Source of the DNA: Biomphalaria pfeifferi
Taxonomy: Eukaryota
Reading direction: 5' to 3'
Length of the DNA stretch: 64,000 nucleotides
Assembly: GCA_030265305.1 (NCBI GenBank)
Contig: JASAOG010000079.1
Span: 365,331 to 429,330 of the forward strand
Shown here: positions 1 through 64,000 of the stretch, in pieces
Position numbering within the stretch: the first letter of the stretch is position 1
How the letters are laid out: every line of letters starts with the position of its first letter
Notes under the pieces: generated by a model
What the model was told of the DNA's origin: nothing
Database searches by the model: none
What the model saw: only the letters and a program-made list of their open reading frames with translations
Program-made: the position numbers and the translations under genes

Positions 1-699
1 TTCTATTCTACTAATGGAGGTGGCACTCCCGAGAGGAATGATGAGGAAAGACAAGGGTTCACATCCGCAACCTATGCAATATATTGTTTACTTTGGAAGC
101 ACACAGGAGTACTAGACACTAGGTGATAGCTTTTTTCCCCAAGACGTTTCCACCAGGACTCCACGTTAAGATTACAAAACACATTACCTTGTTTTCTTCT
201 TGGTGTGAAGTGTATGCGCGTGTTGCTTATGTAACCATGAAGAAAGTAGGGCGGATGTTGTGCTTGTGTAAGTTGAAAAGTTTCTGATGAAATCATGAGA
301 TAGTTTTAGCTAGTGAAGACTGGTATGAAAGTGGAAGAATGAGAGTAGCAAGTGACTTGAAACCGACTTGTATTATTTTGTTGTGAGATATATTTTGTTT
401 CAAGTATTATTTCTACTTTCAAGTTGAATCTGTGTACATTTATAAACAAAAAGTTATTTTCTGTTTTGTTGTAAAAGAAGTCTATTCAAGTTTATTGTAA
501 GTCAAACATTAAGAATTAAACATGCCTACATCCATTTAGTTGTAGACTAGCTGTTTGGAGCTACAAACCAACGACCAGGTAATAACACTCCACCTCCTCC
601 TGCTGGTTGGTCTACAGTCTGCATCTTAATGGAATTGAACAAGCTTTCATTCCCTTCCTCTAACTATACAGATGTATAAGATTATAATACTTTATTTGA

Positions 700-960
700 C
701 GTAGCGAGATGGGATTATTTTGTAAGTATTTTTCCCAGCTTAGGCGCCAACTTGCCTTGGCTGACATAGAAGAGAGCAACTGGTTGAATGCGGCCTCAGA
801 ACGAGATAGCTGGAGGTCAATCACAAAGAGAAACACATTTGAGACCAAAAGAAAATCCGCTGCCGAGGACAGACGCATACGGCGAAAAGAAAATCTAAAT
901 CGACCATCTGCGGACAATGGTTACGCTTGCCCTGATAGGGCAAAATATGTAGGTCACATA
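700..960 (+). mobile_element. Family X-related fragment
   Basis: Encodes QLALADIEESNWLNAASERDSWRSITKRNTFETKRKSAAEDRRIRRKENL, homologous to the 3375-3815 tail. Confidence 0.55.
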
Positions 961-1009
961 TTCTTTGTTTACTTTTTGACATTGCACTTGCTGAAATACT
1001 TGCTGAAAG

Positions 1010-1400
1010 TTGTCATAACAAACGAATATTCACATTTGACTAGGGTAACACCATTAGTAAAATCACTAAATTTAGAAAGCCTTCAGGACAGAAGACTCAA
1101 AAGTAAAGTAGCAATTATACATAAAACACTGAACCATAATCTTCAAATACAAAAACAAAATTTAATAAAATACTCTGAAAGACACAAAAATAAAGGCACA
1201 TTCCTCGTCCCATATGCTAGGACAAATTTGTACAAATACTCCTTCTTCCCTAGTGCTATTAGAGCATGGAATGGGTTGCCTGAGCTAGCCAGAAAAACCA
1301 GTGACTTGGCAGAATTTAAGTCATTGGTTAATATGCATGACTAAATGCATGACGCGTAGGACGTAATCATCTTCTTTTTTGAAGTAACGTCTGTATTATA
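1010..1400 (+). mobile_element. LINE family Y 3' fragment
   Basis: Encodes TNEYSHLTRVTPLVKSLNLESLQDRRLKSKVAIIH...SLVNMHD and the conserved 3' UTR gttaatatgcatgactaaatgcatgacgcgtaggacgtaatcatc. The 5' part of ORF 709-1344 is a separate TE fragment (family X). Confidence 0.75.
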
Positions 1401-1799
1401 TAAGAGTTTCACCATTTAAATTGTCTGTGAAATTTCTGCTATGGATTTCTCATTCCTCGCTGAATGAAGCGAATAGGGAGATCACAGCTAGAACTGCATA
1501 GCCACGTGAAATATTGCACTTCTACTTAATGTTTGGACTCATAAAGACGAAATATTATTATTATGTCACATGTACACTGCAACTTTACATACATTCAAAA
1601 TAAATATTTATTTGAATGAGATTTGACTATCAACGAGTGATTAACTCATCTCTTATTCTACTTTGCTACATGTATTTTGATTGCATATTCATTTATTAAT
1701 ATTAACTACAGAGATATAAGAGCTACCACCACCAATCTTATAAATTACAAGGTTTCTTCAAAAACAGAAGCTAAATGCGCACTACCGTGTTCATCAGGT

Positions 1800-2480
1800 C
1801 GTGCATGTTAATTAGAGACTTAAACTTTGATAAGTCGTCGGTTTTCCTGGCTGATAAAGGCAACTCGTTCCATGCTCTCAAGGCAGTAGGGAAGAATTTG
1901 TCCTAGAATATGGAATAATAAATGTGCCATTGCCTTTGTGCCTTTCTGATTATGTTGATAGTTTTTTTTTAAATTCTTAATTTATGCTTCAGTGTTTTGT
2001 GTATTATAATTACTTTATTCTTCTGTTCATATTATAAGTATCTCTAAATTTAGTGCTTAAACTAATGCAATACTCTTTGTCTCAGGTACAGCTGAGGCTA
2101 CGTAGCCACGGAAATACTGCATTCCTCATTAATCTTCGGACTCGAAGACAAGCCTTAGTTTTATTATTTTTCTTGTCAAATGTGAGTATTTATTTGTTAT
2201 ACATTTCATTGCTGTAATTTGCGACTGTACTAGTTTCTTGATTACATTTATCCCAAACAAAGGACGCATATTCTTCTTTTTACCAAGGTTAAATAGCATC
2301 TTGGTTGTATGTTTTTATTTTATTTGTAAACATTTCTTTCCATAAACTCTAATGTTTTGATAGATTTTTAAAACAATATCATCAATATGGGAGTTCCATA
2401 ACTTTTCATTTTTTTTTAGGTATTTAGATTTTTTTATGTAACTGGTTTACCATGAATACCATGAGTAGGCCTAATTTATA
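1800..2480 (-). mobile_element. LINE family Y divergent copy (minus) carrying a small nested family-X fragment at ~2093-2158
   Basis: Reverse-complement similarity to the RT C-terminal/3' region of family Y. The ~65-bp segment cagctgaggctacgtagccacggaaatactgcattcctcattaatcttcggactcgaagacaagccttag matches the 3' end of family X (reverse complement of 27030-27090). Confidence 0.5.
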
Positions 2481-2699
2481 TATTTTTTAGTTGCCTTTTT
2501 TGTGTTACTCGTCATTTTTTTCCGGGTGAAAAAAATATGCTACAGTTTGATTTTGATTTCAGTTTCATCTAATTCTCTTTTTAAAATGTCAGTATCTTGT
2601 GATCTTGGGTTTTTTGGTTCCGCAAGGTTATTAACGCCGGAATTGGTAATGGTTTTAAGCACACCAATGGTATGGGTCTCAAATAATCTCTGACAACCA

Positions 2700-3070
2700 G
2701 TCCATCTCCTGGCCTTCACGTACGGTTTAGATATTGAGCCCAGCGGGCCTGTTACTACTTACAGAAGAAAGGGCGAAGGCGAGCAAGTTGCGCCTAAGCC
2801 AGTAAGCCTTGGCAATGAGGGGCTCGTTAGCTTTTGTTGGCTACTCACCTAAGAGGAGGTAAACTCTGAATACAAACCATCGCTGCCTTTCGGATGTACC
2901 CAAACATTGGGAAAGGCTACCTGAGACAATCCTGAGAATAAATCAGGAATTGGTGAGTGGCTACCCTTATGTAGCTTGCGGCACGCAGTGCTATAACCCG
3001 GCAAAGCTACATCCTGGCAGAACATTCAACGTTACTGATCCCCAACTGTTTCGGATATTTGCATTTTTAT
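2700..3070. repeat. Unclassified interspersed repeat (family Z)
   Basis: Shares cgctgc..tacccaaacat(t)gggaaaggctac..gag.caatcctgag..tgatcccaa.ctgt with 20395-20560. Confidence 0.45.
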
Positions 3071-3276
3071 CCCAAGTCTACGAACTACAAACTATACAGT
3101 GCGGATAGAGAATCTTTGGACTCTGGACCAGACTGCACGATATTTTCCTTAGTCCCATTCCCTTTTTACCATTGACATATAATACTGTTAGTAAGGCGAA
3201 ATCCTGGCACAAGACGTCGCAGAAATACCTATAATACATATTGGAACCACACCCTTTCAGTGGTGCAGGAATTTAC

Positions 3277-3830
3277 CTACTTGGGTTCAACAATTGTCAG
3301 TAACCTAGACTTAGACATCGAGCTGACTTTATGGCAGTGAAAGCTGGTCAACATACATGTACCAATAGCACAGATTGAATAGTTTCCACTTGCGCTGCCT
3401 GAGACGCATAATGGGCATCTCTTGGAGGGACCATGTCTCCAATCAGGAAGTTTTGACATTGGCCAATATGAACAGCATGTATGCTCTCCTGACACAAAGA
3501 AGATTACGCTGGCTTGGACATGTTACCCGCATGCCAAATGGTAGAATCCCGAAAGGTATCTTATATGCTGAGCTTGTGGAAGGAGTCAGACCCAAGGGCC
3601 ACCCAAGACTAACATATAGAGATGTCTGCAAGCGAGACATGAGAGCCACAGGCATCAGCGAAAGTATGTGGGAAAACATAGCCAAAGACAGGAGTGCATG
3701 GAGACAGACTGTGCGTGCTGGGACAACCCTTGCTGAGAACAAAAGAATTGAAGCGGCCTTAAGCAAGAGGGAAAAAAAGAAAGCTGCCCTGCCCGCTAGC
3801 CCTGATTTGATTTGATTTTGGGCACATCGG
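3277..3830 (+). mobile_element. Non-LTR retrotransposon family X, ORF2 C-terminal fragment
   Basis: ORF 3375-3815 encodes ..RRLRWLGHVTRMPNGRIPKGILYAELVEGVRPKGHPRLTYRDVCKRDMRATGISESMWENIAKDRSAWRQTV, a conserved LINE ORF2 C-terminal tail. Confidence 0.7.
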
Positions 3831-4019
3831 CACAATTTAGGCCATGTAGTGCCTGCAGTCCCTCAAGGGCCACTCTCCCTCCACACAACAAGGGCCAAAT
3901 TCCATACAGTAAAATCATTAAAATCAAGGTCTATTCACAGTTAAAATAGTAGAGGTAGTAAAAATTTAATAATTTGGTAAAAATCTAATGTAAATAGTAC
4001 ATGTTTACAAATTCATAAA

Positions 4020-4685
4020 TCAGATCTTCGTAGACAACCCCACTTCCCGGATAAAGCCCAGTACCTTCCCAGGGTCGACATTATTGAATAGTGTTTTTAA
4101 ATTAGTGGCTCTAAAATATTTCTCCCTGACATCCTGGTATCTGGGGCAGTCGATGAGGATATGTTCCACGGTGAGGCGAGAGTCACAATACTCACAAAGT
4201 GGGGGCTCTTCTTTCTTCAGCACAAAAGAGTGTGTGATGTAGGTGTGGCGGCCAATCCTAAGTCTGGACATGGTCGAGCTACCACGCCATGTCAGACCCT
4301 TAGATGTGGACCGCCACCTGACATCCGCCACAATCTGCCTGAGTTTATTGTGAGTCTCAGCCTTCCATCGGTCCTGCCACTCTTGATAGGTGGCAGAGGC
4401 AATACTTTGTCTCAGGTCCGAGCAGGGAATTTGGGTTCCTGACACCGCATGATTTAGGGCTCTATTTGCTTCTCTGTCTGCGGCCGCTAGCCTTGAATCA
4501 GAGGCATACATATGTACGAATTGTGGCAAAGTCTGCCGTTCTAGAATTGGCTTGATTAGCCACACCAGATTCTGCCCCGTCTCAAGATTTAGCCAAAACC
4601 AGTGACTCATTTGGGCGCATCCATTGCCTTTCGAGACAAAAGGAGCCATATATAATACAGATGTAAGTTCTGTCGAGCTATTCAT
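4020..4685 (-). mobile_element. Non-LTR retrotransposon ORF2 C-terminal fragment (third family; Cys-His C-terminal domain)
   Basis: 221-aa ORF with ..RLRIGRHTYITHSFVLKKEEPPLCEYCDSRLTVEHILIDCPRY, typical of LINE ORF2 C-termini. Confidence 0.65.
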
Positions 4686-4884
4686 CCGAGAGCAGCTTTT
4701 GATACAGTTGACTAGAGATCAGATGTGATAAACAGATGATTTAATTAGGTATCTTAGGATATTTCTCAGCTGGTTTGAGATCCGTTTGAGAGTTCGAAAT
4801 AATAGTGAACTTTAATAGATTTCATTCGCACGCATAAAGAAATGCAAAACAAGAAATAGAAAAAAAAAAAAACACTTTATCAAA

Positions 4885-4995
4885 CCAAGAATATGAGTTG
4901 AAATAAACCTAGAGACAAGAATACAAGTTGAAATAAACCTAGAAACAAGAATATGAGTTAAAATAAATCTAGAAACAAAAATATGAGTTGATAAT
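4885..4995. repeat. 30-bp tandem repeat (gttgaaataaacctagaaacaagaatatga)n, ~4 copies
   Basis: Directly visible. Confidence 0.85.
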
Positions 4996-5397
4996 TGAAG
5001 CAACAAAAGTAAGCCACATCCAACATTTACCTATATACCTCTTAGCGTCAAAAAGTTTTAAAAGATAATAATGAATATCTTCACTATATATGCACAGAGT
5101 CAAGCGTTAAATGACTTGCTTGCGAAGCATAGGTAACAGAATTGTAATAAATGAACTAGACAAAAGTAAATACGGAGCTCTAGAAAATCTGATCTTTTTT
5201 AAAAAGTTGTTGGGTTTTAATGGCTGCAAATACTTATGCTACAGTAACCAAGACCTGACCAAAGATGACACATTGGCGAGAAACTGAAGCGAAAATTAGT
5301 TTAACACTTGTGCAATTAGCATCTATATTTAGATTTCAAGAAAACGAAAGTCTAAGAAACGCCAAATTTCGATTGAAATATTTTAACTTACCAAATC

Positions 5398-5509
5398 TGG
5401 CAGGTTTTTGAATCAAAGTATGTGGCATTATTGGGTCTGTGTTGTCCTGTTTCGTTCACACATTTACAGGCGTCCCCCTGAACACACTGACCTTGATGAC
5501 AAAGACATG
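5398..5509 (-). CDS. mucin/VWF-like gene exon (Cys-rich module after the repeat domain)
   Basis: Strong acceptor ttttatttttacag and donor gtaagt, in phase with the PTS exon. Encodes (A)CLCHQGQCVQGDACKCVNETGQHRPNNATYFDSKTCQI. Confidence 0.65.
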
Positions 5510-5618
5510 CTGTAAAAATAAAACAATTGAACAAAGGTGGACAATTGAGCAAAGGTGGACAAGTGAATAAATGCAATTAGGGCATAACTGACTTTAAAGT
5601 AAAGATAAAAACACTGAC

Positions 5619-8270
5619 CTAGTTGACGTGAAATTGTCAAAGAGAGTGCGGCAGCGATAGGCGAGGTCGTAGTATATTGTGTCAGCTTTGTTATTGTTGA
5701 AGTTTCGTTGATATACTTTGCATTTGTAGTGCTTCCTGGCATTTCAAGCGAAGTATATTGTGCCTTTGTAGTCATTTCTTGGGAAAGAGTTGTTTCTTTA
5801 CTCAATTCTGTGATAGAATATTCTAGTGTTGTCTGAATAGTCTTTTCAGTGGTAGTTAATAGTTTCTGTGGTGTTGTTTCAATAGTCTTTTCAGTGGTAG
5901 TTAATACTCGCTGTGGTGTTGTTTTAGTAGTCTTTTCAGTGGTTGTAATTTCTTCCTCTGTTGTTTCTATGGTCTTAGCAGCGGTTGTAAATTCTTTTTC
6001 TGTTGTTTCTTTGGTCTTAGCAGTGGTTGCAAATTCTTCCTTTGTTGTTTCTTTCATCATAGCAGTGGTTGTAAATTCTTCCTTTGGTGTTTCTTTCATC
6101 ATAGCAGTGGTTGTAAGTTCTTCCTTTGGTGTTTCTTTCATCATAGCAGTGGTTGTAAGTTCTTCCTCTGTTGTTTCTATGGTCTTAGCAGTGGCTGTAA
6201 GTACTTCCTCTGTTGTTGTTTCTATGGTCTTAGCAGTGGTTGTAAGTTCTTCCTCTGTTGTTGTTTCTATGGTCTTAGCAGTGGTTGAGAGTTCTTCCTC
6301 TATTGTTGTTTCTTTGGTCGTAGCAGCGGTTGTAAGTTCTTCCTCTGTTGTTGTTTCTATAGTCTTATCAGTGGTTGTAAGTTCTTCCTTTGGTGTTTCT
6401 TTCATTATAGCAGTAGTTGTAAATTCTTCTTTTGTTGTTTCTATGGTCTTAGCAGTGGTTGTAAGTTCTTCCTCTGTTGTTGTTTCTATGGTCTTAGCAG
6501 TGGTTGTAAGTTCTTCCTCTATTGTTGTTTCTATGGCCTTAGCAGTGGTTGTAAGTTCTTCCTCTGTTGTTGTTTCTTTGGTCTTAGCAGCGGTTGTAAG
6601 TTCTTCCTCTGTTGTTGTTTCTAAGGTCTTAACAGTGGTTGTAAGTTCTTCCTCTGTTGTTGTTTCTATGGTCTTAGCAGTGGTTGTAAGTTCTTCCTCT
6701 GTTGTTGTTTCTATGGTCTTAACAGCGGTTGTAAGTTCTTCCTCTGTTGTTGTTTCTATGGTCTTAGCAGTGGTTGTAAGTTCTTCCTCTGTTGTTGTTT
6801 CTATGGTCTTAACAGTGGTTGTAAGTTCTTCCTCTGTTGTTGTTTCTATGGTCTTAGCAGTGGTTGTAAGTTCTTCCTCTGTTGTTGTTTCTTTGGTCTT
6901 AGCAGCGGTTGTAAGTTCTTCCTCTGTTGTTGTTTCTATGGTCTTAGCAGCGGTTGTAAGTTCTTCCTCTGTTGTTGTTTCTATGGTCTTAGCAGCGGTT
7001 GTAAGTTCTTCCTCTGTTGTTGTTTCTATGGTCTTAGCAGTGGTTGTAAGTTCTTCCTCTGTTGTTGTTTCTATGGTCTTAGCAGTGGTTGTAAGTTCTT
7101 CCTCTGTTGTTGTTTCTATGGTCTTAACAGCGGTTGTAAGTTCTTCCTCTGTTGTTGTTTCTATGGTCTTAGCAGTGGTTGTAAGTTCTTCCTCTGTTGT
7201 TGTTTCTATGGTCTTAACAGTGGTTGTAAGTTCTTCCTCTGTTGTTGTTTCTATGGTCTTAGCAGTGGTTGTAAGTTCTTCCTCTGTTGTTGTTTCTTTG
7301 GTCTTAGCAGCGGTTGTAAGTTCTTCCTCTGTTGTTGTTTCTATGGTCTTAGCAGCGGTTGTAAGTTCTTCCTCTGTTGTTGTTTCTATGGTCTTAGCAG
7401 CGGTTGTAAGTTCTTCCTCTGTTGTTGTTTCTATGGTCTTAGCAGTGGTTGTAAGTTCTTCCTCTGTTGTTGTTTCTTTGGTCGCAGAAGCGGTTGTAAG
7501 TTCTTCCTCTGTTGTTGTTTCTATGGTCTTAGCAGTGATTGTAATTTCTTCCTTTGTTGTTTCTTTCATCTTAGCAGTGGTTGTAAATTCTTCCTCTGTT
7601 GTTTCTATGGTCTTAGCAGTGGTTGTAAATTCTTCCTTTGTTGTTTCTATGGTCTTAGCAGTGGTTGTAAGTTCTTCCTCTGTTGTTTCTTTCATCAAAG
7701 CAGTGGTTGTAAATTCTTCCTTTCTTGTTTCTGTTGTTTCTATGGTCTTAGCAGTGGTTGTAAGTTCTTCCTTTGGTGTTTCTTTTGTCTTAGCAGTGGT
7801 TGTAAGTTCTTCCTCTGTTGTTTCTTTGGTCTTAGTAAAGGTTGTAATTTCTTCCTCTGTTGCTTTTTTTGTCTTATCAGTGGTTGTACTTACAGTAATT
7901 TCTGTAGTTATTTCTGGTACAATTGTTTCTGTAACTTTTTCAGAAATTGTAGAAATGTTTGGCACAAATGTTTCTGTAACTTTTTTAGAAACTGTTGTGA
8001 TTTCTGGCGCAAATGTTTCTGTAACGTCTTCAGAAACTGTTGTGTTTTCTGGCCCAAATGTTTCTGTAACTTTATCGGAAACTGTTTTGATTTCTGGTGG
8101 AAATGTTTCTGTAGCTTCTTCAGAAACTGTTGTGATTTCTGGCGCAAATGTTTCTGTTACTTCTTCAAAAACTGTTGTGATTTCTGGCGCAAATGTTTCT
8201 GTAACTGCTTCAGAAACTGTTGTGATTTCTGGTGCAAATGTTTCTGTAACTTTTTCATGAACTGTAGTAT
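5619..8270 (-). CDS. mucin/VWF-like gene exon: Thr/Glu-rich tandem-repeat (PTS-like) domain
   Basis: Acceptor ttattttatcaactgcag (2-nt start, in phase with the previous exon) and donor gtcagt. 884 codons open in one frame. Made of ~14-aa VTETFAPEITTVSE repeats then ~45 copies of a 15-aa TTTEEELTTTAKTIE repeat (45-bp DNA period). Confidence 0.75.
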
Positions 8271-9087
8271 CTGCAGTTGATAAAATAATTTTGGACAAGC
8301 TTATGATGTGTTATTATTGCTTACCATCATGATAGTCATAGAAATACTAGGCCACATGTTGTGAATCATCCCAGTTTGTTTCCAAACGTTTTGATCACAT
8401 TGTATTCAACTAAGAAATTAACTTGGGGAATATATAAAATGGTTTCTATTTTTTAAACTGTGTTTCAAGTGTTCATTTAAATGACAGCAAATTTTTTTTG
8501 GTTAAATAATTCCTCTTATTAGCTGGCAAACTCTTCATGGGTGGGCGGACACGACTCTAACGATTTTCCCAGAAGTTTGACAGTTTATCTATATCTTAAA
8601 GGAAAAAAAAGAGGGTGGGGAATAGTTATTACAAGCAAACTAACCATTCTTACAAAAAGTCTTTAGCTTTATAAAAGGAGTAATAGCCTTTTTAAAGAAA
8701 TAATTTGTGACAAATTTTACTTGTTTTTATAGCACAACCACAATGAATCTGAATAGAAGAAATGTATTTAAAACTAAAGTGTTTTCTGAGTTAATTTTAC
8801 AATTCCTTTTATTTACATTACACAATTTTTTACTGTTTTCACCCGAGTCTTTCAAAAAAGAGACATGCTTTTTGTTCACAATCGGTCACATAAAATCTCA
8901 GTTGTTAATAAAATAGTCAGGTAAATTAATTATTTAATTATGATCATTAAAATTTATATGTCATAAATGAAAGTGTACATACTATATTTTGAGTATAAAA
9001 GGAATACTTTAATGTAACGTTCATGTAGTTGTGTAGGTGGGTCTCTGTATGCATATATACTTAATTCCTAAATATTTCTATAATTAC

Positions 9088-9260
9088 CCAGCTCTAAACA
9101 TTCATCTGAAGACTCATCTGATCCATCTTCACAATCTTGGACTTCATCACAAACGCTGCTGTTTGAAATGCATTTATGACTCTCAAGACATTCAAACTGA
9201 TCGATGTGACACTTGGTGCAGTTTTCACCAGTACATAGAAATACTCCTCCTTGGCAGACA
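9088..9260 (-). CDS. mucin/VWF-like gene exon (E module end + LDLa-like Cys/acidic module)
   Basis: Acceptor ttcttctag and donor gtaatt. Encodes (C)VCQGGVFLCTGENCTKCHIDQFECLESHKCISNSSVCDEVQDCEDGSDESSDECLEL, an LDL-receptor class A pattern (CxxxxFxCxxxxCIxxxxxCDxxxDCxDGSDE). Confidence 0.75.
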
Positions 9261-9479
9261 CTAGAAGAAATTGTGGGAAATAGTGGAACATCTTAAAATA
9301 ACAAGAGCTTTATATTGATATAAAATTGTGCAGTATTCCCACTTCACAGGAGCTATAAATAGACATGAACCTAGGAACACATGAGATTTTAACTTATAAA
9401 ACACTGAACTCCTCCCCCAGACTATATCTAGTATTAAACATATGAAACAAATTTCAATATTCCTTTTGACCGTAGCTGT

Positions 9480-9840
9480 AATAGTGTTATGGAGTGGGTT
9501 TGTGAGTTTCATAGGTAACGGAAGAAAGCATAGTGATAGGTTGTGAATGGTGCAAGATAAACGGCATTGTCGTCAGCGGTCTTAGACAGTACAGATGACT
9601 CCAGAAAGCCAGACTGAAATGACGTGTTAATGGAGTGGGTAAGACTTTGTTCAGAATACCATTTTATATTATTACTAAAGTCTACTAAACTTATTGCATT
9701 TCATCTCAAGTTTAACTTGTTAACATTGTATGAAAATTATATTTAGTATTGTTCACAAAGAAGTTATTCAAGTTATTTCAAGTTTTATAAATTAAGATAT
9801 AATATGCCCAGAGAGGTTTGAAAGTCATGATCATGTATAT
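9480..9840. repeat. Unclassified interspersed repeat, copy 1 (paired with 15380-15850)
   Basis: Shared segments ggcattgtcgtca..ggtctta.acag.. and attattactaaagt..ttgttcacaa.gaagttattcaagttatt...taaaatataata.gcc.agag.ggttt. Confidence 0.45.
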
Positions 9841-9954
9841 GTTCTCTAAAACCTTCTAAATAATGTTCTCGTTTATATTTCACTTTAATGCATTTATTAA
9901 AGACTAGATCTGAAGTACCAAAAAATAAATATAATACAAAATGGGATTTTTATT

Positions 9955-10140
9955 TTCGGGATGTTTGGGTGCCTCTGAGTTCACCCAGCTTTAATGGGTA
10001 CCTGACACTAGCTGGGGAAAAGTAAAGGCCATTGGTCGTTGTGCTGATCTCATGATACCCTCGTTAAATGTGGGACATAGGAACAGATGACCTTTACAAT
10101 ATCTGCCCTATAGATCGCAAGGTCTGAAAAGGGAACTATA
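9955..10140 (+). mobile_element. SINE family A, 5'-truncated copy
   Basis: Body motifs gggtacctgacactagctgggg..ggtcgttgtgctgatctcatgataccctcgttaa..atctgccctatagatcgcaaggtctgaaaag. Confidence 0.7.
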
Positions 10141-10273
10141 CTTTTTAAACTGTTTAGACATAAGTGCTTTGTTTACTGTACATGAAATAATTGTTACACT
10201 AGTGATTATGCATAAAACTGTATCAGAGTGATACAATGTGATATAGAATATAGATGTAGTAGATTGTATTTAC

Positions 10274-10365
10274 CAATTCATGCAGTCAACAATGTTCACA
10301 GAGTCAGCATCATACCATCGCCCGTTGTGATAGCATGGGCATTCATTTGGAGAGATACAGCTTGA
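10274..10365 (-). CDS. mucin/VWF-like gene exon (TIL end + E module)
   Basis: Acceptor ctaaagag and donor gtaaat. Encodes SSCISPNECPCYHNGRWYDADSVNIVDCMN. Phase-2 end plus T of the next exon gives Cys. Confidence 0.8.
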
Positions 10366-10979
10366 CTCTTTAGAAAAAAAAAAAAGAGAAAGAGATAAAG
10401 AGACGGAGTGAACTAGATAATTCAAAACATTAAATTCATCCTTTGACTAGCAATACTTTAAGTTTCATATTCGCATTTTGTCATAATATAAATCTAATGT
10501 TTCGTTTTCTTAGGTCTTTATTAAGGCTCTTACAAGATTTGTTTATTGTAAAACAAAAACAATCAAAAAAAAAAAAACAACAACAACAAAGAATGCTAAA
10601 TGAAGTTTTCTAAAAGACCTAGAAATATTAGTCATTACTAATAATTGTAAAAGTATTTAATTGACATATTGTCGAGCTTTTCCTTTTGCAAACATTTAAT
10701 ACATGATATAATGAACAGTGAACAAAATTGAATTCCCTTTCGCGAATTGTTACTTTAATTTAATTAAAATAATTTCAAACAGTGCAAAGAAGATACATAT
10801 ATATATATATAAATATATATATATTGCTACAGTTGTAAAGAGCTACATAGTTAGACACTAACATGGGTACAAAGAATACACAGGAAAGAATCCTATTTGT
10901 TTTTTAACTGTGTGATATGTTTTTTAACATATACACAGTCTGATAAAATATTCACAAAGACACAAAGATAAATGCACAT

Positions 10980-11100
10980 TTCTTATTCCATAATGCTGGG
11001 ACAAAATGGTACAGGTGATCCTTCTTTCCTAGTGCCATTAGAGCATGGAATGATGGACCAGATTGCCTGAATCAACCAAGAAAACCAAAGTCAGAGGTTA
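10980..11100 (+). mobile_element. LINE family Y-related divergent 3' fragment
   Basis: Similar to the ..KGTFLVPYARTNLYKYSFFPSAIRAWN coding region (gcacatttcttattccataatgctgggacaaaatggtac..agcatggaatg). Confidence 0.4.
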
Positions 11101-11394
11101 TGATCGGACAAAACTGTAGGCTTGTAATCTAATTGTGAATTCCTTTATTGTCTTATTGTTTGCTGATGTGATGACTCTCATAAGCAAGCACTGCTAGATT
11201 AACAATTAGATACGTAATTATCTTCTGTCAAGAAGGATCGTCTGTAATTTATAACAAGATAAGATAAGAGTGACACTTTTAACATATTTGTTTTAGTTTT
11301 ATACAATTACTAGAAAAACTAACTAGGCTTAGAATAGAACAGCCCTTAATTTAAGCTGATGCCAATTTAACCACAGTGATACATACCTTATATA

Positions 11395-11560
11395 AAGTCT
11401 TGACATATAAGGTCTAGCAATGTAATTCTTACCATGTAAGGTCTGGTAATGGAGCTACTTGCTATGTTAGGTTTGGCAATGGACCTAATTACTATGTATG
11501 GTCTGGCTATGGAGCTACTTACAATGTAAGGTCTGGCAATGGAGCTACTTACCATGCAAA
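11395..11560. repeat. ~31-bp tandem repeat (aaggtctggcaatggagctacttaccatgt)n, ~5 copies, in the intron next to exon 11563-11702
   Basis: Directly visible. Confidence 0.85.
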
Positions 11561-11562
11561 AC

Positions 11563-11702
11563 CTGACCAGTAGGACAGAAGCATCCTTCTACTTGGACAT
11601 GAGTTAGACAATTCGCGGACGTATTCTTTGAAATATCATAGCAGGTCATGTGACAAGGTGCATCTTTGGCCTGGTACACCATTCCTCCTTCACACTGTAC
11701 AG
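11563..11702 (-). CDS. mucin/VWF-like gene exon (TIL domain)
   Basis: Acceptor cattttag and donor gttttg. Encodes (P)VQCEGGMVYQAKDAPCHMTCYDISKNTSANCLTHVQVEGCFCPTGQ. Confidence 0.85.
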
Positions 11703-11879
11703 CTAAAATGAATAGATGATGATGAAATGATTAAGTAGTTTTTTCCCTCAGAAAAAAAATGCAAGTCAAAATGCACGATTTATTACCAATCTGTCTCCTG
11801 CTCGCCAGTCAGGCTCTTAGAGTTTATAGTATAACTATCATTCGGTAGATATTATAATATAGTTGAAATTTTTAAGGAA

Positions 11880-12060
11880 GTTTTATTATTAATTTTGTGT
11901 GGCTGCCTGGTCGTGTTGTATGCGCGCTGGACTGTCGCCCGGTCGTCTAGATGGTCCTGTATTCATAACCTGCCCCACAGCTATCCCCCGTCATACTGCG
12001 TAGGTTTGCACTCTGGTGTAAATAATCTTCAGCTCTGAAGGAACCTCCGAAACAAATGCA
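11880..12060 (+). mobile_element. tRNA-derived SINE family B copy
   Basis: ggctgcctggtcgtg..gcgcgctggactgtcg..then conserved tail ..cagctctgaaggaacctccgaaaca. Confidence 0.65.
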
Positions 12061-12386
12061 CAAATATTTTAGAAAACATTTTTATTATCGGAAAATGTTA
12101 CAGCTAGATACCTATGTTTCATACATGTAGTCCAGCCTTTTTGATGAATCGTAACTTAAATACATGCTATAGAAAGATATAAAATGTTAAACAATTTTAG
12201 CGATGTTATCAGAAGGAATTAAAGCATATTTACATTAAATTTCAATATAAAACGCTGTTGCAAATGTCTCTGTCATCAGAATCGCTAAGTTACATTATTA
12301 TTAATTTTGTACAATATAGACTTGGCCAATGTTGGTAATCAACCTACAACATTAGGGCTGACATTAAAATGTTCAAATCCACCTAC

Positions 12387-12496
12387 GACACAGATGCTGA
12401 GATCTCCAATGACTTGGGAAGCCTAAATCTGAGCATGTTAAGGCAAAGTGAGCGATGGAGTCACACAGACATTCACAGTCTCCGCCCTTGTCACAC
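12387..12496 (-). CDS. mucin/VWF-like gene exon (C8 domain)
   Basis: Acceptor ttttaccag and donor gtaggt. Encodes CDKGGDCECLCDSIAHFALTCSDLGFPSHWRSQHLC. Confidence 0.85.
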
Positions 12497-13189
12497 CTGG
12501 TAAAAAGAGGTTTTACCAAACCAAAAAGTATCAGCCAAGAAAGCAAGAAGAAACAAATATTTTAGGAACAGAACATTTATTTAATTATTTGTATCATTTA
12601 ATTCTGTATTGTGTATTAAAAAGAATTGTGATAATTTATTACATATTAAGTATTTGTTTATCTCTGGTTTACTGACTTGCTTTTGCAATCACTAGTTTAA
12701 AACTGCCTCGCTGAAACTCAAAATCTACGAGTTTTCGTTGTTTTTCCTTATACATCCTTCTTACAAAAACAATGTAAAAGAGGCAACTCAGCAACGAATG
12801 ATGGAAGAGGCTTCAGACATTGCCAGTTATGGAGACAACTTGCCGCCCAATGTACCGAACAGCGCGGGAAAATCTAAGTCTAAATGGGATGAATATTACT
12901 TGTGATAGAGGATGAGACGCTTACAATAAATAAGTCCGTGTTGCTTCTCAAGTCTTGTAGCTCTGGCGGCATTCTGGCCTAAAGGATTCAATCGTGCCAT
13001 CTCCTGTCTTTACTTCCTACAGGCTTCCCTATATGGACACTAACGCGTGTTGTCTTAAGGACGTTGGTCTAAAAAAACAAACAGGAATGTCTTCCACTTC
13101 CAGGAAATACTCTTCCACAATTGCAAAGACAATTTCTTGACCAGACAACCCACACCGTTGCAGTACTATAGAATCTTCTTCTTATCTTC

Positions 13190-13990
13190 TTATATAATAC
13201 AGATGTTACTTCAAAAAAGAAGATGCTTACGTCCTACGCATCATGCATTTAGTCATGCATATTAACCAATGACTTAAATTCTGCCAAGTCACTGGTTTTC
13301 CTGGCTAGCTCAGGCAACCCATACCATGCTCTAATAGCACTAGGGAAGAAGGAGTATTTGTACAAATTGTCCTAGCATATGGGACGAGGAATATGCCTTT
13401 ATTTTTGTGTCTTTCTGAGTATTTGATTAAATTTTGTTTTTGTATTTGAAGTTATGGTTCAGTGTTTTATGTATAATTGCTACTTTACTTTTGAGTCTTC
13501 TGCCCTGAAGGCTTTCTAAAATTTAGTGATTTTACTAAGGGTGTTACTCTAGTCAAATGTGAATATTCATTTGTTATGAATCTCACTGCTCTATTTTGTG
13601 TATTTTCCAGTTTCTTAATGTTTTCTTGAGTTGAGGGGTCCCAAACGGAGGATGCATATTCTATTATTGGCCTAACCAAGGTTAAATGACATTGTAGTTT
13701 TATGTTCTTATTTGATTTATAGAAATTTCTTTTAATAAATCCTAATGCTTTGTTTCATTTTTTTTTTATAGTTTCATCAATATGTGGATTCCATGACAGT
13801 TTTTCATTTATTATAACACCTGGGTATTGTGCGTTTTATAGTCTGTGTTACTGGTTTGCCATGGATAAGATAAGTGGAATTAATTTGTTTTGAATGTAAT
13901 TACCCGCTAGAAAACGATTTATTTGTAGAACAAGTGGTTGTGTGTTTTAAAAAAATGATCGGACAAAACTGTAGGCTTGTAATCCAATTG
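13190..13990 (-). mobile_element. LINE family Y 5'-truncated copy (minus)
   Basis: Reverse complement of the conserved 3' UTR at 13200-13265. Minus ORF 13485-13679 encodes MVRPIIEYASSVWDPSTQENIKKLENTQNRAVRFITNEYSHLTRVTP. Confidence 0.75.
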
Positions 13991-14394
13991 TGAATTCCTT
14001 TATTGTCTTATTGTTTGCTGATGTGATGACTCTAAACTACAAAACACGAAGTTGAATCTTAATAGTAGCATGGGAAAAGGGATATAACTCATAAAAAAGT
14101 AATTTATTATTACAGTGAATTGTCTTCCCAAAAAGAACACAACATAAACATGTGGGGAAATTTCTTAGGCAAACAAAATAACACTTCCTGCAACAACACT
14201 TCCGTACGCCCAGGCTGATAGTTTTGTTATTGACTGCTCTAATGTATCCTATACGAAATATTATTGTAGTCTTTTCACTAGTAGAAACAAGCATTCTGGG
14301 TAGACCTGTTCATTAACATTTGGTTAAATTGACTATTGTCTAGTGAACTGATATATGCTGCCTTGTAAATAAGTAAAATTATGTTTATTCTTGT

Positions 14395-14760
14395 TTTCCT
14401 TGTCATGCTTTGTTTCCTGTTGTAATGTCATGCTTTGTTGCCTGTTCTAATGTCATACTTTGTTTCCTGTTCTAATGTCATGCTTTGTTTCCTGTTCTAA
14501 TGCCATGCTTTGTTTGCTGTTGTAATGCCATGCTTTGTTTCCTGTTCTAATGCCATGCTTTATTACCAGTTGTAATGTCATGCTTGGTTTCCTGTTGTAA
14601 TGTCATGCTTTGTTTTCTGTTCTAATGCCATGCTTTGTTTCCTGTTGTAATGTCATGCTTTGTTTCCTGTTCTAATGCCATGCTTTGTTTCCTGTTGTAA
14701 TGTCATGCTTTGTTTCCTGTTGTAATGTCATGCTTTGTTTCCTGTTCTAATGCCATGCTA
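14395..14760. repeat. 25-bp tandem repeat (tgtcatgctttgtttcctgttgtaa)n, ~14 copies
   Basis: Directly visible. Confidence 0.9.
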
Positions 14761-15030
14761 CCTATGATGGGGCTCGAGGTCGACTCGATCAGAGTTGTGT
14801 TTTTTGAGCTGCCTAAAAGCAGCACGGTAAACCTTCTCCCAAGTACGCCCAATAATGAAAGCATGAAAGTAGCGCTATCAAAAAGATAAAATTTATTTAT
14901 TTTAATGTCTTGTTTGTTTGTTTTTTCTTTCATGGTTATTTTTTTTGTCTTGAACCATATCGTCTGCCATATCAAAGAATCTTAAGTATCGAGGTAGTCG
15001 GAAATATAGAGTCGTATAAATAAATCTCAC

Positions 15031-15170
15031 GTGCAGGCGTTCTCCTCACAGTCACTGACAAATCTTTTGATGTTAGACTCTGGCATCATTTGTCTACATC
15101 CCTGGAACATCTCGGAGGTCGCGATGACACTACACAGTTCTTTGGCCCAAGCTGAGCGATGAGGATGTTT
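15031..15170 (-). CDS. mucin/VWF-like gene exon (C8 domain start)
   Basis: Acceptor ttttccag and donor gtgaga. Encodes KHPHRSAWAKELCSVIATSEMFQGCRQMMPESNIKRFVSDCEENAC. Its 2-nt end plus 1 nt of the next exon gives CEENACTCDKGGDCEC. Confidence 0.85.
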
Positions 15171-15289
15171 CTGGAAAAATAAAACATAACAAAACTAGAC
15201 CATAGTCGAATTCTTTTGGTCCAAATTTCTTTGAATTCATTTTATTAATCGCTTTTATAAAGCGCCACTTTCATGCTTATATCATGCTC

Positions 15290-15372
15290 ATAGCGATATT
15301 GTCCAATTTCTTTCATATTGTCCAATTTCTTTCATATTGTCCAATTTCTTTCATATTGTCCAATTTCTTTCA
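15290..15372. repeat. 21-bp tandem repeat (tattgtccaatttctttcata)n x4
   Basis: Directly visible. Confidence 0.9.
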
Positions 15373-15379
15373 TGGGCCA

Positions 15380-15850
15380 GTGCCTTTAGGTGCACAGTAA
15401 ACACTACTCTACTCGAGTCGGGTGTCGAACTAAAGCCCCCTTGATAGGTAGCCAAGTGGTTTTATCCTCTCAGTCACACTGTCATGGAGTGTGTGTGTGT
15501 GTTTTCTATGGTGACGGTGGGAAGAGGTTAGCGATTGGTTGTGACTGCTGCAACAAAGGTGGCATTGTCGTCACTTGGTCTTATAACAGACGACTTCAGA
15601 ACGTGAGACTAAATGGTTGTGTTATTGTAGTGAGTGACATTTTGTTAAAAGATATTATTACTAAAGTATTTTATATTTATTTTATGTTATATCAACTTGA
15701 TTTTGTCTATATCATAAATAAAGTTATATCGGTATTTAGCATTGTTCACAAGTAAGTTATTCAAGTTATTTGACGTTTTATTAGTTAAAATATAATACGC
15801 CTAGAGCGGTTTAATTGTCTACCAGCAATTTGGTGCTACAAGTCAACGAC
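15380..15850. repeat. Unclassified interspersed repeat, copy 2; includes (GT)n and (CA)n runs
   Basis: See 9480-9840. (GT)7 at 15489 and (CA)8 at 15862. Confidence 0.45.
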
Positions 15851-17589
15851 CGGTAACAATACACACACACACACACACATCTAAAAAGCTAAAAATTATT
15901 TGCAAAATATAATTTCATTTTTATTGATGTTTACTTTTCGGTTATTAAGCTCAATAATTGAAACACACATAGTTTAATAAGTTATAAATAGTTTATAGAT
16001 AGTGTAATTCAATCAAAGTCGTTAGAATAGATTATTGTCCAAATAAAATGGTCCGCTTTGATAGAATAGATTGCATTTGAAAGCTAATGCTAAGGGCAGT
16101 GCATAGAATTATTTGCAAATGGTTCAGTGAGCAGAAATAAATCGGAGAAGAATTTTATTGTAACACAACTATCCTGGAGAGATAAGATTAGCCACAATTC
16201 TTATGGGCATTAAATACATCAGAGATTCTTCTGTTCACAGTGCCTCTAATAGGTGTTGCCTTAAGGGTTGGATCGCTGGCGCCCCCAGGAACATCAATGA
16301 GATACTCTGCACACACACACGCGAAACCGGCTTGTGCATAAAATTTAGTTTGTTGTATCCGTATCACTCTAATGCTCCAAATTGTGTACATAAGAAACAA
16401 CTCGTCACACACAGCAAATTACAACCTCCAACCTCAGCCCTCACTAACTCCAAATGTGTTACTTCAATCAAAATTCATTTCCTCCCCTTACTATTCCAGT
16501 GAATATGTTGTTCAGGATCTCATTCCCCTATGGATACCCATGGTCAACCTCTCAATAACTCGGGTAAAGTAAAGTCATACCTTTATAATAACAGTGTTTG
16601 TGACACACGAATTCTTGTTGTTTTTTTCTCTCTGTTATTTTAATATTCATTTCGTTTCATCGTCTAAGAGCTGAGCCGAAGGCTCTTCGAGCTTTTTAGT
16701 TTGAAGAAAACACTGTTTGAGCGTCAAACAGTAAAAAAAAAACAGTCTGAACCGCCGTTCTCTCTGGAAGAGACCCAAGTCAATGCCTTTATAAAGCATT
16801 GCTATTTCCGACAAAACTGGCCTCCAGACGCATGGGCTAGACATGGCCAAAGGACAGAGTTTACGGGAGCCTCCGCCATTTTCCTATGTTATACTAAGCT
16901 CACAGTGGAGGGAAATCGCCATTAATGGAACGGTGCCTTGAGGAACGGCGCATGGATTATCGACAGGGTTGTGAGAGATCTCTTTCAACTCCGTGCGTGC
17001 AATGGGCCCGCTCTCGCGTACCCTTGGACACTCCCGCGGGAGTTTTGTTTTGCCATTCATTTAGCCTAGTTACCCCCTCAAGTAACCGTTTCCACACGGG
17101 CGCCACTTTGAGGCAGAATAGCATGCCTGTGAATATTAATTCCAAAATACACAATCGTTCCTGGTATTACCTGACTAACATATTTCTGACATTTTTTCAT
17201 TGATATCTGGCGCGGATTTTGGATTATACACTTTATACAACCAAACAGGTCATCAAGGGTGTATTCAATAGGGCTTCATCTGTGATTCCTTTGTGATATC
17301 CCCCGAGCAGATATTTGTAAATGTTAACGCAGGAGTTTCCCAGGTCAGTTTCCAATTGTCCGGAGGATTTCAGCTCTCGTCTCCTCAGCGTAGTGCCTCC
17401 AGTAGAAACGTCTAGAAGTACAACTAGATAGGCTAAGAACGAGAGCTAACAAGACCTCTTGTGGGCTACATTGGGTTAGCTTTTTTATTTATCTCATCGT
17501 GGGGATGGAACAAATAGGCCGGTAACCTAGTCCAAAAAGTTATTTATGTATCGACATATTACGTCATGCTGAAATATTGAGTGAAATAC

Positions 17590-17795
17590 CTCACAAGACG
17601 GCGTGGTGATGTCATAGTCCGAGTCCGAGCAGATGGCGCCTTCTTCCTTCCAAGACATTCCAAATTCAATAGCATCACTGCCAAGACTGTGATCAGATTT
17701 CAGAAAGTCGTTTTTTGAGTCAAAGTCATAAGTCCCACACAGACCCTCCAGCTTATTGAGCCATTTATCTGAGACTTGAATTTTGGTTAACAGGG
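17590..17795 (-). CDS. mucin/VWF-like gene exon (VWD GLCG..SW region)
   Basis: Acceptor tttgtttctctag and donor gtattt. Encodes LLTKIQVSDKWLNKLEGLCGTYDFDSKNDFLKSDHSLGSDAIEFGMSWKEEGAICSDSDYDITTPSCE. Confidence 0.85.
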
Positions 17796-17892
17796 CTAGA
17801 GAAACAAATGAAAACTTGATGCTACGTAAAAGGTGTCAAAGTTTGAAGTTAGTGTGCAAGGCAATCTGAAGATATGCTTAAGACTTAGTATT

Positions 17893-17896
17893 CCAG

Positions 17897-17936
<40 letters not shown>
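17893..17936. repeat. (AT)22 microsatellite
   Basis: Directly visible. Confidence 0.95.
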
Positions 17937-17940
<4 letters not shown>

Positions 17941-19472
17941 GTATATACAAATTAACAGCATCTCTAGTTTGATTTGGTTATCTAGATTTATGTTGTTTTT
18001 TTAATCTCCAACCCAGCTTCTCATTATGTAAAATTGTTAAGTTTATCCCAGACAAGATGAAATATTTTCCCCAAATCAACAATACCACAGAGGCTGAAAA
18101 CAAGAACACAAAAATAGTCTGAATCTAAAATCTGTTGTTTGTTGTGTATGAAGCTGCCGAGCTATAGGGCACCGATATGGAGTGTGCGTATGGAAGATGT
18201 GTTATTGGTGTGTTATTTGTACAATTATCAATGCAATGTTAATTAAACCACCATGATTCATTGATTGGTATACATTGAAATTTCTTGTTAATTTGCAATT
18301 AGGTTATTATTAAATATTGTTCGTGTTGAAACAATTGTTGTGTTTTCACTAACTGTTCAGTTGAATGACATTTATTCGATGCTAAGTTATGTAGTTTTAT
18401 ACGCTATTACTGTATGGGTTTTCGCTTTATACTGTTGAGGTGGGGAACCCGGGAAATCAATGAAATTCTGTCCACCCCTAGATAAACAAACTGTAAACCT
18501 AACTGACAACGGCGAGGCAGGATATAAAACTATGTAAGATTATTACAATTTTTTTTTTATATATTTCAATGGTTTGTTTTATATATCCATATGTAGCTAT
18601 TTCTATATCGTTTATAGCTCTGTAGAATTGGTTTTGAAAAAAAAATTGAAATAAGACTCAACAAAAACATTTTTTTAAAAGTGACCTAGAATAAAGATAG
18701 GTCATAAGACCAGTGACCTGTACTGTACTGGCAAGTTAGTCCAGTGGTACTTGGTGGTCCCAATTATATTATCTAGGCTAATAACTGTAGCCTCTAGATG
18801 TACAAAACTACTGAGACAGACAAGTAATAAGTTTGAGATTTCAGTTGCAACACAAAAAAAAGGAGTTTATTTACAAACAAAAGAAACAGATCATGAAAAA
18901 TATAAATGGCAATAAAGGCTCACAAAAGAATATGACATAATGAAACAAAGCAAAGTAGCAAGACAGTTTCCAGTCAATATAATTAAAGAACCATCATTAT
19001 AGAGGCACAATAATGTCTTATGCCAAAAAACCAAAAAGATGGTTTACAATAATATAATATACATGCATAAACAATGAAATGACGTCATTCATGAGACACA
19101 CTACTGTTTCGTATCTAAACAAAAGATGTCTTTAAAAAAAACATACAGGAGAGGATAAGAGACTAAGTGGCAATTGTAAACAGTTAACAGGGACTTAAAT
19201 CAAGTAATAAAGGGGACTAACTCTAATAAACAAAATAAAGGTAGCCACCATTATTGTCCCTCTTGTCACAGTCAAGTTAAAGAGAAATCCAGTGTGCTCA
19301 ATACTGATAGTTTTTATATTCAAATGCGATTAACGTTATATGATTTTGTCAGTTATGTGCGAGTGTGTGTTTGGCTTATTTCTGCATGTAATACGTGTAT
19401 GTTGTGTGTTATCTGGTGTGTTGTGTGTGTGTGTATTAGTCAAATATTGAGAGTGATCAACCCAATGCTTAC

Positions 19473-19704
19473 CTCCAGACCAGTACAACGCTATCTCCTG
19501 GAAACTGACCACTGTGTGAAGAGTAGACGAGAATATGTGGACATCTCCGAGTCTCAGAGAGTCATTTAAGGCCAGAACAGTGTTGCCTGTAATGATCCCC
19601 TCGATCCCTTTAATCAGCTGGACATGAGTGTCTCCAACATGGATATCAATCTTATGGGAACAAGCGATCCCTGAGGATCCACACGCCAGGTTTTTTATGC
19701 TGAC
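19473..19704 (-). CDS. mucin/VWF-like gene exon (VWD core)
   Basis: Acceptor tttgtag and donor gtaag. Encodes VSIKNLACGSSGIACSHKIDIHVGDTHVQLIKGIEGIITGNTVLALNDSLRLGDVHIFSSTLHTVVSFQEIALYWSG. Confidence 0.85.
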
Positions 19705-19779
19705 CTACAAACATGTACATTTAGACAACAGTAATCATTTATTAACCAGAGATTCTAACATTACAAATATATGCATATG

Positions 19780-19862
19780 CCATGCATGACTAAATGCATG
19801 TATTACGCTTTCGACGTAATCATATTCTTTTTTGAAGTAACGTCTGTATTATATAAGATATA
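19780..19862 (+). mobile_element. LINE family Y 3'-terminal fragment
   Basis: catgcatgactaaatgcatgtattacgctttcgacgtaatcat..ttgaagtaacgtctgtattatataaga. Confidence 0.6.
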
Positions 19863-19985
19863 TCCATATCCAACATTTGCATCACAATACATATGCGGGG
19901 AAATATGCAGGACTCAATTGGGTTTGCGTAGTCATGTGAAACGCATCCTTATTGTCTTTCATGGTTTAAATGAAATAAAGCAAAC

Positions 19986-20101
19986 CTTCACTTCCGGTGT
20001 GCTCGATTTGATGAGTGTGTAAGAACAACGCCCCGGAAAACGGAACATACTTCCGTCAAACGTCACCACTGTCATTGATGTACCAGACAAATAACAGGAG
20101 G
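19986..20101 (-). CDS. mucin/VWF-like gene exon (VWD N-terminus)
   Basis: Acceptor ctcttttcctcag and donor gtttgc. Encodes SCYLSGTSMTVVTFDGSMFRFPGRCSYTLIKSSTPEVK. Confidence 0.8.
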
Positions 20102-20394
20102 CTGAGGAAAAGAGGGATATCGTATGAATTCAACCCCATACATTGGACAAACTGGTTGGATTAATAATTAATAAATAATACGTACTGGCCTTTGCTCTAG
20201 AAAAAGTTAATTTAGGATTTATTATGTGTGCCTACATTTTCCAATGCTATCTTTATATCCTATAATTCTCATTTAAAATTTTTACACATCATAAAGCTTA
20301 ATTTAATAATTAAATCTGGTGCATAAACCAGAAAAAAATGTGCATGAGGGGATGGGTAGCATAGGTAGGTTAGAAGAAGATAAATATCTGAATC

Positions 20395-20560
20395 CAAACC
20401 CCCGCTGCGATGCGGCTATACCCAAACATGGGAAAGGCTACAGGAGCCAATCCTGAGGAGCTACACTCTGTCAGACTGTTGATCCCAAACTGTATCTGCC
20501 GTTCCCTTGCAGCCAGCAAGAGAGAATTGGGGGGGGGGGGGGGGGGGGGGGAAGGAATTC
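20395..20560. repeat. Family Z copy ending in a 25-nt poly-G tract
   Basis: Homology to 2876-3060. G25 at 20528-20552. Confidence 0.45.
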
Positions 20561-20989
20561 TGTAAGGGAGATAACTTTCCAACTTTAGCTAATGCCCCGT
20601 ATCTCCATTTGCTCTAAGAGATGACACACAGTTGCTATAACGAGACCAATGACGCCCCGATGGTCTTCCATTAAGGCCATAAAATATATGCGTTTTGTTT
20701 TGTCCCCGGGACAGACTACAATTGACTGCTATAATCATTCATTTCATTTTTCAGACCAAAACATTTCCCTTATGTTTACCTACTACAGAGACAATTCATA
20801 ATAGAGGGTCTTCATATTCAGCCTGAATAAAAAATGCATTACATAGTAATTTTTGTGTTTTCTTTGAAATAAAAATAAATAAAAAAAAAAAAGAGGCATG
20901 ATCCCAAAAAAGAGGTGAAAGAAATACCAAAAAAAAAAGAGGGCCCAGGGCCCAAGGATTCAATGATGAAAATGAATAGCACAAATGAT

Positions 20990-21150
20990 GAGGTTTCCTT
21001 AATAAATTAAAAAAAGCGTCATTTTGCTAGGACAAATTTATACAAATACTCCATCTTCTATAGTACTACTAGAGCATGGACTGGGTTGGCTGAGCCAGCC
21101 AGGAAAACCAATGACTGCCAGAATTTAAGTCATTGGTTAGCATGCATGAC
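20990..21150 (+). mobile_element. LINE family Y 3' fragment (divergent)
   Basis: gctaggacaaatttatacaaatactcc...ccaggaaaaccaatgactgccagaatttaagtcattggttagcatgcatgac. Confidence 0.6.
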
Positions 21151-21175
21151 TAGATTGACTGACTGTATTTTATAA

Positions 21176-22445
21176 GATAAGAAATTTCCTTACATTGTCA
21201 TGTTAACCTAAACCTAACTAAAAAGTTCCTTACATCGTCATGTTGACCTAAACTTAACTAAAAGTTCCTTACATCGTCATGTTGACCTAAACATAACTAA
21301 AAAGTTCCTTACATCGTCATGTTGACCTAAACTTAATTAAAAAGTTCCTTACATCGTCATTTTGACCTAAACTTAACTAAAATTTCCTTACATCGTCATG
21401 TTGACCTAAACCTAACTAAAAAGTTCCTTACATCGTCATGTTGACTTAAACTTAACTAAAAGTTCCTTACATCGTCATGTTGACCTAAACCTAACTAAAA
21501 AGTTCATTACATCGTCATGTTGACCTAAACTTAACTAAAAAGTTCCTAACATCGTCATGTTGACCTAAACTTAACTAAAAAGTTCCTTACATCGTCATGT
21601 TGACCTAAACTTAACTAAAAAGTTCCTTACATCGTCATGTTGACCTAAGCTTAACTAAAAGTTCCTTACATACATCGTCATGTTGACCTAAACCTAACTA
21701 AAAAGTTCCTTACATCGTCATGTTGACCTAAACTTAACTAAAAAGTACCTTATATCGTCATGTTGACCTAACCTTAACTAAAAGTTCCTTACATCGTCAT
21801 GTTGACCTAAACCTTACTAAAAAGTTCCTTACATCGTCATGTTGACCTAAACTTAAATAAAAGTTCCTTACATCGTCATGTTGACCTAAACTTAACTAAA
21901 AGTTCCTTACATCGTCATGTTGACCTAAACCTAACTAAAAAGTTCATTACATCGTCATGTTGACCTAAACTTAACTAAAAAGTTCCTAACATCGTCATGT
22001 TGACCTAAACTTAACTAAAAAGTTCCTTACATCGTCATGTTGACCTAAACTTAACTAAAAAGTTCCTTACATACATCGTCATGTTGACCTAAACCTAACT
22101 AAAAAGTTCCTTACATCGTCATGTTGACCTAAACTTAACTAAAAAGTACCTTATATCGTCATGTTGACCTAACCTTAACTAAAAGTTCCTTACATCGTCA
22201 TGTTGACCTAAACCTTACTAAAAAGTTCCTTACATCGTCATGTTGACCTAAACTTAAATAAAAGTTTCTTACATCGTCATGTTGACCTAAACTTTAAAAA
22301 AAAATTCCTTACATCGTCATGTTGACCTAAACTTAAATAAAAGTTTCTTACATCGTCATGTTGACCTAAACCTTAAAAAAAATTCCTTACATCGTCATGT
22401 TGACCTAAACTTAACTAAGAAGATCCTTACATCGTCATGTTGACC
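21176..22445. repeat. 40-bp satellite (aagttccttacatcgtcatgttgacctaaacttaactaaa)n, ~31 copies
   Basis: Directly visible tandem array with point variants. Confidence 0.95.
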
Positions 22446-22574
22446 TACCATGAAAGTCAATTCTTTTTATTTTCCGCCACACGCTATTGTCACACTTCCT
22501 GAAAGACAAACAGAATGTACACATGGATGTCATATTCAAAGATCTCTAAACCTAGTCAATTGAACTGTAACTTA

Positions 22575-22805
22575 AAAAATAAAGAGTAAATTTCCCCTTT
22601 CAGACCTTGCGACTATGGGGCAGTTAATTAACGTTTAACGATGGTGTCATGTGGCCAGCACAACCACCAACCGCCAACTTTTGTCAGGTACCAGTTAGAA
22701 TTCAAAGGCGCCGTAGAAATCCCAGCCTTCACAACGACTCGAACCCGGGACCCCTGGGTTCGCAAGCCAAGTGCTTTATCACTCAACCATCGCGACTCCT
22801 AACTT
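22575..22805 (-). mobile_element. SINE family A copy (minus)
   Basis: Reverse complement gives tRNA-like head ggagtcgcgatggttgagtgataaagcacttggcttgcgaacc..gggttcgagtc and the conserved body ending gtcgcaaggtctgaaagg. Confidence 0.75.
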
Positions 22806-23045
22806 TACCATAGGTTTCTAAAAAGCAGGTCCAACAAATAAAAAAATAAATATTTATCTGACAATGATAAACACAAAGTTAATAAGTTTAGTTTACTAAT
22901 CAACATTTATCAACACATCAACAGCGTAAGAATGTGTTCACGAAATGTGAGATGTGTATTGCAGTGTATTTAAGCCAACTTTGCGGACATGGCTTTCAAC
23001 TCTGTTGTGTTACTATATTTATAACACACCTAAAAACACTCACAC

Positions 23046-23138
23046 TATGTCAAACTGGATTGTTATCTCAGAGTTGTTCGGATACCAGATGTCATTATAG
23101 AAGCACGGGCAAGTGCCGATTCGGGTACACTGACCATC
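23046..23138 (-). CDS. mucin/VWF-like gene exon (TIL end CPC + E start)
   Basis: Acceptor ctatttcag and donor gtgtgagt. Encodes DGQCTRIGTCPCFYNDIWYPNNSEITIQFDI. At least one unresolved exon lies between here and 20101. Confidence 0.6.
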
Positions 23139-23418
23139 CTGAAATAGATGTATGATTCTTTCATAAATAAGTAACTGATTTCGGAAATACATATCAAAAG
23201 AGAAATATATTTGTATTGCAGACAACTATTGGTCATATCTGCTTTGATGAAAAACTAGTCAGCTGCTACTGAATTGTTTTAGAACTAAATATAAGTTCTC
23301 TGAAATAAATATTTTTAATAAAAAAAAATGTTTTAGTGCTTTTTTAAAATTAAAATAAAACCCATAATTTCTCTTTTGTTTCGTTCAAAAAGTTATTGAG
23401 AGAAAATAAACAACTTAC

Positions 23419-23620
23419 AAAAGTCTCAGCAAATCCATCCTGGCAAACGCAGTCCCGTATATCGTCTGCACAAGTCATTATAGTATTAAATTTGTCGGGA
23501 CACTTGTACCTGGCACACATATCGTTTTGACGTTTGATTTTTGTGTACGCCACTTGGTTTTTCGGGCAGACGATTTCAGCACACTTGTCTCGACAACTTA
23601 TTAAAGCATCATCGCATTGG
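23419..23620 (-). CDS. mucin/VWF-like gene exon (E module + TIL-like Cys-rich)
   Basis: Acceptor ttctacag and donor gtaagt. Encodes (C)QCDDALISCRDKCAEIVCPKNQVAYTKIKRQNDMCARYKCPDKFNTIMTCADDIRDCVCQDGFAETF. Confidence 0.8.
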
Positions 23621-23744
23621 CTGTAGAATGAAGTATGTGGTTTTATTAATTCACTGCACAAGACTTATGAAGAGGTTGTTCCATGAAGAAGCAGAATCAT
23701 AGAATCTATTCAAAGTGCACCATAGTTGACGGACTTTGAACGTG

Positions 23745-23915
23745 ACGTGATGGCTGCCTGGTCATGCGGTTTGCTCGCTGGACTGTCGTTCGGATTTATC
23801 GATGGTCGAGGGTTCAAATCCTGCCCGCTCCCATTCCCCGTCGTCCTGCGGGAGGTTTGGACTAGGAAGTAAACTATCTTCAACTCTGAAGGAACATCCG
23901 AAACATGTAAAACAT
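23745..23915 (+). mobile_element. SINE family B copy
   Basis: gatggctgcctggtcatgcggtttgctcgctggactgtcgttcggatttatcgatggtcgagggttcaaatcctgcccgctcccattccccgtcgtcctgcgggaggtttggactaggaagtaaactatcttcaactctgaaggaacatccgaaaca. Confidence 0.7.
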
Positions 23916-24574
23916 TTTACAAAACAAACAAACATTTTACATTAAGTGATGTCACAGACAAGTGGTTTCTATTTTATTAATTTTTTTATTAGTCAGCTGG
24001 TGTTTGGAATTAAAGGGGACAACATCGTAATACGGACAGAGCTTCGACTGTGACCTTTACGTATTATAACTTCACTCAAGTATCTAACAGTCTGGACTTA
24101 GATCTTCGTCTTGTTATTGTGATAATCCAGGCCTTCTTTCTTTAGAACTTTATTAGGCCTAAAGTAAGGAAATTGTTACTTTATTGATTATAAAGCTTAT
24201 ATCAATTGTGACTGTCTGTCTGATATAAAAGTTGTAAAAATTATTTCTCCCACACCCATTCTCAGATCAAGTTGAAACTTTAAGCAAGTATTTATTGTAC
24301 CTAATAAAACATGAATCAATTTTTAAAAAATTATTCAATCAGTCAATAATTGTTGGTAATTAATTACTTTGTTCGAAATAACTTCTACAATATTGAGATA
24401 CATAGTTGTACGTGTGGAGTTCTTCACATTACACAAGCTTTGTTGTTGTTTTACAGTATTTTTATATTTCGTTTATTAATCTTTCATTCTCTATTGGTCA
24501 AGATAAATCTATCTAAAATACTTAATAAAAAGAGAGATTATGTGATGTCCTAATAACTATAACTAATAACTATA

Positions 24575-25752
24575 AAGTAAAGATAATAGTGAACAAATAG
24601 ATGCTATCTTACTAGATTTTTCTAAGGCTTTTGACAAAGTTCACCACCATAGTTGGCTTAAAAAATTAAAATATTTCGGCATTAATGGTCCACTGCATCA
24701 GTGGATTAAAGATTTTCTGATAGAGAGAGAACAAACTGTAATAATAAATGGCTCTAAATCAACACCAATAACAGTAAACTCAGGTGTACCTCAAGGAACA
24801 GTCTTGGGTCCACTACTATTTTTAATTTACATAAATGATTTACCAAATTGCATTAGTTCAGGAACAAAAGTCAGATTATTTGCAGACGATTGCATAATAT
24901 ATAGAACAATAAAAACAAAACAAGACACAGATACTTTACAAAGAGAATTAGATGAATTACAGAAATGGGAATCAAATTGGAGCATGTCTTTCCACCCAGA
25001 AAAATGTCAGTTGTTAAGAGTAACAAAAAAACTAAAACAAATTAATTCCACTTATCTTATTCATGGCAAACCAGTAACACAGACTAAAAACGCAAAATAC
25101 CTAGGTGTTATAATAAATGAAAAACTGTCATGGAATCCACATATTGATGAAACTATAAAAAAATCAAACAAAGCATTAGGATTTATTAAAAGAAATTTCT
25201 ATAAATCAAATAAGAACATAAAACTAAAATGTTATTTAACCTTGGCTAGGCCAATAATAGAATATGCATCCACCGTGTGGGACCCCTCAACTCAAGAAAA
25301 CATTAAGAAACTGGAACAAACACAAAATAGAGTAGTGAGATTCATAACAAACGAATATTCACATTTGACTAGGGTAACACCTATAGTAAAATCACTAAAT
25401 TTAGAAAGCCTTCAGGACAGAAGACTCAAAAGTAAAGTAGCAATTATACATAAAACACTGAACCATAATCTTCAAATACAAAAACAAAATTTAATAAAAT
25501 ACTCTGAAAGACACAAAAATAAAGGCACATTCCTCGTCCCATATGCTAGGACAAATTTGTACAAATACTCCTTCTTCCCTAGTGCTATTAGAGCATGGAA
25601 TGGGTTGCCTGAGCTAGCCAGAAAAACCAGTGACTTGGCAGAATTTAAGTCATTGGTTAATATGCATGACTAAATGCATGACGCGTAGGACGTAATCATC
25701 TTTTTCTTTTGAAGTAATGTCTGTATTATATAAGATAAGATAAGATAAATTG
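24575..25752 (+). mobile_element. LINE family Y, 5'-truncated copy with open RT C-terminal ORF
   Basis: ORF 24804-25673 (LDFSKAFDKV.., FADDCIIY, ..YSFFPSAIRAWNGLPE). Conserved 3' UTR and (TAAGA)n-like tail. Confidence 0.85.
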
Positions 25753-25844
25753 GCTTCAATTCCATTATTCACAAAGAAATTTTTAAGTCTCCACTTTGGA
25801 ATGCATTTCATTCTACCAAGAACCCAAAGTTATCAAAAACTTAC

Positions 25845-26094
25845 CAACGTATGCAAAAATCTTTTTGGAAAGAACCTGGCTTGACATAGGCCTTAGACTG
25901 GACTTCAAAACATGGGCAATCTTTTCTTTTTACACAATGTCCTTCATGGGTCAGCAGATGACCATGTGGGCAAGAACATCCTGGTACAGTTTTATCCGTG
26001 AACATCCTGACAGACAGCTGGGGGTCGAGACAATGAGATAGCCAGACTGGGGTGTGGTCATTGTAATCTAGGTCACCTTGACACGTTTGCATTT
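25845..26094 (-). CDS. mucin/VWF-like gene exon (TIL end + E module)
   Basis: Acceptor tttctttgaaacag and donor gtaagt. Encodes ...GCSCPHGHLLTHEGHCVKRKDCPCFEVQSKAYVKPGSFQKDFCIR. Phase-2 end joins the next exon to give Cys. Upstream exons between 26.1 and 30.4 kb were not resolved. Confidence 0.8.
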
Positions 26095-26117
26095 CTGTTT
26101 CAAAGAAAAAGAAATCA

Positions 26118-26207
26118 AATCAATCAATTCAAATCTATCTATCTATCTATTTTTCTATCCATCTTATCTATCTATCTATCAAATCGATCTGTCTGTCTCT
26201 CTCTCTT

Positions 26208-26257
<50 letters not shown>

Positions 26258-26260
26258 ATT
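26118..26260. repeat. Compound microsatellite (ATCT)n-(TC)n-(TG)n-(AT)17
   Basis: Directly visible. Confidence 0.95.
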
Positions 26261-26271
26261 TCTTATCTTAT

Positions 26272-26352
26272 CATATCTTATCTTATATGATACAGGCTTT
26301 ACTTCAAAAAAGAATATGATTATGTCCTACGCGTCATGCATTTAGTCATGCA
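26272..26352 (-). mobile_element. LINE family Y 3'-terminal fragment (minus)
   Basis: Reverse complement of the conserved 3' UTR with (TCTTA)n tail. Confidence 0.6.
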
Positions 26353-26889
26353 TTTAGTCATGCATATTAATCAATGACCTAAACTCCGCATGAAATAATT
26401 GATCTAAATTAATTAGTCTAATTTACCCATTTTTTTAGTAGGTTTCTGTAGGGTACTCTAATCTATATGCTTAAGGGTAAGTTAACATATATGCTTTAAT
26501 AATGAATATAACAGTGACATAACATGACAAATACGACATGAATGTTATGTTCCAACCTGGAAGAAGGTCTGGTAGCGAGGTGTGTTTCTTCAAGTGTCCA
26601 ATTAGAAAGGAAAATGGTATTTGTAGCGAGTGGGAAAGTTTCAGAAGAGTTGACTGAACTACTGACCATTCCTGACTGACCAGTGCTACTCTGTCCAGGT
26701 TACTGATCGGAATATAAATGTTTTCTAAAATGTCACTCAAACCTGCGAACTAAAGATTAAAGGCAGACAGAAAACTGTCATTAAAATCTTTGATAAGATA
26801 AAATAACTAGAGAAATGAGAGACTAGAATAATCTAAACTTTAAAGTTGACTTCACAAACATTTTTTCCTGTTAATAAAAGAATACAAAT

Positions 26890-27530
26890 ACTGATTTGTG
26901 GCGGCAGAGTGGTAAAGCACTTGGCTTCCGAACCAACAGGTCTCAAGTTTGAATACAGGTAAAATGAGATATGAACTTCGGGATTTTTATGAGGCCCCTA
27001 AGTTCACCCAACTCTATTGATTATGTATAAGGCTTGTCTTCGAGTCCGAAGATTAATGAGGAATACAATATTTCCAGTGGCTGCGCACCCCAGCTGTGAC
27101 CTGCATATTTTGCCACATCCAGGGCAAGCATAACCACTGTCCGCAGGTGGTCGATTTAGATTTCTTTTTCGTCGTCTGCGTTTGTCCTCGGCAGCGGATT
27201 TTCTTTTGGTCTCAAATGTGTATCCCGCGGCCTTCGTGAGTGACCTCCAGCTGTCTCGTTCCAACGCCTCATGCAGCCAGATGCTTTCTTCTATGTCAGC
27301 CAAGGAAAGTTGACGCCTACGCTGGTCTTTGAAACGTTTCCGTGGGGCGCATCTGTTACGTCGACCACCTTTTAGCTCACCAAAAATTATGTAACATAGG
27401 CTGAAAAGCAAATTCTGTTGGTAATTCTACTGGCCACATGATACCTTCGTTAACCGTCAATGACAGAAACATATGAACTTAACATCATCTGCCTTTTTAG
27501 ATCGCAAGGTCTGAAAAGGGAAATCTTTTA
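26890..27530 (+). mobile_element. SINE family A copy interrupted by a nested LINE family X fragment
   Basis: Head gcggcagagtggtaaagcacttggcttccgaacc.. up to ..ttcacccaactctattg. Body resumes at ~27412 ..ctggccacatgataccttcgttaac..atctgcctttttagatcgcaaggtctgaaaagg. Confidence 0.7.
27006..27420 (-). mobile_element. Family X 3' fragment inserted into a SINE-A copy
   Basis: Minus ORF 27004-27411 encodes (RRQLSLADIEESIWLHEALERDSWRSLTK..). Its 3' end aaggcttgtcttcgagtccgaagattaatgagg is the reverse complement of the 3' end seen at 2093-2158. Confidence 0.65.
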
Positions 27531-27639
27531 CAAATACGAGAACATTTGTTTATTTAAATACGTCATGCAGACAGGTGAAAATACGCTTATGTTAAGAGTT
27601 CATTTCATTTTGTTATGTTGACTCTTTCTCTCCTAACTT

Positions 27640-30316
27640 AGAACTTAGACTTAGAAATTTTATTAGAATGTGAGAAACCAGACATAATTGCAGGAAAAGA
27701 AACTTGGCTACATCCTGAAATTTATAATGCAGAAATTTTCAATAGTAATTATGAAATTTTTAGAAAAAATAGGGCTGATAATCATGGAGGAGTTCTTCTA
27801 GTAATAAAAAACACTCTTATAGCAGAAGAAATTACCTTACCTAACTCAAAAAATATAGAATCAACATTTTGTAAAATTAATACCACCTCAACATCCCTAA
27901 TAATAGGCAGCATTTACAGACCACCAAATTCTAGTTTAGAATATATGCAGGAACTATGTAATCAGATTACTACACTTAAAGAGACAAATACAAATGCAGT
28001 TTTTTGGATTATGGGTGATTTCAACCTACCTGATATAAATTGGAAAACACTAACCATAGATAAACACCAAAACCTTAAGGACATAAATGAACTTTTCATA
28101 GAAACTTAACACAACCTAAGTTTAGATCAAATCATTAAAAAGCCAACTAGATTAAACAACACATTAGATCTCTTCTTAACCAAAAGACCTGGATTAGTAG
28201 TTGATTATGATATTATCCCTGGTCTATCAGACCATGAGATCATAGAAATACACAGTCCCAATTCAAAACCCAAAAGAAAAATCTTACTCAGGAATAAATG
28301 TAACCTAACACAACTACACCAAGCTGCATTAAACTTTCAAGAAACATTCTTATTAGAAAAAGACATTAACCAACCAGTTGTTGACCTCTGGAATTTCATT
28401 AAAAACCATCTTAAAAGCATTATAGAAAATCATATACCAACTAAATACATATCAAACATAATAAATAAATGCTGGTTTAATAATAGACTAAAGAAGCTTT
28501 GTAAACAGAAGGAAAACCTATATAGAAAATTTAAAGAAACTAAGGCAGAAAGAGTTTACAAAAAGTATATAAAAATTAAACACTTAACCCAAAAAGTAAG
28601 CAGACAGCTGCAGAGTGAATACATAAACAATGTAATATCTAAAGATAACAACAAAAACCTATGGTCATACATTAAGTCTAAGAAAATGGAAACAACAGGC
28701 ATAGCGCCATTAAAAGATGAACATAACAGAGTACATAATGATAATGAAACTAAAGCAAACATTCTAAACAAATACTTTGCATCAGCATTCTCAGCCCCAG
28801 GAGACAAAGACATATTACTGAATTTGAACCAAGTAGACAACATGGAAGATATAGTAGTACAAGAAAATGGAATTCAAAAACTATTAGCCAACACCAAACC
28901 AAATAAAGCATCTGGACCTGATGGTATTCCAGCTAGATTACTCAAAGAACTAAGCAATGAGCTAGCGCCAGTGTTCAAAATACTCTTTCAGGCTTCACTT
29001 AACCAGGGCAGAGTACCAAAGGACTGGAAAGAAGCTAATGTCACATTTAAAAAAGGAGAAAGATCTGACCCAGGAAACTACAGACCAGTATCACTTACCA
29101 GCATCACATGTAAAATCCTAGAACACATAACATGTTGCAACATCATAAACCACTTAGACAAACAAAATGTCCTCACACCATACCAACATGGCTTTAGGAA
29201 ATATAGATCATGTGAAACACAACTAATAGGATTAATTGATGATTTTTCTAAAGGTTTTGATAATAGTGAACAAATAGATGCATCAGTGGATTAAAGATTT
29301 TCTGATAGGGAGAGAACAAACTGTAATAATAAATGGCTCTAAATCAACACCGATAACAGTAAACTCAGGTGTACCTAAAGGAACAGTCTTGGGTCCACTA
29401 CTATTTTTAATTTACATAAATGATTTACCAAATTGCATTAGTTCAGGAACAAAAGTCAGATTATTTGCAGACGATTGCATAATATATAGAACAATAAAAA
29501 CAAAACAAGACACAGATACTTTACAAAGAGAATTAGATGAATTACAGAAATGGGAATCTAATTGGAGCATGTCTTTCCACCCAGAAAAATGACAGTTGTT
29601 AAGAGTAACAAAAAAACTAAAACAAGTTAATTCCACTTAACTTATTCATGGCAAACCAGTAACACAGACTAAAAACGCAAAATACCTAGGTGTTATAATA
29701 AATGAAAAACTGTCATGGAATCCACATATTGATGAAACTATAAAAAAATCAAACAAAGTATTAGGTTTTATAAAAAGAAATTTCTATAAATCAAATATGA
29801 ACATAAAACTAAAATGTTATTTAACCATGGTTAGGCCAATAATAGAATATGCATCCACCGTGTGGGACCCCTCAACTCAAGAAAACATTAAGAAACTGGA
29901 ACAGACACAAAATAGAGCAGTGAGATTCATAACAAATGAATATTCACATTTGACTAGAGTAACACCTATAGTAAAATCACTAAATTTAGAAAGCCTTCAG
30001 GACAGAAGACTCAAAAGTAAAGTAGCAATTATACATAACACACTGAACCATAATCTTCAAATACAAAAACAAAATTTAATAAAATACTCTGAAAGACACA
30101 AAGATAAAGGCACATTCCTCGTCCCATGTGCTAGGACAAATTTGTAGAAATACTCCTTCTTCCCTAGTGCTATTAGAGCATTGAATGGGTTGCCTGAGCT
30201 AGCCAGGAAAACTAGTGACTTGGCAGAATTTAAGTCATTGGTTAATATGCATGACTAAATGCATGACGCTTAGGACGTAATCATCTTCTTTTTTGAAGTA
30301 ACGTCTTTATTATATA
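27640..30316 (+). mobile_element. APE-type non-LTR retrotransposon (LINE family Y), near full-length degenerate copy (EN + RT)
   Basis: EN motifs (GKETWL, NYEIFRKNR..GGVLLVIKN, IYRPPNS, GDFNLPDINW). RT motifs (DFSKGFD, FADD, VPKGTVLGPLLF). Stops and frameshifts present, plus a ~100-bp internal deletion near 29280 relative to the copy at 24575. 3' end conserved; tail ataagataagataag. Confidence 0.8.
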
Positions 30317-30434
30317 AGATAAGATAAGAACTGACGATACCAACGTTGATTCCACCAGAATGTGGTAAATAATTACGGAGAGAAAGAGCTAAACGACGAT
30401 GTAATCTTTAGTGTCTTTGAGACTTTATGCCTAC

Positions 30435-30602
30435 CTTCTGTTGTCGACCGACTGAGTCGTCAATACTTCTAAATCCAGATCGACCACAAGAGTCCGTAGA
30501 ATAAGCTCCTATATACTTGTCATCAGATTCTGCATCAATCCCAGAGGGCAATAACCTGTCATCGTGAATTTGTCTGTTCATGTTTCCGCACAGACCCCGG
30601 AG
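30435..30602 (-). CDS. mucin/VWF-like gene exon (VWD GLCGN motif)
   Basis: Acceptor tttttttccag and donor gtaggc. Encodes LRGLCGNMNRQIHDDRLLPSGIDAESDDKYIGAYSTDSCGRSGFRSIDDSVGRQQK. Confidence 0.8.
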
Positions 30603-31164
30603 CTGGAAAAAAAAATGTTTTAGACCTTCATTTGAACGAGAATCTAAACGAAATTTAGATTTGTGTAGATTTTCCTTTATATTGTTAATTCATCTTATTG
30701 CAATATTACTTAATAAAAAAATATAATCTGTATAATCCGTGAGGATATACGTACTACACTTAACGATACATGTATTGTCTAAGAGCAACGAAATAATACC
30801 ACACACATAAAATATACGTTCGTATTTGGGTTAATCTTAAACATTACTGTAAAGTTTATATCACAAAGCTACATGTTGCTCAATGATGTCATTTCTGAGA
30901 GAACAAAAGAGTTCTTGTGTTGTTGTTGTTTTTTTTATCTACTATTTATAGAAATGGAAGATTTGGTTGTGCGAAATTCAATAATTTTGAATTTCGCACA
31001 ACCAAATCTTCCACCTATTATCTTCCTCTTATTTATTCCTAGACTCTGTGTGTGAGTTCTCTCCCTTCAACCACCCACGACTGTAAACAATTGTAATTTT
31101 ATAGCTCTTTCAAATCTCCACTACATAAAATCAAATCACATCATACCACTCTGCCTTCAGTTCT

Positions 31165-31640
31165 TCAATGTCGAATGAAGGATTTGGGGGCGGGGGGGGG
31201 GGGGGGGGTCCAAATTCGAAACTCCTCCCGGGCCCCCGAATGAATAACCTAATTTTTTAACATTAAATATATAATATTACGCCGCTGCCATGTAATCTTG
31301 CTATTTATGTGGAGTCATAAAGTACTAGACAGCGCTGATCTTGATGTTGTAGATGCCGTTGCTGCACTGAAAGCACGACGTGAGGCGATATGAATTAATT
31401 TTGGTATTATCTCGCCAATAAACAACGGTATTATGCAATAAAAGAGCCTTACTGTCTATTTTTGGTTATTAATTTTACTTAAATTTAGACATATATTTAT
31501 TAAGAACATTTTCTCATGTCATGTTGTTAAATGTCAAAAATGCAGGGGCCCTGAAAAGGTCAAGCCCCCCGGGCTCCCAAATCCCTAGCTACACCACTGC
31601 AGTTCTTGGGTTTACAACAAAGAATTTATTTCCCCCCCCC
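31165..31640. mobile_element. Candidate MITE-like inverted-repeat element
   Basis: ggatttgggggcgggggggg at the left end and ccccccgggctcccaaatcc at the right end form ~20-bp imperfect TIRs including a poly-G tract. Interior is AT-rich. No clean TSD found. Confidence 0.3.
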
Positions 31641-32087
31641 CCATACACATAACCACACGCACATATTAAGAACCACAATGTTTATTTACTTATTTTATTA
31701 TTATATCATTTATTTTTCTATATTTCCAAATCATTCTGTTATAAATTTAAAAAAAAAATTAGCCTTACAAAGAAAATGGAATACTATATACTAACAAGAA
31801 ACTAGAGCTCGGTGTCGCACCTATAGAGATAATAATGAACGCGAAAGTGATTATGACGTGATCATATTAGAGAAAAAGTTAGCGTAGTAACTACAGAACA
31901 AGCCAACAGTGCCAAGAGTTCACGCTGACAACATCGTCGCATTAACAGAAGACCTAGACCAACATGCACTATTACTATTTTGCTTCCTCCCCCTTTCCTA
32001 CTAAATATTTCGTCCTCCCAACCCCTCCCTTTTTGACCAGATAACGGTCTGTACAAAACTGCTTTAACCTTAACTAGTTGTACAGTA

Positions 32088-32232
32088 TCTTATCTTATAT
32101 AATACAGACGTTACTTCAAAAAAAAAAAAAAGAAGATGATTACGTCCTACGTCATGCATATTAGCCAATGACTTAAATTCTGCCAAGTCACTGGTCTTCC
32201 TGGCTAGCTCAGGCAACCCCATTCCATGCTGT
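32088..32232 (-). mobile_element. LINE family Y 3'-terminal fragment (minus)
   Basis: Reverse complement of the 3' UTR plus tail atcttatcttatat. Confidence 0.6.
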
Positions 32233-32337
32233 AACATCTAACACATCAAACACCTTACCTAGTTGTACAGTTTGTAGACCACTATAACATCAAACACCAT
32301 TAGCATAAAACTGCAAATATAAATGAGTACATCTTAC

Positions 32338-32649
32338 CGAGCCTGCTTCATAGAATGACTCCCAGGTCGCGACCACTAAGTAGTTCAGATTAAACAGAAG
32401 AATTCGAAACTCAAAAGCGTCTATTGCGATACTGGATGACGTGGGGGTCCGAATATAAACAAACTCGTTCGTATAAGGAAGCCGGACGCTGCTATTGCTC
32501 TTAAGGTCCAGCACCTTATAAAAGCTGGAGTTTTGGAAGATGACCACAAAGTGGACTTTGTCCCCCTTGAGCTCAACTCCTAGAGGTGTTAGAGTAGAAG
32601 GAGTCAGAGGGGACTTCTGAGAAATCATGTTTATCTGTAAATCATTTTT
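32338..32649 (-). CDS. mucin/VWF-like gene exon (VWD core)
   Basis: Acceptor ttccccag and donor gtaaga. 104 codons, phase 0 to phase 0. Encodes KNDLQINMISQ...FEFRILLFNLNYLVVATWESFYEAGS. Confidence 0.8.
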
Positions 32650-32699
32650 CTGGGGAAGTAAACAGAACAGATTGATATCAACCAAATCAAAATAAATCA

Positions 32700-32790
32700 A
32701 CATCTATCAATTTATCAATCAATTTATCTATCTATCTATCTCTCTGTCTGCCAGTCTGTCTGTCTGTCTGGCTAGCTAGTTATCTATCTG
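32700..32790. repeat. Compound microsatellite (ATCT)n/(GTCT)n
   Basis: Directly visible. Confidence 0.9.
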
Positions 32791-32910
32791 TTATAACATA
32801 TAGTTATTTATTCTAAGGTACAATTAATTGTTTTAAAGTCTGTATAATTCAATAATTATACGCTACCAAGATTGACACATTTTAAACTCTATTAAAAAGT
32901 TACAACTTAC

Positions 32911-33070
32911 TTGGTGGGCTACTAAAGTAAAAAGACAAGTTGTATCGTCTGAGGACAGAAAAAAATCCTGGCGGTCAAAGGTCGTCAAGATGCCAGGCCC
33001 GTACACAGAGCAGGAGGCATAACAGTTGTTGGATTTAACGCAGGTCCATAAACCACTTGCTGCACAAGTA
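32911..33070 (-). CDS. mucin/VWF-like gene exon (E module end / VWD N-terminus)
   Basis: Acceptor atcttcag and donor gtaagt. Encodes (C)TCAASGLWTCVKSNNCYASCSVYGPGILTTFDRQDFFLSSDDTTCLFTLVAHQ (TFDG-like VWD start). Confidence 0.8.
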
Positions 33071-34590
33071 CTGAAGATAATATAGAAACAAATTCATAAA
33101 AACAAATGATATGAAACAATATATTGCTAGTTTTCATTAAGTACAATGTAATTGTAGACCATAAGTTATTACTGAAGATAAAAGAGGTGAACATGGATTG
33201 AACTAAATCTAATGTACAGTTAGGCTACTATTGAAATAAACTCAACATCGTCATTGGATTCTATGACGTATCACATTTTTTGTCGTCATTACATGAATTG
33301 AAAACAACATTCATAAAGTTTTGCAAAAGTTATATCAGTTTGCTTGGACTGTCTGCGCCAGATTTTGTACACGTTATTTCTCCAACTTCTAAATCTCGGA
33401 TCAAGATGAAACTTTGCACAATTATTATTTGCCCGCAACAAAACGTTAATAAATCGAAAAATTCACCAAATATTTTATCAATTAGTAGTTATTAATTAAT
33501 TTTGTTTTTAATAATAATAATAATCTTTATTATCCGTATGGAAATTTGTCTTACAATTTGTGCATTACACTCATAATTTACATGTGACAAAGTTTATACC
33601 AGATTGTTCTTATTTAATGATTTCATTGCCAGGGGAACAAAAGAGTGTTTGTGTCTGTTTGTCTTTGCTATCGGTGTCTTGTATCTCTTTTGTGATGGTA
33701 AAATCACAAAATCCTGACGTAAAGGGTGATTCTTTATTTCGATGATCTTGTTAGCTTTTTTTATAGATGTTTGTCTCAAACAACTGCCCAAATGGGGTTT
33801 GTTTGTTTGTTTTTATATAGAATACATAGAAAACAAAACAAACCAGGCCAGAGAATAATTTTTTTAAAGAGAATTAGATGTTAAGAATTGAAAGATAGCC
33901 AGAGGAAAACAATTAAATGTTAATGTTAATAATATATCAAAGACTGTCAGTTTATTAATTCTAAGGAAAAGTTTGAATAGAATTTGTTAATTAACTTTTT
34001 CTTAATCACTATTTTCACAAATGATTTCTTTTCAACAAAACCACTTGACTGCTTGCAACGAGAGACAAAAATTAATTATAACTAATTAACAATAAAGTAT
34101 ATTGCAAATGACAATACTACCGTACCCTGGGGCAGAATTTTGTGGAGGATCCTAAACTTTTTTGATAGCTTTAATAAAAATTCACTTTTTAACCCTTTAA
34201 AGGCTGAGCTGTTTTAATTACAATTGTGTTGTTTAGAGGATAAACTACCACACGCGTTTTAAGGGTTAACACTTATTAAAACGTTGGTGAAAAAAAAAGC
34301 AAAAGCTGATAAATTGTGTACATTTTGAGACTTTAAATCTTTTAAATGGAGGCCTTCTTTTAGTGGAGACCAAGGGGCTGTAGCCTTCGCCTGCACTGCC
34401 TTAAATCCGGCCCTGTGTAACAGTTTCCATTAACTAAATATAAAGTTTGCCTGTTTTATAGCTTTGCAATCGCAGGGTTTGGATATTCAAATAATAATAG
34501 TTACATTTCTAAGAAAAAAAGCTAAAATTAAATGCCCGATAAATTTTTCAATCCACACAGTACAAAAAGTAGCTATCACACTGAACTCAC

Positions 34591-34840
34591 CAAACTTGGC
34601 ATGTATCCAGGAGATGGATTCGTTCGTTATGTTTGTAGTACCTGCCGTGTTGGGAACACGGGCACTCGGAAGGCGTAACGCAGCTCTTGTTATAGTACAG
34701 TAGACCGTCGGGACAATGACAGCCGGAAATACAGGTAGCTTGTTGCCCAAGACAACCTGGGGGGGATTGTGTTCGACCGCAAGCTGGACGCTGGGAAGGT
34801 CCGCAGTCACTGTAGACCATATTGGCAGGGCACTTCATAT
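34591..34840 (-). CDS. mucin/VWF-like gene exon (TIL domain + start of E module)
   Basis: Acceptor ttttcttacacctatag and donor gtgagt. Encodes MKCPANMVYSDCGPSQRPACGRTQSPPGCLGQQATCISGCHCPDGLLYYNKSCVTPSECPCSQHGRYYKHNERIHLLDTCQV. Phase-2 end completes a Cys codon with the next exon. Confidence 0.85.
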
Positions 34841-34970
34841 CTATAGGTGTAAGAAAACATTAGGTTAGAGAAGGGAAAACTGGACTCTGGGAAGGTCGGC
34901 AGTCACTGTAGACCATATTGGCAGAGCACTTCATATCTATAGGTGTAAGAACACATTAGGTTAGAGAAAG
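34786..34970. repeat. ~90-bp tandem duplication spanning the acceptor and 5' end of TIL exon 34591-34840
   Basis: 34786-34870 and 34876-34970 are ~90% identical. Both contain ctataggtgtaag and the antisense of atatgaagtgc(c/t)ctgccaatatggtctacagtgactgc. Confidence 0.85.
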
Positions 34971-35220
34971 GAAATATTCTACTAAATAATGACTAGCGAA
35001 CGGTTTGTATGTCAACAACTTATTGTTGGTTAGATAATGTAAAATGACACTATCTCTATCTGTTGTATATTAGTTACACTGAGAATAAAGAGGGAAAATG
35101 AATACTTTGATTTGTTATAAACAAAAGCGAAAAAAAAATTTGTTACATGATTTAATTTTGGTAATTTTTATATATAAAGCTAAAGAGGTTTAAAGGTGGA
35201 CCAAAAGAGGACTTTCTTAC

Positions 35221-35377
35221 CACACCCAGACTTCACTCTCCACGAAAGAACTATATTCTCCATCAGACAAGCGCTGACATAAGCAGCCATTGCTTGACAT
35301 CTCGTGACATTCTTTGTTGACACTGGCATTAAACAAAATGTGTCCATGCAGTATTCGATATAAGGTTTGACATCGAC
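35221..35377 (-). CDS. mucin/VWF-like gene exon (C8 domain)
   Basis: Acceptor attttag and donor gtaaga. Encodes VDVKPYIEYCMDTFCLMPVSTKNVTRCQAMAAYVSACLMENIVLSWRVKSGC. Ends phase 1; joins next exon as ...SGC-D-MKCP. Confidence 0.8.
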
Positions 35378-36264
35378 CTAAAATACATCATCAAATATCA
35401 TATCAAATTGAATCAGCGACAAAACTCTTAAAGTCATTAAATACCGACATTGCCTGAAAATTATATAACTATAATTTAAACTTCATTAAATTATGTGAAA
35501 GAGGTAACTCTGGACAAAAAAGTGTAATTTTTTCCATCAATGGAATGCATTTAACAGTGTATTTCATCGTGTGTACATGTCTGTTGTATGCTAAAGTTTT
35601 AATTTTACCGTATTACTTGTTTAAAGACATATGGAGTCTTGACTTTTTATAAATATTCATTTAATAAGTATTTTTTTTTATTAATGCAATCAAATATTTT
35701 AATGCCTATATTGTTCTTAATCTCTTTTACTTTTAAATATTGGTTTCATCCTTTATTTCTATTTCATATCGACTGGAATGTGGGAAGCGTGGTCGAGAGG
35801 TTAAGTGCTTGAACTTGGCTTGGCTACCTAGAAGGGGGCTCGAGATTCGACATCCGACTCGGGCAAAGTTGTGTTTACTGATCTCCTAAAGGAAAACCAA
35901 CTGCTGGTTACCCCCTACCCCCCCCCCCCCCCCCAGTGGTCCACAAATGAGATTGGACCAAAGCGCTCTGAGCATGCTATAAGCATGAAAGTAGCGCTAT
36001 ATAAAAGCTATAGTAATAATTATTATTTCGAAATATTTCTTTACATTCAAATTAGTATTACTCCCCTTTCATTCTATTGTCTGGTGTAGCTACTTCCCTT
36101 TCTTTCTATATCTTCTGAAAATTTTCATCACACATTCAGTCAAAAATTCTTAAAAAAAAAAATAAATAAACATCTACATTTAAAAACTAAGAAAGTTGAA
36201 CAGAATCTATTCATCCCTTTTATTTACGTGTACCAGATCTAGCTGTTCTACTACTAGCACTAGT

Positions 36265-36425
36265 TGGATGGCTGCCTGGTCGTGCTGTTTGCGCGCTGGA
36301 CTGTCGTTCAGATTTATCGATGGTCCAGGGTTCAAACCCTGCCCGCTCCCATCCCCCGTCGTCCTGCGGGAGGTTTGGACTAGGAAGTAATTATCTTCAA
36401 CTCTGAAGGAACATCCGAAACATGT
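36265..36425 (+). mobile_element. SINE family B copy
   Basis: Near-identical to 23745-23915 (ggatggctgcctggtcgtgctgtttgcgcgctggactgtcgttcagatttatcgatggtccagggttcaaaccctgcccgctcccatcccccgtcgtcctgcgggaggtttggactaggaagtaa..). Confidence 0.7.
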
Positions 36426-36858
36426 AAAACATTTTACTAACAAACATTTTAGTTTTCATCATTCTAGATCTGCATCAAATAAACACTCATCAAAAAGTCT
36501 TATTAGTAACGGTTTTATAATGCAATGCCTTTTTTTTTAAATTATAGAAAAGGTGATACTAATATGTACACTATATAGGCTTGAAAGTTTTGTGTATGCA
36601 GTGTGCATGGACATGTCCGTTGTCACAATTTACACATATAACTTGAAATAAAAACGTATTTCCTTTACAAAAAAAAATACAAATGTTATTTTTAGCAATT
36701 TGATTTCTAAACACGCTAGTTCCCCCCCCCCCCCCCTTTTCTTTTCGCTTAAGACAATTTCGAACCCCTCTCTTGGGGATACAAAAGGAAACACCTCCTC
36801 TAATGTATATTAATTATTGTGTTTGAAATAAAGGTATAAATCATATCTAGCAAACTAA

Positions 36859-36963
36859 CCTTGTCATGACATGGTCTGAAAATGTCTGTAGTTAACAAGT
36901 AACAAGCTGACCTGGCCATTTCCAGTTCATAGCTAGTCCTACATGGCCTTGATTTCTCACTCC
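36859..36963 (-). CDS. mucin/VWF-like gene exon (VWD end / C8 start)
   Basis: Acceptor tatatttttag and donor gttagt. Encodes WSEKSRPCRTSYELEMARSACYLLTTDIFRPCHDK, which joins in phase 0 to VDVKPYIEYCMDTFC (ChxxVdpxxYxxxCxxDxC pattern). Confidence 0.65.
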
Positions 36964-37093
36964 ACTAAAAATATACATTTTTGAGGAAATTATGATCACA
37001 TACATTGGTACACATTATATAGTGTTATTACACCTGTTATGTTATGGGTTAAAAACAAACCAATACATTTTTAATCCAATGAAATAGACTTAC

Positions 37094-37164
37094 ATTTGGC
37101 TGTACGTCAAGCTGGTGGCTGTAGACTTTCATCAGATTGTTGAGTTTCTGTTCAGTCTGTTTAT
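37094..37164 (-). CDS. candidate short exon (2-nt start, phase-0 end)
   Basis: Acceptor aaacag and strong donor gtaagt. Phases fit exactly between exons 37701-37867 and 36859-36963. Encodes KQTEQKLNNLMKVYSHQLDVQPN. Confidence 0.4.
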
Positions 37165-37700
37165 CTGTTTGAGACGTATAGCAAGCTAGGTATAATAAAG
37201 CTTTAAAAAAACAAAGCTTATATAGAGTAAAGAGAGCGCACCGTTAAATTGCTGTCACATCTCTTAATAATGCTAGTTATATTTCCTTTTTCTATATACA
37301 ACAAAATTAAGCAATTACCACTAATCCATTACATAATTGTTTTTTTTAAAATTGATTTATGTGTTGTTACCGACAATGAGTAACATTCAACATTTCAGAT
37401 CCGAGAATGGAAATTGGGAGAAAATGACCCAGACAGACAGACAGACAGACTTAGGGAGTTAATATAAGCTTTGTAAAAAAAAGATGCAATCTGACATACT
37501 GCTTAAGTTTTTATTTGTTTACATTTCATAAAATGTTCAGGGAAAAAATGCTAAGAATTTTTTTTCAACATTCAGTATTTAAAAATAAGTATTACTATTT
37601 CGTAGATATCAATTCAAATTATATATAATTATTCCTTTCCTCCAGGTACTCAGTGTTAACACACACAAAAACAAAACATCAACAACAAAAAGACTAATTT

Positions 37701-37867
37701 ACCTGGTCTTAATTTTTGACATGCTCCACCAATGTACTTGTCATGAATTAGCGGAGAGTCAAATCCAACAGTTATAAAGATCTCAATATTACTATCACGC
37801 CTGATGAACAAATCCAAGACGGGAAAAGCCAGAACTATACTGTCACTGAGCACATCAAAGTTGACGT
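37701..37867 (-). CDS. mucin/VWF-like gene exon (VWD domain part; 1-nt start, ends phase 1)
   Basis: Acceptor tcctttcgcag and donor gtaaat. Encodes ...NFDVLSDSIVLAFPVLDLFIRRDSNIEIFITVGFDSPLIHDKYIGGACQKLRPG. Exactly one exon must intervene before the next confident exon for phases to fit. Confidence 0.55.
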
Positions 37868-38129
37868 CTGCGAAAGGAAGGAAAAAAAAAAGATTTTCCA
37901 CAAGATAAACGATAAGACTAATAGAAGACTAATAGAAGACTAATAGAAGAATTTCAACTTGAGATGTCATTTTGTAAATGGAAAACAAAACCTTCATTAT
38001 AATTAGACACAATTGTTCATGCATGGTGGAAAGCTTAGTGCAAGATAAACATTTACTGTAATTAATAGTAATAGGAATAGACTTCAATACATTCTAACTA
38101 CATTTGAACTGTTAACCAGCTGTATTTGA

Positions 38130-38495
38130 AATGACATTAACTGTGTATTCAAGCACTAAATTTGAATCGTATTATATTTGATCTGAAATTAGTGTGTATT
38201 CAAGCACTACATTTGAACTGATCATTAGCCTGTGCATTCAAGCACTGCATTTGAACTGATCATTAGCAGAGTATTCAAGCACTACATTTGAACTGATCAT
38301 TAGCAGAGTATTCAAGCACTACATTTGAACTGATCATTAGCAGAGTATTCAAGCACTACATTTGAGCTGATTATTAGCAGAGTATTCAAGCACTATATTT
38401 GAACTGATATTAGCAGTGTATTCAAGAACTACATTTGAGCTGATCATTAGCAGAGTATTCAAGCACTACATTTGAGCTGATCATTAGCAGAGTAT
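38130..38495. repeat. ~36-bp satellite (gtattcaagcactacatttgaactgatcattagcaga)n, left part of the array split by the LTR element
   Basis: ~10 tandem copies; the same satellite resumes at 45367. Confidence 0.9.
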
Positions 38496-39190
38496 TGTCA
38501 CGTATTACAAATTGAATTCTACTTTTAAATGGCTTGCCTAGGGGAACGTGACAATAGAAAAAGGTAGTTGTGTCACTTATCTTAAGTCTGAATTTAATCA
38601 GAGACTTACAATGAATAAAAAAAAAATATGACACAAGAAATCGGAAGGTAAAATATCAACTTAATGTTTAATCATAATATAACTCAATACAAAATGGAAG
38701 GGTTGACCAAAACCCTTTTACAAAAATGGCATGTAAAAATATTACAATACAATAGTTTGAAAATATAATTACAAATACAAGCAAGGCCTTGAAAAAAGAA
38801 AAATCTACACGATCAATTGGTATACCACGCACGGGTCACGCAATGTCTCCGCTATTCTGTCTCACGGCTGTCTCCGTATGTCTGTCCGTCAACGTAACGC
38901 GAGCGGTCTTTATATAATCTACCGCGCGTCGATATCGAGTAATTTCTAGAACAGAAAGTCATCAACACCCAGATCTAGAACGCTCTTCAAAGAGACAGAA
39001 GAAAAGAAAAAAAAAACCACCCTCCTTTCAACCAGAGGTACACAGATAGGTCAAGGACCGGTCACTGTCTGTGTGGCTTGACTCTTGAAGAATAAAATAA
39101 AAAAAAACTTATTACACAAAGGGGCAGACAACCTACAGGTCAAGAAAAAAAAACAATAGTATCTAGGCATTGTTACCTAGATACGTAACA
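38496..39190 (-). repeat. 3' LTR of the Gmr1-like element
   Basis: Direct repeat of 44673-45366; preceded on the element strand by the polypurine tract. Confidence 0.9.
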
Positions 39191-39206
39191 CCTCCCTCCT
39201 AAAAAT
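39191..39206 (-). promoter_or_regulatory. Polypurine tract (AGGAGGGAGG) immediately upstream of the 3' LTR
   Basis: Reverse complement of cctccctcctaaaaat abutting the LTR start TGTTACG. Confidence 0.7.
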
Positions 39207-39327
39207 AAAAAGTTTACATTTCCACGAAATGGAAATCTTTTTAGAATAATTACAAAAATGATATTTACATTACAGAATGTATTTATCATGATATATATAA
39301 AAAAAAATATATACATCAAAATACTTT

Positions 39328-42300
39328 TTACAATCTAGATAAGGCATCGGCGATAACATTTTCGCTGCCTTTTATGTGTTTAAGATCTAGGTTGTACTCT
39401 TGTAAAAATAAACTCCACCTGAGAAGTCGTTGATTCTTGCCAGACATTTTGTGGATAAATGTAAGGGGATTGTGGTCAGTAAATACAACCAGTGGCCATC
39501 TGGACCCACTGATATAAAGATCAAAGTGTTGTATAGAAAGAATCAACCCAAGACATTCTTTTTCCACAGTAGAATAATTTCTTTGATGTCTATTAAATTT
39601 CTTGGAAAAGAAACAAATAGGATGCTCTACTTGGAAATTATCTTCTTGGTAAAGGACTGACCCAACACCTGTGTCACTGGCGTCAATAGCTAACCTAAAA
39701 GGTTTTCCGAAATCAGGAGCCATCAAAATGGGGGAGCTAGATAATATCTGCTTAATTTGGTTAAAGGCTTTCTGACATTCATCCGTCCAAGTAAATCGGA
39801 CGTTCTTTCTCAGGAGGTTTGTTAAAGGACTGGCAATGACAGAAAAATTTTCGCAAAATTTTCTATAATATCCAGACATTCCCAAAAATCTTCGGAGTTG
39901 TTTCCGATCAGCAGGAATAGGGAAAGCTTGGATAGCTTCTACTTTGGCCATTACAGGTTTCACCTGGCCTTGTCCTACAATATGGCCTAAGTATTGGATG
40001 GAAGCCTGGCAAAAATCACTCTTACTCAGGTTTACAGTAATTTTTGCATGTAAAAGTTTAGTAAAAAGACAATGCAGTTGTTTACAATGGCTAGAAAAAT
40101 CTTGGCTAAAAATTACTACATCGTCTATGTATGCGTGGCAATTCTCCATGTCAGCAAGCAGGGCATTTATCATTCTCTGGAAAGTGGCAGGAGCATTCTT
40201 CATGCCAAATGGCATCACTTTGTATTGGTACAGACCATCAGGGGTGACAAAGGCGGAGATTTCCTTTGCCCTATCAGTCAGGGGAACCTGCCAATAACCT
40301 GAAAGTAGGTCTATTTTGGTGAAGTACTTAGCTTCACCAATACGATCTATGAGATCGTCTATCCTAGGGATAGGAAACGAATCGGTCTTTGTTACAGCAT
40401 TTACCTTACGGTAGTCTGTACAAAAACGATAAGTCTTGTCCTGTTTAGGTATCAAGACACATGGGGAGCTCCAGCTACTGGAACTTGGTTCAATGAGGTC
40501 ATTTTCAAGCATATACTTGATTTCTGACCTAAGTATGGCAAGTTTTTCAGGGTTGACCCTGTAAGGATGCTGCTTGACTGGAGTAGCCTCGCCAACATCT
40601 ACATCATGCATTATAACATTAGTCTGTTTTGGTACATCAGAAAAAATGTCATTAAATTCATTAATGAGTTTCATGATAACTGGCCTTTCTGTCGAAGACA
40701 GATGAGACAGTTTTACATCCAAATTCTGTAATACAAAAGAATTAGGTATTTTGTATTGTCCAAATTTCTCCTTTACAATATCATCATCAATAGGAGAAAC
40801 ATGGCTATTTGAACAACTTTTGACTGTATTTAAAACACAATTACTCTTCTCTGAGTGATCTGGCCGAGATACATAAGGCTTCAGCATGTTTATGTGACAT
40901 AGCTGAGTCTTTTTCCTACGGTCAGGAGTTTTGATTGTGTAATTGAGGTCACTAATTTTGGTCTCAATTTCATAGGGACCAAAATATCTGGCTTGCAAGG
41001 GTTGACCTGGTATGGGCAAAAATACAAGCACCTGATCCCCGGGAGAAAATTCTCTAACACGGGCCTTTCTATCATACCAGCGTTTCATGCTGGATTGGGT
41101 GTTTTGTAAGTTATTTTTGGCCAGAACACAAGCATCATAAAGTCTAGTTTTAAACTTACTTACATAGTCTAAAAGTCCTTCAGTGGCTGTTGGTGACAAC
41201 AAAGTCTCTTTTATACATTTCAAGGGACCGCGCACCGAATGGCCAAAGACTAAGTCAAAAGGGCTGAATCCCAACGATTCCTGGACGGATTCACGGGTTG
41301 CAAACAGCAGCATGTGGATTCCTTCGTCCCAGTCTTTTTCGTGCTCAAAGCAATAGGTTCGGATCATGTTCTTGAGAGTCTGATGGAATCGCTCAAGAGC
41401 GCCTTGCGACTCGGCATGATACGCACTCGACATGCAGTGTTTGATGCCCAACTGAGTCATGATTTGCTTGAAAAGATTGGCCGTGAAATTCGTTCCTTGG
41501 TCCGATTGGATGGACTTTGGTAGACCAAATAGAGTAAAGAACTTGATTAAGGCCTTTACAATGTTCGATGCTTTTATGTTCCTTAGAGGAATAGCCTCAG
41601 GAAAACGAGTTGAAGCACACATAATGGTCAACAGGTATTGGTTGCCAGCTTTTGTCCTTGGGAGAGGACCAACACAGTCAATAAGTACTCTGCTGAAAGG
41701 TTCTTCAAAGGCTGGAATCGGCTTCAGAGGAGCAACAGGGATCTTTTGATTTGGCTTGCCAACCATCTGACAGGCATGACAGGATCGGCAGTACTGGATG
41801 ACATCTTTCTTCAAACGTGGCCAGAAGAAGTGTGACATAATCTTGTGATATGTCTTGTGGATGCCGAGATGACCTGACATTGGTGTGTCATGAGCCAGAT
41901 TCATGATGTACGCTCGGTATCTTTCTGGTAACACGATTTGATGGCATATTCTCCATTCTTCTTCGTTGGATGCGTCTGGAGGTTTCCATTTCCTGAAGAG
42001 CATATCATCTTGGATGTAGTAGCACGTTGATGCTAGCTCTGCCTCTTGTGATGTCATTGCGGTTTCTCGGAGTTTGGCGAGCTCTGGATCCTTCTTTTGG
42101 TCCTCAATCAACTGTTTTCGAGTTGATGCCGGCTTTTCAGAATTTGGCGTTGGTTCTTCTTCAAGAGAAGCAAAGAATGTGGTGCTCAAGTCCACATCAT
42201 CGTGGTTACTGTTGGCCTTGATGACGTTCTCTTCTTGAGATGCTTTCAACCTCATTGCCCTTGTTACTGCACACGCTGGATATAACTCTAGGTCTTCCTC

Positions 42301-44406
42301 GGGTGTGGCAGATAAGTCGGGTTTTTGAGTGACGATGGGTTCGGCTATCACCTTTCCACCTGCTAAGTCATTGCCTAACAGCAACGAGATGCCTTCCAAT
42401 GGTAATGTTGGTCGGACACCTACAACAACCGGTCCAGTAATGAGATTTGACTTTATGTCGATTAGATGTAGAGGCACATCTATACATCCAAGCTCTACGC
42501 CTCGTAACAGGATGCTCTTCCCAGTCGATGATGATTTTGACAAGGGCAAGATACCCTCTAAAAGTAGCGATTGTGAGGCACCTGTGTCTCTCAAAATGGT
42601 GATAGGTCGTAGACTTGTAGAATCACCGGGTAGTGATACGAATCCTTCCGAAATGAAAGGCTTAAAATCCTCTAATAAAACATCAATTTTGGTTGATGCA
42701 GACTGGACTTGGGTCGAACTCTCGCTGGAGTCATTGACATCTCTAGGAGACGCAGTGGAGAAACTCTTTCTTGAGTCAGTAGAACATCTTTTGGATGTAT
42801 TTGGAGAACTCTTGATGGAGTCATTGGAACATCGGGGTGATGTTTTATGGGAACTCTTGATAGAGTCATGGGAACATCGGGGTGATGTATTATGGGAACT
42901 CTGGATAGAGTCATTGGAACATCGGGGTGATGTATTATGGGAACTCTGGATAGAGTCATTGGAACATCGGGGTGATGTATTATGGGAACTCTGGATAGAG
43001 TCATTGGAACATCGGCTTGATGTATTATGGGAACTCTGGATAGAGTCATTGGAACATCGCTGTGATGTACTAGGTAAACTCTTGTTTGAGTCATTGGAAC
43101 ATCGGCTTGATGTCTTTGAAAAACTCTTGATTGAGTCAATGGAACATCGTAAAGATGAATTTGAAAAACTCTTGTTTGAGTCATTGGAACATCGGCTTGA
43201 TGTATTTGAAAAACTCTTGTTTGAGTCATTGGAACATCGTGGAGACATTTTCGGAGAGTCTTGTACAGTCAATACATTTGAAACAGGTGGTGTCGAGGTA
43301 TTCTTGATATGACTTGATGATGAGGGAGTAAACCTCGCCGACCACTGTACTGTGCAAGCGCTGACTTTTGAAGGAGCTTTTTCGTTTCTCTTCCTCAATT
43401 TCCAGCAATCGTCAATTTTATGGCCTTCTCGTTTGCAGTAGGAACAAGTAGCTTTACTTGTAGTAGGTTTTCTGTCGTTTGTACTGCTGTTCTTGATGGA
43501 GTTGCTAGCAGTGGACTCAGGCTGTTTGACTTGTTTTGGCTTGACATCCGTCGTATACTTGGCAAATTGTTGTGATATTATATAATCGTCTGCCAACACT
43601 GCAGCCTTGTGCACATCTTCCTCGCCACGATCAGCTATATGCGTACGGACGTCCAGCCGCACACAACTCTTGAACTCTTCCATCAGCATTAGGTTCTTGA
43701 ATTTGGCAAAGTCGGTGCCGATTTCCTTGGAAGTGAGCCATTTTTCAAAGCGTCGCTCCTTTTCCCGCAGGAATTCTACATGGGTTTGGCCATCCGATTT
43801 GCGACAATCCCTGAACTGCTTTCGGTAAGCTTCCGGAACAAGTTCATATGCCTTAAGAATTAAGGCCTTAACAACATTATAATCTTTTTGTTGTTCAATG
43901 GTCAAAGAACAAAATACCTCTGCAGCTCTACCAGTCAAAACTGTTTGCAGCAAAGTGGGCCACAAAGTTTCAGGTACATTAAAATTTTTCACAGCAAGTT
44001 CAAATTGTGGAAAATAATTGTCAATTGTGGCTTCATTAAAGCGTGGAATTATTTTCAAAAATTTTGTTGCTTCAGCAGTATGACTGGCAGGGGAAGAATC
44101 TGGTCTTACATTAGCAGCTAACTCTAATTTTCTTAACTCTATTTGTAATTTCATTTCCTTCTCTTTTAAAGCTAACTGGGCTTCTATTTCCATTTGTTTT
44201 AATTTTATCTGAAGTTCTAAATCTGATTTACCCTCATCAGGTCTAAGGGTTTCTAAAAGGTCTTCAGAAAACACTTCCTCGTCTACATAATGGATTACAA
44301 TGTTATCTCTGATTTCTTGTTTAAGGGCATTTGATTTTATTTTTAACCCTAAATGTTTAGAAATAAGGACCAGTTCCTTCCTAGTACAAGCATCAAGCTC
44401 TTCCAC
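39328..44406 (-). CDS. gag-pol polyprotein of the LTR retrotransposon
   Basis: In order: gag CCHC knuckle CSYCKREGHKIDDC; Ser-rich repeats; protease LRDTGASQS; integrase HHCC (HLGIHKTYH...CRSCHACQ), DDE core (LIDCVGPLP, SDQGTNF) and GPY/F (ARYFGPYEI); RT (FGMKNAPATFQRMIN, YIDDVVIFS); RNase H (DASDTGVGSV, TDHNPL, ADALSRL). Integrase lies upstream of RT. Confidence 0.9.
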   Translation of the reverse strand: MEELDACTRKELVLISKHLGLKIKSNALKQEIRDNIVIHYVDEEVFSEDLLETLRPDEGKSDLELQIKLKQMEIEAQLALKEKEMKLQIELRKLELAANVRPDSSPASHTAEATKFLKIIPRFNEATIDNYFPQFELAVKNFNVPETLWPTLLQTVLTGRAAEVFCSLTIEQQKDYNVVKALILKAYELVPEAYRKQFRDCRKSDGQTHVEFLREKERRFEKWLTSKEIGTDFAKFKNLMLMEEFKSCVRLDVRTHIADRGEEDVHKAAVLADDYIISQQFAKYTTDVKPKQVKQPESTASNSIKNSSTNDRKPTTSKATCSYCKREGHKIDDCWKLRKRNEKAPSKVSACTVQWSARFTPSSSSHIKNTSTPPVSNVLTVQDSPKMSPRCSNDSNKSFSNTSSRCSNDSNKSFSNSSLRCSIDSIKSFSKTSSRCSNDSNKSLPSTSQRCSNDSIQSSHNTSSRCSNDSIQSSHNTSPRCSNDSIQSSHNTSPRCSNDSIQSSHNTSPRCSHDSIKSSHKTSPRCSNDSIKSSPNTSKRCSTDSRKSFSTASPRDVNDSSESSTQVQSASTKIDVLLEDFKPFISEGFVSLPGDSTSLRPITILRDTGASQSLLLEGILPLSKSSSTGKSILLRGVELGCIDVPLHLIDIKSNLITGPVVVGVRPTLPLEGISLLLGNDLAGGKVIAEPIVTQKPDLSATPEEDLELYPACAVTRAMRLKASQEENVIKANSNHDDVDLSTTFFASLEEEPTPNSEKPASTRKQLIEDQKKDPELAKLRETAMTSQEAELASTCYYIQDDMLFRKWKPPDASNEEEWRICHQIVLPERYRAYIMNLAHDTPMSGHLGIHKTYHKIMSHFFWPRLKKDVIQYCRSCHACQMVGKPNQKIPVAPLKPIPAFEEPFSRVLIDCVGPLPRTKAGNQYLLTIMCASTRFPEAIPLRNIKASNIVKALIKFFTLFGLPKSIQSDQGTNFTANLFKQIMTQLGIKHCMSSAYHAESQGALERFHQTLKNMIRTYCFEHEKDWDEGIHMLLFATRESVQESLGFSPFDLVFGHSVRGPLKCIKETLLSPTATEGLLDYVSKFKTRLYDACVLAKNNLQNTQSSMKRWYDRKARVREFSPGDQVLVFLPIPGQPLQARYFGPYEIETKISDLNYTIKTPDRRKKTQLCHINMLKPYVSRPDHSEKSNCVLNTVKSCSNSHVSPIDDDIVKEKFGQYKIPNSFVLQNLDVKLSHLSSTERPVIMKLINEFNDIFSDVPKQTNVIMHDVDVGEATPVKQHPYRVNPEKLAILRSEIKYMLENDLIEPSSSSWSSPCVLIPKQDKTYRFCTDYRKVNAVTKTDSFPIPRIDDLIDRIGEAKYFTKIDLLSGYWQVPLTDRAKEISAFVTPDGLYQYKVMPFGMKNAPATFQRMINALLADMENCHAYIDDVVIFSQDFSSHCKQLHCLFTKLLHAKITVNLSKSDFCQASIQYLGHIVGQGQVKPVMAKVEAIQAFPIPADRKQLRRFLGMSGYYRKFCENFSVIASPLTNLLRKNVRFTWTDECQKAFNQIKQILSSSPILMAPDFGKPFRLAIDASDTGVGSVLYQEDNFQVEHPICFFSKKFNRHQRNYSTVEKECLGLILSIQHFDLYISGSRWPLVVFTDHNPLTFIHKMSGKNQRLLRWSLFLQEYNLDLKHIKGSENVIADALSRL
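42780..43270 (-). repeat. 48-bp in-frame tandem repeats (~11 copies) inside the gag-pol ORF
   Basis: Encodes SSRCSNDSNKSFSNT-like 16-aa units between the NC zinc knuckle and protease. The plus-strand ORF 42329-43312 is its antisense shadow. Confidence 0.85.
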
Positions 44407-44645
44407 AGAGGGATTTGCAAGAAAAACCTGAATATCTATGACTAACTAACAACTATTACAAGCAAAAAAATGTATACAATGTAAATATACAGTACAAAAT
44501 CAGTACAACAAAAAAACCTTAAGAGAGTTTGGTCAATACTATTGATACTTTACTTCCGACTCTTTGACACAAAAAAAATTTTTGTTAAAGTCAACTTCGC
44601 CTTTACAAAATTACTCAAGTAAGACGAAAATAGGTTCAGAAAAAT

Positions 44646-44663
44646 ATCCCGGACGAGCCCCCA
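44646..44663 (-). promoter_or_regulatory. Primer binding site complementary to the 3' end of tRNA-Pro (TGGGGGCTCGTCCGGGAT)
   Basis: On the element strand, 9 nt downstream of the 5' LTR end, the 18-mer TGGGGGCTCGTCCGGGAT is complementary to ...ATCCCGGACGAGCCCCCA, the canonical tRNA-Pro 3' end. The identical PBS is used by murine leukaemia virus. Confidence 0.75.
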
Positions 44664-44672
44664 AACTTCTTT

Positions 44673-45366
44673 TGTCACGTATTACAAATTGAATTCTACT
44701 TTTAAATGGCTTGCCTAGGGGAACGTGACAATAGAAAAAGGTAGTTGTGTCACTTATCTTAAGTCTGAATTTAATCAGAGACTTACAATGAATAAAAAAA
44801 AATATGACACAAGAAATCGGAAGGTAAAATATCAACTTAATGTTTAATCATAATATAACTCAATACAAAATGGAAGGGTTGACCAAAACCCTTTTACAAA
44901 AATGGCATGTAAAAATATTACAATACAATAGTTTGAAAATATAATTACAAATACAAGCAAGGCCTTGAAAAAAGAAAAATCTACACGATCAATTGGTATA
45001 CCACGCACGGGTCACGCAATGTCTCCGCTATTCTGTCTCACGGCTGTCTCCGTATGTCTGTCCGTCAACGTAACGCGAGCGGTCTTTATATAATCTACCG
45101 CGCGTCGATATCGAGTAATTTCTAGAACAGAAAGTCATCAACACCCAGATCTAGAACGCTCTTCAAAGAGACAGAAGAAAAGAAAAAAAAAACCACCCTC
45201 CTTTCAACCAGAGGTACACAGATAGGTCAAGGACCGGTCACTGTCTGTGTGGCTTGACTCTTGAAGAATAAAATAAAAAAAAACTTATTACACAAAGGGG
45301 CAGACAACCTACAGGTCAAGAAAAAAAAACAATAGTATCTAGGCATTGTTACCTAGATACGTAACA
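44673..45366 (-). repeat. 5' LTR of the Gmr1-like element
   Basis: Direct repeat of 38496-39190; TG..CA ends; followed on the element strand by the PBS. Confidence 0.9.
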
Positions 45367-45665
45367 GTATTCAAGCACTAGATTTGAACTGATATTAGCA
45401 GTGTATTCAAGCACTACATTGGAACTGATATTAGCGGTGTATTCAAGCACTACATTTGAACTGAATTAGCGGTGTATTCAAGCACTACATTTGAACTGAT
45501 ATTAGCGGTGTATTCAAGCACTACATTTGAGCTGATCATTAGCAGTGTATTCAAGCACTACATTTGAGCTGATATTAGCAGTGTGTTCAAGCACTACATT
45601 TGAGCTGATATTATCAGTGTATTCTAGCACTACATTTGAACTGATATTAGTGGTGTATTCAAGCA
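45367..45665. repeat. Same ~36-bp satellite, right part
   Basis: Array continues exactly where the left part stopped once the element and one GTAT copy are removed. Confidence 0.9.
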
Positions 45666-46072
45666 CTACACATGAATCCCACTTTCAGTGCGTCTTATAC
45701 GAACAGCAGATGAAAAAAACAACAACGTATAACATTTACTTAATTGTTCCAATAGTATACTCATTATTATGCTTAGTTATTTCACTTCGTGTTTTAGGTT
45801 GATCGTACGAAGTCTTGGGTTTAAAACTTTTAGGAAGTAATTCTACATTTTAATGGTATGACACAAATGGAAACATTTAGAATGAATAAGAGTTAGGTGT
45901 GTCATATAAAGGGGACGTTTTTTTTTAAATAATAGCAAAATGCGCCTGGTAAAATAGCTGGATAGAATTATATATTTTAAAACACACTAAAAACAACTAC
46001 AAAGATAAAAACAACTAACAAAAACAATGTAACAATTGAAATACACATAAAAAGAGAGAAATCAAAAGAAAC

Positions 46073-46213
46073 CTCCAATTTTCTCCACATGGTCCAGATG
46101 TTGAGAAAACAAAACAGACTTCACCGTATAGTTCATATTAGTTGAAGTCATTGCGATGGACTCATCATCCACCTGGTAGACACGCTCTCTGGAGATATGA
46201 TGAACACGAAGAC
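46073..46213 (-). CDS. candidate additional upstream exon (VWD-like); coordinates approximate
   Basis: Acceptor ttccctacag. Encodes GLRVHHISRERVYQVDDESIAMTSTNMNYTVKSVLFSQHLDHVEKIG. Its phase link to the exon at 37867 is not resolved. Confidence 0.3.
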
Positions 46214-46504
46214 CCTGTAGGGAAATGAATTAGATGGAATAAATAAAAGTGGATTAGAATTGATAAAGTGAAATATGATTAATTTCATGTAGTCGAAATG
46301 TTGGGAAACATAGAATGGATATCAGATAATATAGATTGCTTAAAGAGGAAAGATAAAGGTGTTGAGTTTATGGGGTATAGCGATAGTAATAAATAAATAA
46401 ACATATTGGATAAAAGCCTTTATAAGAGTGAATAGCAGAATGGAATGTGGAATTGATTCTTTGAGGGGATAAAAGTTGGAAATTAGATGCAAATTTATTA
46501 AATA

Positions 46505-46795
46505 TAGAAGGCGCGGTGGCTTGTGGTAAAGCGCTTGGCTTCCGAAACGGGTGTTCCGGGATCGAATTCTTGTGTCTACTGGGATATTTACTTTCGGAAT
46601 CTGTAGGGCGCCTCTGAGTCCACCCTTCTCTAATGGGTACCTGACATTAGTTGGGGAATGGTAAAAGCGTTGGTCGTTGTGCTGACCACATGACACCCTC
46701 GTTAATCGTGGGTCACAGAGTCGGATGACCTTGACATCATCTGCTCCATAGATCACAAGATCTGAAAGAGGATTTATTTTTTTTTTACTTATTGA
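46505..46795 (+). mobile_element. tRNA-derived SINE family A, full-length copy
   Basis: tRNA-like head ggcgcggtggcttgtggtaaagcgcttggcttccgaaac..gggatcgaattc; body ..ctaatgggtacctgac..ggtcgttgtgctgaccacatgacaccctcgttaa..catctgctccatagatcacaagatctgaaag. Confidence 0.75.
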
Positions 46796-46924
46796 ATAGA
46801 AATGTACGTGGTGAATATAGTAGATTATATTTTTAGGACTGGATATAAGGTCGGATAGAGTAATGGCTCTATAGTTTTGTTTTCGTTATGGCAATGTGTT
46901 TAGGAGTTTGATTTTGTTTTTTTT

Positions 46925-47100
46925 TAATGTTTCGGATGTTTCTTCAGAGTTAAAGATAACCTACTTCCTAGTCCAAACCTCCCGCAGGACGACGGGGGAT
47001 GACAGCGGGCAGGGACCAGGTTATGAACCCGAGACCACCAAGACAACCGAACGACAGTCCATCGGGCATACCGCACGACCAGGCAGCCATCCAAGATTTC
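46925..47100 (-). mobile_element. SINE family B copy (minus)
   Basis: Reverse complement of tgtttcggatgtttcttcagagttaaagataacctacttcctagtccaaacctcccgcaggacgacggggga..ggttatgaacccgag... Confidence 0.65.
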
Positions 47101-47596
47101 CTTCTAGCCCTTATGACTCAGAATGGTTTACTTTATTCTGTGTTGGATTACCTTATAGCATTTTGACGTCTCATTGCTACAATGCGTCCAGCTGTCAATC
47201 TTGATGTTGTCCAGTTCTAACAGTGTGATATTACAAGACACAGAAAAAGGCTGGTACACGGCTCCCAGGAAAGTCTGAACAGTGCATAGGGCACCAGCCC
47301 TGCAAGTCAGGTATGGGCCTAGCAGTTGAGACTGACTCATTGGAGAAGGCTGCACTGAAGATTTAAGTACGACCATTTAGGTTTTATTAAAAAATGGAAG
47401 AGCAGAGCTGTTAAGTAAACCTTTAGAATTACGTAAGAAATGTGTGTTTTTGTTAGCTCAAAGTCTACTACAGTAAATGTGTATGTGTGTGTAAAGTGTC
47501 GAATGTGTTGAAAAACATCTCTCTAATTTATAATGTAATGACGTTTCTGTCATGTTGCGATGGTAATCTTAATAATCCAGACGACATGTTATTTAC

Positions 47597-49054
47597 TAGG
47601 GGTGCACCGGATAGTACTTTTTAATATTCGACCGGAGCCAAATATTGAATAGTAAAATTTGATATTCGGAAGCCGGAGCCGAATACTTACATGTCTTGAA
47701 AATAACTTGTGTTATTGAACATTTTGCAAAACTGTTAAATAACATACCTATATTCGTGTTTTTTTTTCCTTTTATATACCTTATTGTTTCAAACTCTGTT
47801 ACTCATTGTTGAATTAATGCTCAGCAGTATTTATAAACAGATAGGTCTAATTAACTAATCTGTGTAGCATGAGTGTGTGTTTATGTACGAGGCCACCAAC
47901 TGTAAAAGGTGTGTGGGGAAAGATCAATATGTAGTGTAATGGATACTTTTTTAGGCCACACCAGCCACCCAGATCTCCACGTGACCCTTCCCCCTTGTGT
48001 CCGCGTAAAGGCAGAACAACTTGGGCACTGTCCATTCTACCGGCATCTCTTGTCACTGTAGTGTCCGTATGTTACTGGACCTACGTCGTCTCCACTCCCT
48101 TTTGTGCCTGGTTCTACACCATGTGTTTACGTAAGGCTGCAGGTCATCACATTTTACTTATTTATATTAGATTGTAATTTTATTTAGTATTCTATATAGA
48201 ATGTTCACTGTCCATCTTGTAAATGTATTTTTACATCAAGTGTTTAGATACTGGCTTTTAAGAAACAGTATATTTGTGAGTGTATAGATTTGTTATATTT
48301 AATTGTAGTTTTTGTCAGGGAAAGGAAAGAGCGAAACTCTTCAAACAATGTGTATATATATATGTTAGTGTTATGTAGCACAACTAGTTGATTTATTTTT
48401 AAAGAACTACGTTGTCATTTATTTTTATACTGTTTGTTGGTGTTCCATATCTCTCATGTGTGTTTGTAAAAGAGATGATTGGGTCACACCATAAGACGTT
48501 CTTGTTGTTTATCGTTAGATCTAGTATTCAGGCCTATTAATTATGTTTAGTTTATGTTCATTTGTAATTATGTGTTTATGTTTGCCTTTGGCAGGTCTTT
48601 AATGTATAATAAACAGTTTGGAATCGTCCTACGAGTTGCCTTCGTCATGTCATTTAGTTTGTTCTGTGCCAAACCCACCACGAATATAAAATATGTAACT
48701 ATATATTTTACTAGTTACTAATGTAAATCTCTTAAAAGTTTGTTTGACGACATTCGACTGTTCCTTTCATAAATTATTAAACTTCTTGTTCGACATCGTT
48801 TAGCCGCGTCGACTAGCCTTTTATGGTTGGCCTTTCGCCTGCAATGTTTCGGTATTTAAATGTTACCTCCATTTGACATCTGAAAAAGAGGAGGCTCCTA
48901 ACAATATTAATAGAAATATAGGTACTACGGTGTAGTTTTTACTATCCGGCTGAGTATTCGGCAGCGATATTCGGCCGAAGCCGATTATCGCCGAATAGTG
49001 AAAAATTGCCGAATATTCGGCCGAAGCCGGTGCGACTATCCGGTGCACCCCCTA
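47597..49054. mobile_element. Non-autonomous hAT-like DNA transposon (1458 bp) with 8-bp TSD
   Basis: TIRs TAGGGGTGCACCGGATAGT (left) and TAGGGGGTGCACCGGATAGT (right, reverse complement). Subterminal ccggagccgaata / attcggccgaagccg repeats. Exact 8-bp direct repeat TTATTTAC at 47589-47596 and 49055-49062. No transposase ORF. Confidence 0.75.
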
Positions 49055-50499
49055 TTATTTACATTATTTGTCCATTATGTTTTCTTCAGCAACATGATAA
49101 TAATTGAAAGGATACCGCATGGTGTCACGCATATAACCCGCGGGTTATACAAGTTATATAAAAACGAATGGGACCTGTGAGGGTATACAATGGTGCGGAG
49201 GTTTACACTTTTTTACTCATAAACATAGCATAACGGAAACTAAGGACATACCTGTGGGTGTATATACCTCCTACAGTTCGCTGTGTGGTTGTGAAATGTA
49301 CATAGGAAGGCTTTATGAACATCTCATTTTAAGCCTCAACAAAACAAATTGTACCGACGCGGCAGAGAATCTCTTATATACATGTGATCAATCGTAACAA
49401 GTAAGTAAGCAACTCAACTCATTTGCCGATACCGGAAATAAAGGCTCTTATTTCACACGCGTAGCACTCAATGCATCACTTGTTGGAACATCCACTGGAG
49501 CATGATCGCGTCTCGAGGGACAGACGTCTGATGAGCAACAATTTAATGTACCGGTAGTCTACTGCAAATCACGCTTTGCATATGCGGGGTATTTAAGGGT
49601 GCGGGTTGAATGATTTTTTAAAAAATAATTATTTTGTAATTTGTCAGGGGTATACGCGTATGTGGGTAATACGCATAAGCGGGATATATGCGCGAAAATA
49701 CGGTTTATATTATTATCACATCCGTCCATTACAACTAACACACCAGCAATCATCAACTAACAAACTTAGCTAAAACATGTAATGCTGTCCAGTGCTGTAT
49801 TTACAGCCTCTATGAAAATGTAATTCTTTCTAAATGAAATAACCGTTTGATATAAATAAAGCCTTTTCCATCAGTATTTTGTTTGCCTAATTAGAGGAAA
49901 AAGACATAAACTGTTTACCTTTAGAGCAGTCCAGGCAGAAGTTACCGTTCTTTGACATTCCCCAAGAGCGCGAGGCATCACGACAACACGACTCGGCGTC
50001 TACGAAAGATTCATTGAGTACTAACTTGCTTCGGCAATGTTTTTTGGCATAGCAGAACTGGTTGCGTTCCTTTCCTGGTGCTGACCCGTCATATAATACA
50101 ACAAGTAAATAAAAAAAAGGGGCTCAACTAAGGGGCAGAACTCAAAATTTACAATGCATAACTAAATACTAAAAGATTTATTTCTCTTTTCGTTATCAAA
50201 CAAAACTAATTAATCACAACTGTTTAATTAACTAATTGTTTTTTTTAATTGATTCATTTTTTTAGTTATAATGAATAGATAATTGTGGAAAGTTTCAACT
50301 TGATCCGAGAATGGGAAGTGGGAGAAATGACGTGCTCAAAGTGTGTACCAGAGTTGATGTAAAAGACAGCAGGCAATTAGCGAACTCACCATTAACATTG
50401 ACTATTATCAGTGTTAGCACTTAGTATCAAGTAACTATGATGATGTTATTCATTGATCATTAAATATCAAACTGATTTGTAATATCGTACTTATAGTTT

Positions 50500-50730
50500 T
50501 CCTTTCAGACCTAACGAGCTATAGGGCAGATGATGTAAAGGTCATCTGTCTATGTGGTCCACTGTTAACGAGGGTGTCATGTGCCCATTAGTGCTAGGTG
50601 GATTCAAAGGCGCCCTAAAGATGCCGAAAAAAAAAATCCCAGTCTTCACCAGGATTCGAACCCTGGACACACACATCCACGGATCGGAAGCCAAGCACTT
50701 TACTATTAGCCACCCCGCCTCCGATAGCTA
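50500..50730 (-). mobile_element. SINE family A copy (minus)
   Basis: Reverse complement gives head ggaggcggggtggctaatagtaaagtgcttggcttccgatcc..ggttcgaatcc and the conserved body. Confidence 0.75.
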
Positions 50731-50958
50731 CTCAAAATTAGACTCTCAGGGTCTACAAAAAAAAAAAAAAAACAAGACATTTTAATGATGTGAAAGAGAG
50801 GGGGCATCGAAGTAAAGGTCCAACATTTTGTCATGGGAACGCTTAATTTAGCTCATGTCAATATCGCGTTGTTACCTTTGGTCAGTAAACAAATAGATCT
50901 TTAAAAAAAAATGGATTCAATATAATAAAAGTGGAACAATCTGAGGTCAATAACTCAC

Positions 50959-51014
50959 CTTTTTCACAGTTGACCCCTGTGTATCCTGGACAACAGACTT
51001 CAATTGTTATGTTT
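50959..51014 (-). CDS. candidate short exon encoding an EGF-like C-terminal half (CCPGYTGVNCEK)
   Basis: Acceptor ccacag and donor gtgagt. The CxCxxGYxGxxCE motif is present. Very short; may belong to the same or a neighbouring gene. Confidence 0.25.
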
Positions 51015-52789
51015 CTGTGGACATTCGTATCTAACGATCATTTGTATGAAACGAATAGGTAAAGGTCAAGTACTACAACTGTATTATATGTGCATACCTA
51101 GGACGAAGCAGGACGTTTTGGCCCCACCGTTTTGGCGCGAAGATCGTTTTGGCGCGAGCCGTTTTGGCGACGGGACGTTTTGGCGCGAGATACATTATGT
51201 ACGTTTATTGTATTATTTCTTTTAATTTTCTTTAATAAACATTTTGGCTTGTGTATGTGTGTTTATTAATAGGCACACTTTTATTTTCAAAAAAGTTTTT
51301 TAAGATATTACTTCAAAATTAAAAACAAAATGAAACGATGATAGACTAAAAATTGATGCAATTATTTGTTTACATTAACATTGGTTTACTTAATGACTGT
51401 ATGGTATCTCCAGCTATACATACCAAACACTTGCTAATAATAAGTAAAAATATATTACATGTACCATGTTTCTCAAAAGACTTTAAGTTAAGTATACATA
51501 TACACCATGGTTATTTGCCTAAGTCGCTGGAATTCAAGGGTTCATTAAAAAAAGCTACGTGCTTATTAAATTATCGTCAAATGATATCTCGCGCCAAAAC
51601 GTCCCGTCGACAAAACGGCGGGGCCAAAACGTCACGCACCGTACCTAGGAATAGGTCTTTATTTACCTATCTCTTTCATTGTGCCTAATTGATTTGAAGC
51701 TAATATAAAACTTCATATTTCCAAAGAAAATCTCCAAGCTCTGCTTTAGTCTATTGAAATTTTACCATAGAAGTGCACATCTGAAGAGTTACTTTGCAGA
51801 GATTTCAGTCTCAAGAAAGAGATGAACTTTACATCATCTATAGACCATAAAGTCTGAAAGGGGTACTTTACTATTTTTTTTTACAGTCTGAAGGCTATTA
51901 TCTGACAGAAAGATTTCCAGTCCTCAGATGACCATCAAAACAAAAGTTTTATTTTTAGAAACCCATCTGTCTCTTGACTGTGGGTTCTGTGACAGTTTGC
52001 TTAACTAAATCCGATCACTTTTGCCGCTCAGCAGCTGTTCTTTGCAGAATATCAAGAGAGGGGACGGTCCATTCTTTCACATTGTCCAGTCACCTTTTCT
52101 TGGGACACCTTTTCTTTGTGCTACCTCCATTGTACCTTGGAGGATGAATTATGATAGTGAGTCATGTCTAACAATATTACCAAGCTAATTTTTCGCCTTT
52201 TCACAGTATTGAGGAGTTCCTCCTTTTTGCCAGCCTGAGTAAGAGTACAAATTTATTTGTCTTCTTATCCTGATATCCGATACCCAGCAATTTTCTTTAG
52301 CTTTGTTCTCAAAGGCTTGTATTCTCTTTTCAGACTCCACGATCAATTTCCAACTTTTTCAACCACAAAGGAGTACAAGAAACCTAACGAAGAATTCAGT
52401 TTTAATCTAACTTGGAATCTGATGTTATATTCTCAAATTCTCCATTATTTGCCCATGACGCCAAACTACAAGAAAGTGAAAGTCTTGAATTCTATTTATT
52501 TTATTGACTGCGTCTTTCTTCTAAACGAACATGATGTGATAAATGTGAAGTGAATGAGTCTCAATCTAATTTCTTTCCTTCATGAAGGCTTTAAATAAGG
52601 TCATGTAGTAGTAATTAACATGAATACACTTAAAATGATTATCAATAAGGTGAATCTCTCAAGCTAATTCGGAAGTATTTTGAGAACCACTGCATGTTAG
52701 ACATGTTTTTTTTTTCATTGATAAACCTCTCAATCCAATTACTTGCCCCCCCCCCAAAAAAAAAACCCAGCAACAACACACTATGTTAA

Positions 52790-53060
52790 TAACTTACTTG
52801 TAAATAACACACTTACTTATAAGTAACACACGATCAAACTACACACTTACTTGCAAATAACACACTTACATGTAAATAACACATGATCAAACTACACACT
52901 TACTTGTAAATAACACATGATCAAACTACACACTTACTTGCAAATAAAACAAGATCAAACTACACACCTCCTTGTAAATAATACACAATCAAATAACACA
53001 CTTACTTGTAAATAACACACTTACTTGTAAATAACACACTTACTTGTAAATGACACACTC
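52790..53060. repeat. Imperfect tandem repeat (acttacttgtaaataacacatgatcaaactacacac)n
   Basis: Directly visible, ~6-7 units. Confidence 0.8.
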
Positions 53061-53404
53061 GCCTAGAAATCCATTGAAAATTCGAGACATTGTTTTGTCC
53101 TCGTCATGTCTCCAGTTGTTTCTATTCTCAGTCTCTCGAACATCTAGTGTGAAGGACTCTAGCACAATATCTTTAACAGCTTGATGACACTCCACTGTTT
53201 TGGACATTATGTGACTTGTCGGAGTCTTGCAGCGTCTTGCAAGAAATACAGAGTGGTCAGTCCAAAAAGTTTAGAAATAAACACAATCCTCTGAACTGAG
53301 TTTTGTATAACTTTAAAGTGGCATTAAACAATACAAATAGAACAAGCTAGCGCTTATGTCGAGTGTGAGAAATAGAAACTTTTAGGATGACAAATTAGAA
53401 GATT

Positions 53405-53585
53405 TATGGCTGCTTGGTCGTGCGGAATATGCGCTGGACTATCGTTCGGTCGTCTAGAATCTAGATGGTCCAGAGGTTTTACCCTGACCACTGCCCTCCC
53501 ACGTCGTTCTGCGGGAGGTTCGGTCTAGGAAGTAGATTATCTTCAGGCCTGAAGGAACATCCAAAACGTATAAAGCATTACAAAA
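53405..53585 (+). mobile_element. SINE family B copy abutting the 25-bp satellite
   Basis: ggctgcttggtcgtgcggaatatgcgctggactatcgttcggtcgtctagaatctagatggtccagaggttttaccctgaccactgccctcccacgtcgttctgcgggaggttcggtctaggaagtagattatcttcaggcctgaaggaacatccaaaacg. Confidence 0.65.
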
Positions 53586-53587
53586 CG

Positions 53588-56500
53588 AATGGCTTCTTTG
53601 TATAGTCACTAATAGGCTTCTTTGTATAGTCACTATAATGGCTTCTTTGTATAGTCACTATAATGGCTTCTTTGTAAAGTCACTATAATGGCTTCTTTGT
53701 ATAGTCACTATAATGGCTTCTTTGTATAGTCACTATAATGGCTTCTTTGTATAGTCACTATAATGGCTTCTTTGTAAAGTCACTATAATGGCTTCTTTGT
53801 ATAGTCACTATAATGGCTTCTTTGTAAAGTCACTATAATGGCTTCTTTGTAAAGTCACTATAATGGCTTCTTTGTATAGTCACTATAATGGCTTCTTTGT
53901 AAAGTCACTATAATGGCTTCTTTGTAAAGTCACTATAATGGCTTCTTTGTATAGTCACTATAATGGCTTCTTTGTAAAGTCACTATAATGGCTTCTTTGT
54001 AAAGTCACTATAATGGCTTCTTTGTATAGTCACTATAATGGCTTCTTTGTATAGTCACTATAATGGCTTCTTTGTATAGTCACTATAATGGCTTCTTTGT
54101 AAAGTCACTATAATGGCTTCTTTGTAAAGTCACTATAATGGCTTCTTTGTATAGTCACTATAATGGCTTCTTTGTAAAGTCACTATAATGGCTTCTTTGT
54201 AAAGTCACTATAATGGCTTCTTTGTATAGTCACTATAATGGCTTCTTTGTAAAGTCACTATAATGGCTTCTTTGTATAGTCACTATAATGGCTTCTTTGT
54301 ATAGTCACTATAATGGCTTCTTTGTATAGTCACTATAATGGCTTCTTTGTAAAGTCACTATAATGGCTTCTTTGTATAGTCACTATAATGGCTTCTTTGT
54401 AAAGTCACTATAATGGCTTCTTTGTATAGTCACTATAATGGCTTCTTTGTATAGTCACTATAATGGCTTCTTTGTAAAGTCACTATAATGGCTTCTTTGT
54501 AAAGTCACTATAATGGCTTCTTTGTATAGTCACTATAATGGCTTCTTTGTAAAGTCACTATAGTGGCTTCTTTGTATAGTTACTATAATGGCTTCTTTGT
54601 AAAGTCATAATAATGGCTTCTTTGTAAAGTCACTATAATGGCTTCTTTGTATAGTCACTATAATGGCTTCTTTGTATAGTCACTATATATAGTCACTATA
54701 ATGGCTTCTTTGTATAGTCACTATAATGGCTTCTTTGTATAGTCACTATAATGGCTTCTTTGTATAGTCACTTTAATGGCTTCTTTGTATAGTCACTATA
54801 ATGGCTTCTTTGTATAGTCACTATAATGGCTTCTTTGTATAGTCACTATAATGGCTTCTTTGTATAGTCACTATTGTGGCTTCTTTGTATAGTCACTATA
54901 ATAGCTTCTTTTTGTAGTCACTATAATAGCTTGTATAGTCACTATAATGGCTTCTTTGTATAGTCACTATAATGGCTTCTTTGTAAAGTCACTATAATGG
55001 CTTCTTTGTATAGTCACTATAATGGCTTCTTTGTATAGTCACTATAATGGCTTCTTTGTATAGTCACTATAATGGCTTCTTTGTATAGTCACTATAATGG
55101 CTTCTTTGTATAGTCACTATAATGGCTTGTATAGTCACTATAATGGCTTCTTTGTATAGTCACTATTGTGGCTTCTTTGTAAAGTCACTAAATGGCTTCT
55201 TTGTATAGTCACTATAATGGCTTGTATAGTCACTATAATGGCTTCTTTGTATAGTCACTATAATAGCTTCTTTGTATAGTCACTATAATGGCTTGTATAG
55301 TCACTATAATGGCTTCTTTGTATAGTCACTATAATAGCTTCTTTGTATAGTCACTATAATGGCTTGTATAGTCACTATAATGGCTTCTTTGTATAGTCAC
55401 TATAATGGCTTCTTTGTATAGTCACTATAATGGCTTCTTTGTATAGTCACTATAATGGCTTCTTTGTATAGTCACTATAATGGCTTCTTTGTAAAGTCAC
55501 TATAATGGCTTCTTTGTAAAGTCACTATAATGGCTTCTTTGTATAGTCACTATAATGGCTTCTTTGTATAGTCACTATAATGGCTTCTTTGTATAGTCAC
55601 TAAATGGCTTCTTTGTATAGTCACTATAATGGCTTCTTTGTATAGTCACTATAATGGCTTCTTTGTAAAGTCACTATAATGGCTTCTTTGTAAAGTCACT
55701 ATAATGGCTTCTTTGTATAGTCACTTTAATGGCTTCTTTGTATAGTCACTATAATGGCTTCTTTGTATAGTCACTATAATGGCTTCTTTGTATAGTCACT
55801 ATAATGGCTTCTTTGTATAGTCACTATAATGGCTTCTTTGTATAGTCACTATAATGGCTTCTTTGTATAGTCACTATAATGGCTTCTTTGTATAGTCACT
55901 ATAATGGCTTCTTTGTATAGTCACTATAATGTCTTCTTTGTATAGTCACTATAATGGCTTCTTTGTATAGTCACTATAATGGCTTCTTTGTATAGTCACT
56001 ATAATGGCTTCTTTGTATAGTCACTATATATAGTCACTATAATGGCTTCTTTGTATAGTCACTATAATGGCTTCTTTGTATAGTCACTATAATGGCTTCT
56101 TTGTATAGTCACTATAATGGCTTCTTTGTATAGTCACTATAATGGCTTCTTTGTATAGTCACTATAATGGCTTCTTTGTATAGTCACTATAATGGCTTCT
56201 TTGTATAGTCACTATAATGGCTTCTTTGTATAGTCACTATAATGGCTTCTTTGTATAGTCACTATAATGGCTTCTTTGTATAGTCACTATATATAGTCAC
56301 TATAATGGCTTCTTTGTATAGTCACTATAATGGCTTCTTTGTATAGTCACTATAATGGCTTCTTTGTATAGTCACTATAATGGCTTCTTTGTATAGTCAC
56401 TATAATGGCTTCTTTGTATAGTCACTATAATGGCTTCTTTGTATAGTCACTTTAATGGCTTCTTTGTATAGTCACTATAATGGCTTCTTTGTATAGTCAC

Positions 56501-57662
56501 TATAATGGCTTCTTTGTATAGTCACTATAATGGCTTCTTTGTATAGTCACTATTGTGGCTTCTTTGTATAGTCACTATAATAGCTTCTTTTTGTAGTCAC
56601 TATAATAGCTTGTATAGTCACTATAATGGCTTCTTTGTATAGTCACTATAATGGCTTCTTTGTAAAGTCACTATAATGGCTTCTTTGTATAGTCACTATA
56701 ATGGCTTCTTTGTATAGTCACTATAATGGCTTCTTTGTATAGTCACTATAATGGCTTCTTTGTATAGTCACTATAATGGCTTCTTTGTATAGTCACTATA
56801 ATGGCTTGTATAGTCACTATAATGGCTTCTTTGTATAGTCACTATTGTGGCTTCTTTGTATAGTCACTAAATGGCTTCTTTGTATAGTCACTATAATGGC
56901 TTGTATAGTCACTATAATGGCTTCTTTGTATAGTCACTATAATAGCTTCTTTGTATAGTCACTATAATGGCTTGTATAGTCACTATAATGGCTTCTTTGT
57001 ATAGTCACTATAATAGCTTCTTTGTATAGTCACTATAATGGCTTGTATAGTCACTATAATGGCTTCTTTGTATAGTCACTATAAAGGCTTCTTTGTATAG
57101 TCACTATAATAGCTTCTTTTTATAGTCACTATAATTGCTTCTTTGTATAGTCACTATTGTGGCTTCTTTGTATAGTCACTATAATGGCTTGTATAGTCAC
57201 TATAATGGCTTCTTTGTATAGTCACTATAATAGCTTCTTTGTATAGTCACTATAATGGCTTGTATAGTCACTATAATGGCTTCTTTGTATAGTCACTATA
57301 ATAGCTTCTTTGTATAGTCACTATAATGGCTTGTATAGTCACTATAATGGCTTCTTTGTATAGTCACTATAAAGGCTTCTTTGTATAGTCACTATAATAG
57401 CTTCTTTTTATAGTCACTATAATTGCTTCTTTGTATAGTCACTATTGTGGCTTCTTTGTATAGTCACTTAATGGCTTGTATAGTCACTATAATGGCTTCT
57501 TTGTAAAGTCACTATAATGGCTTCTTTGTAAAGTCACTATAATGGCTTCTTTGTATAGTCACTATAATTGCTTCTTTGTATAGTCACTATTGTGGCTTCT
57601 TTGTATAGTCACTTAATGGCTTGTATAGTCACTATAATGGCTTCTTTGTATAGTCACTATAA
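53588..57662. repeat. 25-bp satellite (ggcttctttgtatagtcactataat)n, ~160 copies, with variant units and higher-order blocks
   Basis: Directly visible. Variants include gtaaagt vs gtatagt, 18-bp short units (ggcttgtatagtcac), and cactattgtgg / cactatatatag units that recur in the same order in two ~1-kb blocks. Confidence 0.95.
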
Positions 57663-57769
57663 TGGTATCGGCTTAGGAACAACTCATTGCGATTTTCTAT
57701 CGACTCTAAAGAGATGCAGGCTAGGTCGTAGCAATCTTTCAAATGAATGATTTATTTAGCGTCTCTTTT

Positions 57770-57935
57770 TGGTTCACCCACCTCTAATGGGTACCTGACT
57801 TTAGTTGGGGAAAGTAAAGGCGGTTGGTCGTTGTGCTGGCCACATAACACCCTGCTTGTTGACCGTTGGCTTAAGAAACAGATGACTTTAACATAATCTG
57901 CCCCATAGATCGCAAGGTCTGAAGGGGACACTTTA
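57770..57935 (+). mobile_element. SINE family A, 5'-truncated copy abutting the 25-bp satellite
   Basis: cacccacctctaatgggtacctgactttagttgggg..ggtcgttgtgctggccacataacaccctgcttgttg..atctgccccatagatcgcaaggtctgaagggg. Confidence 0.7.
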
Positions 57936-58698
57936 CTTTACTTTACTTTTGGTTTACAATACAGTAACTCTGCACGGTCTGAAAGCATCGTGTGTCGTGG
58001 CTTTTTGTTTAAATTCAATTTTTTCTAGTTAATAATAGTTTGACTTTCAAAGAATTCGCACTATAGAATCATAAGTTATTTCTGTATAAGATAATAACTG
58101 TGAAAACATGTAATTCTACTTAAAAGTATAATATTAGAGTTTATTTTTTTGTCAAATGTAATATATACGATAAGATAAGACGATAAGATAACACTAACAC
58201 CATCTATGCACACATTTGAGTGTATCTCTCATCTGACTAGAAACTTTAGTCTACACTGTAGTTGTAGAGTAATTTTTATGCTTTTCCTTCTGTCTTTTCT
58301 TCTGTTCCTGCCTGTAATGAAGTGATAACGACTAGACTACCAATACCATGGCTTTATTCGACAAAATCAGACTACAGTAAACAGTGAATGAAACCAGCAC
58401 GTCTCGCATAACACTGATGCAGTACTCTACACACACACACACACTGGACATGAAACAAACACTGGGCATGACCTTCTGACACGCTGGACGCAAGCAGAAA
58501 ATCAACTCAGTTACACTACAATGTATTTAGGGATAGGATACTTTCCTACATTCCAACATCACCTCTACCTCTGTAAAAGTATAGGCCCACCACAAGGATC
58601 AACCCCCTCGCCGTGCACATGCTGCATCGGTAAGCCATCTGTCCGATACCACATTCTCTGTTTCATCTGTGAAGATGAACTACCTGTTACTTCCCCCG

Positions 58699-60793
58699 AA
58701 TTTAGGAAATTTAGGCACCGGATATTTAGGCACCCGGAAATTTAGGCACCCGGATAATTAGGCACTTTTTGACAAGGCGGAAAATTAGGCACCGGAAAAT
58801 TAGGCACTCTTTAATAAGCGATCTTTATTTTGAAAATAATTTTAAAATGTTAACGTATATTTTATCCTTAGGCTATGGGCTATCGGAGACGTTATAATAA
58901 ATAGCAACTATAACGATTCTAGCTAAAGAAAAGCTGACAAAATGTGAAAAAATGACAATCATGAGAATGTGTGGAAAAAATGACTCATGAGTCATTATAT
59001 AATATAGACATCACAGCATTCAGGGAAGGGGAGGTAGAGATGATTCTCCGCTCATTGCTTCCCTCCATCACCAACCCCTACGGTTGACTGGTGAGTTTTT
59101 TCTAAAATTGATGATTATGCAATTTTTGTAAATATTTAGTTACTAATGTAAATACTTAGGATTAAAAAGTATTATAAAATATTTTTATTATGTCGGTGAG
59201 TGTTGGCGATAAATATAATCGCAATCGCCCTCTGCTTGTTTGAAAGGGTGGGTCGTACTTTTAAAATGGGTTGGGCGGGGGGGGGGGGGCGCCCACACTC
59301 ACTTAAATGAGAGGATTTCTCGCAGGTAGATGTAAACTTGGTCGTAAATGTTACGTAGTAACTCTGAAGGCTACACACTGGACTAAAGGGCATGGAAACA
59401 CAAAGGTGTTACAATGGAGGTCTGGGGATTCTATTTTAGAGGCCTTCCAAAACTTTGGTAGAACCATTTCTGTTAAAACCATCATAATATTAATAACAGT
59501 AATAAAAATAATAATATATATAAGGAAAATGAAGATAGTTGAATTTCATTGGGCAGTTTTGGAAGTTAAAGAAACGAGTGTTTTTGTTGTTTTTGTTTTT
59601 TAATCATATATATGTGTGTGTGCGTTTATTAATGTGTGTATGAAACCTTTTTTGTCGTTGTTTTTTTTTTCATTCTGAAGAAAAAAAATTGCATATGGTA
59701 CTGAACACAAAAGGAATGGGGGAATCATGCCTTCTCGAAAATTGAAGTAAATATATTTGGTTTATGATAGAGAAGGCGGGGTTATATTGGAACATCAACA
59801 ATCTTCTATAAGCAGAATAAGTATTAATAAGAGACCAATATTCCAAAAAAATGATATTAAAATTTTTAACTCATCTGTCTTTTCCATAAACTTTTTTTAA
59901 ATTTTCAAAACATATTTTATCGTAATTTCTAGCCGTTTTGCGATTTCTGTTGTAATTTATATAAATATTATATTACATAAATTTACATATATATTCAATA
60001 AAAGTTAATTACCACACTTGAAGGACGTAACACACCTATACACTCACACAATAGATCTTCCTAAAGTGGTTACCCATTAATAATATAAAGAAGGAGTGTT
60101 GATAATAGATATTAATGCTATTATAAAATATGAATAATACTTTAGTTTATCAACATATTTAATTCCTAAAAGTAACGCGCGCAAATCCCTCCTGCTCATT
60201 TCCATTCCCACTATAAGAAGACAATTTTCTCCAGACTTCCATTTTAGCAGTTACGTACAATGGTGTACCCTGCCCTGTACTCCAGTGTGTAGCTTTAAGA
60301 CTCATTACGTCATTTTCACGACCTAGTTCAACATCTACCCGCGATCCCCTCCTTTTAGTGGGAGTGCGTAGATGGGGAAGGGCTAAGGAGGGGAAGCAAT
60401 GAGAAGAGAATCAACTCTACCTCCCCTTCCCTGAATCCTGTGAGGTCTATATTTTATAATGACTATTTAGTCGGGGTCATTTTTTTCCACCCATCCTCAT
60501 GATTGTCATTTTAGCCATTTTGTCAGCTTTTCTTTAGCTAGAATCGTTATAGTTGCTATTTATTATAACGTCTCCGATAGCCCATAGCCTAAGGATGAAT
60601 TATACGTTAACATTTTAACATTATTTTCAAAATAAAGATCGCTTATTAAAGAGTGCCTAATTTTCCGGTGCCTAATTTTCCGCCTTGTCAAAAAGTGCCT
60701 AATTATCCGGGTGCCTAAATTTCCGGGTGCCTAAATATCCGGTGCCTAAATTTCCGGGTGCCTAAATATCCGGTGCCTAAATTTCCAGATACC
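58699..60793. mobile_element. Foldback-like non-autonomous element with ~430-bp inverted arms and subterminal tandem repeats
   Basis: Arms 58699-~59075 and ~60360-60793 are reverse complements (~90% identical). Both ends carry (aaatttaggcacccgg)n subterminal repeats. Flanked by identical 9-mer ACTTCCCCC at 58690-58698 and 60794-60802. Central ~1.28 kb has no convincing ORF. Confidence 0.6.
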
Positions 60794-60819
60794 ACTTCCC
60801 CCACGCCTTGTTATCATAC

Positions 60820-61170
60820 AATGGTGTCAGTGACATACAATGGTGTCAAGTGACATACAATGGTGTCAGCGACATACAATGGTGTCAGCGACATACAATG
60901 GTGTCAGTGACATACAATGGTGTCAGTGACATACAATGGTGTCAGTGACATACAATTGTGTCAGTGACATACAATGGTGTCAGTGACATACAATTGTGTC
61001 AGTGACATACAATGGTGTCAGTGACATACAATGGTACAATGGTGTCAGTGACATACAATGGTATCAGCGACATACATTGATGTCAACGACATGCATTGAT
61101 GTCAGTGACATACAATGATGTCAGTGACATACAATGATGTCAGCGATATACAATGGTGTCAGGAAACATT
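60820..61170. repeat. 21-bp tandem repeat (tgtcagtgacatacaatggtg)n, ~16 copies
   Basis: Directly visible, immediately right of the foldback-like element. Confidence 0.9.
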
Positions 61171-62584
61171 AAATTATATCTGCCAATAGCTCTGAATGAC
61201 TTCTGACATCGATTTGCAATTTAAACCAATGACCAGGTACACGTACATCTATTCATAGCTTTTAACTAGCAACAGACATTTTGTCGAAGTAGAAAAATTA
61301 TATTCTTAGAAACTTTTCTTAACCTCTACTTTATAATTATATCAAATATAAAACGTTCATTGTAAACTCTTTTCATCACACATGGATTCTCTTTGGTCGA
61401 GTTGGTGAGAATGATAACTTAACGCAAGGTTTGAACCCTGGGCCCTTACCTTGCCAGTGAAGGCCGAATACTCATAAAGCCGATCAAGATGACATACAGT
61501 CCTAATAGCCATATTCTATGAATTATTCTAAAGCATATCATAGCTAGGTTTTTGAGAGGATGCCCCTAAGTTGTCTTCACTGGTAAAGACATCACCATTG
61601 TTTTGTTGAAAAGGTAAGTGATAACTAATTAAGTAATGTGATACAGCACACTTAAACAGCTGTTAGACTTAACACACTCTAAAGTATCGACTTTCACGCA
61701 AATCTCTTTTAATTAACTTCAGGCTGTATGCAGGGGCGGACTGGCTATATGGGCATTCGGGCAAATGCCCGGTGGGCCGGTACCCCATTGGGCGGTAGGG
61801 CCACCGAAAGGGTTACCAGTAACTTATATTATTCTCTTTAAAAGCAACACTTCGAGCTAATGGAATGAAAATACTTTTTATACTTTTTAAATCTAATACT
61901 AATCTAAAGCATTGTTGTAAATATCTTTCATCTAATATTAGTTCTTCTAGTAAACTTCACTAAACTATTAAAAAAAAAAAGTTAAGGCCTTTATTTCTTA
62001 TAGAGATCGACAGTGTCAATATATTCGGATGAATCTATAAAGTTGACCAACAACAAGGGTCTTAGTCCTATTGACGATATGTCCAGATAAATACGAATTC
62101 TTATTGGTTTGGTGGAGTTCCTACATGATCTCGATTTGACCCCGCTACGAAGTCCTTCACAAATCACAATTATTATCTTGAACGGTGTAGAAATGTGTTG
62201 ATTGGAATCAAATTGCAAAAGAATCGAAAAAGAAGGAGCAGAAAACGAAATAAAATATAAAGCAACCATTGCTGGAATCCTGTGCCAAAAAAAATAAATA
62301 AAATTATTAATGTTTTCTCGCAAGTATTAGAGATTCGCCAACGTTATCTTGACAGCATATACGAATGAAAAGGCTTAACGCCATAAGAAACACTAAAGAT
62401 AAGACAAAGTTATTGCCTTAAGTCGAAATATAAAGAGGCTTTGCTAAAATATGAGATAATCTTGACAGCTTTTGTTTTTCTGAACGTAAGGATATTAAAA
62501 CAAGCGAACATGATCTGTTGTGTGTGTGTGTATAGTCAGCTCTAAGTTACAGTCAAACTAGGTTTCCCAGTTATTGAGAAAGCA

Positions 62585-63250
62585 TAATATGTGAGTAAAG
62601 TAAAGTTCTATTTCAGACATTGCGACTTTTCTTAGCCAATTGTTTACGAAAAGGGAATCACGTGGCCAGCACGACAAGCTACCGCCTTTACTTTTCTCAA
62701 CAAAAGTCAGGTACCCGTTAGAGTTAGGTGGCTCAACCAATGAGCATCAGGAAACACAGGAAGCGCCATGTACAAAGAAATGACGAAGCCTAACAAACTG
62801 GACAGTATTAATTTCCTCTCCCGCAAAGAACAATCTACATTTTTCCAACTAAGAACAGGATACATACCACTATTATATTACCATCAGAACAAAATAAACT
62901 CCACACAACTCCCCCTTTACAGACACTGCGCCCACATCTTTAAAACCATTTACCATATCCTCTTTGAATGCCCCTCCCTAATCAACCTTAGGCAGACCCT
63001 ACTTCCACTACAGCCCAACATAACCAACGGCAGAGCTAAACAACTGAAGAAAACAGCACACTTTTTTCCCCCTTGGCACAGTCTGCAAAAGAGCGCACAG
63101 CTCAGCAGCAATAAAACTAGCTAGAAGAAGAAGAGTTAGGTGGACTCAGGGGAGCCCTAGAAATCCCGAAATTCAAAATCATCTTAACCGAGATTTGAAC
63201 ACAGAATCCAGATTTGGAAGCGCATAACCTCTCAGCCACCGCGCCCCCAT
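62585..63250 (-). mobile_element. SINE family A copy (minus) interrupted by the nested LINE fragment at 62736-63131
   Basis: Body (reverse complement of 62585-62735) and tRNA-like head (reverse complement of 63148-63245: ggggcgcggtggctgagaggttatgcgcttcc..gttcaaatctcgg) separated by the insert. TSD of the insert lies within SINE sequence. Confidence 0.65.
62736..63131 (+). mobile_element. 5'-truncated LINE 3' fragment (same family as 4020-4685) inserted in a SINE-A copy, with ~16-bp TSD
   Basis: ORF 62768-63124 encodes ..HIFKTIYHILFECPSLINLRQTLLP... Flanked by AGAGTTAGGTGG(C/A)CTC at 62720-62735 and 63132-63147. Confidence 0.65.
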
Positions 63251-64000
63251 GACCAATTGAGATGGGCAGTTAAATAATGGAGGATTAAGGTTTATATTTG
63301 TAAATTGAAGCCTGAGGAAATGTCAAGGAGTTAAAGTGACTCTTAAACAATGTGTTCGTTGATGGAGAAGCTTCAAATGTCTTGAATGTAAACGTGAATT
63401 TTTCACAATAAGAGATTCCCCATTCCAAGAGTTACACTTTATTCCTTTTGCGCTTATCAGATAGTTTCAAAATCATCAATAAACTTTTCATTTACTAACT
63501 ACTTTCGATACATTAAGAAACTTTACAAAATACTTATAAGGACAGGTATGACTGGACGCCCACCATGTGGCAGACAATTTGTGGGTCGGATTGTTTAGAA
63601 ATGCCCGAGCCGATTTTGACACCCAGTCCGCCCCTGATTATGTATCTAAAAATTGCAAAATAATAATTATGAGACTAGAGTGCTGCGGCTACATATCCTT
63701 GAAGTAGTCCGGCTACTAGACATGAAAGATATTCTAGTTCTAGAGTTTATCTTTTCAGCCCAAGGTCTGTGAATTCAGTATCATATTTTTTGAATAATAA
63801 ATGTATATTTGTTTCGTACACTATTTGATATAATGTAGAGCTCACGTGATCCCACATTTATATTCTCAGCTCCTGGAGCAGAGGCGTAGTGAGCAAATCG
63901 TGCGACCGGGACAATGTACGTTATTGTCACTCCTTCCCCTCCTTTTTTATTTTTCCATGCTAAGGTTGCATAATCGCTTCCTGGACTGGTGGTTGTTTAA

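Follow-up and report, generated by a model that had tools for sequence, protein, structure and literature searches.

Results

A single gene on the minus strand runs through the window, by which we mean the whole 64,000-nucleotide stretch of Biomphalaria pfeifferi DNA analyzed (JASAOG010000079.1:365331-429330). Rebuilt independently by joining stop-free segments at AG/GT sites and keeping track of codon phase, it comprises 29 exons (61541..5392; 7,016 nt, 2,338 codons) over a genomic span of more than 56 kb. Neither in-frame stops nor frameshifts occur in the 2,338 codons, the splice sites of all 28 introns are canonical (AG/GT), and codon phases are consistent throughout. At the same base composition, an open frame over the 1,454 non-repeat codons alone would arise by chance with a probability of about 10^-46; the exons are confirmed as real, far above chance expectation.

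The first-pass annotation had proposed one multi-exon minus-strand gene with at least 21 AG/GT-bounded, phase-consistent exons between 5398 and 37867. The rebuild bears this out, with 23 exons (7 to 29) in that range, although the last exon in the window ends at 5392 rather than 5398 and the gene begins about 24 kb upstream of the range. It also considered it possible that the 5' end lay beyond an LTR element, where we found six further exons (at 46.2, 47.3, 50.0, 51.0, 53.1 and 61.5 kb), its candidate near 46.1 kb being exon 6. The exons it reported as missing at 26.1-30.4 and 20.1-23.0 kb are exons 15 and 19, and its expectation of a 3' end below 5.4 kb agrees with a gene that runs off the window.

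Translated, the 29 exons match residues 1-2338 of KAK0054212.1 at 100% identity; this entry stands in GenBank under the name "pedal mucus protein 3, partial [Biomphalaria pfeifferi]". The gene is therefore not new, an identical model being already available. The GenBank model represents the same gene, without differences in the shared part, and is itself 3'-partial; it adds 167 residues (TSP1-like, Cys-rich) coded beyond the window, and these have no match anywhere within it. The low end of the window thus cuts the gene, whose 3' part continues outside.

Exons 2-25 are collinear with the orthologous Bulinus truncatus locus (L001). Exons 2-7 and 9-25 gave significant, near full-length matches there and exon 8 only a short, weak one, whereas the introns flanking the conserved exons are not conserved. 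The encoded protein consists of a signal peptide, an unclassified Cys-rich head, the assemblies D1, D2, D' and D3, an LDL-receptor class A (LDLa) module, a Thr/Glu repeat, and Cys-rich and TSP1-like modules. Pfam recovered VWD (two stretches), C8 (two), TIL (three) and Ldl_recept_a (one) from the spliced protein, so the domain families and the LDLa module described earlier are present, as is the further Cys-rich exon.

Exon 1 (61450..61541), located in a scan for segments combining an ATG with a hydrophobic stretch and a donor in phase 2, encodes a signal-peptide-like segment of 30 aa (MICFRIIHRIWLLGLYVILIGFMSIRPSLA) and ends at the donor gtaagg. It is identical to the N-terminus of KAK0054212.1 and has no sequence match in Bulinus, where an analogous 30-aa exon is present. 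The Cys-rich head begins in exon 2 (53044..53235; RCKTPTSH...GECVIY), which is conserved by tblastx with L001 9954-10148 and shares its acceptor phase. It continues through exon 3 (50959..51014; NITIEVCCPGYTGVNCEK; L001 11013-11063, phases equal) and exon 4 (49919..50080), a Cys-rich piece with CCRDASRSWG and 47% identity to L001 11508-11660. Despite an EMI-like CCxGYxGxxC motif in exon 3, this exon had no Pfam match and Pfam detected no EMI domain.

D1 is formed by a degenerate VWD, C8, TIL and E. VWD1 begins in exon 5 (47152..47354) with TFLG replacing TFDG, continues in exon 6 (46073..46214; collinear with L001 13380-13511) and ends in exon 7 (37703..37867), the first exon of the earlier model, with IGGACQKL replacing GLCG. 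Neither Pfam nor hhalign detected VWD1 of B. pfeifferi; it is 42% identical (E=7e-46) to the VWD1 of Lymnaea, which itself passes Pfam VWD, and it is recognizable only through this orthologue. Exon 8 (37094..37164), a 71-nt linker restoring the phase, came from a phase search and is also in KAK0054212.1. C8-1 lies in exons 9 (36860..36964) and 10 (35221..35377; Pfam C8 56 bits, aa 382-448), and TIL-1 with the start of E1 in exon 11 (34591..34840; Pfam TIL 35.5 bits, aa 452-508), which ends in TG|, the first two bases of a split Cys codon.

D2 comprises a VWD, a Cys-free linker, TIL and E. The remainder of E1 and the start of VWD2 (TFDR) are in exon 12 (32911..33070; 65% identity to Bulinus), the middle in exon 13 (32338..32649; 59%, E=5e-41) and the end (RGLCGNMN) in exon 14 (30435..30602), with a Pfam VWD score of 37.7 bits across exons 12-14. 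Where C8-2 would be expected, exon 15 (26557..26749), placed under the guidance of Bulinus, encodes a Cys-free linker of 64 residues, a feature found also in Bulinus and in Lymnaea (P0014); Pfam found no C8 in D2, and the linker matches no Pfam family. The three successive D-assemblies previously described thus hold in their order and not in their completeness, VWD1 being degenerate and D2 lacking C8. Exon 16 (25845..26094) encodes TIL-2, a partial match scoring 20.5 bits against a 24.5 cutoff, and the start of E2, and ends in TG|.

The remainder of E2 and the TIL' of D', a very weak Pfam match, are in exon 17 (23419..23620), the end of TIL' and the start of E' (CPCFYNDIWY) in exon 18 (23044..23138), and the rest of E' (KCDNSVWRKIKRIDFH) in the 50-nt exon 19 (22449..22498). 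The latter was detected only through comparison with Bulinus (L001 25205-25240, phases equal) and is in KAK0054212.1. E' lacks two Cys, with Phe at both sites. D3 is composed of VWD, C8, TIL and E: VWD3 starts in exon 20 (19986..20101; TFDG), passes through exon 21 (19473..19704) and ends in exon 22 (17590..17795; EGLCGTYD, FGMSW), scoring 91.7 bits across the three. A second in-phase donor of exon 20 exists at 19992, and both Bulinus and the GenBank model favor 19986. C8-3 occupies exons 23 (15031..15170) and 24 (12387..12496; CDKGGDCECLC; 69% identity to Bulinus), with a Pfam C8 score of 47 bits, TIL-3 exon 25 (11553..11702; 28.5 bits), and its end with the E3 start exon 26 (10274..10367), which also ends in TG|. 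Exon 27 (9088..9260) completes E3 and encodes the single LDLa module (Pfam 36.4 bits; PDB 1ldl match). Among the junctions singled out earlier, 34591/33070 and 10274/9260 do complete a Cys codon as TG+T, and 15031/12496 joins AC+G within the peptide CEENACTCDKGGDCEC; at 25845/23620 the split Cys codon is correct, although it reads TG+C and not TG+T.

Exon 28 (5619..8270) is the Thr/Glu-rich, mucin-like tandem-repeat exon, of exactly the 884 codons claimed, in 15-aa units and with phases fitting both neighbors. TRF resolved a 45-nt period with 45.7 copies at 5872-7888 and a second, different 45-nt unit with 8.1 copies at 7902-8265. Its composition is 37.6% T, 22.5% E, 8.8% K, 2.1% S and 1.9% P; with so little Pro and Ser, the repeat departs from the textbook PTS domain. 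Exon 29 (5392..5509), a Cys-rich TIL/E-like piece, ends in TG|gtaagt, which implies that the gene continues past the window; the residue following this split codon is Cys in KAK0054212.1.

Discussion

The name in the B. pfeifferi annotation was assigned by sequence similarity only (PMC10075465), and "pedal mucus protein 3" derives from P-vulgata_3 of the limpet Patella vulgata, a SCO-spondin-like protein (Kang et al. 2020, PMC7333891). P-vulgata_3 was found in pedal mucus, with expression in the pedal sole, and is similar to SCO-spondin over the first third of the latter; its domains are three vWFD, two C8, two TIL and five LDLrA (PMC7333891). Compared by this published domain description only, both proteins have three vWFD, two C8, TIL, and LDLrA after D3; they differ in that the Biomphalaria protein has one LDLa module, the 884-residue Thr/Glu repeat and TSP1-like modules, whereas no mucin-like repeat or TSP1 domains were reported for P-vulgata_3 (PMC7333891).

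The relatives sharing the N-terminal head were Lymnaea CAL1533122.1, the Argopecten "SCO-spondin-like" XP_069118748.1, the Potamilus "SCO-spondin" (UniRef name; KAK3603587.1), the unnamed Mya arenaria XP_052794204.1 and, listed last, a "mucin-2-like" protein of the starfish Patiria miniata. The Lymnaea, Argopecten and Potamilus proteins have in common with Biomphalaria the Cys-rich head with CCxG[WY]xGxxC, and SCO-spondin-like proteins likewise show three VWD-containing assemblies followed by one or more LDLa modules near residues 1,370-1,420; the downstream TSP1-like repeats are a further likeness to SCO-spondin. The two bivalve proteins scanned (Argopecten and Potamilus) keep three VWD, three C8 and three to four LDLa, whereas B. 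pfeifferi has a degenerate VWD1, a Cys-free linker for C8-2 and one LDLa. The Lymnaea protein has three VWD, two C8, four LDLa and then a Pro/Thr/Ser-rich region, so a long mucin-like repeat after LDLa is common to both snails in kind, not in sequence. This layout (D1-D2-D'D3, LDLa, repeat, TSP1-like), together with the named relatives, places the gene with the molluscan SCO-spondin-like/P-vulgata_3 mucus proteins. We consider it highly probable that the window holds the 5' 2,338 codons of an intact, very long B. pfeifferi "pedal mucus protein 3" gene of the molluscan SCO-spondin-like group.

The first-pass annotation had assigned the gene to the gel-forming mucin/VWF/otogelin class, and an orthologue of the MUC2/5AC type (D1-D2-D'D3, PTS, D4, VWC, CTCK) would account for several features. 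Gel-forming mucins (MUC2, MUC5AC, MUC5B), VWF and FCGBP have in common with our protein the VWD-C8-TIL-E modules and the D1-D2-D'D3 order, which in mucins is likewise followed by a central, heavily Thr-rich repeat. FCGBP, VWF, MUC2, MUC5AC and MUC5B were recovered in a PDB sequence search (E = 1e-108 to 1e-77) as the best solved relatives, VWD3-C8-3 scored best against the D3 of MUC2 (124 bits) and VWF (93 bits), above their D1 or D2, and one Physella fragment is named "mucin-6-like", as the Patiria protein is "mucin-2-like". However, an LDLa module lies directly between D3 and the repeat, with two to five such modules in the relatives, and past the repeat KAK0054212.1 runs into TSP1-like WSxWS modules in place of D4/VWC. 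Most named relatives aligning from the head onward, including those of full-length type, are SCO-spondin(-like). D2 is without C8, and the CGLC (CxxC) motif is absent, the sites reading RGLCG and EGLCG, whereas the fish mucin match carries CGLCG in D3. TIL-3, which starts VQCEGGMVYQAKDAPC, lacks the additional Cys that fish mucin carries in its "...ECEW..." insert, a Cys that corresponds to VWF C1142; the motifs tied to VWF/mucin multimerization are incomplete. Pfam found no VWA domains as in VWF, and the run of 12-13 D-assemblies of FCGBP is absent. MUC2, VWF and otogelin are not orthologues of this gene, and we regard the canonical-mucin reading as improbable and the former class assignment as not the best fit. 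The C-terminus, site of any CTCK dimerization knot, falls beyond the window.

That two adjacent genes, one for a D-domain/LDLa protein and another for the Thr/Glu repeat, were fused by prediction is very improbable. The Bulinus annotation does divide the locus into two models, and the 27/28 and 28/29 junctions are without cross-species sequence support, because L001 stops before them. Nevertheless, the Bulinus split separates exon 16 from exon 17, inside D', and is clearly a prediction error; both junctions have matching phases, good acceptors and short introns (817 and 109 nt); and the Lymnaea model passes from LDLa directly into its Pro/Thr/Ser-rich region in a single ORF. Exon 28, moreover, has neither its own signal peptide nor a start codon context, and the ORF that contains it opens just 28 nt (9 codons) upstream of acceptor 8270. 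Least probable of all is a decaying pseudogene, as the introns' intact LTR element, several LINE/RTE fragments, 4-kb satellite and duplicated decoy acceptor, with the VWD1 missed by Pfam, the lost C8-2 and the two lost E' Cys, might suggest: every transposon insertion is intronic, the frame and all splice sites are intact, exons and not introns are conserved in Bulinus, the loss of C8-2 is common to Bulinus and Lymnaea and hence old and tolerated, and the E' Cys were lost together, the pattern that a disulfide pair would leave if it were dropped while constraint continued.

In vertebrates, SCO-spondin forms Reissner's fibre within the central nervous system, which is not a mucus role. SCO-spondin peptides reported from Biomphalaria rearing water belong to a different protein. 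For the SCO-spondin-like "pedal mucus protein 3" gene described here, the most likely product, judging from the sequence, is a secreted mucus component that carries O-glycans and forms a gel or fibres. After entry of the predicted protein into the secretory pathway, its N-terminal D-assemblies may bring about self-assembly through disulfides or contacts, as they do in VWF, MUC2 and FCGBP, and the Thr-rich repeat, if densely O-glycosylated, would become an extended, hydrated and strongly acidic spacer. Such a protein would contribute to the gel or fibres of snail mucus, probably in the foot or epidermis.

Gene model and its confirmation

The DNA of the window is AT-rich (32-44% G+C) and crowded with retroelement ORFs, and a rough joining of the Cys-rich open segments of the minus strand matched a hypothetical protein of Bulinus truncatus (56% identity) and a fish "mucin-5AC-like" protein. 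The exons were built by cataloguing all AG acceptors and GT donors near each open segment while keeping track of codon phase, with help from tblastn with the Bulinus protein and then from the orthologous Bulinus locus itself (L001; JAGDYQ010000002.1, 21054480-21087536). The resulting gene comprises 29 exons on the minus strand, from 61541 to 5392, each flanked by AG and GT, with consistent phases throughout. Its spliced length is 7,016 nt, that is, 2,338 codons with 0 stops; the chance of such an open frame at this base composition is about 10^-46, counting the 1,454 non-repeat codons only. Exons 2-7 and 9-25 gave significant collinear matches to the Bulinus locus over nearly the whole exon (35-69% identity) and exon 8 a short, weak match only, while the introns of the two loci did not align. 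The 71-nt exon 8, the Cys-free exon 15 and the 50-nt exon 19 were recovered solely through the Bulinus comparison or phase logic; a candidate for exon 1, with a signal-peptide-like start, was picked up by a hydrophobicity scan.

Querying the library with the Bulinus protein and then looking up names led to a cluster holding KAK0054212.1 (2,505 aa), deposited in GenBank as "pedal mucus protein 3, partial" of B. pfeifferi. Residues 1-2338 of this protein are 100% identical to the translated model, exon 1 included, after a single adjustment, the replacement of the exon-20 donor at 19992 by that at 19986, with which Bulinus agrees. The gene is therefore already annotated and is not new; product names in the annotation of the B. 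pfeifferi genome were given by similarity searches (PMC10075465). The TG left over at 5392 completes a Cys codon, which is the next residue of KAK0054212.1. As the last 167 aa of the latter had no tblastn match across the window, the gene runs off its low end; a search for further downstream exons in 1..5391 found transposon-derived ORFs only.

The first-pass annotation, which had described a multi-exon gene from at least 21 exons between 5398 and 37867, was careful work and is confirmed both by our independent reconstruction and by the identity to KAK0054212.1. The two gaps that it admitted indeed hold exons (exon 15 and exon 19), and its suspected exon near 46.1 kb is real and corresponds to exon 6; exons 1-6 all lie upstream of the range that it covered.

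Two further forms considered for the E' region were discarded: the candidate exon 22543..22449 has a poor acceptor and is not conserved, the form conserved in Bulinus being 22498..22449, and the candidate 22857..22809 is not conserved either. At the end of exon 20 there are two in-phase GT donors 6 nt apart (19986-19992; GAA/gtgaag and GTGAAG/gtttgc, the slash marking the splice site), whose products differ by the dipeptide Val-Lys. The distal donor is used in both Bulinus and the GenBank model, and a NAGNAG-like alternative use of the pair is possible.

The comparison also corrected the split and partly wrong models of B. truncatus (Btru_028333 and its downstream neighbour). The Bulinus locus was divided into two gene models, with the break falling within D'; the opening 40-odd residues of Btru_028333 were translated in a wrong frame, and its "pentapeptide-repeat" stretch looks like a read-through of the intron between the VWD2 exon and the linker exon.

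Domain organization

The D-assemblies (VWD-C8-TIL-E), the LDLa module and the repeat proposed earlier are real. A Pfam search of the spliced protein recovered VWD, C8, TIL and LDLa domains. The N-terminal Cys-rich head (aa 31-167) belongs to no Pfam family and is followed by the region in the position of VWD1 (aa ~168-374), also without a Pfam match, and then by C8-1 (56 bits), TIL-1 (35.5 bits) and VWD2 (37.7 bits). At the position of C8-2 there is no Pfam match and a 64-residue Cys-free linker, encoded by exon 15, is found instead. TIL-2 is partial and under the cutoff (20.5 bits) and TIL' is barely detectable; VWD3 (91.7 bits), C8-3 (47 bits) and TIL-3 (28.5 bits) complete the series, and the LDLa module (aa 1374-1412; 36.4 bits) starts 12 residues past E3. 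In all, two VWD, two C8 and two TIL domains passed the cutoff, in addition to one partial TIL. The earlier description of three successive D-assemblies thus had the order D1-D2-D'D3 right and overstated their completeness, given that VWD1 lacks a Pfam match and D2 lacks a C8.

An hhalign comparison of the VWD1 region with the VWD profile was uninformative (probability 1%). The region is 42% identical to its Lymnaea counterpart (E = 7e-46). As judged by sequence comparison, VWD1 is a degenerate VWD recognisable solely through the Lymnaea orthologue, because that orthologous region passes Pfam VWD with 43.8 bits. The Cys-free linker at the C8-2 position is common to Bulinus and Lymnaea; Argopecten and Potamilus, the bivalves scanned, retain three C8 domains.

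The head ends in the motif CCPGYTGVNC, which on our own reading looks EMI-like; an EMI domain gave no Pfam match at E<=5 in the window protein or at E<=1 in Lymnaea, a difference from SCO-spondin. In the E' module, two Cys residues of Bulinus (VRC...PDC) are both Phe in B. pfeifferi (IQF...IDF; exons 18-19, 23044-23138 and 22449-22498, compared with 24691-24783 and 25205-25240 of the Bulinus locus). It looks as if both partners of a single disulfide were lost together.

Family placement

The strongest alternative is that the gene is a canonical gel-forming mucin or a von Willebrand factor (VWF) orthologue, gel-forming mucins being defined as in Lang et al. 2007 by an N-terminal D1-D2-D'D3, a PTS region and a C-terminal D4/VWC/CTCK. 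Its solved relatives are FCGBP, VWF, MUC2, MUC5AC and MUC5B (E = 1e-108 to 1e-77), and the third assembly fits D3 of MUC2 and VWF better than D1 or D2 of either, so that the D1-D2-D'D3 reading is sound. Nevertheless, a single LDLa module lies directly after D3, unlike in canonical mucins or VWF, and past the repeat the annotated protein goes on with TSP1-like modules, another departure from both. Two WSxWS motifs precede the end of the partial model KAK0054212.1, whose 206 post-repeat residues (39 of them from exon 29 in the window) gave a weak, sub-threshold TSP_1 match (18.1 bits); Pfam found neither VWD nor VWC in these residues, the C-terminus lying beyond them. The part of the gene where SCO-spondin has its many thrombospondin type-1 repeats, in alternation with TIL/SCOR modules, and its C-terminal CTCK lies outside the window. 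Moreover, in contrast to VWF, which has domains A1-A3 after D3, no VWA domain was detected by Pfam in the 2,505 aa of KAK0054212.1.

Five proteins align from the N-terminal head onward: Lymnaea CAL1533122.1 and Mya arenaria XP_052794204.1 (both unnamed), Argopecten "SCO-spondin-like", Potamilus "SCO-spondin" (a UniRef name) and Patiria "mucin-2-like", all of these names being labels assigned by the sources. On such names, SCO-spondin and SCO-spondin-like proteins are among the closest homologues of the full-length type. Together with the LDLa and TSP1-like modules, the Argopecten and Potamilus relatives make a canonical mucin or VWF orthologue unlikely, and the gel-forming mucin/VWF/otogelin-like assignment of the first-pass annotation is the less fitting family.

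The GenBank name traces to pedal mucus protein 3 of the limpet Patella vulgata (P-vulgata_3), an SCO-spondin-like protein with three vWFD, two C8, two TIL and five LDLrA domains, located to the pedal sole by in situ hybridisation (PMC7333891). The Biomphalaria protein shares with it the arrangement of three VWD-containing assemblies followed by LDLa. Relatives carry more LDLa modules at the equivalent place: Candidula at least 2, a Logan-assembly protein 3, Lymnaea 4, bivalves 3-4 and Patella 5. SCO-spondin-like peptides reported from Biomphalaria rearing water (PMC12639052) were considered as possible products of this gene and discarded, as they are absent from the protein.

The repeat exon

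Exon 28 is a single exon of 2,652 nt (884 codons) built of 45-nt repeats, with about 54 copies in two arrays (45.7 + 8.1). It is thus a single large exon of the PTS type, of atypical composition with high Glu and low Pro and Ser (Thr 37.6%, Glu 22.5%, Lys 8.8%, Ser 2.1%, Pro 1.9%). In the Lymnaea orthologue a Pro/Thr/Ser-rich region, unrelated in sequence to the Biomphalaria repeat, directly follows the LDLa modules; given this continuity, these freshwater snails seem to share a fast-evolving, mucin-like insertion placed after the LDLa region. The same continuity argues against the repeat having been fused by gene prediction to a separate gene, which is unlikely also because the phases fit and the two introns next to exon 28 are short, at 817 and 109 nt. 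Where the Bulinus annotation splits the locus, the break lies within D', clearly an artefact.

Proposed function

The protein has a signal-peptide-like start, a Thr-rich repeat and D-assemblies whose homologues form the tubules of VWF and the filaments of MUC2. It is predicted to be secreted, its N-terminal D-assemblies may mediate self-assembly and the repeat is probably densely O-glycosylated, the product contributing, we infer, to a mucus gel or fibre. The CGLC (CxxC) motif linked to disulfide multimerisation was found nowhere in the protein, where the corresponding sites read RGLCG, EGLCG and GGACQ; the fish mucin match, in contrast, has CGLCG in D3. In C8-3, the "DCECLC" triplet lines up with "DCACFC" of VWF, a triplet that contains C1099. 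TIL-3 begins VQCEGGMVYQAKDAPC and lacks the extra Cys of the "...ECEW..." insert in that fish mucin, a Cys corresponding to VWF C1142. With CGLC and this extra Cys both absent, the protein may or may not form intermolecular disulfides.

We tentatively consider, as a reading that is more probably wrong than right, that in freshwater pulmonate (hygrophilid) snails an SCO-spondin-like adhesive protein was turned into a mucin by the insertion after LDLa of a repeat that evolves fast and is heavily O-glycosylated (Thr/Glu-rich in Biomphalaria, Pro/Thr/Ser-rich in Lymnaea), the loss of C8-2, the erosion of VWD1 and a fall in LDLa number from about 4 to 1, and that the product could be a main gel-forming polymer of planorbid foot or skin mucus. 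This mucus is the first surface that schistosome miracidia meet. Such a lineage-specific "mucinisation" of an SCO-spondin-like protein is the only mildly novel reading; otherwise little is new, since the gene model was already public and the family is known from limpet pedal mucus. The analysis documents, for a snail that is a vector of schistosomes, an SCO-spondin-like N-terminus joined to a repeat of mucin type, and makes exact exon coordinates available for work on Biomphalaria mucus proteins.

Transposons, satellites and a duplicated splice site

That the gene is a decaying pseudogene is very unlikely, as its ORF is intact, its introns are all canonical, its exons are conserved and the transposon insertions are all intronic.

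Intron 6 harbors a full-length LTR retrotransposon (38495-45093) that shares the gene's orientation. The two LTRs of about 423 nt (38495-38917 and 44672-45093) are 100% identical, and the ORF (44406..39328, minus strand) encodes an intact gag-pol of 1,692 aa; the element seems to have inserted very recently. In this ORF, integrase domains (aa 827-1177) precede RT and RNase H (aa 1319-1671), an order known from Gmr1-like Ty3/gypsy elements. A minisatellite with a 37-nt period flanks the element on both sides (38189-38481 and 45358-45573), and the element therefore appears to have landed within that array. In intron 1 (8.2 kb), half of the length is taken up by a 4.1-kb satellite (53588-57665) with about 165 copies of the 25-nt unit AATGGCTTCTTTGTATAGTCACTAT.

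The 3' splice site of exon 11 and its first ~60 nt lie in a tandem duplication of about 96 nt (~34871-34966 vs 34775-34870; ~90% identity). The upstream copy has an identical acceptor (ttcttacacctatag/ATATGAAG), whose use would read into a stop, making it a potential decoy splice site. Several near-identical fragments of one family of non-LTR (RTE/LINE-like) reverse transcriptases are scattered in introns in both orientations, at 709-1344(+), 13252-13754(-), 24804-25673(+), 28686-30147(+) and 3375-4685, and two of them pass Pfam RVT_1.

Follow-up and report, generated by a model that had tools for sequence, protein, structure and literature searches.

A probable large threonine- and glutamate-rich tandem-repeat exon in a putative SCO-spondin-like gene of the snail Biomphalaria pfeifferi

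A tandem-repeat interval at positions 5619–8270 of a 64,000-nucleotide stretch of Biomphalaria pfeifferi DNA (contig JASAOG010000079.1; hereafter the window) is probably one large coding exon, internal to a gene on the minus strand. Its product would be a mucin-type spacer, lineage-specific, O-glycosylated and polyanionic, and evolving through unequal crossing-over. The exon comprised 2,652 nt, had phase 1 at both ends and encoded no Cys. The initial annotation had described a single open frame of 884 codons over this interval, and this count was reproduced on the minus strand when the two split codons were included. With the frame fixed by the flanking exons, none of the 883 full codons from 8270 to 5619 was a stop; the remaining two sense frames held 54 stops apiece and the antisense frames 3, 9 and 116. 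Because both an ATG near the 5′ end and a signal peptide were missing, the open reading frame (ORF) did not represent a stand-alone gene.

The exon was bounded by a canonical acceptor (...TTATCAACTGCAG/AT, AG at 8272–8271) and a canonical donor (CTAG/GTCAGT, GT at 5618–5617), which coincided exactly with the positions needed for frame joining. The introns on both sides were in phase 1. Upstream, an 817-nt minus-strand intron (8271–9087; donor G/GTAATT, acceptor CTGCAG) separated the repeats from an LDL-receptor class A (LDLa) exon on the same strand (9088–9260; phase 2 in, phase 1 out; CHIDQFECLESHKCISNSSVCDEVQDCEDGSDESSDEC). This exon matched PF00057 (E 3e-8, 34.2 bits, cut-off 24.1) as well as LDLR structures in the PDB. 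Downstream, a 109-nt minus-strand intron (5510–5618) holding an 18-bp tandem repeat led to a Cys-rich minus-strand exon (5392–5509; phase 1 in, phase 2 out; ACLCHQGQCVQGDACKCVNETGQHRPNNATYFDSKTCQI) with six Cys in 39 aa at EGF-like spacing, for which no Pfam family was found. Joining four consecutive exons (E-module, LDLa, repeat, six-Cys) gave 1,012 codons without a stop, so that the proposed in-phase splicing to LDLa-like and Cys-rich exons was borne out at the sequence level. Since the repeat exon is phase-symmetric (1-1), its skipping also preserves the frame (G + CA = Ala).

The open frame did not end with the repeats. A Thr/Ser-rich tail without repeats (TTLSQEMTTKAQYTS...ISRQL; 5619–5793, minus strand) continued in frame as far as the GT donor. 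Over the 86 weakly repetitive or non-repetitive codons at the 3′ end of the exon (5620–5877) the frame was open, with 38% Ser + Thr, and its openness exceeded chance: 0.5% of shuffles of these codons remained open in the same frame. On the plus strand, a V/S-rich ORF of 803 aa (5849–8260) was present, as had been noted. It was rejected as a true gene and is a by-product of the repeat outside any gene, in agreement with its earlier reading as an artefact: it stopped inside the exon bounds, had no plus-strand gene context and was contradicted by the flanking domain exons, all of which lay on the minus strand.

In the sense direction the exon consisted of eight units of a first array followed by 46 units of a second. 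Tandem Repeats Finder reported one array at 7902–8265 (period 45, 8.1 copies, 85% matches) and another at 5872–7888 (period 45, 45.7 copies, 89% matches). Array 1 (7902–8265, minus strand) contained eight 45-bp units of VTETFAPEITTVSE plus a variable 15th residue, which may be E. These units, found both by Tandem Repeats Finder and in the unit listing, replace the approximately nine 42-bp copies that the initial annotation had placed upstream; the 42-bp units that may have been sensed at that time are variants of array 2. In our own parse, array 2 (5794–7821, minus strand) contained 46 TTTEEELTTTAKTIE-type units with degenerate edges. The expected array of about 45 tandem units was thus recovered in frame, but only 30 of the 46 had the proposed length of 45 bp (15 aa); 14 units were 42 bp (14 aa), one was 51 bp (17 aa) and one was 39 bp (13 aa). 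Descent of both arrays from one ancestral repeat was at most marginally indicated: at the best rotation 23 of 45 positions matched, a value equalled by 4.6% of shuffles.

Array 2 had a homogeneous core of 24 contiguous 45-bp units (6439–7518, minus strand) with a mean pairwise identity of 96.4%. Eleven array 2 units equalled the consensus at the nucleotide level, and edge units dropped to 62–83% identity. The A/T/V and K/I substitutions described earlier were seen again, although at three positions of the core unit (T/A at 10, A/V at 11, I/K at 14) rather than two. An exact higher-order tandem duplication of 405 bp (nine units) was located at 6633–7477 on the minus strand, where 440 nt were identical at a shift of 405; the 845-nt stretch amounted to 2.09 perfect copies of the block. 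The duplication reflects an unequal exchange of very recent date or else an assembly artefact. Together, the homogeneous core, the degenerate edges and the exact 405-bp duplication support concerted evolution, as the initial annotation had suggested. Array turnover by replication slippage and unequal crossing-over would have homogenised the core, left the edges degenerate and given rise to the recent nine-unit block duplication.

It is somewhat unlikely that the exon is real but owes its length and copy number to mis-assembly, by expansion or collapse. The perfect copies of the 405-bp block and the 11 units identical to the consensus fit such an error, and tandem arrays of this kind are described as error-prone in assemblies (Torresen et al., as cited in PMC10475054). 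Nevertheless, variant units occurred in an ordered pattern and the edges were degenerate, as in a correctly spanned array, and the frame was intact throughout. A mis-assembly would, moreover, alter only the length and not the nature of the feature.

Among the unique variants, 9 of 48 were synonymous in array 2 (25% expected), 7 of 28 in array 1 (7 synonymous, 21 non-synonymous) and none of 9 in the array 2 core, where all nine variable sites fell at codon positions 1 or 2. There was no signal of purifying selection at the variant sites of array 1, array 2 or the core, and the 48 array 2 variants, none of which was a stop, were not significantly depleted in stops (P about 0.16); neither these counts nor stop avoidance have enough power to tell coding from non-coding sequence here. 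The frame was maintained, as had been claimed, with no stops, but this is weak evidence for selection because the 3-bp length differences between units fall in an (ACA)n run, which slips by triplets whether coding or not.

We also considered that the interval might be a non-coding intronic minisatellite whose unit is stop-free by chance in one frame per strand, with the LDLa exon spliced straight to the exon starting at 5509. The window was rich in non-coding minisatellites (periods 19, 25, 37 and 40 bp), long ORFs occurred on both strands of the arrays, and the lack of a synonymous excess and of significant stop avoidance, the frame-preserving skip and the lack of a known homologous protein are all compatible with this explanation. 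Nonetheless, we regard it as unlikely. The frame continued past the repeats through the 86 weakly repetitive codons up to a consensus donor, the tail was still Thr/Ser-rich, and two distinct arrays, both with a 45-bp period, shared one frame compatible with both neighbouring exons. Good AG and GT sites lay exactly at frame-compatible positions, and the location after the third D assembly corresponds to the PTS slot of gel-forming mucins (PMC4948705).

The host gene is best explained as encoding a multidomain glycoprotein that is secreted and belongs to the VWD-C8-TIL superfamily, with predicted serial D assemblies at the N-terminus and one LDLa after them. Members of this superfamily include gel-forming mucins, SCO-spondin, VWF and FCGBP. 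Three N-terminal VWD-C8-TIL units were found, as in gel-forming mucins, which additionally have a C-terminal VWC and a cystine-knot for dimerisation (Lang et al. 2016, PMC4948705). In the first unit, C8 (E 6.1e-10) and TIL (E 1.3e-9) were detected with Pfam, and the VWD exons were visible by eye and by weak tblastn matches only. In the second, the VWD end (E 0.0011) and TIL (E 1.3e-4) were both slightly below the Pfam cut-offs. The third assembly, on the minus strand, consisted of a VWD in three exons (17530–20129; PF00094, E 8.4e-8 and 1.7e-7) within the open segments 19962–20129, 19339–19704 and 17530–17835, a C8 exon in the open segment 12376–12561 (PF08742, E 2.9e-8), a TIL exon in the open segment 11548–11730 (PF01826, E 3.7e-5) and an exon with the TIL end and the E-module (10274–10367; SSCISPNECPCYHNGRWYDADSVNIVDCMN), placed by domain reading and splice joining. 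Residues 2–366 of the concatenated third assembly aligned end to end with VWF D2, MUC2 D3, MUC5AC D3 and FCGBP structures (E 1e-105 to 1e-68).

One LDLa exon followed the D assemblies and preceded the repeat exon; an LDL_recept_a domain in this place is the marker of the SCO-spondin family (Lang et al., PMC4948705). The closest named homologue found with BLAST was "SCO-spondin-like" (40% identical across 34% of the query). In two unnamed relatives (P0002, P0003), VWD-C8-TIL was likewise followed by LDLa, with three LDLa in the corresponding position. A CCPGYTGVNC motif at 50885–51037, which had no Pfam match at E ≤ 0.1, hints at an N-terminal EMI-like domain. The gene left the window at its low-coordinate end, and 3′ of the repeat exon only the exon 5509–5392 lay within it. 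The rest of 1–5391 was transposon debris, and no thrombospondin repeats were found in the minus-strand open segments of this region. A Gypsy pol ORF in the window was 98.7% identical to B. pfeifferi KAK0040803.1, which assigns the window to the planorbid genus Biomphalaria.

The repeat exon encoded 37.6% Thr, 22.5% Glu, 8.8% Lys, 1.9% Pro and approximately 2% Ser, with no Cys. Its product, with approximately 330 Thr and 200 Glu, had a pI of 4.3 and a net charge of −122. According to a rule of thumb, PTS domains contain at least 40% Ser + Thr and "often" more than 5% Pro (Lang et al. 2016, PMC4948705). Ser + Thr was 39.8% overall, at least 40% in 68% of the 100-aa windows and 46% at maximum, a borderline content that essentially reached the threshold, nearly all via Thr. 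Pro stayed below 5% overall and reached at least 5% in 9% of the 100-aa windows, all of them within array 1. The initial annotation had called the domain acidic, Thr-rich, Pro-poor and atypical of PTS domains, and these values agree with that description. Because Lang et al. write "often", the Pro content concerns a typical rather than an absolute trait. The scarcity of Pro, atypical for mucin O-glycosylation domains, counts against a mucin spacer. As a mucin feature the exon would be of an ordinary kind, with a composition that is unusual in being acidic and proline-poor.

Like the PTS domains of MUC2, MUC5AC and MUC5B, the repeats were encoded in one very large exon, Cys-free, with approximately 40% hydroxy-amino acids and a homogenised core consistent with unequal crossing-over. 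They also lay immediately downstream of a D3-type assembly, which aligned end to end with the MUC2 and MUC5AC D3 structures; in gel-forming mucins the PTS domain sits directly after the D3 assembly (PMC4948705). In contrast to those PTS domains, in which Pro is typically above 5%, the repeats had the low Pro and Ser and the high Glu, Lys and peptide charge given above, and D3 and repeats were separated by LDLa rather than by CysD. With invertebrate SCO-spondin-like gel-forming mucins (PMC4948705) and with "Spondin1" of Cornu aspersum, a spondin-like protein with Ser/Thr-rich repeats that was proposed as a snail mucin (PMC10475054), the locus shared VWD-C8-TIL assemblies followed by Ser/Thr-rich repeats; Cornu aspersum is likewise a gastropod. 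Unlike in these proteins, the repeat was Pro-poor and about 23% acidic, had no detectable sequence relative and was accompanied by a single LDLa. Thrombospondin repeats and a C-terminal cystine knot, as in SCO-spondin-like mucins, were not visible in the part of the gene within the window, past whose edge the gene runs.

The order of D assemblies and LDL_recept_a was also that of vertebrate SCO-spondin, the Reissner-fibre glycoprotein, which the CCPGYTG motif may further recall through the possible EMI-like domain. The vertebrate protein carries about 10 LDLa together with over 20 TSR repeats, and is not known to contain a mucin-type tandem-repeat exon. In contrast, no TSR was seen in the window, and the EMI-like domain was without Pfam confirmation. 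A zonadhesin-type VWD protein (P0130; HMMER E 1e-21, via common composition and periodicity) similarly carried a short Thr/Glu repeat between Cys-rich modules, in this case AEPVHTT repeats flanked by MAM and VWD domains. Its unit differed, being Pro-containing and 7–8 residues long in a MAM context, and the similarity is compositional, not homologous.

Relatives of the repeat were not found in the collections searched. In a collection of 5.8 billion sequences, the exon and the flanking exons matched no annotated protein at high identity, so the gene lacks an annotation or the snail proteomes of that collection do not include it. A word-indexed protein search with the LDLa, repeat and Cys-rich exons gave only three weak low-complexity matches. 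With the exon as query, HMMER returned 131 matches when all of 1.84 billion representatives were searched exhaustively, but the top matches inspected were rejected as homologues, being unrelated Thr/Ser/Pro/Ala-rich tandem repeats with 20–36% identity; neither the TTTEEELTTTAKTIE nor the VTETFAPEITTVSE unit occurred among them. Pfam identified no family on the exon, the exact 45-mer had no match in a metagenome scan, the repeat peptide strings appeared in no paper of the searchable full text, and exact-protein look-ups in public assemblies (the 944-aa ORF, the neighbouring transposon ORF and P0004) returned nothing on record.

We infer that the exon is transcribed and included in the mature transcript, where it would contribute a Cys-free low-complexity spacer of approximately 880 residues built from two 15-residue tandem repeats. 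Its Thr residues would be densely O-glycosylated in the secretory pathway, and the glycans together with the Glu residues could produce a polyanionic "bottle-brush" that is stiff, extended and strongly hydrated and that may bind cations. Like a mucin PTS domain, such a spacer may keep the disulfide-rich polymerising N-terminus apart from the downstream Cys-rich modules. Selection would then target composition, length and frame, not exact sequence.

AlphaFold2, given one sequence of 15 core units, predicted an all-beta structure with exact 15-residue periodicity (best pLDDT 90.5, pTM 0.70), and its weak Foldseek neighbours were all beta-helix proteins; no PDB match had E < 2. Confident solenoids are a known AlphaFold2 artefact for near-perfect repeats (PMC11795689), and the beta-solenoid was discounted because the same DNA, when translated in antisense, yielded one too, with higher scores (pLDDT 92.9, pTM 0.87); the fold was thus neither sequence-specific nor reliable. 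It is therefore very improbable that the translated repeat, instead of being a glycosylated brush without order, is a beta-solenoid with Thr ladders reminiscent of insect antifreeze or ice-binding and mineral-binding proteins, given also that the five models of the sense repeat ranged in pLDDT from 90.5 to 45.6 and that three Glu stacked per turn are electrostatically unfavourable. Equally improbable would be a folded, cation-dependent solenoid rod in a snail VWD-family protein, with ladders of Thr and rows of stacked Glu, that binds mineral- or ice-like surfaces or, in a milder version, a planorbid-specific, Pro-free, Ca2+-binding polyanionic "acidic mucin" domain; such a rod, if real, would represent a structural class new among animal extracellular repeats. 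The paired sense and antisense runs are a clear warning that a predicted solenoid should not be accepted as it stands when the repeats are near-perfect.

If expressed, the preferred mucin-type spacer would extend the SCO-spondin-like branch of the VWD proteins of invertebrates by a lineage-specific, strongly acidic, Pro-poor domain, and would indicate that the slot after D3 can take very different repeat chemistries; current understanding is not overturned by this exon. Biomphalaria is the intermediate host of Schistosoma mansoni, and the glycoproteins of its secreted mucus and its surface bear on how miracidia are attracted and penetrate. Since the gene is apparently missing from the protein collections searched, manual annotation of the locus may be required. 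Candidate peptides for proteomics from this locus are TIETTTEEELTTTAK, which covers the exon, and TIETTTEEELTTAAK.

The tandem-repeat interval rich in Thr and Glu on the minus strand (8270 to 5619; 2,652 nt; hereafter the repeat exon) had no stop in its 883 full codons when read in the frame fixed by the neighbouring exons, so the single open exon described in the initial annotation was recovered. Stops numbered 54 in each of the two remaining sense frames and 3, 9 and 116 in the antisense frames. The ORF listing gave a minus-strand ORF of 944 codons (5464-8298) and a V/S-rich plus-strand ORF of 803 codons (5849-8260), the latter being the artefact it had been taken for. The exon was bounded by a canonical acceptor (TTATCAACTGCAG/AT, AG at 8272-8271) and a canonical donor (CTAG/GTCAGT, GT at 5618-5617), and both introns were in phase 1. 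The upstream exon, encoding an LDLa module (9260-9088), ended in phase 1 with ...GAG CTG G/GTAATT, and the downstream Cys-rich exon (5509-5392) started in the same phase with tttttacag/CA TGT... past a 109-nt intron. When the E-module exon (10367-10274) and the LDLa, repeat and Cys-rich exons were joined, 1,012 codons without stops were obtained, with sensible junction codons such as ...DCMN-C-VCQGG... and ...ECLEL-D-TTVHEK..., and the proposed in-phase splicing to both flanking exons is accordingly well predicted. Neither an ATG close to the start nor a signal peptide was present in the repeat ORF, which would therefore be sensible solely as an internal exon. Of the last 86 codons (5620-5877), 58 were non-repetitive and the others included two degenerate units; this 3' end was open, as were 0.5% of shuffles, and its Ser+Thr content was still 38%. 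Because the repeat exon is phase-symmetric, skipping it would also keep the frame. If the donor at 5618 were unused, the frame would continue for 51 codons with a very hydrophobic tail (GQCFYLYFKVSYALIAFIHLSTFAQLSTFVQLFYFY...) to a stop at 5464-5466 (-), so the protein from a transcript retaining the 109-nt intron would be truncated and hydrophobic at its C-terminus. This intron contained an 18-bp tandem repeat (5523-5571, -).

Tandem Repeats Finder detected two arrays with a period of 45 bp, one at 7902-8265 (array 1; 8.1 copies, 85% matches) and one at 5872-7888 (45.7 copies, 89% matches; array 2, 5794-7821 by unit parsing). The tandem array had thus been correctly recognized, with minor corrections to the counts, but the upstream unit, previously given as 42 bp, was 45 bp long: array 1 comprised eight units of 15 residues, each VTETFAPEITTVSE plus one variable residue. 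Array 2 comprised 46 TTTEEELTTTAKTIE-type units of 15 (n = 30), 14 (n = 14), 17 (n = 1) or 13 (n = 1) residues. Unique variants showed no sign of purifying selection, either in array 2 (9 of 48 synonymous, about 25% expected), in array 1 (7 of 28) or in the homogeneous core of array 2 (0 of 9; 6439-7518). Stops were absent among the array 2 variants, which was not significant (P about 0.16), and the 3-bp length differences were located in an (ACA)n run, which is prone to triplet slippage regardless. These results, like the phase symmetry, are neutral towards an exon or speak against it. An untranslated intronic minisatellite might vary in this way; set beside the open frame, the matching splice phases and the open, weakly repetitive 3' end, we consider that explanation unlikely.

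Within the exon, the core consisted of 24 contiguous units with 96.4% pairwise identity. All nine variable sites in it were at codon position 1 or 2, with changes in residues 10 (T/A), 11 (A/V) and 14 (I/K). The nucleotide-level consensus of array 2 was matched exactly by 11 units, and identity to it fell to 62-83% at the 3' edge. A block of nine units (405 bp) was exactly duplicated (6633-7072 = 7038-7477, a 440-nt run). This combination of a homogeneous core with degenerate edges and a recent higher-order duplication is the textbook pattern left by unequal exchange, in agreement with the concerted evolution suggested initially. The exact duplication could instead be an assembly artefact, and the copy number of the array may be mis-assembled, a concern separate from whether the interval is coding. 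Array 1 and array 2 are at best distantly related, as their best rotation matched 23 of 45 positions, a value equalled by 4.6% of shuffles. Another in-frame 45-bp tandem repeat (42794-43239, -; 9.9 copies of SPRCSNDSIQSSHNT-like units) was present in the gag region of a Gypsy ORF, so coding 45-bp arrays are not peculiar to the mucin-like exon. It also gave rise to long opposite-strand ORFs (42329-43312, +).

The encoded peptide was composed of 37.6% Thr, 22.5% Glu, 8.8% Lys, 7.1% Ala and 1.9% Pro, lacked Cys and Trp, and had a pI of 4.3 and a net charge of -122. According to Lang et al. 2016 (PMC4948705), a Ser+Thr content of 40% or higher is typical of Pro/Thr/Ser-rich (PTS) mucin domains, in which Pro often exceeds 5%. 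Ser+Thr was borderline here (39.8% overall; at least 40% in 68% of 100-residue windows), and Pro reached 5% in only 9% of windows, all inside array 1. The composition is therefore as atypical as had been noted; particular to this exon is a chemistry of almost pure Thr, about 23% acidic and nearly Pro-free. The interpretation as a mucin-like single exon is supported at the sequence level, and the exon probably encodes a polyanionic spacer, with dense O-glycosylation, that forms part of a secreted snail glycoprotein resembling SCO-spondin or gel-forming mucins. Gel-forming mucins carry their PTS domain in the same slot, whereas here a single LDLa module lies between the last D assembly (VWD-C8-TIL unit) and the repeat exon. 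Among VWD proteins, LDL_recept_a marks SCO-spondin (Lang et al. 2016, PMC4948705). This kind of protein is already known, since a spondin-like protein with Ser/Thr-rich repeats has been proposed as a mucin in the garden snail Cornu aspersum (PMC10475054). A word-indexed protein search found no relatives of the repeat exon, and the top hits inspected from an exhaustive HMMER search against 1.84 billion representatives were unrelated tandem repeats of similar composition. The repeat peptide strings were absent from searchable papers and the 45-mer from the metagenome contigs searched.

AlphaFold2 modelled 15 core units (single sequence) as all-beta with strict 15-residue periodicity (best pLDDT 90.5, pTM 0.70; five models, pLDDT 90.5 down to 45.6), and Foldseek found nothing in the PDB at E < 2, the weak neighbours being beta-helix proteins. 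A beta-solenoid fold deserves little weight, because a control peptide from the opposite strand of these 675 nt, which this gene model leaves untranslated, was modelled even more confidently (pLDDT 92.9, pTM 0.87). With both strands solenoid-like at high confidence, 6439-7114 is a clean example of a perfect-repeat artefact.

Between about 5 and 51 kb, domain searches of the open segments on the minus strand identified C8 (35183-35377, E 6e-10), TIL (34590-34859, E 1.3e-9), the C-terminal end of a VWD (30411-30689, E 1e-3), TIL (25844-26119, E 1.3e-4), VWD (19962-20129 and 17530-17835, E about 1e-7), C8 (12376-12561, E 2.9e-8), TIL (11548-11730, E 3.7e-5) and LDL_recept_a (9071-9292, E 3e-8). 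Residues 2-366 of the concatenated third D assembly, the one nearest the repeat exon, aligned to the solved D assemblies of FCGBP (E 1.9e-105) and VWF (E 2.5e-85) and to the D3 assemblies of MUC2 (E 3.7e-76) and MUC5AC (E 5.1e-68). This domain set and these alignments indicate that the gene is intact upstream of the repeat exon. Only three database proteins resembled the flanking exons: a shark "SCO-spondin-like" protein (40% identity) was the best, and the other two had VWD-C8-TIL followed by three LDLa modules. For the VWD, C8, TIL and LDLa exons (about 5.4-51 kb, -), no high-identity protein was found in a collection of 5.8 billion proteins that includes those of B. pfeifferi, and the host gene seems to be unannotated or absent from available Biomphalaria proteomes. 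Its start and signal peptide were not located. Candidate 5' exons, without Pfam confirmation, were a segment with an EMI-like CCPGYTGVNC motif (50885-51037, -) and a further Cys-rich segment (49890-50123, -).

An intron of the VWD gene contained a full-length Ty3/Gypsy-type LTR retrotransposon (38200-45700, -) with one gag-pol ORF of 1,692 aa (39328-44406, -). Its LTR segments (38618-38917 and 44794-45093) were 100% identical over 300 nt, pointing to a very young insertion, and its pol region was 98.7% identical to B. pfeifferi KAK0040803.1, which assigns the sequence to Biomphalaria or a closely allied planorbid. The integrase was N-terminal of the reverse transcriptase, which we take to be the Gmr1-like domain order. 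Two large non-coding satellites were present, one with a 25-bp unit (53588-57665, about 165 copies, 4.1 kb) and one with a 40-bp unit (21182-22447, about 32 copies), the latter in an intron that separates the D'-type from the D3-type exons. At least five 3'-end copies of a non-LTR retrotransposon family sharing the C-terminus ...LKSKVAIIHKTLNHNLQIQKQNLIKYSERHKNKGTFLVPYARTNLYKYSFFPSAIRAWNGLPELARKTSDLAEFKSLVNMHD were scattered across introns, on the plus strand at 709-1344, 24804-25673 and 29797-30147 and on the minus strand at 13252-13754 and 32073-32237.

Follow-up and report, generated by a model that had tools for sequence, protein, structure and literature searches.

The element and its host gene

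The window analysed here, a stretch of 64,000 nucleotides from Biomphalaria pfeifferi, contains a single full-length LTR retrotransposon copy of 6871 bp on the minus strand at 38496-45366 (Table 1). Its site is intronic: the surrounding gene, of VWD/C8/TIL mucin-like type, runs on the same strand, which puts the element in sense orientation. In a tblastn comparison, a Bulinus truncatus protein (P0121) is colinear with the minus strand, residues 99-183 aligning with 47352-47056 and residues 202-255 with 37871-37710, and Pfam TIL and VWD matches are found in exons downstream. The best homologue of the gene is a single snail protein, with 45% identity, which makes a molluscan affinity of the gene probable. 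The intronic, sense-orientation position does not figure in an earlier note on this DNA.

The earlier note had described two LTRs of about 695 bp differing by homopolymer length. Alignment of the pair agrees: a poly-A run near 38617 is longer by one A in one of them, and there are no other differences and no substitutions. The LTRs read TGTCACG...ACGTAACA on the plus strand and TGTTACG...CGTGACA in element sense, and their terminal inverted repeats match at nine of 12 positions. The 5' LTR carries TATATAA at sense 275-281 (window 45086-45092), a CpG-rich tract at about sense 250-370 and ATTAAA at sense 519 and 592; we infer its U3/R/U5 boundaries. The primer binding site (PBS) begins 9 nt (AAAGAAGTT) inside the 5' LTR, and its 18-mer, TGGGGGCTCGTCCGGGAT, is identical to the tRNA-Pro PBS of murine leukaemia virus (MLV) (PMC1769482, PMC4587795), both as previously claimed. 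The same PBS, with at most one mismatch, is present in 21 relatives, where the spacer between LTR and PBS is mostly 4-5 nt; the longer spacer here could lower the efficiency of end processing. The polypurine tract (PPT) reported to adjoin the 3' LTR is confirmed, the equivalent junctions in relatives reading AAGGGGGGAGG/TGTTATG and GAAGAGGGGAGG/TGTGATG. The tRNA-Pro PBS and an LTR end of CGT(A/G)ACA are common across the family.

Table 1. Features of the element and its surroundings (window coordinates; aa, residues of the listed ORF)
Feature	Position	Strand	Details
Host intron holding the element	37710..47352	-	Bounded by exons 47352-47056 and 37871-37710 of the VWD/C8/TIL gene
Left flank, 37-bp minisatellite, ~8 units	38196..38495	.	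Ends in target GTAT 38492-38495; TRF period 37, 8.1 copies, 92% matches
3' LTR (element sense)	38496..39190	-	695 bp; aligned to 44673-45366
Polypurine tract AGGAGGGAGG	39191..39200	-	Read directly; adjoins 3' LTR
Single gag-pol open frame, without initiator ATG	39328..44445	-	Stop TAA 39328-39330; 1705 sense codons back to TAG stop
RNase H, aa 1540-1671	39394..39789	-	Pfam RT_RNaseH_2 6.7e-34, RT_RNaseH 7.5e-33; ORF terminates ...ADALSRL
Reverse transcriptase, aa 1319-1477	39976..40452	-	YIDD box 1426-1429; Pfam RVT_1 8.5e-35
Integrase	40870..41928	-	H2C2 827-882, DDE core 902-997 (D910, D969, E1005), GPY/F-SH3 1136-1179; Pfam, PDB
Aspartic protease (retropepsin)	42337..42645	-	L-R-D607-T-G-A active site, LLGNDLAG motif; invariant motifs and predicted fold
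In-frame 45-bp tandem repeat, NC-PR linker	42706..43245	-	12 units x 15 aa, S-x-R-C-S-N-D-S-x-x-S-x-x-x-T
Nucleocapsid zinc knuckle CSYCKREGHKIDDC, aa 321-334	43405..43446	-	CX2CX4HX4C; C321, C324, H329, C334 invariant in 14 sequences
Gag capsid C-terminal domain, SCAN-like, aa 191-277	43576..43836	-	Pfam SCAN PF02023, E = 1.5e-8, 34.7 bits (cut-off 27)
First in-frame ATG (codon 72 of listed ORF)	44191..44193	-	83 codons downstream of ATA
ATA (Ile) where family has initiator ATG	44437..44439	-	Window AGTCATAGATATTCAGG, closest relative L001 AAAATGGATATCCAACA
PBS, tRNA-Pro, 18-mer TGGGGGCTCGTCCGGGAT	44646..44663	-	Complement of window letters
5' LTR	44673..45366	-	694 bp
Right flank, 36-bp minisatellite, ~8 units	45367..45670	.	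Begins with GTAT duplicate 45367-45370

The minus-strand ORF of 1692 uninterrupted codons already noted between the LTRs (39328-44406) is confirmed; read from stop to stop the frame holds 1705 codons (39331-44445), and 13 full-length relatives align colinearly with it (47-61% identity). The domains follow one another as SCAN-like capsid (CA, 191-277), CCHC knuckle (321-334), protease (PR, D607-T-G-A), integrase (IN, 827-1179), reverse transcriptase (RT, 1319-1477) and RNase H (RH, 1540-1671). Pfam and PDB comparisons thus bear out the order formerly read from the ORF, gag-PR-IN-RT-RNase H, with IN N-terminal to RT. Of the domains named, Pfam recognises SCAN (matched also in nearly all relatives), IN, RT and RNase H, but zf-CCHC falls short of its threshold (E = 0.018) and the protease region has no match in Pfam, nor any sequence match in the PDB.

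Integrase matches Integrase_H2C2 (4.8e-20), rve (1.4e-12) and Integrase_p58_C (3.9e-11). The best PDB matches are to Ty3 enzymes, IN in 7q5b (residues 1087-1460, E = 1.1e-40) and RT/RH in 4ol8 (E = 3.4e-90). In the Ty3 polyprotein of 7q5b, RT/RH (616-1008) precedes IN (1087-1460), whereas in the element IN (about 822-1195) precedes RT/RH (about 1296-1691). The catalytic residues of IN are invariant in the alignment with relatives, and those of PR, IN, RT and RH are all intact. Every relative with ADALSR ends shortly after it, at a median of 7 (maximum 20) residues past the start of the motif. For the protease, D607 and G678-N-D-L-A682 are invariant among relatives, and an AF2 model (pLDDT 71.6) matches exclusively aspartic peptidases (HIV-1, RSV, FIV, HTLV, Ddi1, pepsins), weakly by E-value (1.6e-3 to 3e-2) and with probabilities of 0.95-1.0; the identity of the domain is supported by this invariant motif and predicted fold.

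The linker between nucleocapsid (NC) and PR, at 284 residues (family median 83), is the longest among 111 family sequences measured. It holds the 45-bp repeat, two central units of which are identical at the DNA level, and its self-identity at period 15 is 0.50, compared with at most 0.17 in the 11 next-longest linkers tested. The repeat is missing from 12 of 13 aligned relatives, and this lineage-private, Ser/Cys-rich expansion of 12 x 15 residues is most simply seen as a minisatellite that a disordered linker tolerates. The earlier note does not mention it.

The insertion site and its age

The 4-bp target site duplication (TSD) previously proposed, GTAT, is present at both ends of the element, each copy adjoining a minisatellite tract (Table 1). 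Matches to the minisatellite consensus are confined to these two flanks, with 0 expected by chance, and the whole array comprises about 16 units, or about 0.6 kb. When the flanks are joined with one GTAT the minisatellite phase is kept, anchor spacings being 37, 37, 36, 37, 37, 36, 36, 35, 36 and 37. The claim that excision restores a perfect satellite unit therefore stands as regards phase, but a C>G variant is present in that unit (ACTAGATTT).

With no substitutions over 694 bp of LTR, divergence is at most about 0.0043 (95% upper bound); if rates are taken as 1e-8 to 1e-9 per site per year, this corresponds to less than about 0.2-2 Myr. The identity of the LTRs is what suggests a very recent insertion. 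The ratio of observed to expected CpG is 1.02 in the LTR, against 0.59 in the rest of the window.

The missing initiator codon

The listed ORF opens with GTG, not ATG, a point that the earlier note does not raise. The frame opens three codons past a TAG stop; its sequence there is L-V-I(ATA)-D-I-Q, where the closest relative has M(ATG)-D-I-Q. In all 21 relatives that retain the N-terminal motif, 9-15 codons separate an in-frame ATG from the conserved Pro (P[STD]) that follows it; the window has no such ATG. Four out-of-frame ATGs (44393, 44330, 44288 and 44237), opening ORFs of 14, 11, 1 and 6 codons, precede the first in-frame one. The description of the copy as intact is consequently too strong. 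That of a young, potentially autonomous element holds for the unsubstituted LTRs and clean TSD, but it is overstated as to autonomy because there is no initiator ATG. On sequence grounds, the copy is structurally complete yet probably translation-impaired.

The ATA could reflect a sequencing or assembly error, or translation in this sub-lineage might start at a near-cognate codon. Were the base miscalled, or the near-cognate start functional, the Gmr1-like copy would be wholly intact, autonomous and potentially active, a reading that we regard as unlikely but worth weighing. Apart from the start codon nothing is impaired: all four enzymes have invariant catalytic residues, the LTRs are identical and the PBS is exact. 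The surroundings of the ATA favour initiation too, positions -3 and +4 both being G, and near-cognate initiation is known in eukaryotes. However, few near-cognate codons are as weak as ATA, all 21 relatives have ATG at this site, and the first AUGs met by a scanning ribosome are the four out-of-frame ones with their short ORFs. Neither the window nor the databases searched yielded another copy of this family that could decide the question.

Family placement and replication

The position of IN upstream of RT is the defining feature of the Gmr1 clade (PMC6238403, PMC8220671, PMC3587641), and the earlier note's statements that this order defines the lineage, and that the lineage was first described from cod, agree with the literature. 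The clade comprises Gmr1 of Atlantic cod and its Ciona and sea-urchin relatives, to which frogs, crustaceans, annelids and flatworms were later added. Gmr1-like elements are also marked by a SCAN-like capsid (bioRxiv 10.1101/2025.03.03.638093). A survey of 56 mollusc species does not list the clade (PMC6238403).

We found 120 relatives with the same set of Pfam matches, including SCAN, in scallop, sponge, sea urchin, sawfish and many teleosts; no entry in the databases searched exceeds 67% protein identity to the element. An HHCC motif lies upstream of YxDD in 117 of 118 sequences. A neighbour-joining RT/RH tree unites the element with other IN-first taxa in a clade of 44 (159 of 200 bootstraps, 80%), outside which fall Ty3 and 57 RT-first representatives of canonical order. 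The RT, as had been anticipated, thus groups with Ty3/gypsy, and there with the integrase-first elements of teleosts, sawfish, sea urchin, scallop and sponge. Three apparent exceptions in the tree (P0196, P0214 and P0268) are chimeric gene models. Judged by its architecture, SCAN-like Gag and position in this tree (80% support), which is built without cod Gmr1 or other Gypsy Database clade references, the element joins the known Gmr1-like clade of Ty3/gypsy (Metaviridae) as a new member. It shares with that clade Ty3/gypsy-type RT, RNase H and IN, the placing of IN before RT, a single gag-pol frame and the SCAN-like C-terminal capsid domain, and differs in its private repeat, 9-nt PBS spacer and ATA for the initiator.

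The chimeric gene models, with IN upstream of a second RT, raise the question of whether the order here might itself be an artefact of nested or chimeric elements or of mis-assembly. This we consider virtually excluded: the frame is unbroken and holds each domain once, over its whole length it aligns colinearly with relatives from six animal phyla (47-67% identity), 117 of 118 sequences share the order and the end at ADALSR, and a single LTR pair with its TSD encloses it. No second RT or IN fragment occurs within 39191-44672, which rules the artefact out. PR-IN-RT-RH is equally the normal order of Ty1/copia elements (PMC6238403), but there is hardly any chance that the element is one of these rather than a Ty3/gypsy derivative. 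Its RT/RH and IN are nearest to those of Ty3, then to caulimovirus, foamy-virus and MLV enzymes; RVT_1, RT_RNaseH(_2), Integrase_H2C2 and a GPY/F-type C-terminal module make up the Ty3/gypsy Pfam set; and the element nests among Ty3/gypsy representatives. Pfam set, PDB matches and tree together rule out a copia origin.

An endogenous retrovirus or errantivirus-like element with env, or a host gene domesticated by SCAN or GIN1-type co-option, might be suggested by the MLV-identical PBS, the SCAN match in Gag and the UniRef name of fish relatives, 'Gypsy retrotransposon integrase-like protein 1'. The chance of either is minute. The interval between pol stop and PPT, just 137 bp, leaves no space for env, the window ORF list contains no other ORF inside the element except repeat-generated frames, and LTRs, TSD, PBS and PPT denote a mobile insertion; both readings are ruled out on these grounds. 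[quoted passage not shown] Similarly, Gag residues 191-277 score above the Pfam threshold for the vertebrate SCAN domain, whose origin, according to the literature, is a Gmr1-like capsid; the domain here is still part of a mobile-element Gag, while vertebrate SCAN belongs to host transcription factors.

Among close systems to our Gmr1-like element, Ty3 of Saccharomyces cerevisiae (4ol8, 7q5b) provides the closest solved RT/RH and IN, with catalytic motifs and the ADALSR end of RNase H in common. Ty3 differs in its order (PR-RT-RH-IN), in encoding GAG3 and POL3 in separate frames and in priming with tRNA-iMet; here the order is PR-IN-RT-RH, the frame is single and the primer is tRNA-Pro. Saugg1 of Sparus aurata has a Gmr1-like structure, and GyRex4/5 of crustaceans were the first protostome Gmr1-like elements (PMC3587641); these share the architecture of the element in distant hosts. 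A Sparus aurata polyprotein (P0059), possibly Saugg1 itself, is 47-50% identical across PR-IN-RT-RH and falls within the element's clade.

It is very likely, then, that the locus holds a full-length, young Gmr1-like copy in an intronic minisatellite, with a private repeat and ATA in the place of its initiator. For such an element, RNA would be transcribed from the 5' LTR, with its TATA box at sense 275, and polyadenylated in the 3' LTR. One Gag-Pol polyprotein would be produced and cleaved by its own aspartic protease, and Gag, through SCAN-like capsid and CCHC knuckle, would package the RNA. Host tRNA-Pro on the 18-nt PBS would prime minus-strand DNA and the polypurine tract the plus strand, after which the DDE integrase would insert the DNA through a 4-bp staggered cut, giving the GTAT duplication. 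These replication steps are established for LTR retroelements; the permuted pol, which the element carries, is the peculiarity of the clade. Insertion was into the 36/37-bp minisatellite within the intron of the VWD/C8/TIL mucin-like gene, in the gene's own orientation. Save for its ATA start and private 12-unit coding repeat, the element is ordinary for its family. With ATA for ATG this copy is most likely poorly translated or untranslated, and its renewed movement would therefore depend on proteins from sibling copies.

Structure and target site of the element

The element (window 38496-45366, minus strand) displays the full anatomy of an LTR retrotransposon, with LTRs bearing TG...CA ends, a primer binding site (PBS), a polypurine tract (PPT) and a short target site duplication (TSD). 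The features previously claimed for it were largely confirmed by direct alignment and reading (see table). The two LTRs, described in the earlier note as near-identical, have no substitutions and are distinguished solely by a single A in a poly-A run. On the plus strand they start TGTCACG and end ACGTAACA; in the sense of the element they read TGTTACG...CGTGACA, with terminal inverted repeats that match at 9 of 12 positions. The PBS, the PPT and the 4-bp GTAT at both ends are all present, as is the single uninterrupted minus-strand frame of 1692 codons (39328-44406), which opens at GTG and from which residues are numbered here. No further copies or solo LTRs were found elsewhere in the window by blastn and tblastn with the element.

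Features of the Gmr1-like element (nucleotide positions refer to the window, aa positions to the 1692-codon frame)
Feature	Position	Strand	Basis or remark
3' LTR	38496-39190 (695 bp)	-	Repeat finding and direct alignment
PPT	39191-39200	-	AGGAGGGAGG, adjoins 3' LTR
In-frame tandem repeat	42706-43245	-	12 units of 45 bp
First in-frame ATG	44193 (codon 72)	-	Behind four out-of-frame ATGs
ATA at family initiator position	44439-44437	-	ATG in closest relative (L001)
PBS	44646-44663	-	18-mer, complement TGGGGGCTCGTCCGGGAT; 9 nt from LTR
5' LTR	44673-45366 (694 bp)	-	Repeat finding and direct alignment
SCAN	aa 191-277		Gag capsid C-terminal domain; Pfam E = 1.5e-8, above gathering score
Integrase_H2C2	aa 827-882		Pfam E = 4.8e-20
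rve	aa 902-997		Pfam E = 1.4e-12
Integrase_p58_C / SH3	aa 1136-1179		Pfam E = 3.9e-11
RVT_1	aa 1319-1477		Pfam E = 8.5e-35
RT_RNaseH_2 / RT_RNaseH	aa 1540-1671		Pfam E ~1e-33

The element is flanked by about eight units per side of a 36/37-bp minisatellite found nowhere else in the window. When the element and one GTAT are removed, giving the junction ...GCTGATCATTAGCAGAGTATTCAAGCACTAGATTTGAACTG..., the phase of the minisatellite is kept exactly, with anchor spacings across the junction of 37 37 36 37 37 36 36 35 36 37. The empty site had been thought to restore a perfect satellite unit; the unit is indeed restored in phase but carries one C>G variant and so is not perfect in sequence.

The PBS 18-mer is, as previously stated, that of the tRNA-Pro-primed murine leukaemia virus (PMC1769482, PMC4587795). 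A tRNA-Pro PBS with at most one mismatch was present in 21 of 82 related loci, in all of which the LTR ends CGTAACA, TGTAACA or CGTGACA. Relatives mostly have 4-5 nt between LTR and PBS, within a range of 0-7 apart from a single case of 17, so that the 9 nt of the element is long but not unique. A purine-rich PPT adjoining a TGT... LTR start is common to relatives and element. In L002, the one relative with flanks, no clear TSD was seen, and the contigs of most metagenomic relatives end in LTRs. ARAGORN found no tRNA-Pro gene in the window, nor any other tRNA.

Signals in the LTR include TATATAA at sense position 275, surrounded by a CpG-rich stretch, and ATTAAA at 519 and 592; limits for U3, R and U5 are putative. 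The 5' LTR contains TTCTAGAAATTAC (window 45115-45127, sense 240-252), which lies some 23-35 bp before the TATA box, occurs also at the same site in the 3' LTR and resembles a three-unit heat-shock element with one mismatch. A flatworm (Macrostomum) Gmr1/Osvaldo family has been reported to be heat-inducible through such elements (PMC12801592). At the window's own frequency, however, about 0.18 such sites are expected per LTR, so the motif is not evidence for a heat-shock element and may be a chance occurrence.

Domain order and clade membership

The order gag-protease-integrase-RT-RNase H, earlier read from the frame, is borne out by Pfam coordinates, with integrase (827-1179) upstream of RT (1319-1477) and RNase H (1540-1671), and by structure matches. 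The nearest solved structures are Ty3 RT/RH (E = 3.4e-90) and Ty3 integrase (E = 1.1e-40), and their coordinates show the permuted order directly: in Ty3 chain 7q5b RT/RH (616-1008) is followed by integrase (1087-1460), whereas in the element integrase (~822-1195) is followed by RT/RH (~1296-1691). The gag-pol frame is open and the catalytic residues of all four enzymes are present. Invariant between the element and 13 aligned relatives are the zinc knuckle CX2CX4HX4C (321-334), the protease motif LRD607TGA, integrase D910, D969 and E1005, RT Y1426, D1428 and D1429, and RNase H D1575, E1615, D1644 and D1687.

The protease was not recognised by sequence comparison. The isolated region had no Pfam match even at E <= 10, and neither a 13-sequence family profile of the protease nor the Gag matched PDB sequences. 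An AlphaFold model of the protease region (pLDDT 71.6) has a confident beta core, and a fold search with it returned aspartic peptidases only (HIV-1, RSV, FIV, HTLV and foamy-virus proteases, Ddi1 and pepsin lobes), with modest E-values of 1.6e-3 to 3e-2 and probabilities of 0.95-1.0.

Two other affiliations can be set aside. Ty1/copia elements (Pseudoviridae) share the domain order alone; no copia-type Pfam models were matched and the nearest solved structures come from Ty3, caulimovirus and foamy virus. Retroviridae or env-bearing Metaviridae are excluded since only 137 bp, with no further ORF, separate the stop codon from the PPT, leaving no env.

Integrase upstream of RT defines the Gmr1 clade (PMC6238403, PMC8220671, PMC3587641), and SCAN-PR-IN-RT/RH serves as an operational signature of Gmr1-like elements (bioRxiv 10.1101/2025.03.03.638093). 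The Ty3/gypsy-type RT, RNase H and integrase of the clade, its PR-IN-RT-RH order and its SCAN-like Gag are all found in the element. A protein search among 5.8 billion clusters gave 609 matches, the best of them 67% identical. The best 120 of the 609 are full-length polyproteins that share its Pfam set, SCAN included, at 46-67% identity, and their hosts include scallop, sponge, sea urchin, sawfish and many teleosts. Both the integrase zinc motif and the RT YxDD box could be placed in 118 sequences, and in 117 of these the zinc motif comes first; all sequences bearing ADALSR end no more than 20 residues (median 7) after the start of that motif.

Exhaustive HMMER searching with RT/RH as the query recovered both architectures: 38 representatives have integrase immediately upstream (median 494 bits) and 57 have the canonical RT-IN order (median 325 bits). 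In a neighbour-joining tree of 105 RT/RH sequences, which included Ty3 and was built without cod Gmr1 and other Gypsy Database references, 44 integrase-first taxa, the element and teleost members among them, formed a single clade with no canonical element inside (159 of 200 bootstraps). The earlier placement of the RT within Ty3/gypsy thus stands, the nearest structure also being that of Ty3. On its architecture, its SCAN-like Gag and its clustering with integrase-first elements in a tree without the type element, we assign the element, by sequence, to the Gmr1-like clade.

Three proteins that looked integrase-first yet fell outside the clade (P0196, P0214 and P0268) do not represent another independent lineage of this order: they are chimeric gene models in which two retroelement copies are fused, giving two RTs, and one of the three includes a Tc1/mariner transposase as well. 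Such long fusions can mimic the integrase-first order. Separately, the Gmr1-like polyprotein P0074, labelled as from the bacterium Breoghania sp., probably stems from eukaryotic DNA contaminating a bacterial assembly. On metagenome contig WLWD01002486.1 (35.6 kb), full-length Gmr1-like copies (L009, L011 and L044) follow one another head to tail; its self-alignments, of 5.9 kb at ~97% identity and offset by ~5.7-5.9 kb, suggest that the elements form a tandem array and share LTRs.

Hosts from which Gmr1-like elements are on record comprise cod, tunicates, frogs, teleosts and turtles and, among protostomes, crustaceans (since 2013) and then annelids and flatworms. A survey of LTR retrotransposons in 56 mollusc species listed five previously known Gypsy clades, Gmr1 not being one of them. 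A scallop protein of the same architecture is already in NCBI.

Start codon, age and coding repeat

Beginning three codons past a TAG, the gag-pol frame runs L-V-I-D-I-Q-V-F-L-A-N-P-S-V-E-E-L, where L001, the closest relative, at 67% protein identity, reads M-D-I-Q-H-F-K-E-N-P-S-L-E-E-L from a genuine ATG. All 21 relatives that keep this N-terminal motif have an in-frame ATG 9-15 codons before its conserved Pro and the element has none; its ATA lies at distance 9 from the Pro, exactly as does the ATG of L001. The four out-of-frame ATGs upstream of codon 72 open ORFs of 14, 11, 1 and 6 codons. With ATA in place of ATG, and the next in-frame ATG only at codon 72, the element, though structurally complete, is probably impaired in translation. 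The proposal that this is an intact, potentially autonomous copy is therefore not supported, for want of an initiator at the head of gag; mobilisation in trans could still occur.

The change is a sense-strand G>A in a GG context at window 44437 (ATGG>ATAG). It may have arisen as an RT error, by cytidine-deaminase editing of minus-strand cDNA or by mutation after insertion, three origins that are not distinguishable from one site. Metagenome and viral contig collections gave no match to the exact 28-mer spanning the start codon, the variable base being set to N.

The youth of the copy, in contrast to its autonomy, was upheld. The absence of substitutions over 694 aligned LTR positions gives a 95% upper bound on divergence of ~0.0043 and hence an insertion age below ~0.2, 0.4 or 2.2 Myr if the neutral rate is assumed to be 1e-8, 5e-9 or 1e-9 per site per year, respectively. 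The observed/expected CpG ratio, 1.02 in the LTR against 0.59 in the rest of the window, shows no depletion, which also fits a young insertion.

The linker between nucleocapsid and protease is 284 residues long, compared with a median of 83 among 111 sequences where the two motifs could be placed. Much of it is an in-frame tandem repeat, private to the element, whose 45-bp units encode S-x-R-C-S-N-D-S-x-x-S-x-x-x-T, two central units being identical in DNA. Period-15 self-identity is 0.50 in the element and does not exceed 0.17 in the 11 linkers next in length, to which the comparison was confined; at the same place L001 has a Ser-rich spacer which is non-repetitive. The 12 x 15-residue array is most simply read as a minisatellite that expanded in a disordered linker and was tolerated there. 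Two ORFs that overlap the repeat in other frames, 42329-43312 (+, 327 codons) and 42672-43229 (-, 185 codons), are by-products of the stop-free repeat rather than genes.

The host gene and the meaning of the insertion

Minus-strand exons near the element encode TIL, VWD, C8-like and LDLa-like segments, together with a Thr/Glu-rich 15-residue repeat exon. Three homologs of the gene were found in all, the best, at 45% identity (E = 2.4e-105), being the VWD/C8/TIL protein Btru_028333 from Bulinus truncatus, a snail, with which at least 11 exon-like segments in window 25817-50069 (-) are colinear at 35-65% identity per segment. Residues 99-183 of that protein match 47352-47056 and residues 202-255 match 37871-37710. 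From this one moderately similar protein, a mollusc is the probable host. Since these colinear exons lie on either side, the element sits, in sense orientation, in a host-gene intron of ~9.2 kb (between 47056 and 37871), of which it makes up 6.87 kb.

Further along the same gene, beyond its VWD/C8/TIL/LDLa exons (35377 down to 9071), a 944-codon open frame (5464-8298, -) spans a tandem array of ~45 copies of a 45-bp unit (5872-7888). It translates to Thr/Glu-rich 15-residue units of the TEEELTTTAKTIETT type and looks like a mucin-type PTS exon. The window is very rich in minisatellites, and tandem arrays unrelated to the element lie at 53588-57665 (25-bp x 165, 4.1 kb), 21182-22447 (40-bp x 32), 14401-14759 (25-bp x 14) and 60815-61162 (19-bp x 18). 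LINE-like non-LTR fragments are seen at 27642-30144 (+), with an AP-endonuclease domain (27642-28106) and RT (28110-29291), and at 24576-25670 (+), 700-1341 (+) and 13488-13754 (-); several copies of a conserved LINE-like 3' coding tail are scattered through introns.

This is a new element of a known group, which leaves current understanding unchallenged and will not surprise a specialist; its lost start codon, coding minisatellite and sense-intronic position add useful detail but are not discoveries. A far more ambitious joint reading, in which an active mollusc Gmr1-like family has its Gag-Pol throttled by the AUA start, the Ser/Cys-rich array of 12 x 15 residues acts between nucleocapsid and protease as a new spacer module open to selection, and a segregating, sense-oriented intronic insertion alters expression of the mucin-like gene, strikes us as very improbable. 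For annotators the copy offers a caution, in that a long open frame and identical LTRs do not amount to autonomy where a single G>A took the start codon. Its value is as a clean, complete and datable integrase-first Gmr1-like copy in which all cis signals, including the in-phase empty site, can be read. Coming from a probable mollusc, it widens the known range of hosts of a clade at first believed to be confined to deuterostomes, the lineage that was also the source of the vertebrate SCAN domain. A young sense insertion of this kind, in an intron of a mucin-like gene, could influence transcripts of the host, and it may be usable as a presence/absence marker.

Follow-up and report, generated by a model that had tools for sequence, protein, structure and literature searches.

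Can the only open reading frame of an LTR retrotransposon carry a long serine-rich tandem repeat between its nucleocapsid and protease domains, and is such an insert a functional part of the polyprotein or a passenger? This question is raised by a minus-strand gag-pol ORF located in the 64-kb stretch of DNA analyzed here (hereafter the window; GC content about 35%). A preliminary description made from the sequence had interpreted the locus as an otherwise intact Gmr1-like element with an in-frame array that is tolerated or functional.

Structure of the Host Element

The gag-pol ORF occupies positions 39328–44406 of the minus strand (1692 codons as listed, starting from GTG) and encodes domains in the order PR-IN-RT-RH, as a single ORF with no gag/pol frameshift. 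Pfam searches revealed a SCAN-like capsid domain (PF02023; aa 191–277, E = 1.5e-8, 34.7 bits versus a cut-off of 27), Integrase_H2C2 (aa 827–882), rve (aa 902–997), RVT_1 (aa 1319–1477) and RT_RNaseH (aa 1565–1671). All catalytic motifs were found in the polyprotein, namely CCHC, DTGA, HHCC, DDE, YIDD and the RNase H residues.

The ORF is enclosed by a 5′ LTR of 694 bp with TG...CA ends (44673–45366, minus strand) and a 3′ LTR of 695 bp (38496–39190, minus strand). The two LTRs show no substitutions in 694 bp, and their sole difference is one T in a T-run. The primer-binding site TGGGGGCTCGTCCGGGAT (44646–44663, minus strand), located 9 nt downstream of the LTR, is an exact string match to the tRNA-Pro primer-binding site given in the literature on murine leukemia viruses; no tRNA genes that could confirm the primer were found in the 64-kb window. 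A polypurine tract, AGGAGGGAGG (39191–39200, minus strand), adjoins the 3′ LTR, and the element is flanked by the target-site duplication ATAC on the 5′ side (45367–45370, minus strand) and on the 3′ side (38492–38495, minus strand). Together, the paired LTRs with TG..CA ends, the duplication, the tRNA-Pro primer-binding site and the polypurine tract are hallmarks of genuine integration, which occurred in a host satellite with a period of 36–37 bp.

[quoted passage not shown] Judging by the IN-before-RT order, which was checked in the query element alone, and by the SCAN-like C-terminus of the capsid, both typical of the clade, and by the corresponding architecture of the best database relatives (46–67% identical), the element can be assigned to the Gmr1-like Ty3/gypsy group, in agreement with the preliminary description. 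All 120 best matches listed contained rve and RT, and nearly all of them contained SCAN. The best match in the full-polyprotein search was P0001, with 67% identity over pol, and the nearest relatives came from a freshwater metagenome, Mytilus and Saccostrea, origins that, taken with the GC content, might hint at a bivalve host. Other features common to the clade include the single gag-pol ORF, the CCHC knuckle, the D(T/S)G protease, and LTRs with a target-site duplication, primer-binding site and polypurine tract.

In contrast to P0001, which has an ATG initiator, this copy reads ATA at the aligned codon (44437–44439, minus strand), and the next in-frame ATG downstream, with none earlier, is codon 72 (44193–44191). 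The canonical start codon has apparently been lost. Despite its uninterrupted ORF of 1692 codons, the copy therefore does not have the start codon of an intact autonomous element, and the earlier view of it as otherwise intact is not entirely accurate.

Organization of the Tandem Array

The array lies inside the gag-pol ORF and has a period of 45 bp, or 15 codons. Tandem Repeats Finder (TRF) reported 9.9 copies of period 45 at 42794–43239, with 89% matches, 0% indels and a score of 555, and the periodicity of the translated array is far beyond chance (z = 33.9 relative to shuffles). Read in register, it comprises 12 units of 45 bp (15 aa) at 42709–43248 on the minus strand (gag-pol aa 387–566), 11 of them good and one, at the 3′ end, degenerate. 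It should be mentioned that further eroded unit-like sequence may reach approximately position 43300. The array described earlier as about 11 copies of a 48-bp unit at 42780–43270 is thus real, but its extent and copy number differ and its period is shorter; the 15-aa units quoted in that description already imply 45 bp.

As had been proposed, the array is located between the CCHC zinc knuckle of the nucleocapsid (CSYCKREGHKIDDC, aa 321–334; 43405–43446, minus strand) and the protease active-site motif DTGA (aa 607–610; 42577–42588, minus strand), within an NC-PR spacer of 272 aa (aa 335–606; 42589–43404, minus strand). The consensus unit, TSPRCSNDSIKSSPN, is serine-rich, and Ser makes up 36% of the array residues. 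The units are translated as SSRCSNDSNKSFSNT and SPRCSNDSIQSSHNT types without a stop codon or an indel. Neighboring units differ, in order, by 6, 8, 12, 10, 3, 2, 0, 3, 6, 15 and 21 nt; the identical pair is units 7 and 8, and the most degenerate units are those at the edges. The divergence, up to 21 of 45 nt, is due to point substitutions alone, as noted previously. With head-to-tail units, a unit length divisible by three, a position within an ORF and 0% indels, the array has the features of a coding minisatellite.

The earlier observation that the array is open in the gag-pol frame is correct. However, three of the six frames are open, and the probability of finding no stop codon given the observed substitutions (at least 44 events) is 0.01–0.12, so that the absence of stops is weak evidence when taken alone.

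An ORF of 327 aa with EHRGDVLWELWIESL-type units (42329–43312, plus strand) runs antisense through the array. It has no protein-family match, only antisense ORFs of about 100 aa are present in the same region of the P0001 contig, and the pN/pS in its frame is 0.74. It is the repeat unit that holds this frame open, and we reject the ORF as a real gene and consider it a by-product, as the preliminary description did in calling it spurious.

Spacer Length and Distribution of the Array in Related Elements

Comparison with 104 relatives revealed a median NC-PR spacer length of about 72 aa and a range of 43–173 aa, so that the 272-aa spacer exceeds even the maximum and was rightly regarded as unusual. 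Small independent in-frame duplications occur in the same place in P0101 (2 × 14 aa), P0026 and P0042. Across the clade, spacer length appears to be barely constrained. The array is an extreme instance of an ordinary mechanism and is unusually large for the Gmr1-like group.

The presence of the repeat in related Gmr1-like elements had been suggested as a check. In about 200 relatives we found no array, and no unit homologue was matched among 5.8 billion proteins. When the spacer alone was used as the query, matches were restricted to its PR-proximal flank. A regular expression for the unit core gave one match only, the single-copy site in P0001, and the 17-nt unit core gave single chance matches at 41 loci in metagenome contigs and two loci in viral contigs, never an array. 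TRF detected no array in the P0001 and P0002 contigs. Within the 64-kb window, BLAST with the element as query revealed no further copies of it, the only matches being to itself, to the LTRs and to satellites.

Predicted Structure of the Spacer

The AlphaFold2 model has pLDDT <50 and no secondary structure at aa 345–571, low values that are partly expected over the array, where the alignment has no depth. The SCAN-like domain is modeled as helical (pLDDT about 90), and the knuckle and the protease have values >90. In the Uversky charge-hydropathy plot, the mean hydropathy of the array (0.355) is below the boundary value (0.431), on the disordered side. Disorder prediction had been proposed as a check, and both approaches point to an unstructured region; the spacer with its array is thus predicted to be an intrinsically disordered linker.

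Selection on the Array Peptide

If the array were a selected module of Gag-Pol, it might serve as a phospho-acceptor, as a docking scaffold for host factors, or as a spacer affecting PR dimerization or the timing of NC-PR cleavage, by analogy with p6/p6* of HIV-1. Its position is the same as that of retroviral p6/transframe regions, where PTAP-type duplications occur (PMC5259826), and it has passed through retrotransposition. Of the six frames, the translated one has the lowest pN/pS between units (0.6, versus 0.74–1.36 in the five others), neither indels nor stops have appeared across the at least 44 substitution events, and the R-C-S-x-D-S core is nearly invariant. These features would fit some constraint in addition to that of keeping the frame. 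The array also holds 12 RxS and seven S/T-P motifs, although such counts are consensus matches within a sequence that is more than one-third serine.

Several observations speak against this reading: (i) the variable columns are distributed 9/9/9 across codon positions, and conservation of the core at synonymous sites too points to recent duplication rather than to selection on the peptide; (ii) the late-domain motifs P(T/S)AP, PPxY and YPxL were found nowhere in the polyprotein; (iii) neither the array nor its unit recurs in the relatives and protein collections searched; and (iv) maintenance of the frame is expected of any insert in the only ORF of an active element. Judged from these comparisons, evidence of selection on the array peptide is weak, and we regard a selected module as rather unlikely. 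Accommodation of the insert, one half of the earlier proposal, is borne out by an array that predates insertion (see below); for the other half, a selected function, we found no positive evidence, and the pN/pS values, the column distribution and the lack of a unit homologue do not favor the phospho-acceptor role given as an example.

A stronger version, which we consider improbable, would make the array an adaptive innovation, a multivalent, Ser/Cys-rich disordered scaffold of 180 residues with the number of units under selection. Its role could be to bring in a kinase or host factor, or to hold back protease activation in an element whose Gag and Pol are produced as a single polyprotein.

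Origin and Age of the Array

P0001 carries a single-copy motif, RSSHDSDKSL-RDVKKS, where units 11–12 of the array read RCSTDSRKSF...RDVNDS, directly upstream of the conserved DVLLEDFKPFISEG. Since this seed motif is present in single copy at the homologous position, the alignment indicates that the array arose in situ from a motif of the spacer. Its center is homogeneous and its edges are eroded, as expected of an array produced by slippage or unequal exchange.

The LTRs allow the array to be dated relative to the insertion. The absence of substitutions in 694 bp limits post-insertion divergence to less than about 0.43% per site (95% bound), and units formed after insertion would be expected to differ pairwise by <0.2 nt. 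Since the LTRs are identical in this respect while units are up to 21 of 45 nt apart, almost the whole array must predate the insertion and have passed through reverse transcription. Only the identical pair of units 7 and 8 could postdate it.

This age bears directly on the possibility that the array is private to this copy, the result of post-integration slippage in a minisatellite-prone genome, and hence uninformative about the biology of the element. The window is indeed rich in minisatellites and satellites (more than a dozen arrays), units 5–9 are only 0–3 nt from their neighbors, and the array is known from this single copy. Yet most units are 3–21 nt apart, a divergence that duplication by itself could not have produced, and the greater part of the array must therefore be older than the insertion; moreover, P0001 has single-copy sequence that is orthologous to the edge units. 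Post-integration slippage is therefore very unlikely as the source of the array.

A second 45-bp, 15-aa array, coding-like and mucin-like, is located at 5872–7888 of the window; capture from it is ruled out by the lack of sequence similarity. Capture of some other host sequence, such as a repeat-containing exon, or an assembly artefact, to which tandem repeats are prone, is hardly credible given that BLAST revealed no similarity beyond the element and its LTR/satellite flanks, that the seed motif is at the homologous spot in P0001, and that 89% matches leave enough divergence for unambiguous assembly over 540 bp.

Thus, the array is probably a lineage-specific coding minisatellite that was amplified in situ before insertion and has been tolerated as a neutral or nearly neutral passenger. 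The course of events, in which the amplification mechanism and the neutrality are inferred, would be as follows. A short Ser-rich motif of the NC-PR spacer would have been amplified to 12 tandem units of 15 codons, likely by slippage, unequal exchange, or template switching of reverse transcriptase between direct repeats. Because the unit length is divisible by three and no indels arose later, Gag-Pol has remained in frame. The spacer would be an unstructured tether with barely constrained length, and for this reason the extra approximately 180 residues could be tolerated. The RNA of the parent element already carried the array, which completed one or more rounds of packaging, reverse transcription and integration to yield this very young copy. 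Most likely, it acts solely as a flexible, hydrophilic linker. We also infer that the array-bearing polyprotein itself, rather than a helper copy, supported transposition; a copy lacking the canonical ATG cannot by itself demonstrate the function of that polyprotein.

Comparison with Other Mobile Elements

Within the Gmr1-like group, the 12-unit array distinguishes this element from all relatives sampled. Outside it, in-frame duplications in HIV-1 Gag p6/p6* (PMC5259826) are similar in that they affect an unstructured NC-PR region and are carried by replicating genomes. Those of p6 involve one or a few short late-domain copies with a known budding role, whereas the array has 12 copies of a 15-aa unit, no late-domain motif and no known partner, and the present element, unlike HIV-1, has no gag/pol frameshift. 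In the length polymorphism region (LPR) of mouse LINE-1 ORF1, a retrotransposon ORF also contains in-frame tandem repeats (66 and 42 bp), the number of which varies between active families (PMC3600994). There, one to three units alter the length of a structured coiled coil, while here 12 units form a predicted disordered spacer in an LTR element. The LINE-1 case is a precedent for retrotransposition of elements that carry a coding minisatellite.

The internal arrays of plant Ogre/Retand elements appear to be non-coding and located between pol and the 3′ LTR, in contrast to the present array, which is translated within gag-pol. Internal minisatellite arrays of these plant LTR retrotransposons are described as being spread by transposition (PMC7004042, PMC11963269, PMC3305785).

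The array shows that an LTR retrotransposon with a single ORF can accommodate, between NC and PR, an unstructured spacer about four times as long as is typical of its clade and still pass through a retrotransposition cycle. It also provides a dated case of a coding minisatellite that grew from a single-copy seed inside a mobile element. Should the array-bearing copies turn out to be the active lineage in the source genome, they would be a natural system for studying the effects of spacer length on Gag-Pol processing; otherwise, the array is an annotation caveat. It also yields a spurious minus-strand ORF of 185 aa and inflates the gag-pol ORF.

Structure and relatives of the host element

The array lies in a minus-strand gag-pol ORF of 1692 codons (39328..44406), to whose product the residue numbers refer. 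Pfam places SCAN at aa 191-277, Integrase_H2C2 at aa 827-882, rve at aa 902-997, RVT_1 at aa 1319-1477 and RT_RNaseH at aa 1565-1671, so that the integrase precedes RT. Such an order is the peculiarity that defines the Gmr1 clade within Ty3/gypsy (PMC6238403), the other hallmark being a SCAN-like capsid domain (PMC8321522). The whole polyprotein had 607 matches among the 5.8 billion proteins searched; the best of them, P0001, comes from a freshwater metagenome contig (67% identity), and the named ones include scallop, sponge, sea urchin and many fishes. Integrase and RT domains were present in all of the best 120 of the 607 matches and SCAN in nearly all.

The LTRs (5', 45366..44673; 3', 39190..38496; both minus strand, with TG...CA ends) show no substitutions in 694 bp and differ solely by one T in a T-run. 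The polypurine tract AGGAGGGAGG (minus strand) adjoins the 3' LTR. The PBS TGGGGGCTCGTCCGGGAT (44663..44646, minus strand) is identical at 18/18 positions to the tRNA-Pro PBS of murine leukemia viruses; it does not immediately adjoin the LTR end but lies 9 nt further downstream. Both flanks consist of one 36-37-bp satellite (38173-38495 and 45367-45685, about 8 monomers per side). The element is inserted within a monomer, which contains the ATAC target-site duplication (direct repeats at 45370..45367 and 38495..38492, minus strand), and the satellite is back in register after the element.

The N-terminus of P0001 is MDIQHFKENPSLEEL, while the window element reads in frame (stop)LV-I-DIQVFLANPSVEEL. 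Its ATA at 44439..44437 (minus strand) aligns with the ATG of P0001, and no in-frame ATG follows until codon 72 (44193..44191). The copy is otherwise coding-complete but probably impaired in translating full-length Gag-Pol. The carrier is best read as a Gmr1-like element that is very young and that, in this copy, has a mutated start codon.

It should be mentioned that the coiled-coil-like N-terminal regions of many Gmr1-like Gag proteins (relatives P0003, P0087, P0177 and others) contain short E/R/K-rich tandem repeats with periods of 7-15 aa. They occur at 377-547 in the P0001 contig, L044, and only as a short version in the window element (aa 60-95).

Anatomy of the array

The array is real. 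Tandem Repeats Finder (TRF) revealed a single one in the region (42794-43239; 9.9 copies, 89% matches, 0% indels, score 555) with a period of 45 bp, not the 48 bp of the preliminary description, whose own 15-aa units already implied 45. In the gag-pol frame it forms 12 consecutive 15-residue units (aa 387-566; 43248..42709), 36% of whose residues are Ser. As originally placed, it lies between the CCHC knuckle CSYCKREGHKIDDC (aa 321-334) and the DTGA protease motif (aa 607-610), and the periodicity of this spacer is far above that of residue shuffles (z = 33.9). Units 1, 2 and 4 follow the pattern (M/T)S(P/S)RCSNDSNKSFSN and units 5-8 the pattern TS(Q/S/P)RCSNDSIQSSHN, to which unit 9 (TSPRCSHDSIKSSHK) is near; units 3, 10 and 11 are intermediate and unit 12 (ASPRDVNDSSESSTQ) is degenerate. 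The centre of the array is homogeneous and its edges are eroded.

The reported lack of stop codons holds for the entire carrying ORF. As evidence it is weak: three of the six frames through the array are open, since repeating a stop-free unit without indels introduces no stop. The chance of zero stops arising is 0.12-0.01 for 44-86 substitution events.

The same property explains the length of two further ORFs, which we regard as by-products of the stop-free unit. One is a minus-strand ORF of 185 aa in the other open frame (42672..43229). The second, on the plus strand (42329..43312, 327 aa), was rightly called spurious: it has no Pfam family match, and in the corresponding region of the P0001 contig there are antisense ORFs of only about 100 aa and no conserved counterpart. 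It carries repeats of the EHRGDVLWELWIESL type over the array and extends beyond it, antisense to the protease region, for about 380 nt. These repeats are 15 aa long, Leu/Glu/Trp-rich, and contain RGD in six units.

Origin and age of the array

When aa 281-640 alone were searched, the matches, many from Mytilus and Saccostrea, spanned just 11-31% of the query; judging by BLASTP coverage and the P0001 alignments, we take them to reflect the conserved PR-proximal flank. No array was found in related Gmr1-like elements: the unit core R[CS]SxDS was absent from 198 retrieved relatives except for one occurrence in P0001. TRF detected no spacer array in the contigs of P0001 and of another relative, P0002, and the 17-nt unit core matched metagenome and viral contigs only at isolated sites, by chance. 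The single P0001 occurrence is at the place homologous to the array, BLASTP pairing RCSTDSRKSF..RDVNDS..DVLLEDFKPFISEG (units 11-12 and flank) with RSSHDSDKSL-RDVKKS..DVLLEDFKPFISEG. Given this homologous motif and the array-free relatives, the array expanded in place from a Ser-rich motif already resident there, after the split from the P0001 lineage; with the seed motif at the homologous site, capture of a foreign sequence was rejected.

The homogeneous centre and eroded edges are the pattern expected from slippage or unequal exchange. Retroviral RT switches template between direct repeats, and such switching would be an equally plausible engine of amplification.

The LTR pair limits post-insertion divergence to at most about 0.43% per site (95% Poisson bound), and therefore two 45-bp units duplicated after insertion should differ by <0.2 nt. 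Adjacent units along the array differ by 6, 8, 12, 10, 3, 2, 0, 3, 6, 15 and 21 nt, and every unit except the identical pair 7/8 differs from its nearest relative within the array by at least 2 nt. Since neither duplication nor homogenisation can create divergence, the array already existed, in essentially its entirety, in the parental RNA before insertion; it then underwent reverse transcription and integration, with a normal target-site duplication. The unit divergence, set against substitution-free LTRs, thus answers, as far as one copy allows, the earlier concern about a copy-specific slippage artefact. Transposition may have been driven by the array-bearing polyprotein itself or by trans-complementation.

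Tolerance and selection

The knuckle-to-DTGA distance is 272 aa in the window element, against 43-173 aa (median about 72) in the 104 relatives that have both motifs. Small in-frame duplications arose independently in the spacers of three relatives: VSEQVI..VKPENF in two copies (P0101), a 10-aa unit in about three (P0026) and KGxKVxP in three (P0042). The NC-PR junction has thus changed in length repeatedly within the clade, and the window element is the extreme case. AlphaFold2 (aa 181-760, 51-sequence alignment) gave pLDDT 90-95 for the SCAN-like helices, knuckle and protease, and pLDDT <50 without secondary structure for aa 345-571, the alignment being empty over the array. The charge-hydropathy plot also classes the array as disordered. 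Of the two readings offered in the preliminary description, 'tolerated' agrees with the length-plastic spacer, the passage through retrotransposition and the predicted disorder.

The other reading, a functional insert such as a phospho-acceptor region, fares worse, and we consider it unlikely that the array is a functional module of Gag-Pol. Summed Nei-Gojobori pN/pS between units is lowest in the true frame (about 0.6 versus 0.74-1.36 in the other five), but this value comes from non-independent pairs of 45-nt units. The three codon positions share the variable columns equally (9/9/9). Synonymous positions are conserved as well in the invariant core CGATGTTCCAATGACTC, which points to recent common descent and not to peptide constraint. 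No late-domain motifs were found in the polyprotein, and the RxS, S/T-P and NxS/T counts of the array are those expected from a 36%-Ser repeat. Maintenance of the frame is selected because the element has a single ORF; a sequence-specific function of the peptide is only weakly suggested.

The array is best read as a coding minisatellite, specific to this lineage and tolerated, that lies in a disordered spacer of plastic length and has passed through retrotransposition: an extreme instance of an ordinary mechanism. Tandem arrays inside LTR retrotransposons are well documented in plants, where they are reported to sit in non-coding regions (PMC7004042, PMC11963269), whereas the window array is translated in gag-pol. 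Precedents for in-frame repeats in the coding regions of retroelements are the length polymorphism region of mouse L1 ORF1, with 66/42-bp repeats whose number varies among active families (PMC3600994), and HIV-1 p6, where PTAP and other duplications lie exactly between NC and PR (PMC5259826). Two features are unusual, namely the size of the array (12 units and 180 aa, which expand the spacer fourfold) and its setting in a Gmr1-like element; a limited literature search found no published description of a comparable array in this clade.

Other repeats and elements in the window

The density of tandem repeats in the window is unusually high. A minus-strand ORF of 944 codons (5464-8298) is an almost unbroken series of 45-bp/15-aa repeats, with TTTEEELTTTAKTIE present in about 46 copies and VSEEVTETFAPEITT in about 8. 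Its product is mucin-like, rich in Thr and Glu, and has no Pfam match; the other strand is likewise open (803 aa). The ORF may be an exon of a host repeat protein or only a minisatellite. A 4-kb satellite (53588-57665) contains about 165 copies of the 25-bp unit AATGGCTTCTTTGTATAGTCACTAT with 89-93% matches. Minisatellites were found at 21182-22447 (40 bp x 32), 14401-14759 (25 bp x 14), 60815-61162 (19 bp x 18) and 52792-53059 (19/34/53 bp). Two plus-strand ORF fragments with partial RVT_1 matches (24804-25673 and 28686-29294) are relics of further retroelements that are not related to the Gmr1-like copy.

Follow-up and report, generated by a model that had tools for sequence, protein, structure and literature searches.

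A non-autonomous hAT-like element of 1458 bp with a perfect 8-bp target-site duplication

Described hAT elements and the ends of the new copy

Elements of the hAT superfamily generate 8-bp target-site duplications (TSDs) and carry terminal inverted repeats (TIRs) of 10-25 bp (PMC3942097), and the 8-bp TSD has been used as a hAT criterion elsewhere as well (PMC3517528). A structurally characterised member is Hermes from Musca domestica, an autonomous element that encodes a 612-aa transposase and has imperfect TIRs of 17 bp, an 8-bp TSD and a target preference of 5'-nTnnnnAn-3' (PMC10368747). Hermes BED domains bind short subterminal repeats, AAG(T/C), which lie near the tips, are asymmetric between the two ends, include a quasi-palindromic pair and are required for transposition (PMC10368747).

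Several derivatives of Ac-family hAT elements are non-autonomous or MITE-like. Ds (of the maize Ac system), hoboVA, the hobo MITEs and the BuT2 MITEs have short imperfect TIRs that start with YAG and an 8-bp TSD, and combine conserved ends containing subterminal repeats with a non-coding interior and presumed mobilisation in trans (PMC3942097). Mar, a Buster hAT MITE of Drosophila willistoni, is likewise non-coding with an 8-bp TSD; it is 610 bp long, its 11-bp TIRs start with CAG(G/A)GGT, and the target consensus of the Buster family is nnnTAnnn (PMC3517528).

The element described here occupies 1458 bp (49054-47597+1) of a window of 64,000 nucleotides, the window being the whole stretch of DNA that was analysed. 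In a strictly structural comparison it shares all the listed traits of the Ds, hobo and BuT2 derivatives but is larger than typical MITEs. A strict MITE definition (under ~800 bp, high copy number) was considered and set aside at this length; 'non-autonomous element' fits better. Its parts are as follows.

47589..47596, unstranded: left TSD TTATTTAC, identical to 49055-49062; its T2 and A7 agree with nTnnnnAn
47597..47615, plus strand: left TIR TAGGGGTGCACCGGATAGT (19 nt); the same 19-mer is the family terminus in 13 of the 14 JGI relatives
47616..47690, plus strand: left subterminal region, with TATTCG at 47625 and 47663, CGAATA at 47680, and CCGGAGCC at 47632 and 47673
47691..48940, unstranded: non-coding interior; no ORF above 69 aa, no Pfam or Rfam match, unique in the window
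48941..49034, minus strand: right subterminal region, with TATTCG/CGAATA at 48955, 48968, 48992, 49010 and 49014
48941-48949: second, internal copy of ACTATCCGG in the right arm
48967-48983 and 49013-49029: two identical ATATTCGGCCGAAGCCG units in the right arm
49008-49021: 14-nt palindrome GCCGAATATTCGGC in the right arm
49035..49054, minus strand: right TIR, reverse complement TAGGGGGTGCACCGGATAGT (20 nt, one extra G), with a G5 run as in the JGI loci L008, L029 and L030
49055..49062, unstranded: right TSD TTATTTAC, matching the left TSD

Between 47400 and 49300 the order of the sequence is GACGACATG-TTATTTAC-TAGGGGTGCACCGGATAGT…ACTATCCGGTGCACCCCCTA-TTATTTAC-ATTATTTG. A preliminary description of this DNA had proposed a perfect 8-bp TSD and TIRs of 19-20 bp differing by one indel, and both are present. 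The two TSD copies agree at 8/8 positions and adjoin the two TIRs directly; since the neighbouring bases differ (G versus A before the repeat, T versus A after it), the direct repeat spans 8 bp and no more. The TIRs, compared with the right one as its reverse complement, match at 19/20 positions with the extra G on the right, and similarity between the arms ends past GATAGT. TAGGG stands at both ends of the element and fits the hAT terminus, whose consensus is reportedly 5'-(T/C)A(A/G)NG (Kempken & Windhofer 2001; Rubin et al. 2001).

Could such an arrangement arise from a chance inverted repeat beside a chance direct repeat, with no transposon involved? The copy is single in the window, as neither a TIR search allowing up to 3 mismatches nor blastn of the element with both 1-kb flanks found another there, and to that extent the reading has something in its favour. 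Against it, the 19-mer TIR has two matches in the window, inverted relative to each other, and none in any of 100 dinucleotide-preserving shuffles. Per window, chance predicts about 0.03 exact 17-nt inverted pairs no more than 8 kb apart, a figure to be multiplied by the probability of an 8/8 flank match at the window's base composition (2.8e-5). When the whole window was scanned for exact inverted seeds of 11 nt, spaced by up to 8 kb and combined with a perfect 8-bp flanking repeat, the 1458-bp element and one (AT)n microsatellite artefact were returned and nothing else, and block-shuffled windows yielded 0-1 such structures with far shorter (minimal) seeds. The motif enrichment of the arms and the recurrence of the same 19-mer at the ends of a multi-copy family on the JGI contigs, both detailed below, speak against chance too. 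The TIR match is beyond chance; a chance origin, to which a very small probability is given, is excluded.

Arms, interior and superfamily assignment

The arms are rich in short, partly palindromic repeats, namely TATTCGG/CCGAATA and CCGGATAGT, and the subterminal repeats reported earlier on both arms are borne out by their distribution. The terminal 230 nt contain 8 of the 21 occurrences of TATTCG/CGAATA in the window (binomial P = 5e-15), all three window copies of CCGGATAGT lie in the arms, and so do the three that the window has of ATATTCGGCCGAAGCCG or a close variant. As in Hermes, the repeats are short, close to the tips, unequal between the ends and include a quasi-palindromic pair; they differ in sequence from the AAG(T/C) of Hermes. 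By analogy with Ac, Tol2 and Hermes, in which such repeats are bound by the transposase, they may serve as protein-binding sites, and BED binding to them would be expected on the same grounds.

The interior is non-coding. The longest ORF in the element has 69 aa, so that the description of 1458 bp without a transposase-length ORF holds, and a six-frame translation of the element gave no Pfam domain even at E<=10. No Rfam family was detected in the whole window, and blastn against phages gave no match. The transposase of an autonomous hAT element combines a BED zinc finger, an RNase-H-like DDE domain and a hAT dimerisation domain at its C-terminus. A transposase was found neither in the element, nor among window ORFs of at least 110 aa, nor in the 14 related JGI contigs; six-frame comparison of one complete relative (L026) with Pfam revealed no transposase relics. 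Scanning the metagenome and prokaryote collections with the TIR likewise recovered no transposase-bearing contig. The element copy has no detectable host function.

The 8-bp TSD, short imperfect TIRs (19/20 nt), YARNG terminus and subterminal repeats on both arms are all hAT features. From this structure the element is probably a non-autonomous class II (cut-and-paste) hAT transposon, with a choice of target that may be Ac/hobo/Hermes-like. It passed every structural test that was run, in keeping with the non-autonomous hAT-like identity first proposed for it, and the JGI family has the same terminus. The earlier statement that an 8-bp TSD together with such a terminus is diagnostic of hAT was too strong: the combination is characteristic of the superfamily but not strictly diagnostic, because other superfamilies also make 8-bp TSDs. 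These include P, some Mutator-like (8-9 bp), Merlin, Zisupton and Novosib elements.

A non-autonomous member of one of these superfamilies, mobilised in trans, is accordingly a reading to be weighed. The traits that can be compared are confined to TSD length, TIR length and sequence, and subterminal repeats, with no transposase found, and an element with long TIRs and a 9-bp repeat at its flanks, also in the window, indicates that other TIR superfamilies occur in the genome. The terminus TAGGG, however, matches the hAT YARNG. P elements have CATG termini, Merlin elements GG termini, and MULEs G-rich, long TIRs, all unlike TAGGG. The TIR length of 19-20 nt also falls in the hAT range (PMC3942097), and the T2/A7 target pattern fits Hermes and Ac (PMC10368747). 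Membership of another superfamily is therefore considered improbable, with a small share of the probability left to it.

The target sequence offers a further comparison. The window target TTATTTAC has T2, A7 and TT at positions 4-5, the last in contrast to the nnnTAnnn of Mar, whose TIR start otherwise resembles the TAGGGGT found here. Among the left flanks of the family (a small sample, n=10), T2 occurs in 7/10, A7 in 5/10 and TA at positions 4-5 in 1/10, which suggests, within the limits of ten sequences, a choice of target that is Ac-like rather than Buster-like. Placement in the Buster family was set aside as less likely, given the TT at positions 4-5 here and the single TA among the ten flanks.

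If the element moves as Hermes, Ac and Tol2 do, the paradigm from which the following steps are taken, a related autonomous element would provide the transposase in trans. The catalytic and insertion domains of this enzyme would contact the TIRs, while its N-terminal BED zinc finger would bind the subterminal repeats, and the two ends would be synapsed. The element would then be excised from its donor and its 3'-OH ends joined to the target strands with an 8-bp stagger, and gap repair would produce the TTATTTAC duplication. The pre-insertion (empty) allele would be predicted to read …GACGACATG TTATTTAC ATTATTTGTCC…. Blastn with the 1-kb flanks found no paralogous empty site in the window, the sequence adjoining the element on either side being unique there.

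A related family on JGI contigs

The 17-mer common to both TIRs was used to scan sequence collections and matched 34 metagenome contigs, 20 prokaryote-genome sequences and 2 viral ones. Most of these, including the 20 prokaryote and 2 viral matches, were discarded as chance hits in GC-rich bacterial DNA. Fourteen were judged genuine; these are short contigs of one JGI series, Ga0314668-Ga0314711 (loci L008, L009, L011, L013, L015, L019, L020, L026, L027, L029, L030, L031, L032 and L035). A gapped pattern of TIR plus TATTCG had 0 matches in the metagenome and prokaryote-genome collections. In the literature the TIR sequence matched unrelated primers only, and a search for barnacle hAT elements found nothing relevant.

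The full 19-nt TAGGGGTGCACCGGATAGT is present in 13 of the 14 contigs, the exception being L015 with TT for TA. Directly upstream of TAG the contigs have nine differing, unrelated flanks, and blastn homology among them starts precisely at the TIR. Two are complete copies of ~0.9 kb (L026, 445-1326, and L032, 171-1075) that are 94.4% identical from TIR to TIR and unrelated outside. Homology that stops at the TIRs amid varied flanks is, by sequence comparison, what marks a mobile family whose terminus is the proposed TAG. The family on the JGI contigs is multi-copy; the window holds a single copy. At L026 the flanks ATTTAAGT and ATTTTAAT match at 6/8 positions (P ~0.006), which fits a second, decayed 8-bp TSD, and at L032, the second complete relative, no TSD was found.

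The window element shares with this family the 19-nt TIR, the G4/G5 asymmetry between left and right ends, and a subterminal motif of ACTATCCGG and TATTCGGC(CG). In six aligned termini the core GGG.TGCACCGGATA is invariant. L008, L029 and L030 also have a G5 run at their right ends, like the right TIR in the window, so the one-base indel between the TIRs is a family asymmetry rather than decay. The right arm of L026 contains ACTATCCGGTATTCGGCCGG, close to the ACTATCCGGCTGAGTATTCGGC of the window, with the same arrangement of ACTATCCGG and TATTCGGC in both. Beyond the termini, blastn detected no similarity between the window element and its JGI relatives. The main subterminal unit of the JGI family is instead TATCCTGCAGGATA, and its sizes are ~0.26 and 0.9 kb.

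These contigs also bear on a Tc1/mariner-type reading, in which the TIR would begin at GGGGTGCACC, the TSD would be the flanking TA, and the TTATTTAC repeat would be coincidental. TA does stand directly before GGGG at both ends of the element and in 13/14 JGI contigs. A TA-only TSD would nevertheless leave unexplained the perfect 8-bp repeat outside both TAs (P = 2.8e-5, as above) as well as the 6/8 repeat outside the TAs of L026, and the six-frame Pfam search of the element produced no mariner or Tc1 domain. Such an origin is very improbable, and assignment to a hAT-like element is retained.

As for their source, L011 carries an uninterrupted 621-aa CLPTM1 ORF that is 78% identical to that of Amphibalanus amphitrite and 86% (partial) to that of Pollicipes pollicipes, so the Ga0314 contigs look like barnacle transcripts. 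GC3 is 0.80 in this ORF, as against 0.39 in the window exons, which come from an AT-rich genome. The host of the window and the host of the JGI contigs are probably different organisms.

Genomic setting, age and significance

The window is eukaryotic, repeat-rich, ~36% GC and CpG-depleted (o/e 0.60). Its recognisable content besides the element is listed below.

34590-34859 and 25844-26119, minus strand: exon-like ORFs with a TIL domain
30411-30689 and 17530-17835, minus strand: exon-like ORFs with a VWD domain
9071-9292, minus strand: exon-like ORF with an LDL-receptor class A domain
5464-8298: T/E-rich tandem-repeat ORF, following the collinear exon-like ORFs
38124-39190 and 44672-45685: Gypsy LTRs, 99.86% identical over 696 nt

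Taken together, the collinear minus-strand ORFs and the tandem-repeat ORF look like a mucin/IgGFc-binding-like gene, and the hAT-like element lies ~12.7 kb past the last recognisable exon of that gene in a TE-rich region. A TIL exon has its best matches, at 47-48%, in two freshwater snails, Bulinus truncatus and Physella acuta, which hints weakly at a molluscan host; a query of concatenated window exons had no match. Between the mucin-like gene and the hAT-like element sits the Gypsy element, which is very young. Its pol ORF is intact (1692 aa), and its best homologue in the protein collection, from a freshwater metagenome, is 67% identical. The window also contains the long-TIR element mentioned above, whose flanking repeat is 9 bp.

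The age of the hAT-like copy itself is loosely bounded. The 8/8 TSD limits divergence between the two TSD copies to less than ~31% (5% level), and the G4/G5 indel of the TIRs, being a family feature, provides no clock. The arms hold 20 CpGs at an o/e of 1.5-1.7, versus 0.60 for the window. This slightly favours youth or absent methylation, and is the sole, mild hint of youth. Recent mobilisation, suggested in the preliminary description, is thus weakly indicated. A living autonomous partner in the genome, which had been deduced from it, is a possibility weakly inferred, and that partner may be extinct.

The element is a genuine, ordinary non-autonomous hAT-like copy. Alone it is of little import, a matter of routine repeat annotation, to be masked and filed as hAT-like, while its TIR and arms make a clean seed for a family model and for a search of the source genome for the autonomous partner. 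That two seemingly unrelated invertebrate genomes have an identical TIR is the one mildly unusual feature. Horizontal transfer of DNA transposons among invertebrates is a known pattern (e.g. PMC4298943), and it is conceivable, if rather doubtful, that two distant marine or aquatic invertebrates share one hAT-like lineage through the passage of an autonomous element from one phylum to another, after which each host formed non-autonomous derivatives of its own. If the window host is a mollusc and the lineage is indeed shared with a barnacle-like organism, the element would add one more case of horizontal transfer of a DNA transposon among invertebrates.

Relatives of the hAT-like element on metagenome contigs

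Elements related to the 1458-bp hAT-like copy lie on JGI metagenome contigs:

L026 (contig Ga0314689_10017669), 445-1326, related element
L032 (contig Ga0314709_10082088), 171-1075, related element
L008 (contig Ga0314697_10133662), 511-768, related element

These non-coding elements form two subfamilies, of ~0.9 kb and ~0.26 kb, that share their TIR with the window element and have the palindrome TATCCTGCAGGATA as their main subterminal unit. The host sequences look like barnacle transcripts, and one of them (L011) like the 3' end of a CLPTM1 mRNA.

A long-armed TIR element

At 58691-60802 the window holds another TIR element, ~2.1 kb in size, whose inverted arms are long. The arms, 58705-59063 versus 60391-60755, are ~95% identical across ~360 nt, and their outer portions consist of tandem 15/16-nt units, GGAAATTTAGGCACC(C). 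Each arm is flanked on its outer side, at a distance of 5-7 nt, by the 9-bp direct repeat ACTTCCCCC, so the element may be MULE- or foldback-like. The 10-mer GCACCGGATA within the arm units also occurs in the hAT-like TIR (chance p ~0.04).

Host gene and other repeats

A host gene, represented by collinear exon-like ORFs, shares the window with tandem arrays and short repeats:

5464-34859, minus strand, host-gene ORFs with TIL, VWD and LDL-receptor-A domains
21182-22447, 40-nt array
53588-57665, 4-kb satellite, 25-nt unit AATGGCTTCTTTGTATAGTCACTAT repeated ~165 times
60815-61162, 19-nt array
46922-47094, 36264-36429, 23749-23912, 53406-53585 and 11891-12054, ~170-nt repeat in both orientations
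46606-46784, 9967-10146 and 57772-57923, second repeat, ~180 nt

The domain ORFs are followed by a T/E-rich tandem-repeat ORF of 944 aa with a 45-nt period. The gene looks like one for a mucin/IgGFc-binding-like protein, and the closest per-domain matches, in the snails Bulinus truncatus and Physella acuta, are 47-48% identical. The five copies of the ~170-nt repeat are 75-84% identical, and the repeat looks SINE- or MITE-like.

Retrotransposons

Two kinds of retrotransposon sequence are present:

38124-45685, complete Gypsy LTR retrotransposon
38124-39190 and 44672-45685, its LTRs
39328-44406, minus strand, intact gag-pol ORF of 1692 aa
709-1344, 24804-25673 and 28686-30147, several non-LTR (LINE) reverse-transcriptase fragments

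The Gypsy element is very young, with LTRs 99.86% identical across 696 nt, each containing a tandem array of 36/37 nt. Its nearest database relative, from a freshwater metagenome, is only 67% identical. The LINE fragments belong to a single family and are nearly identical to each other, which suggests that this family has recently been active.
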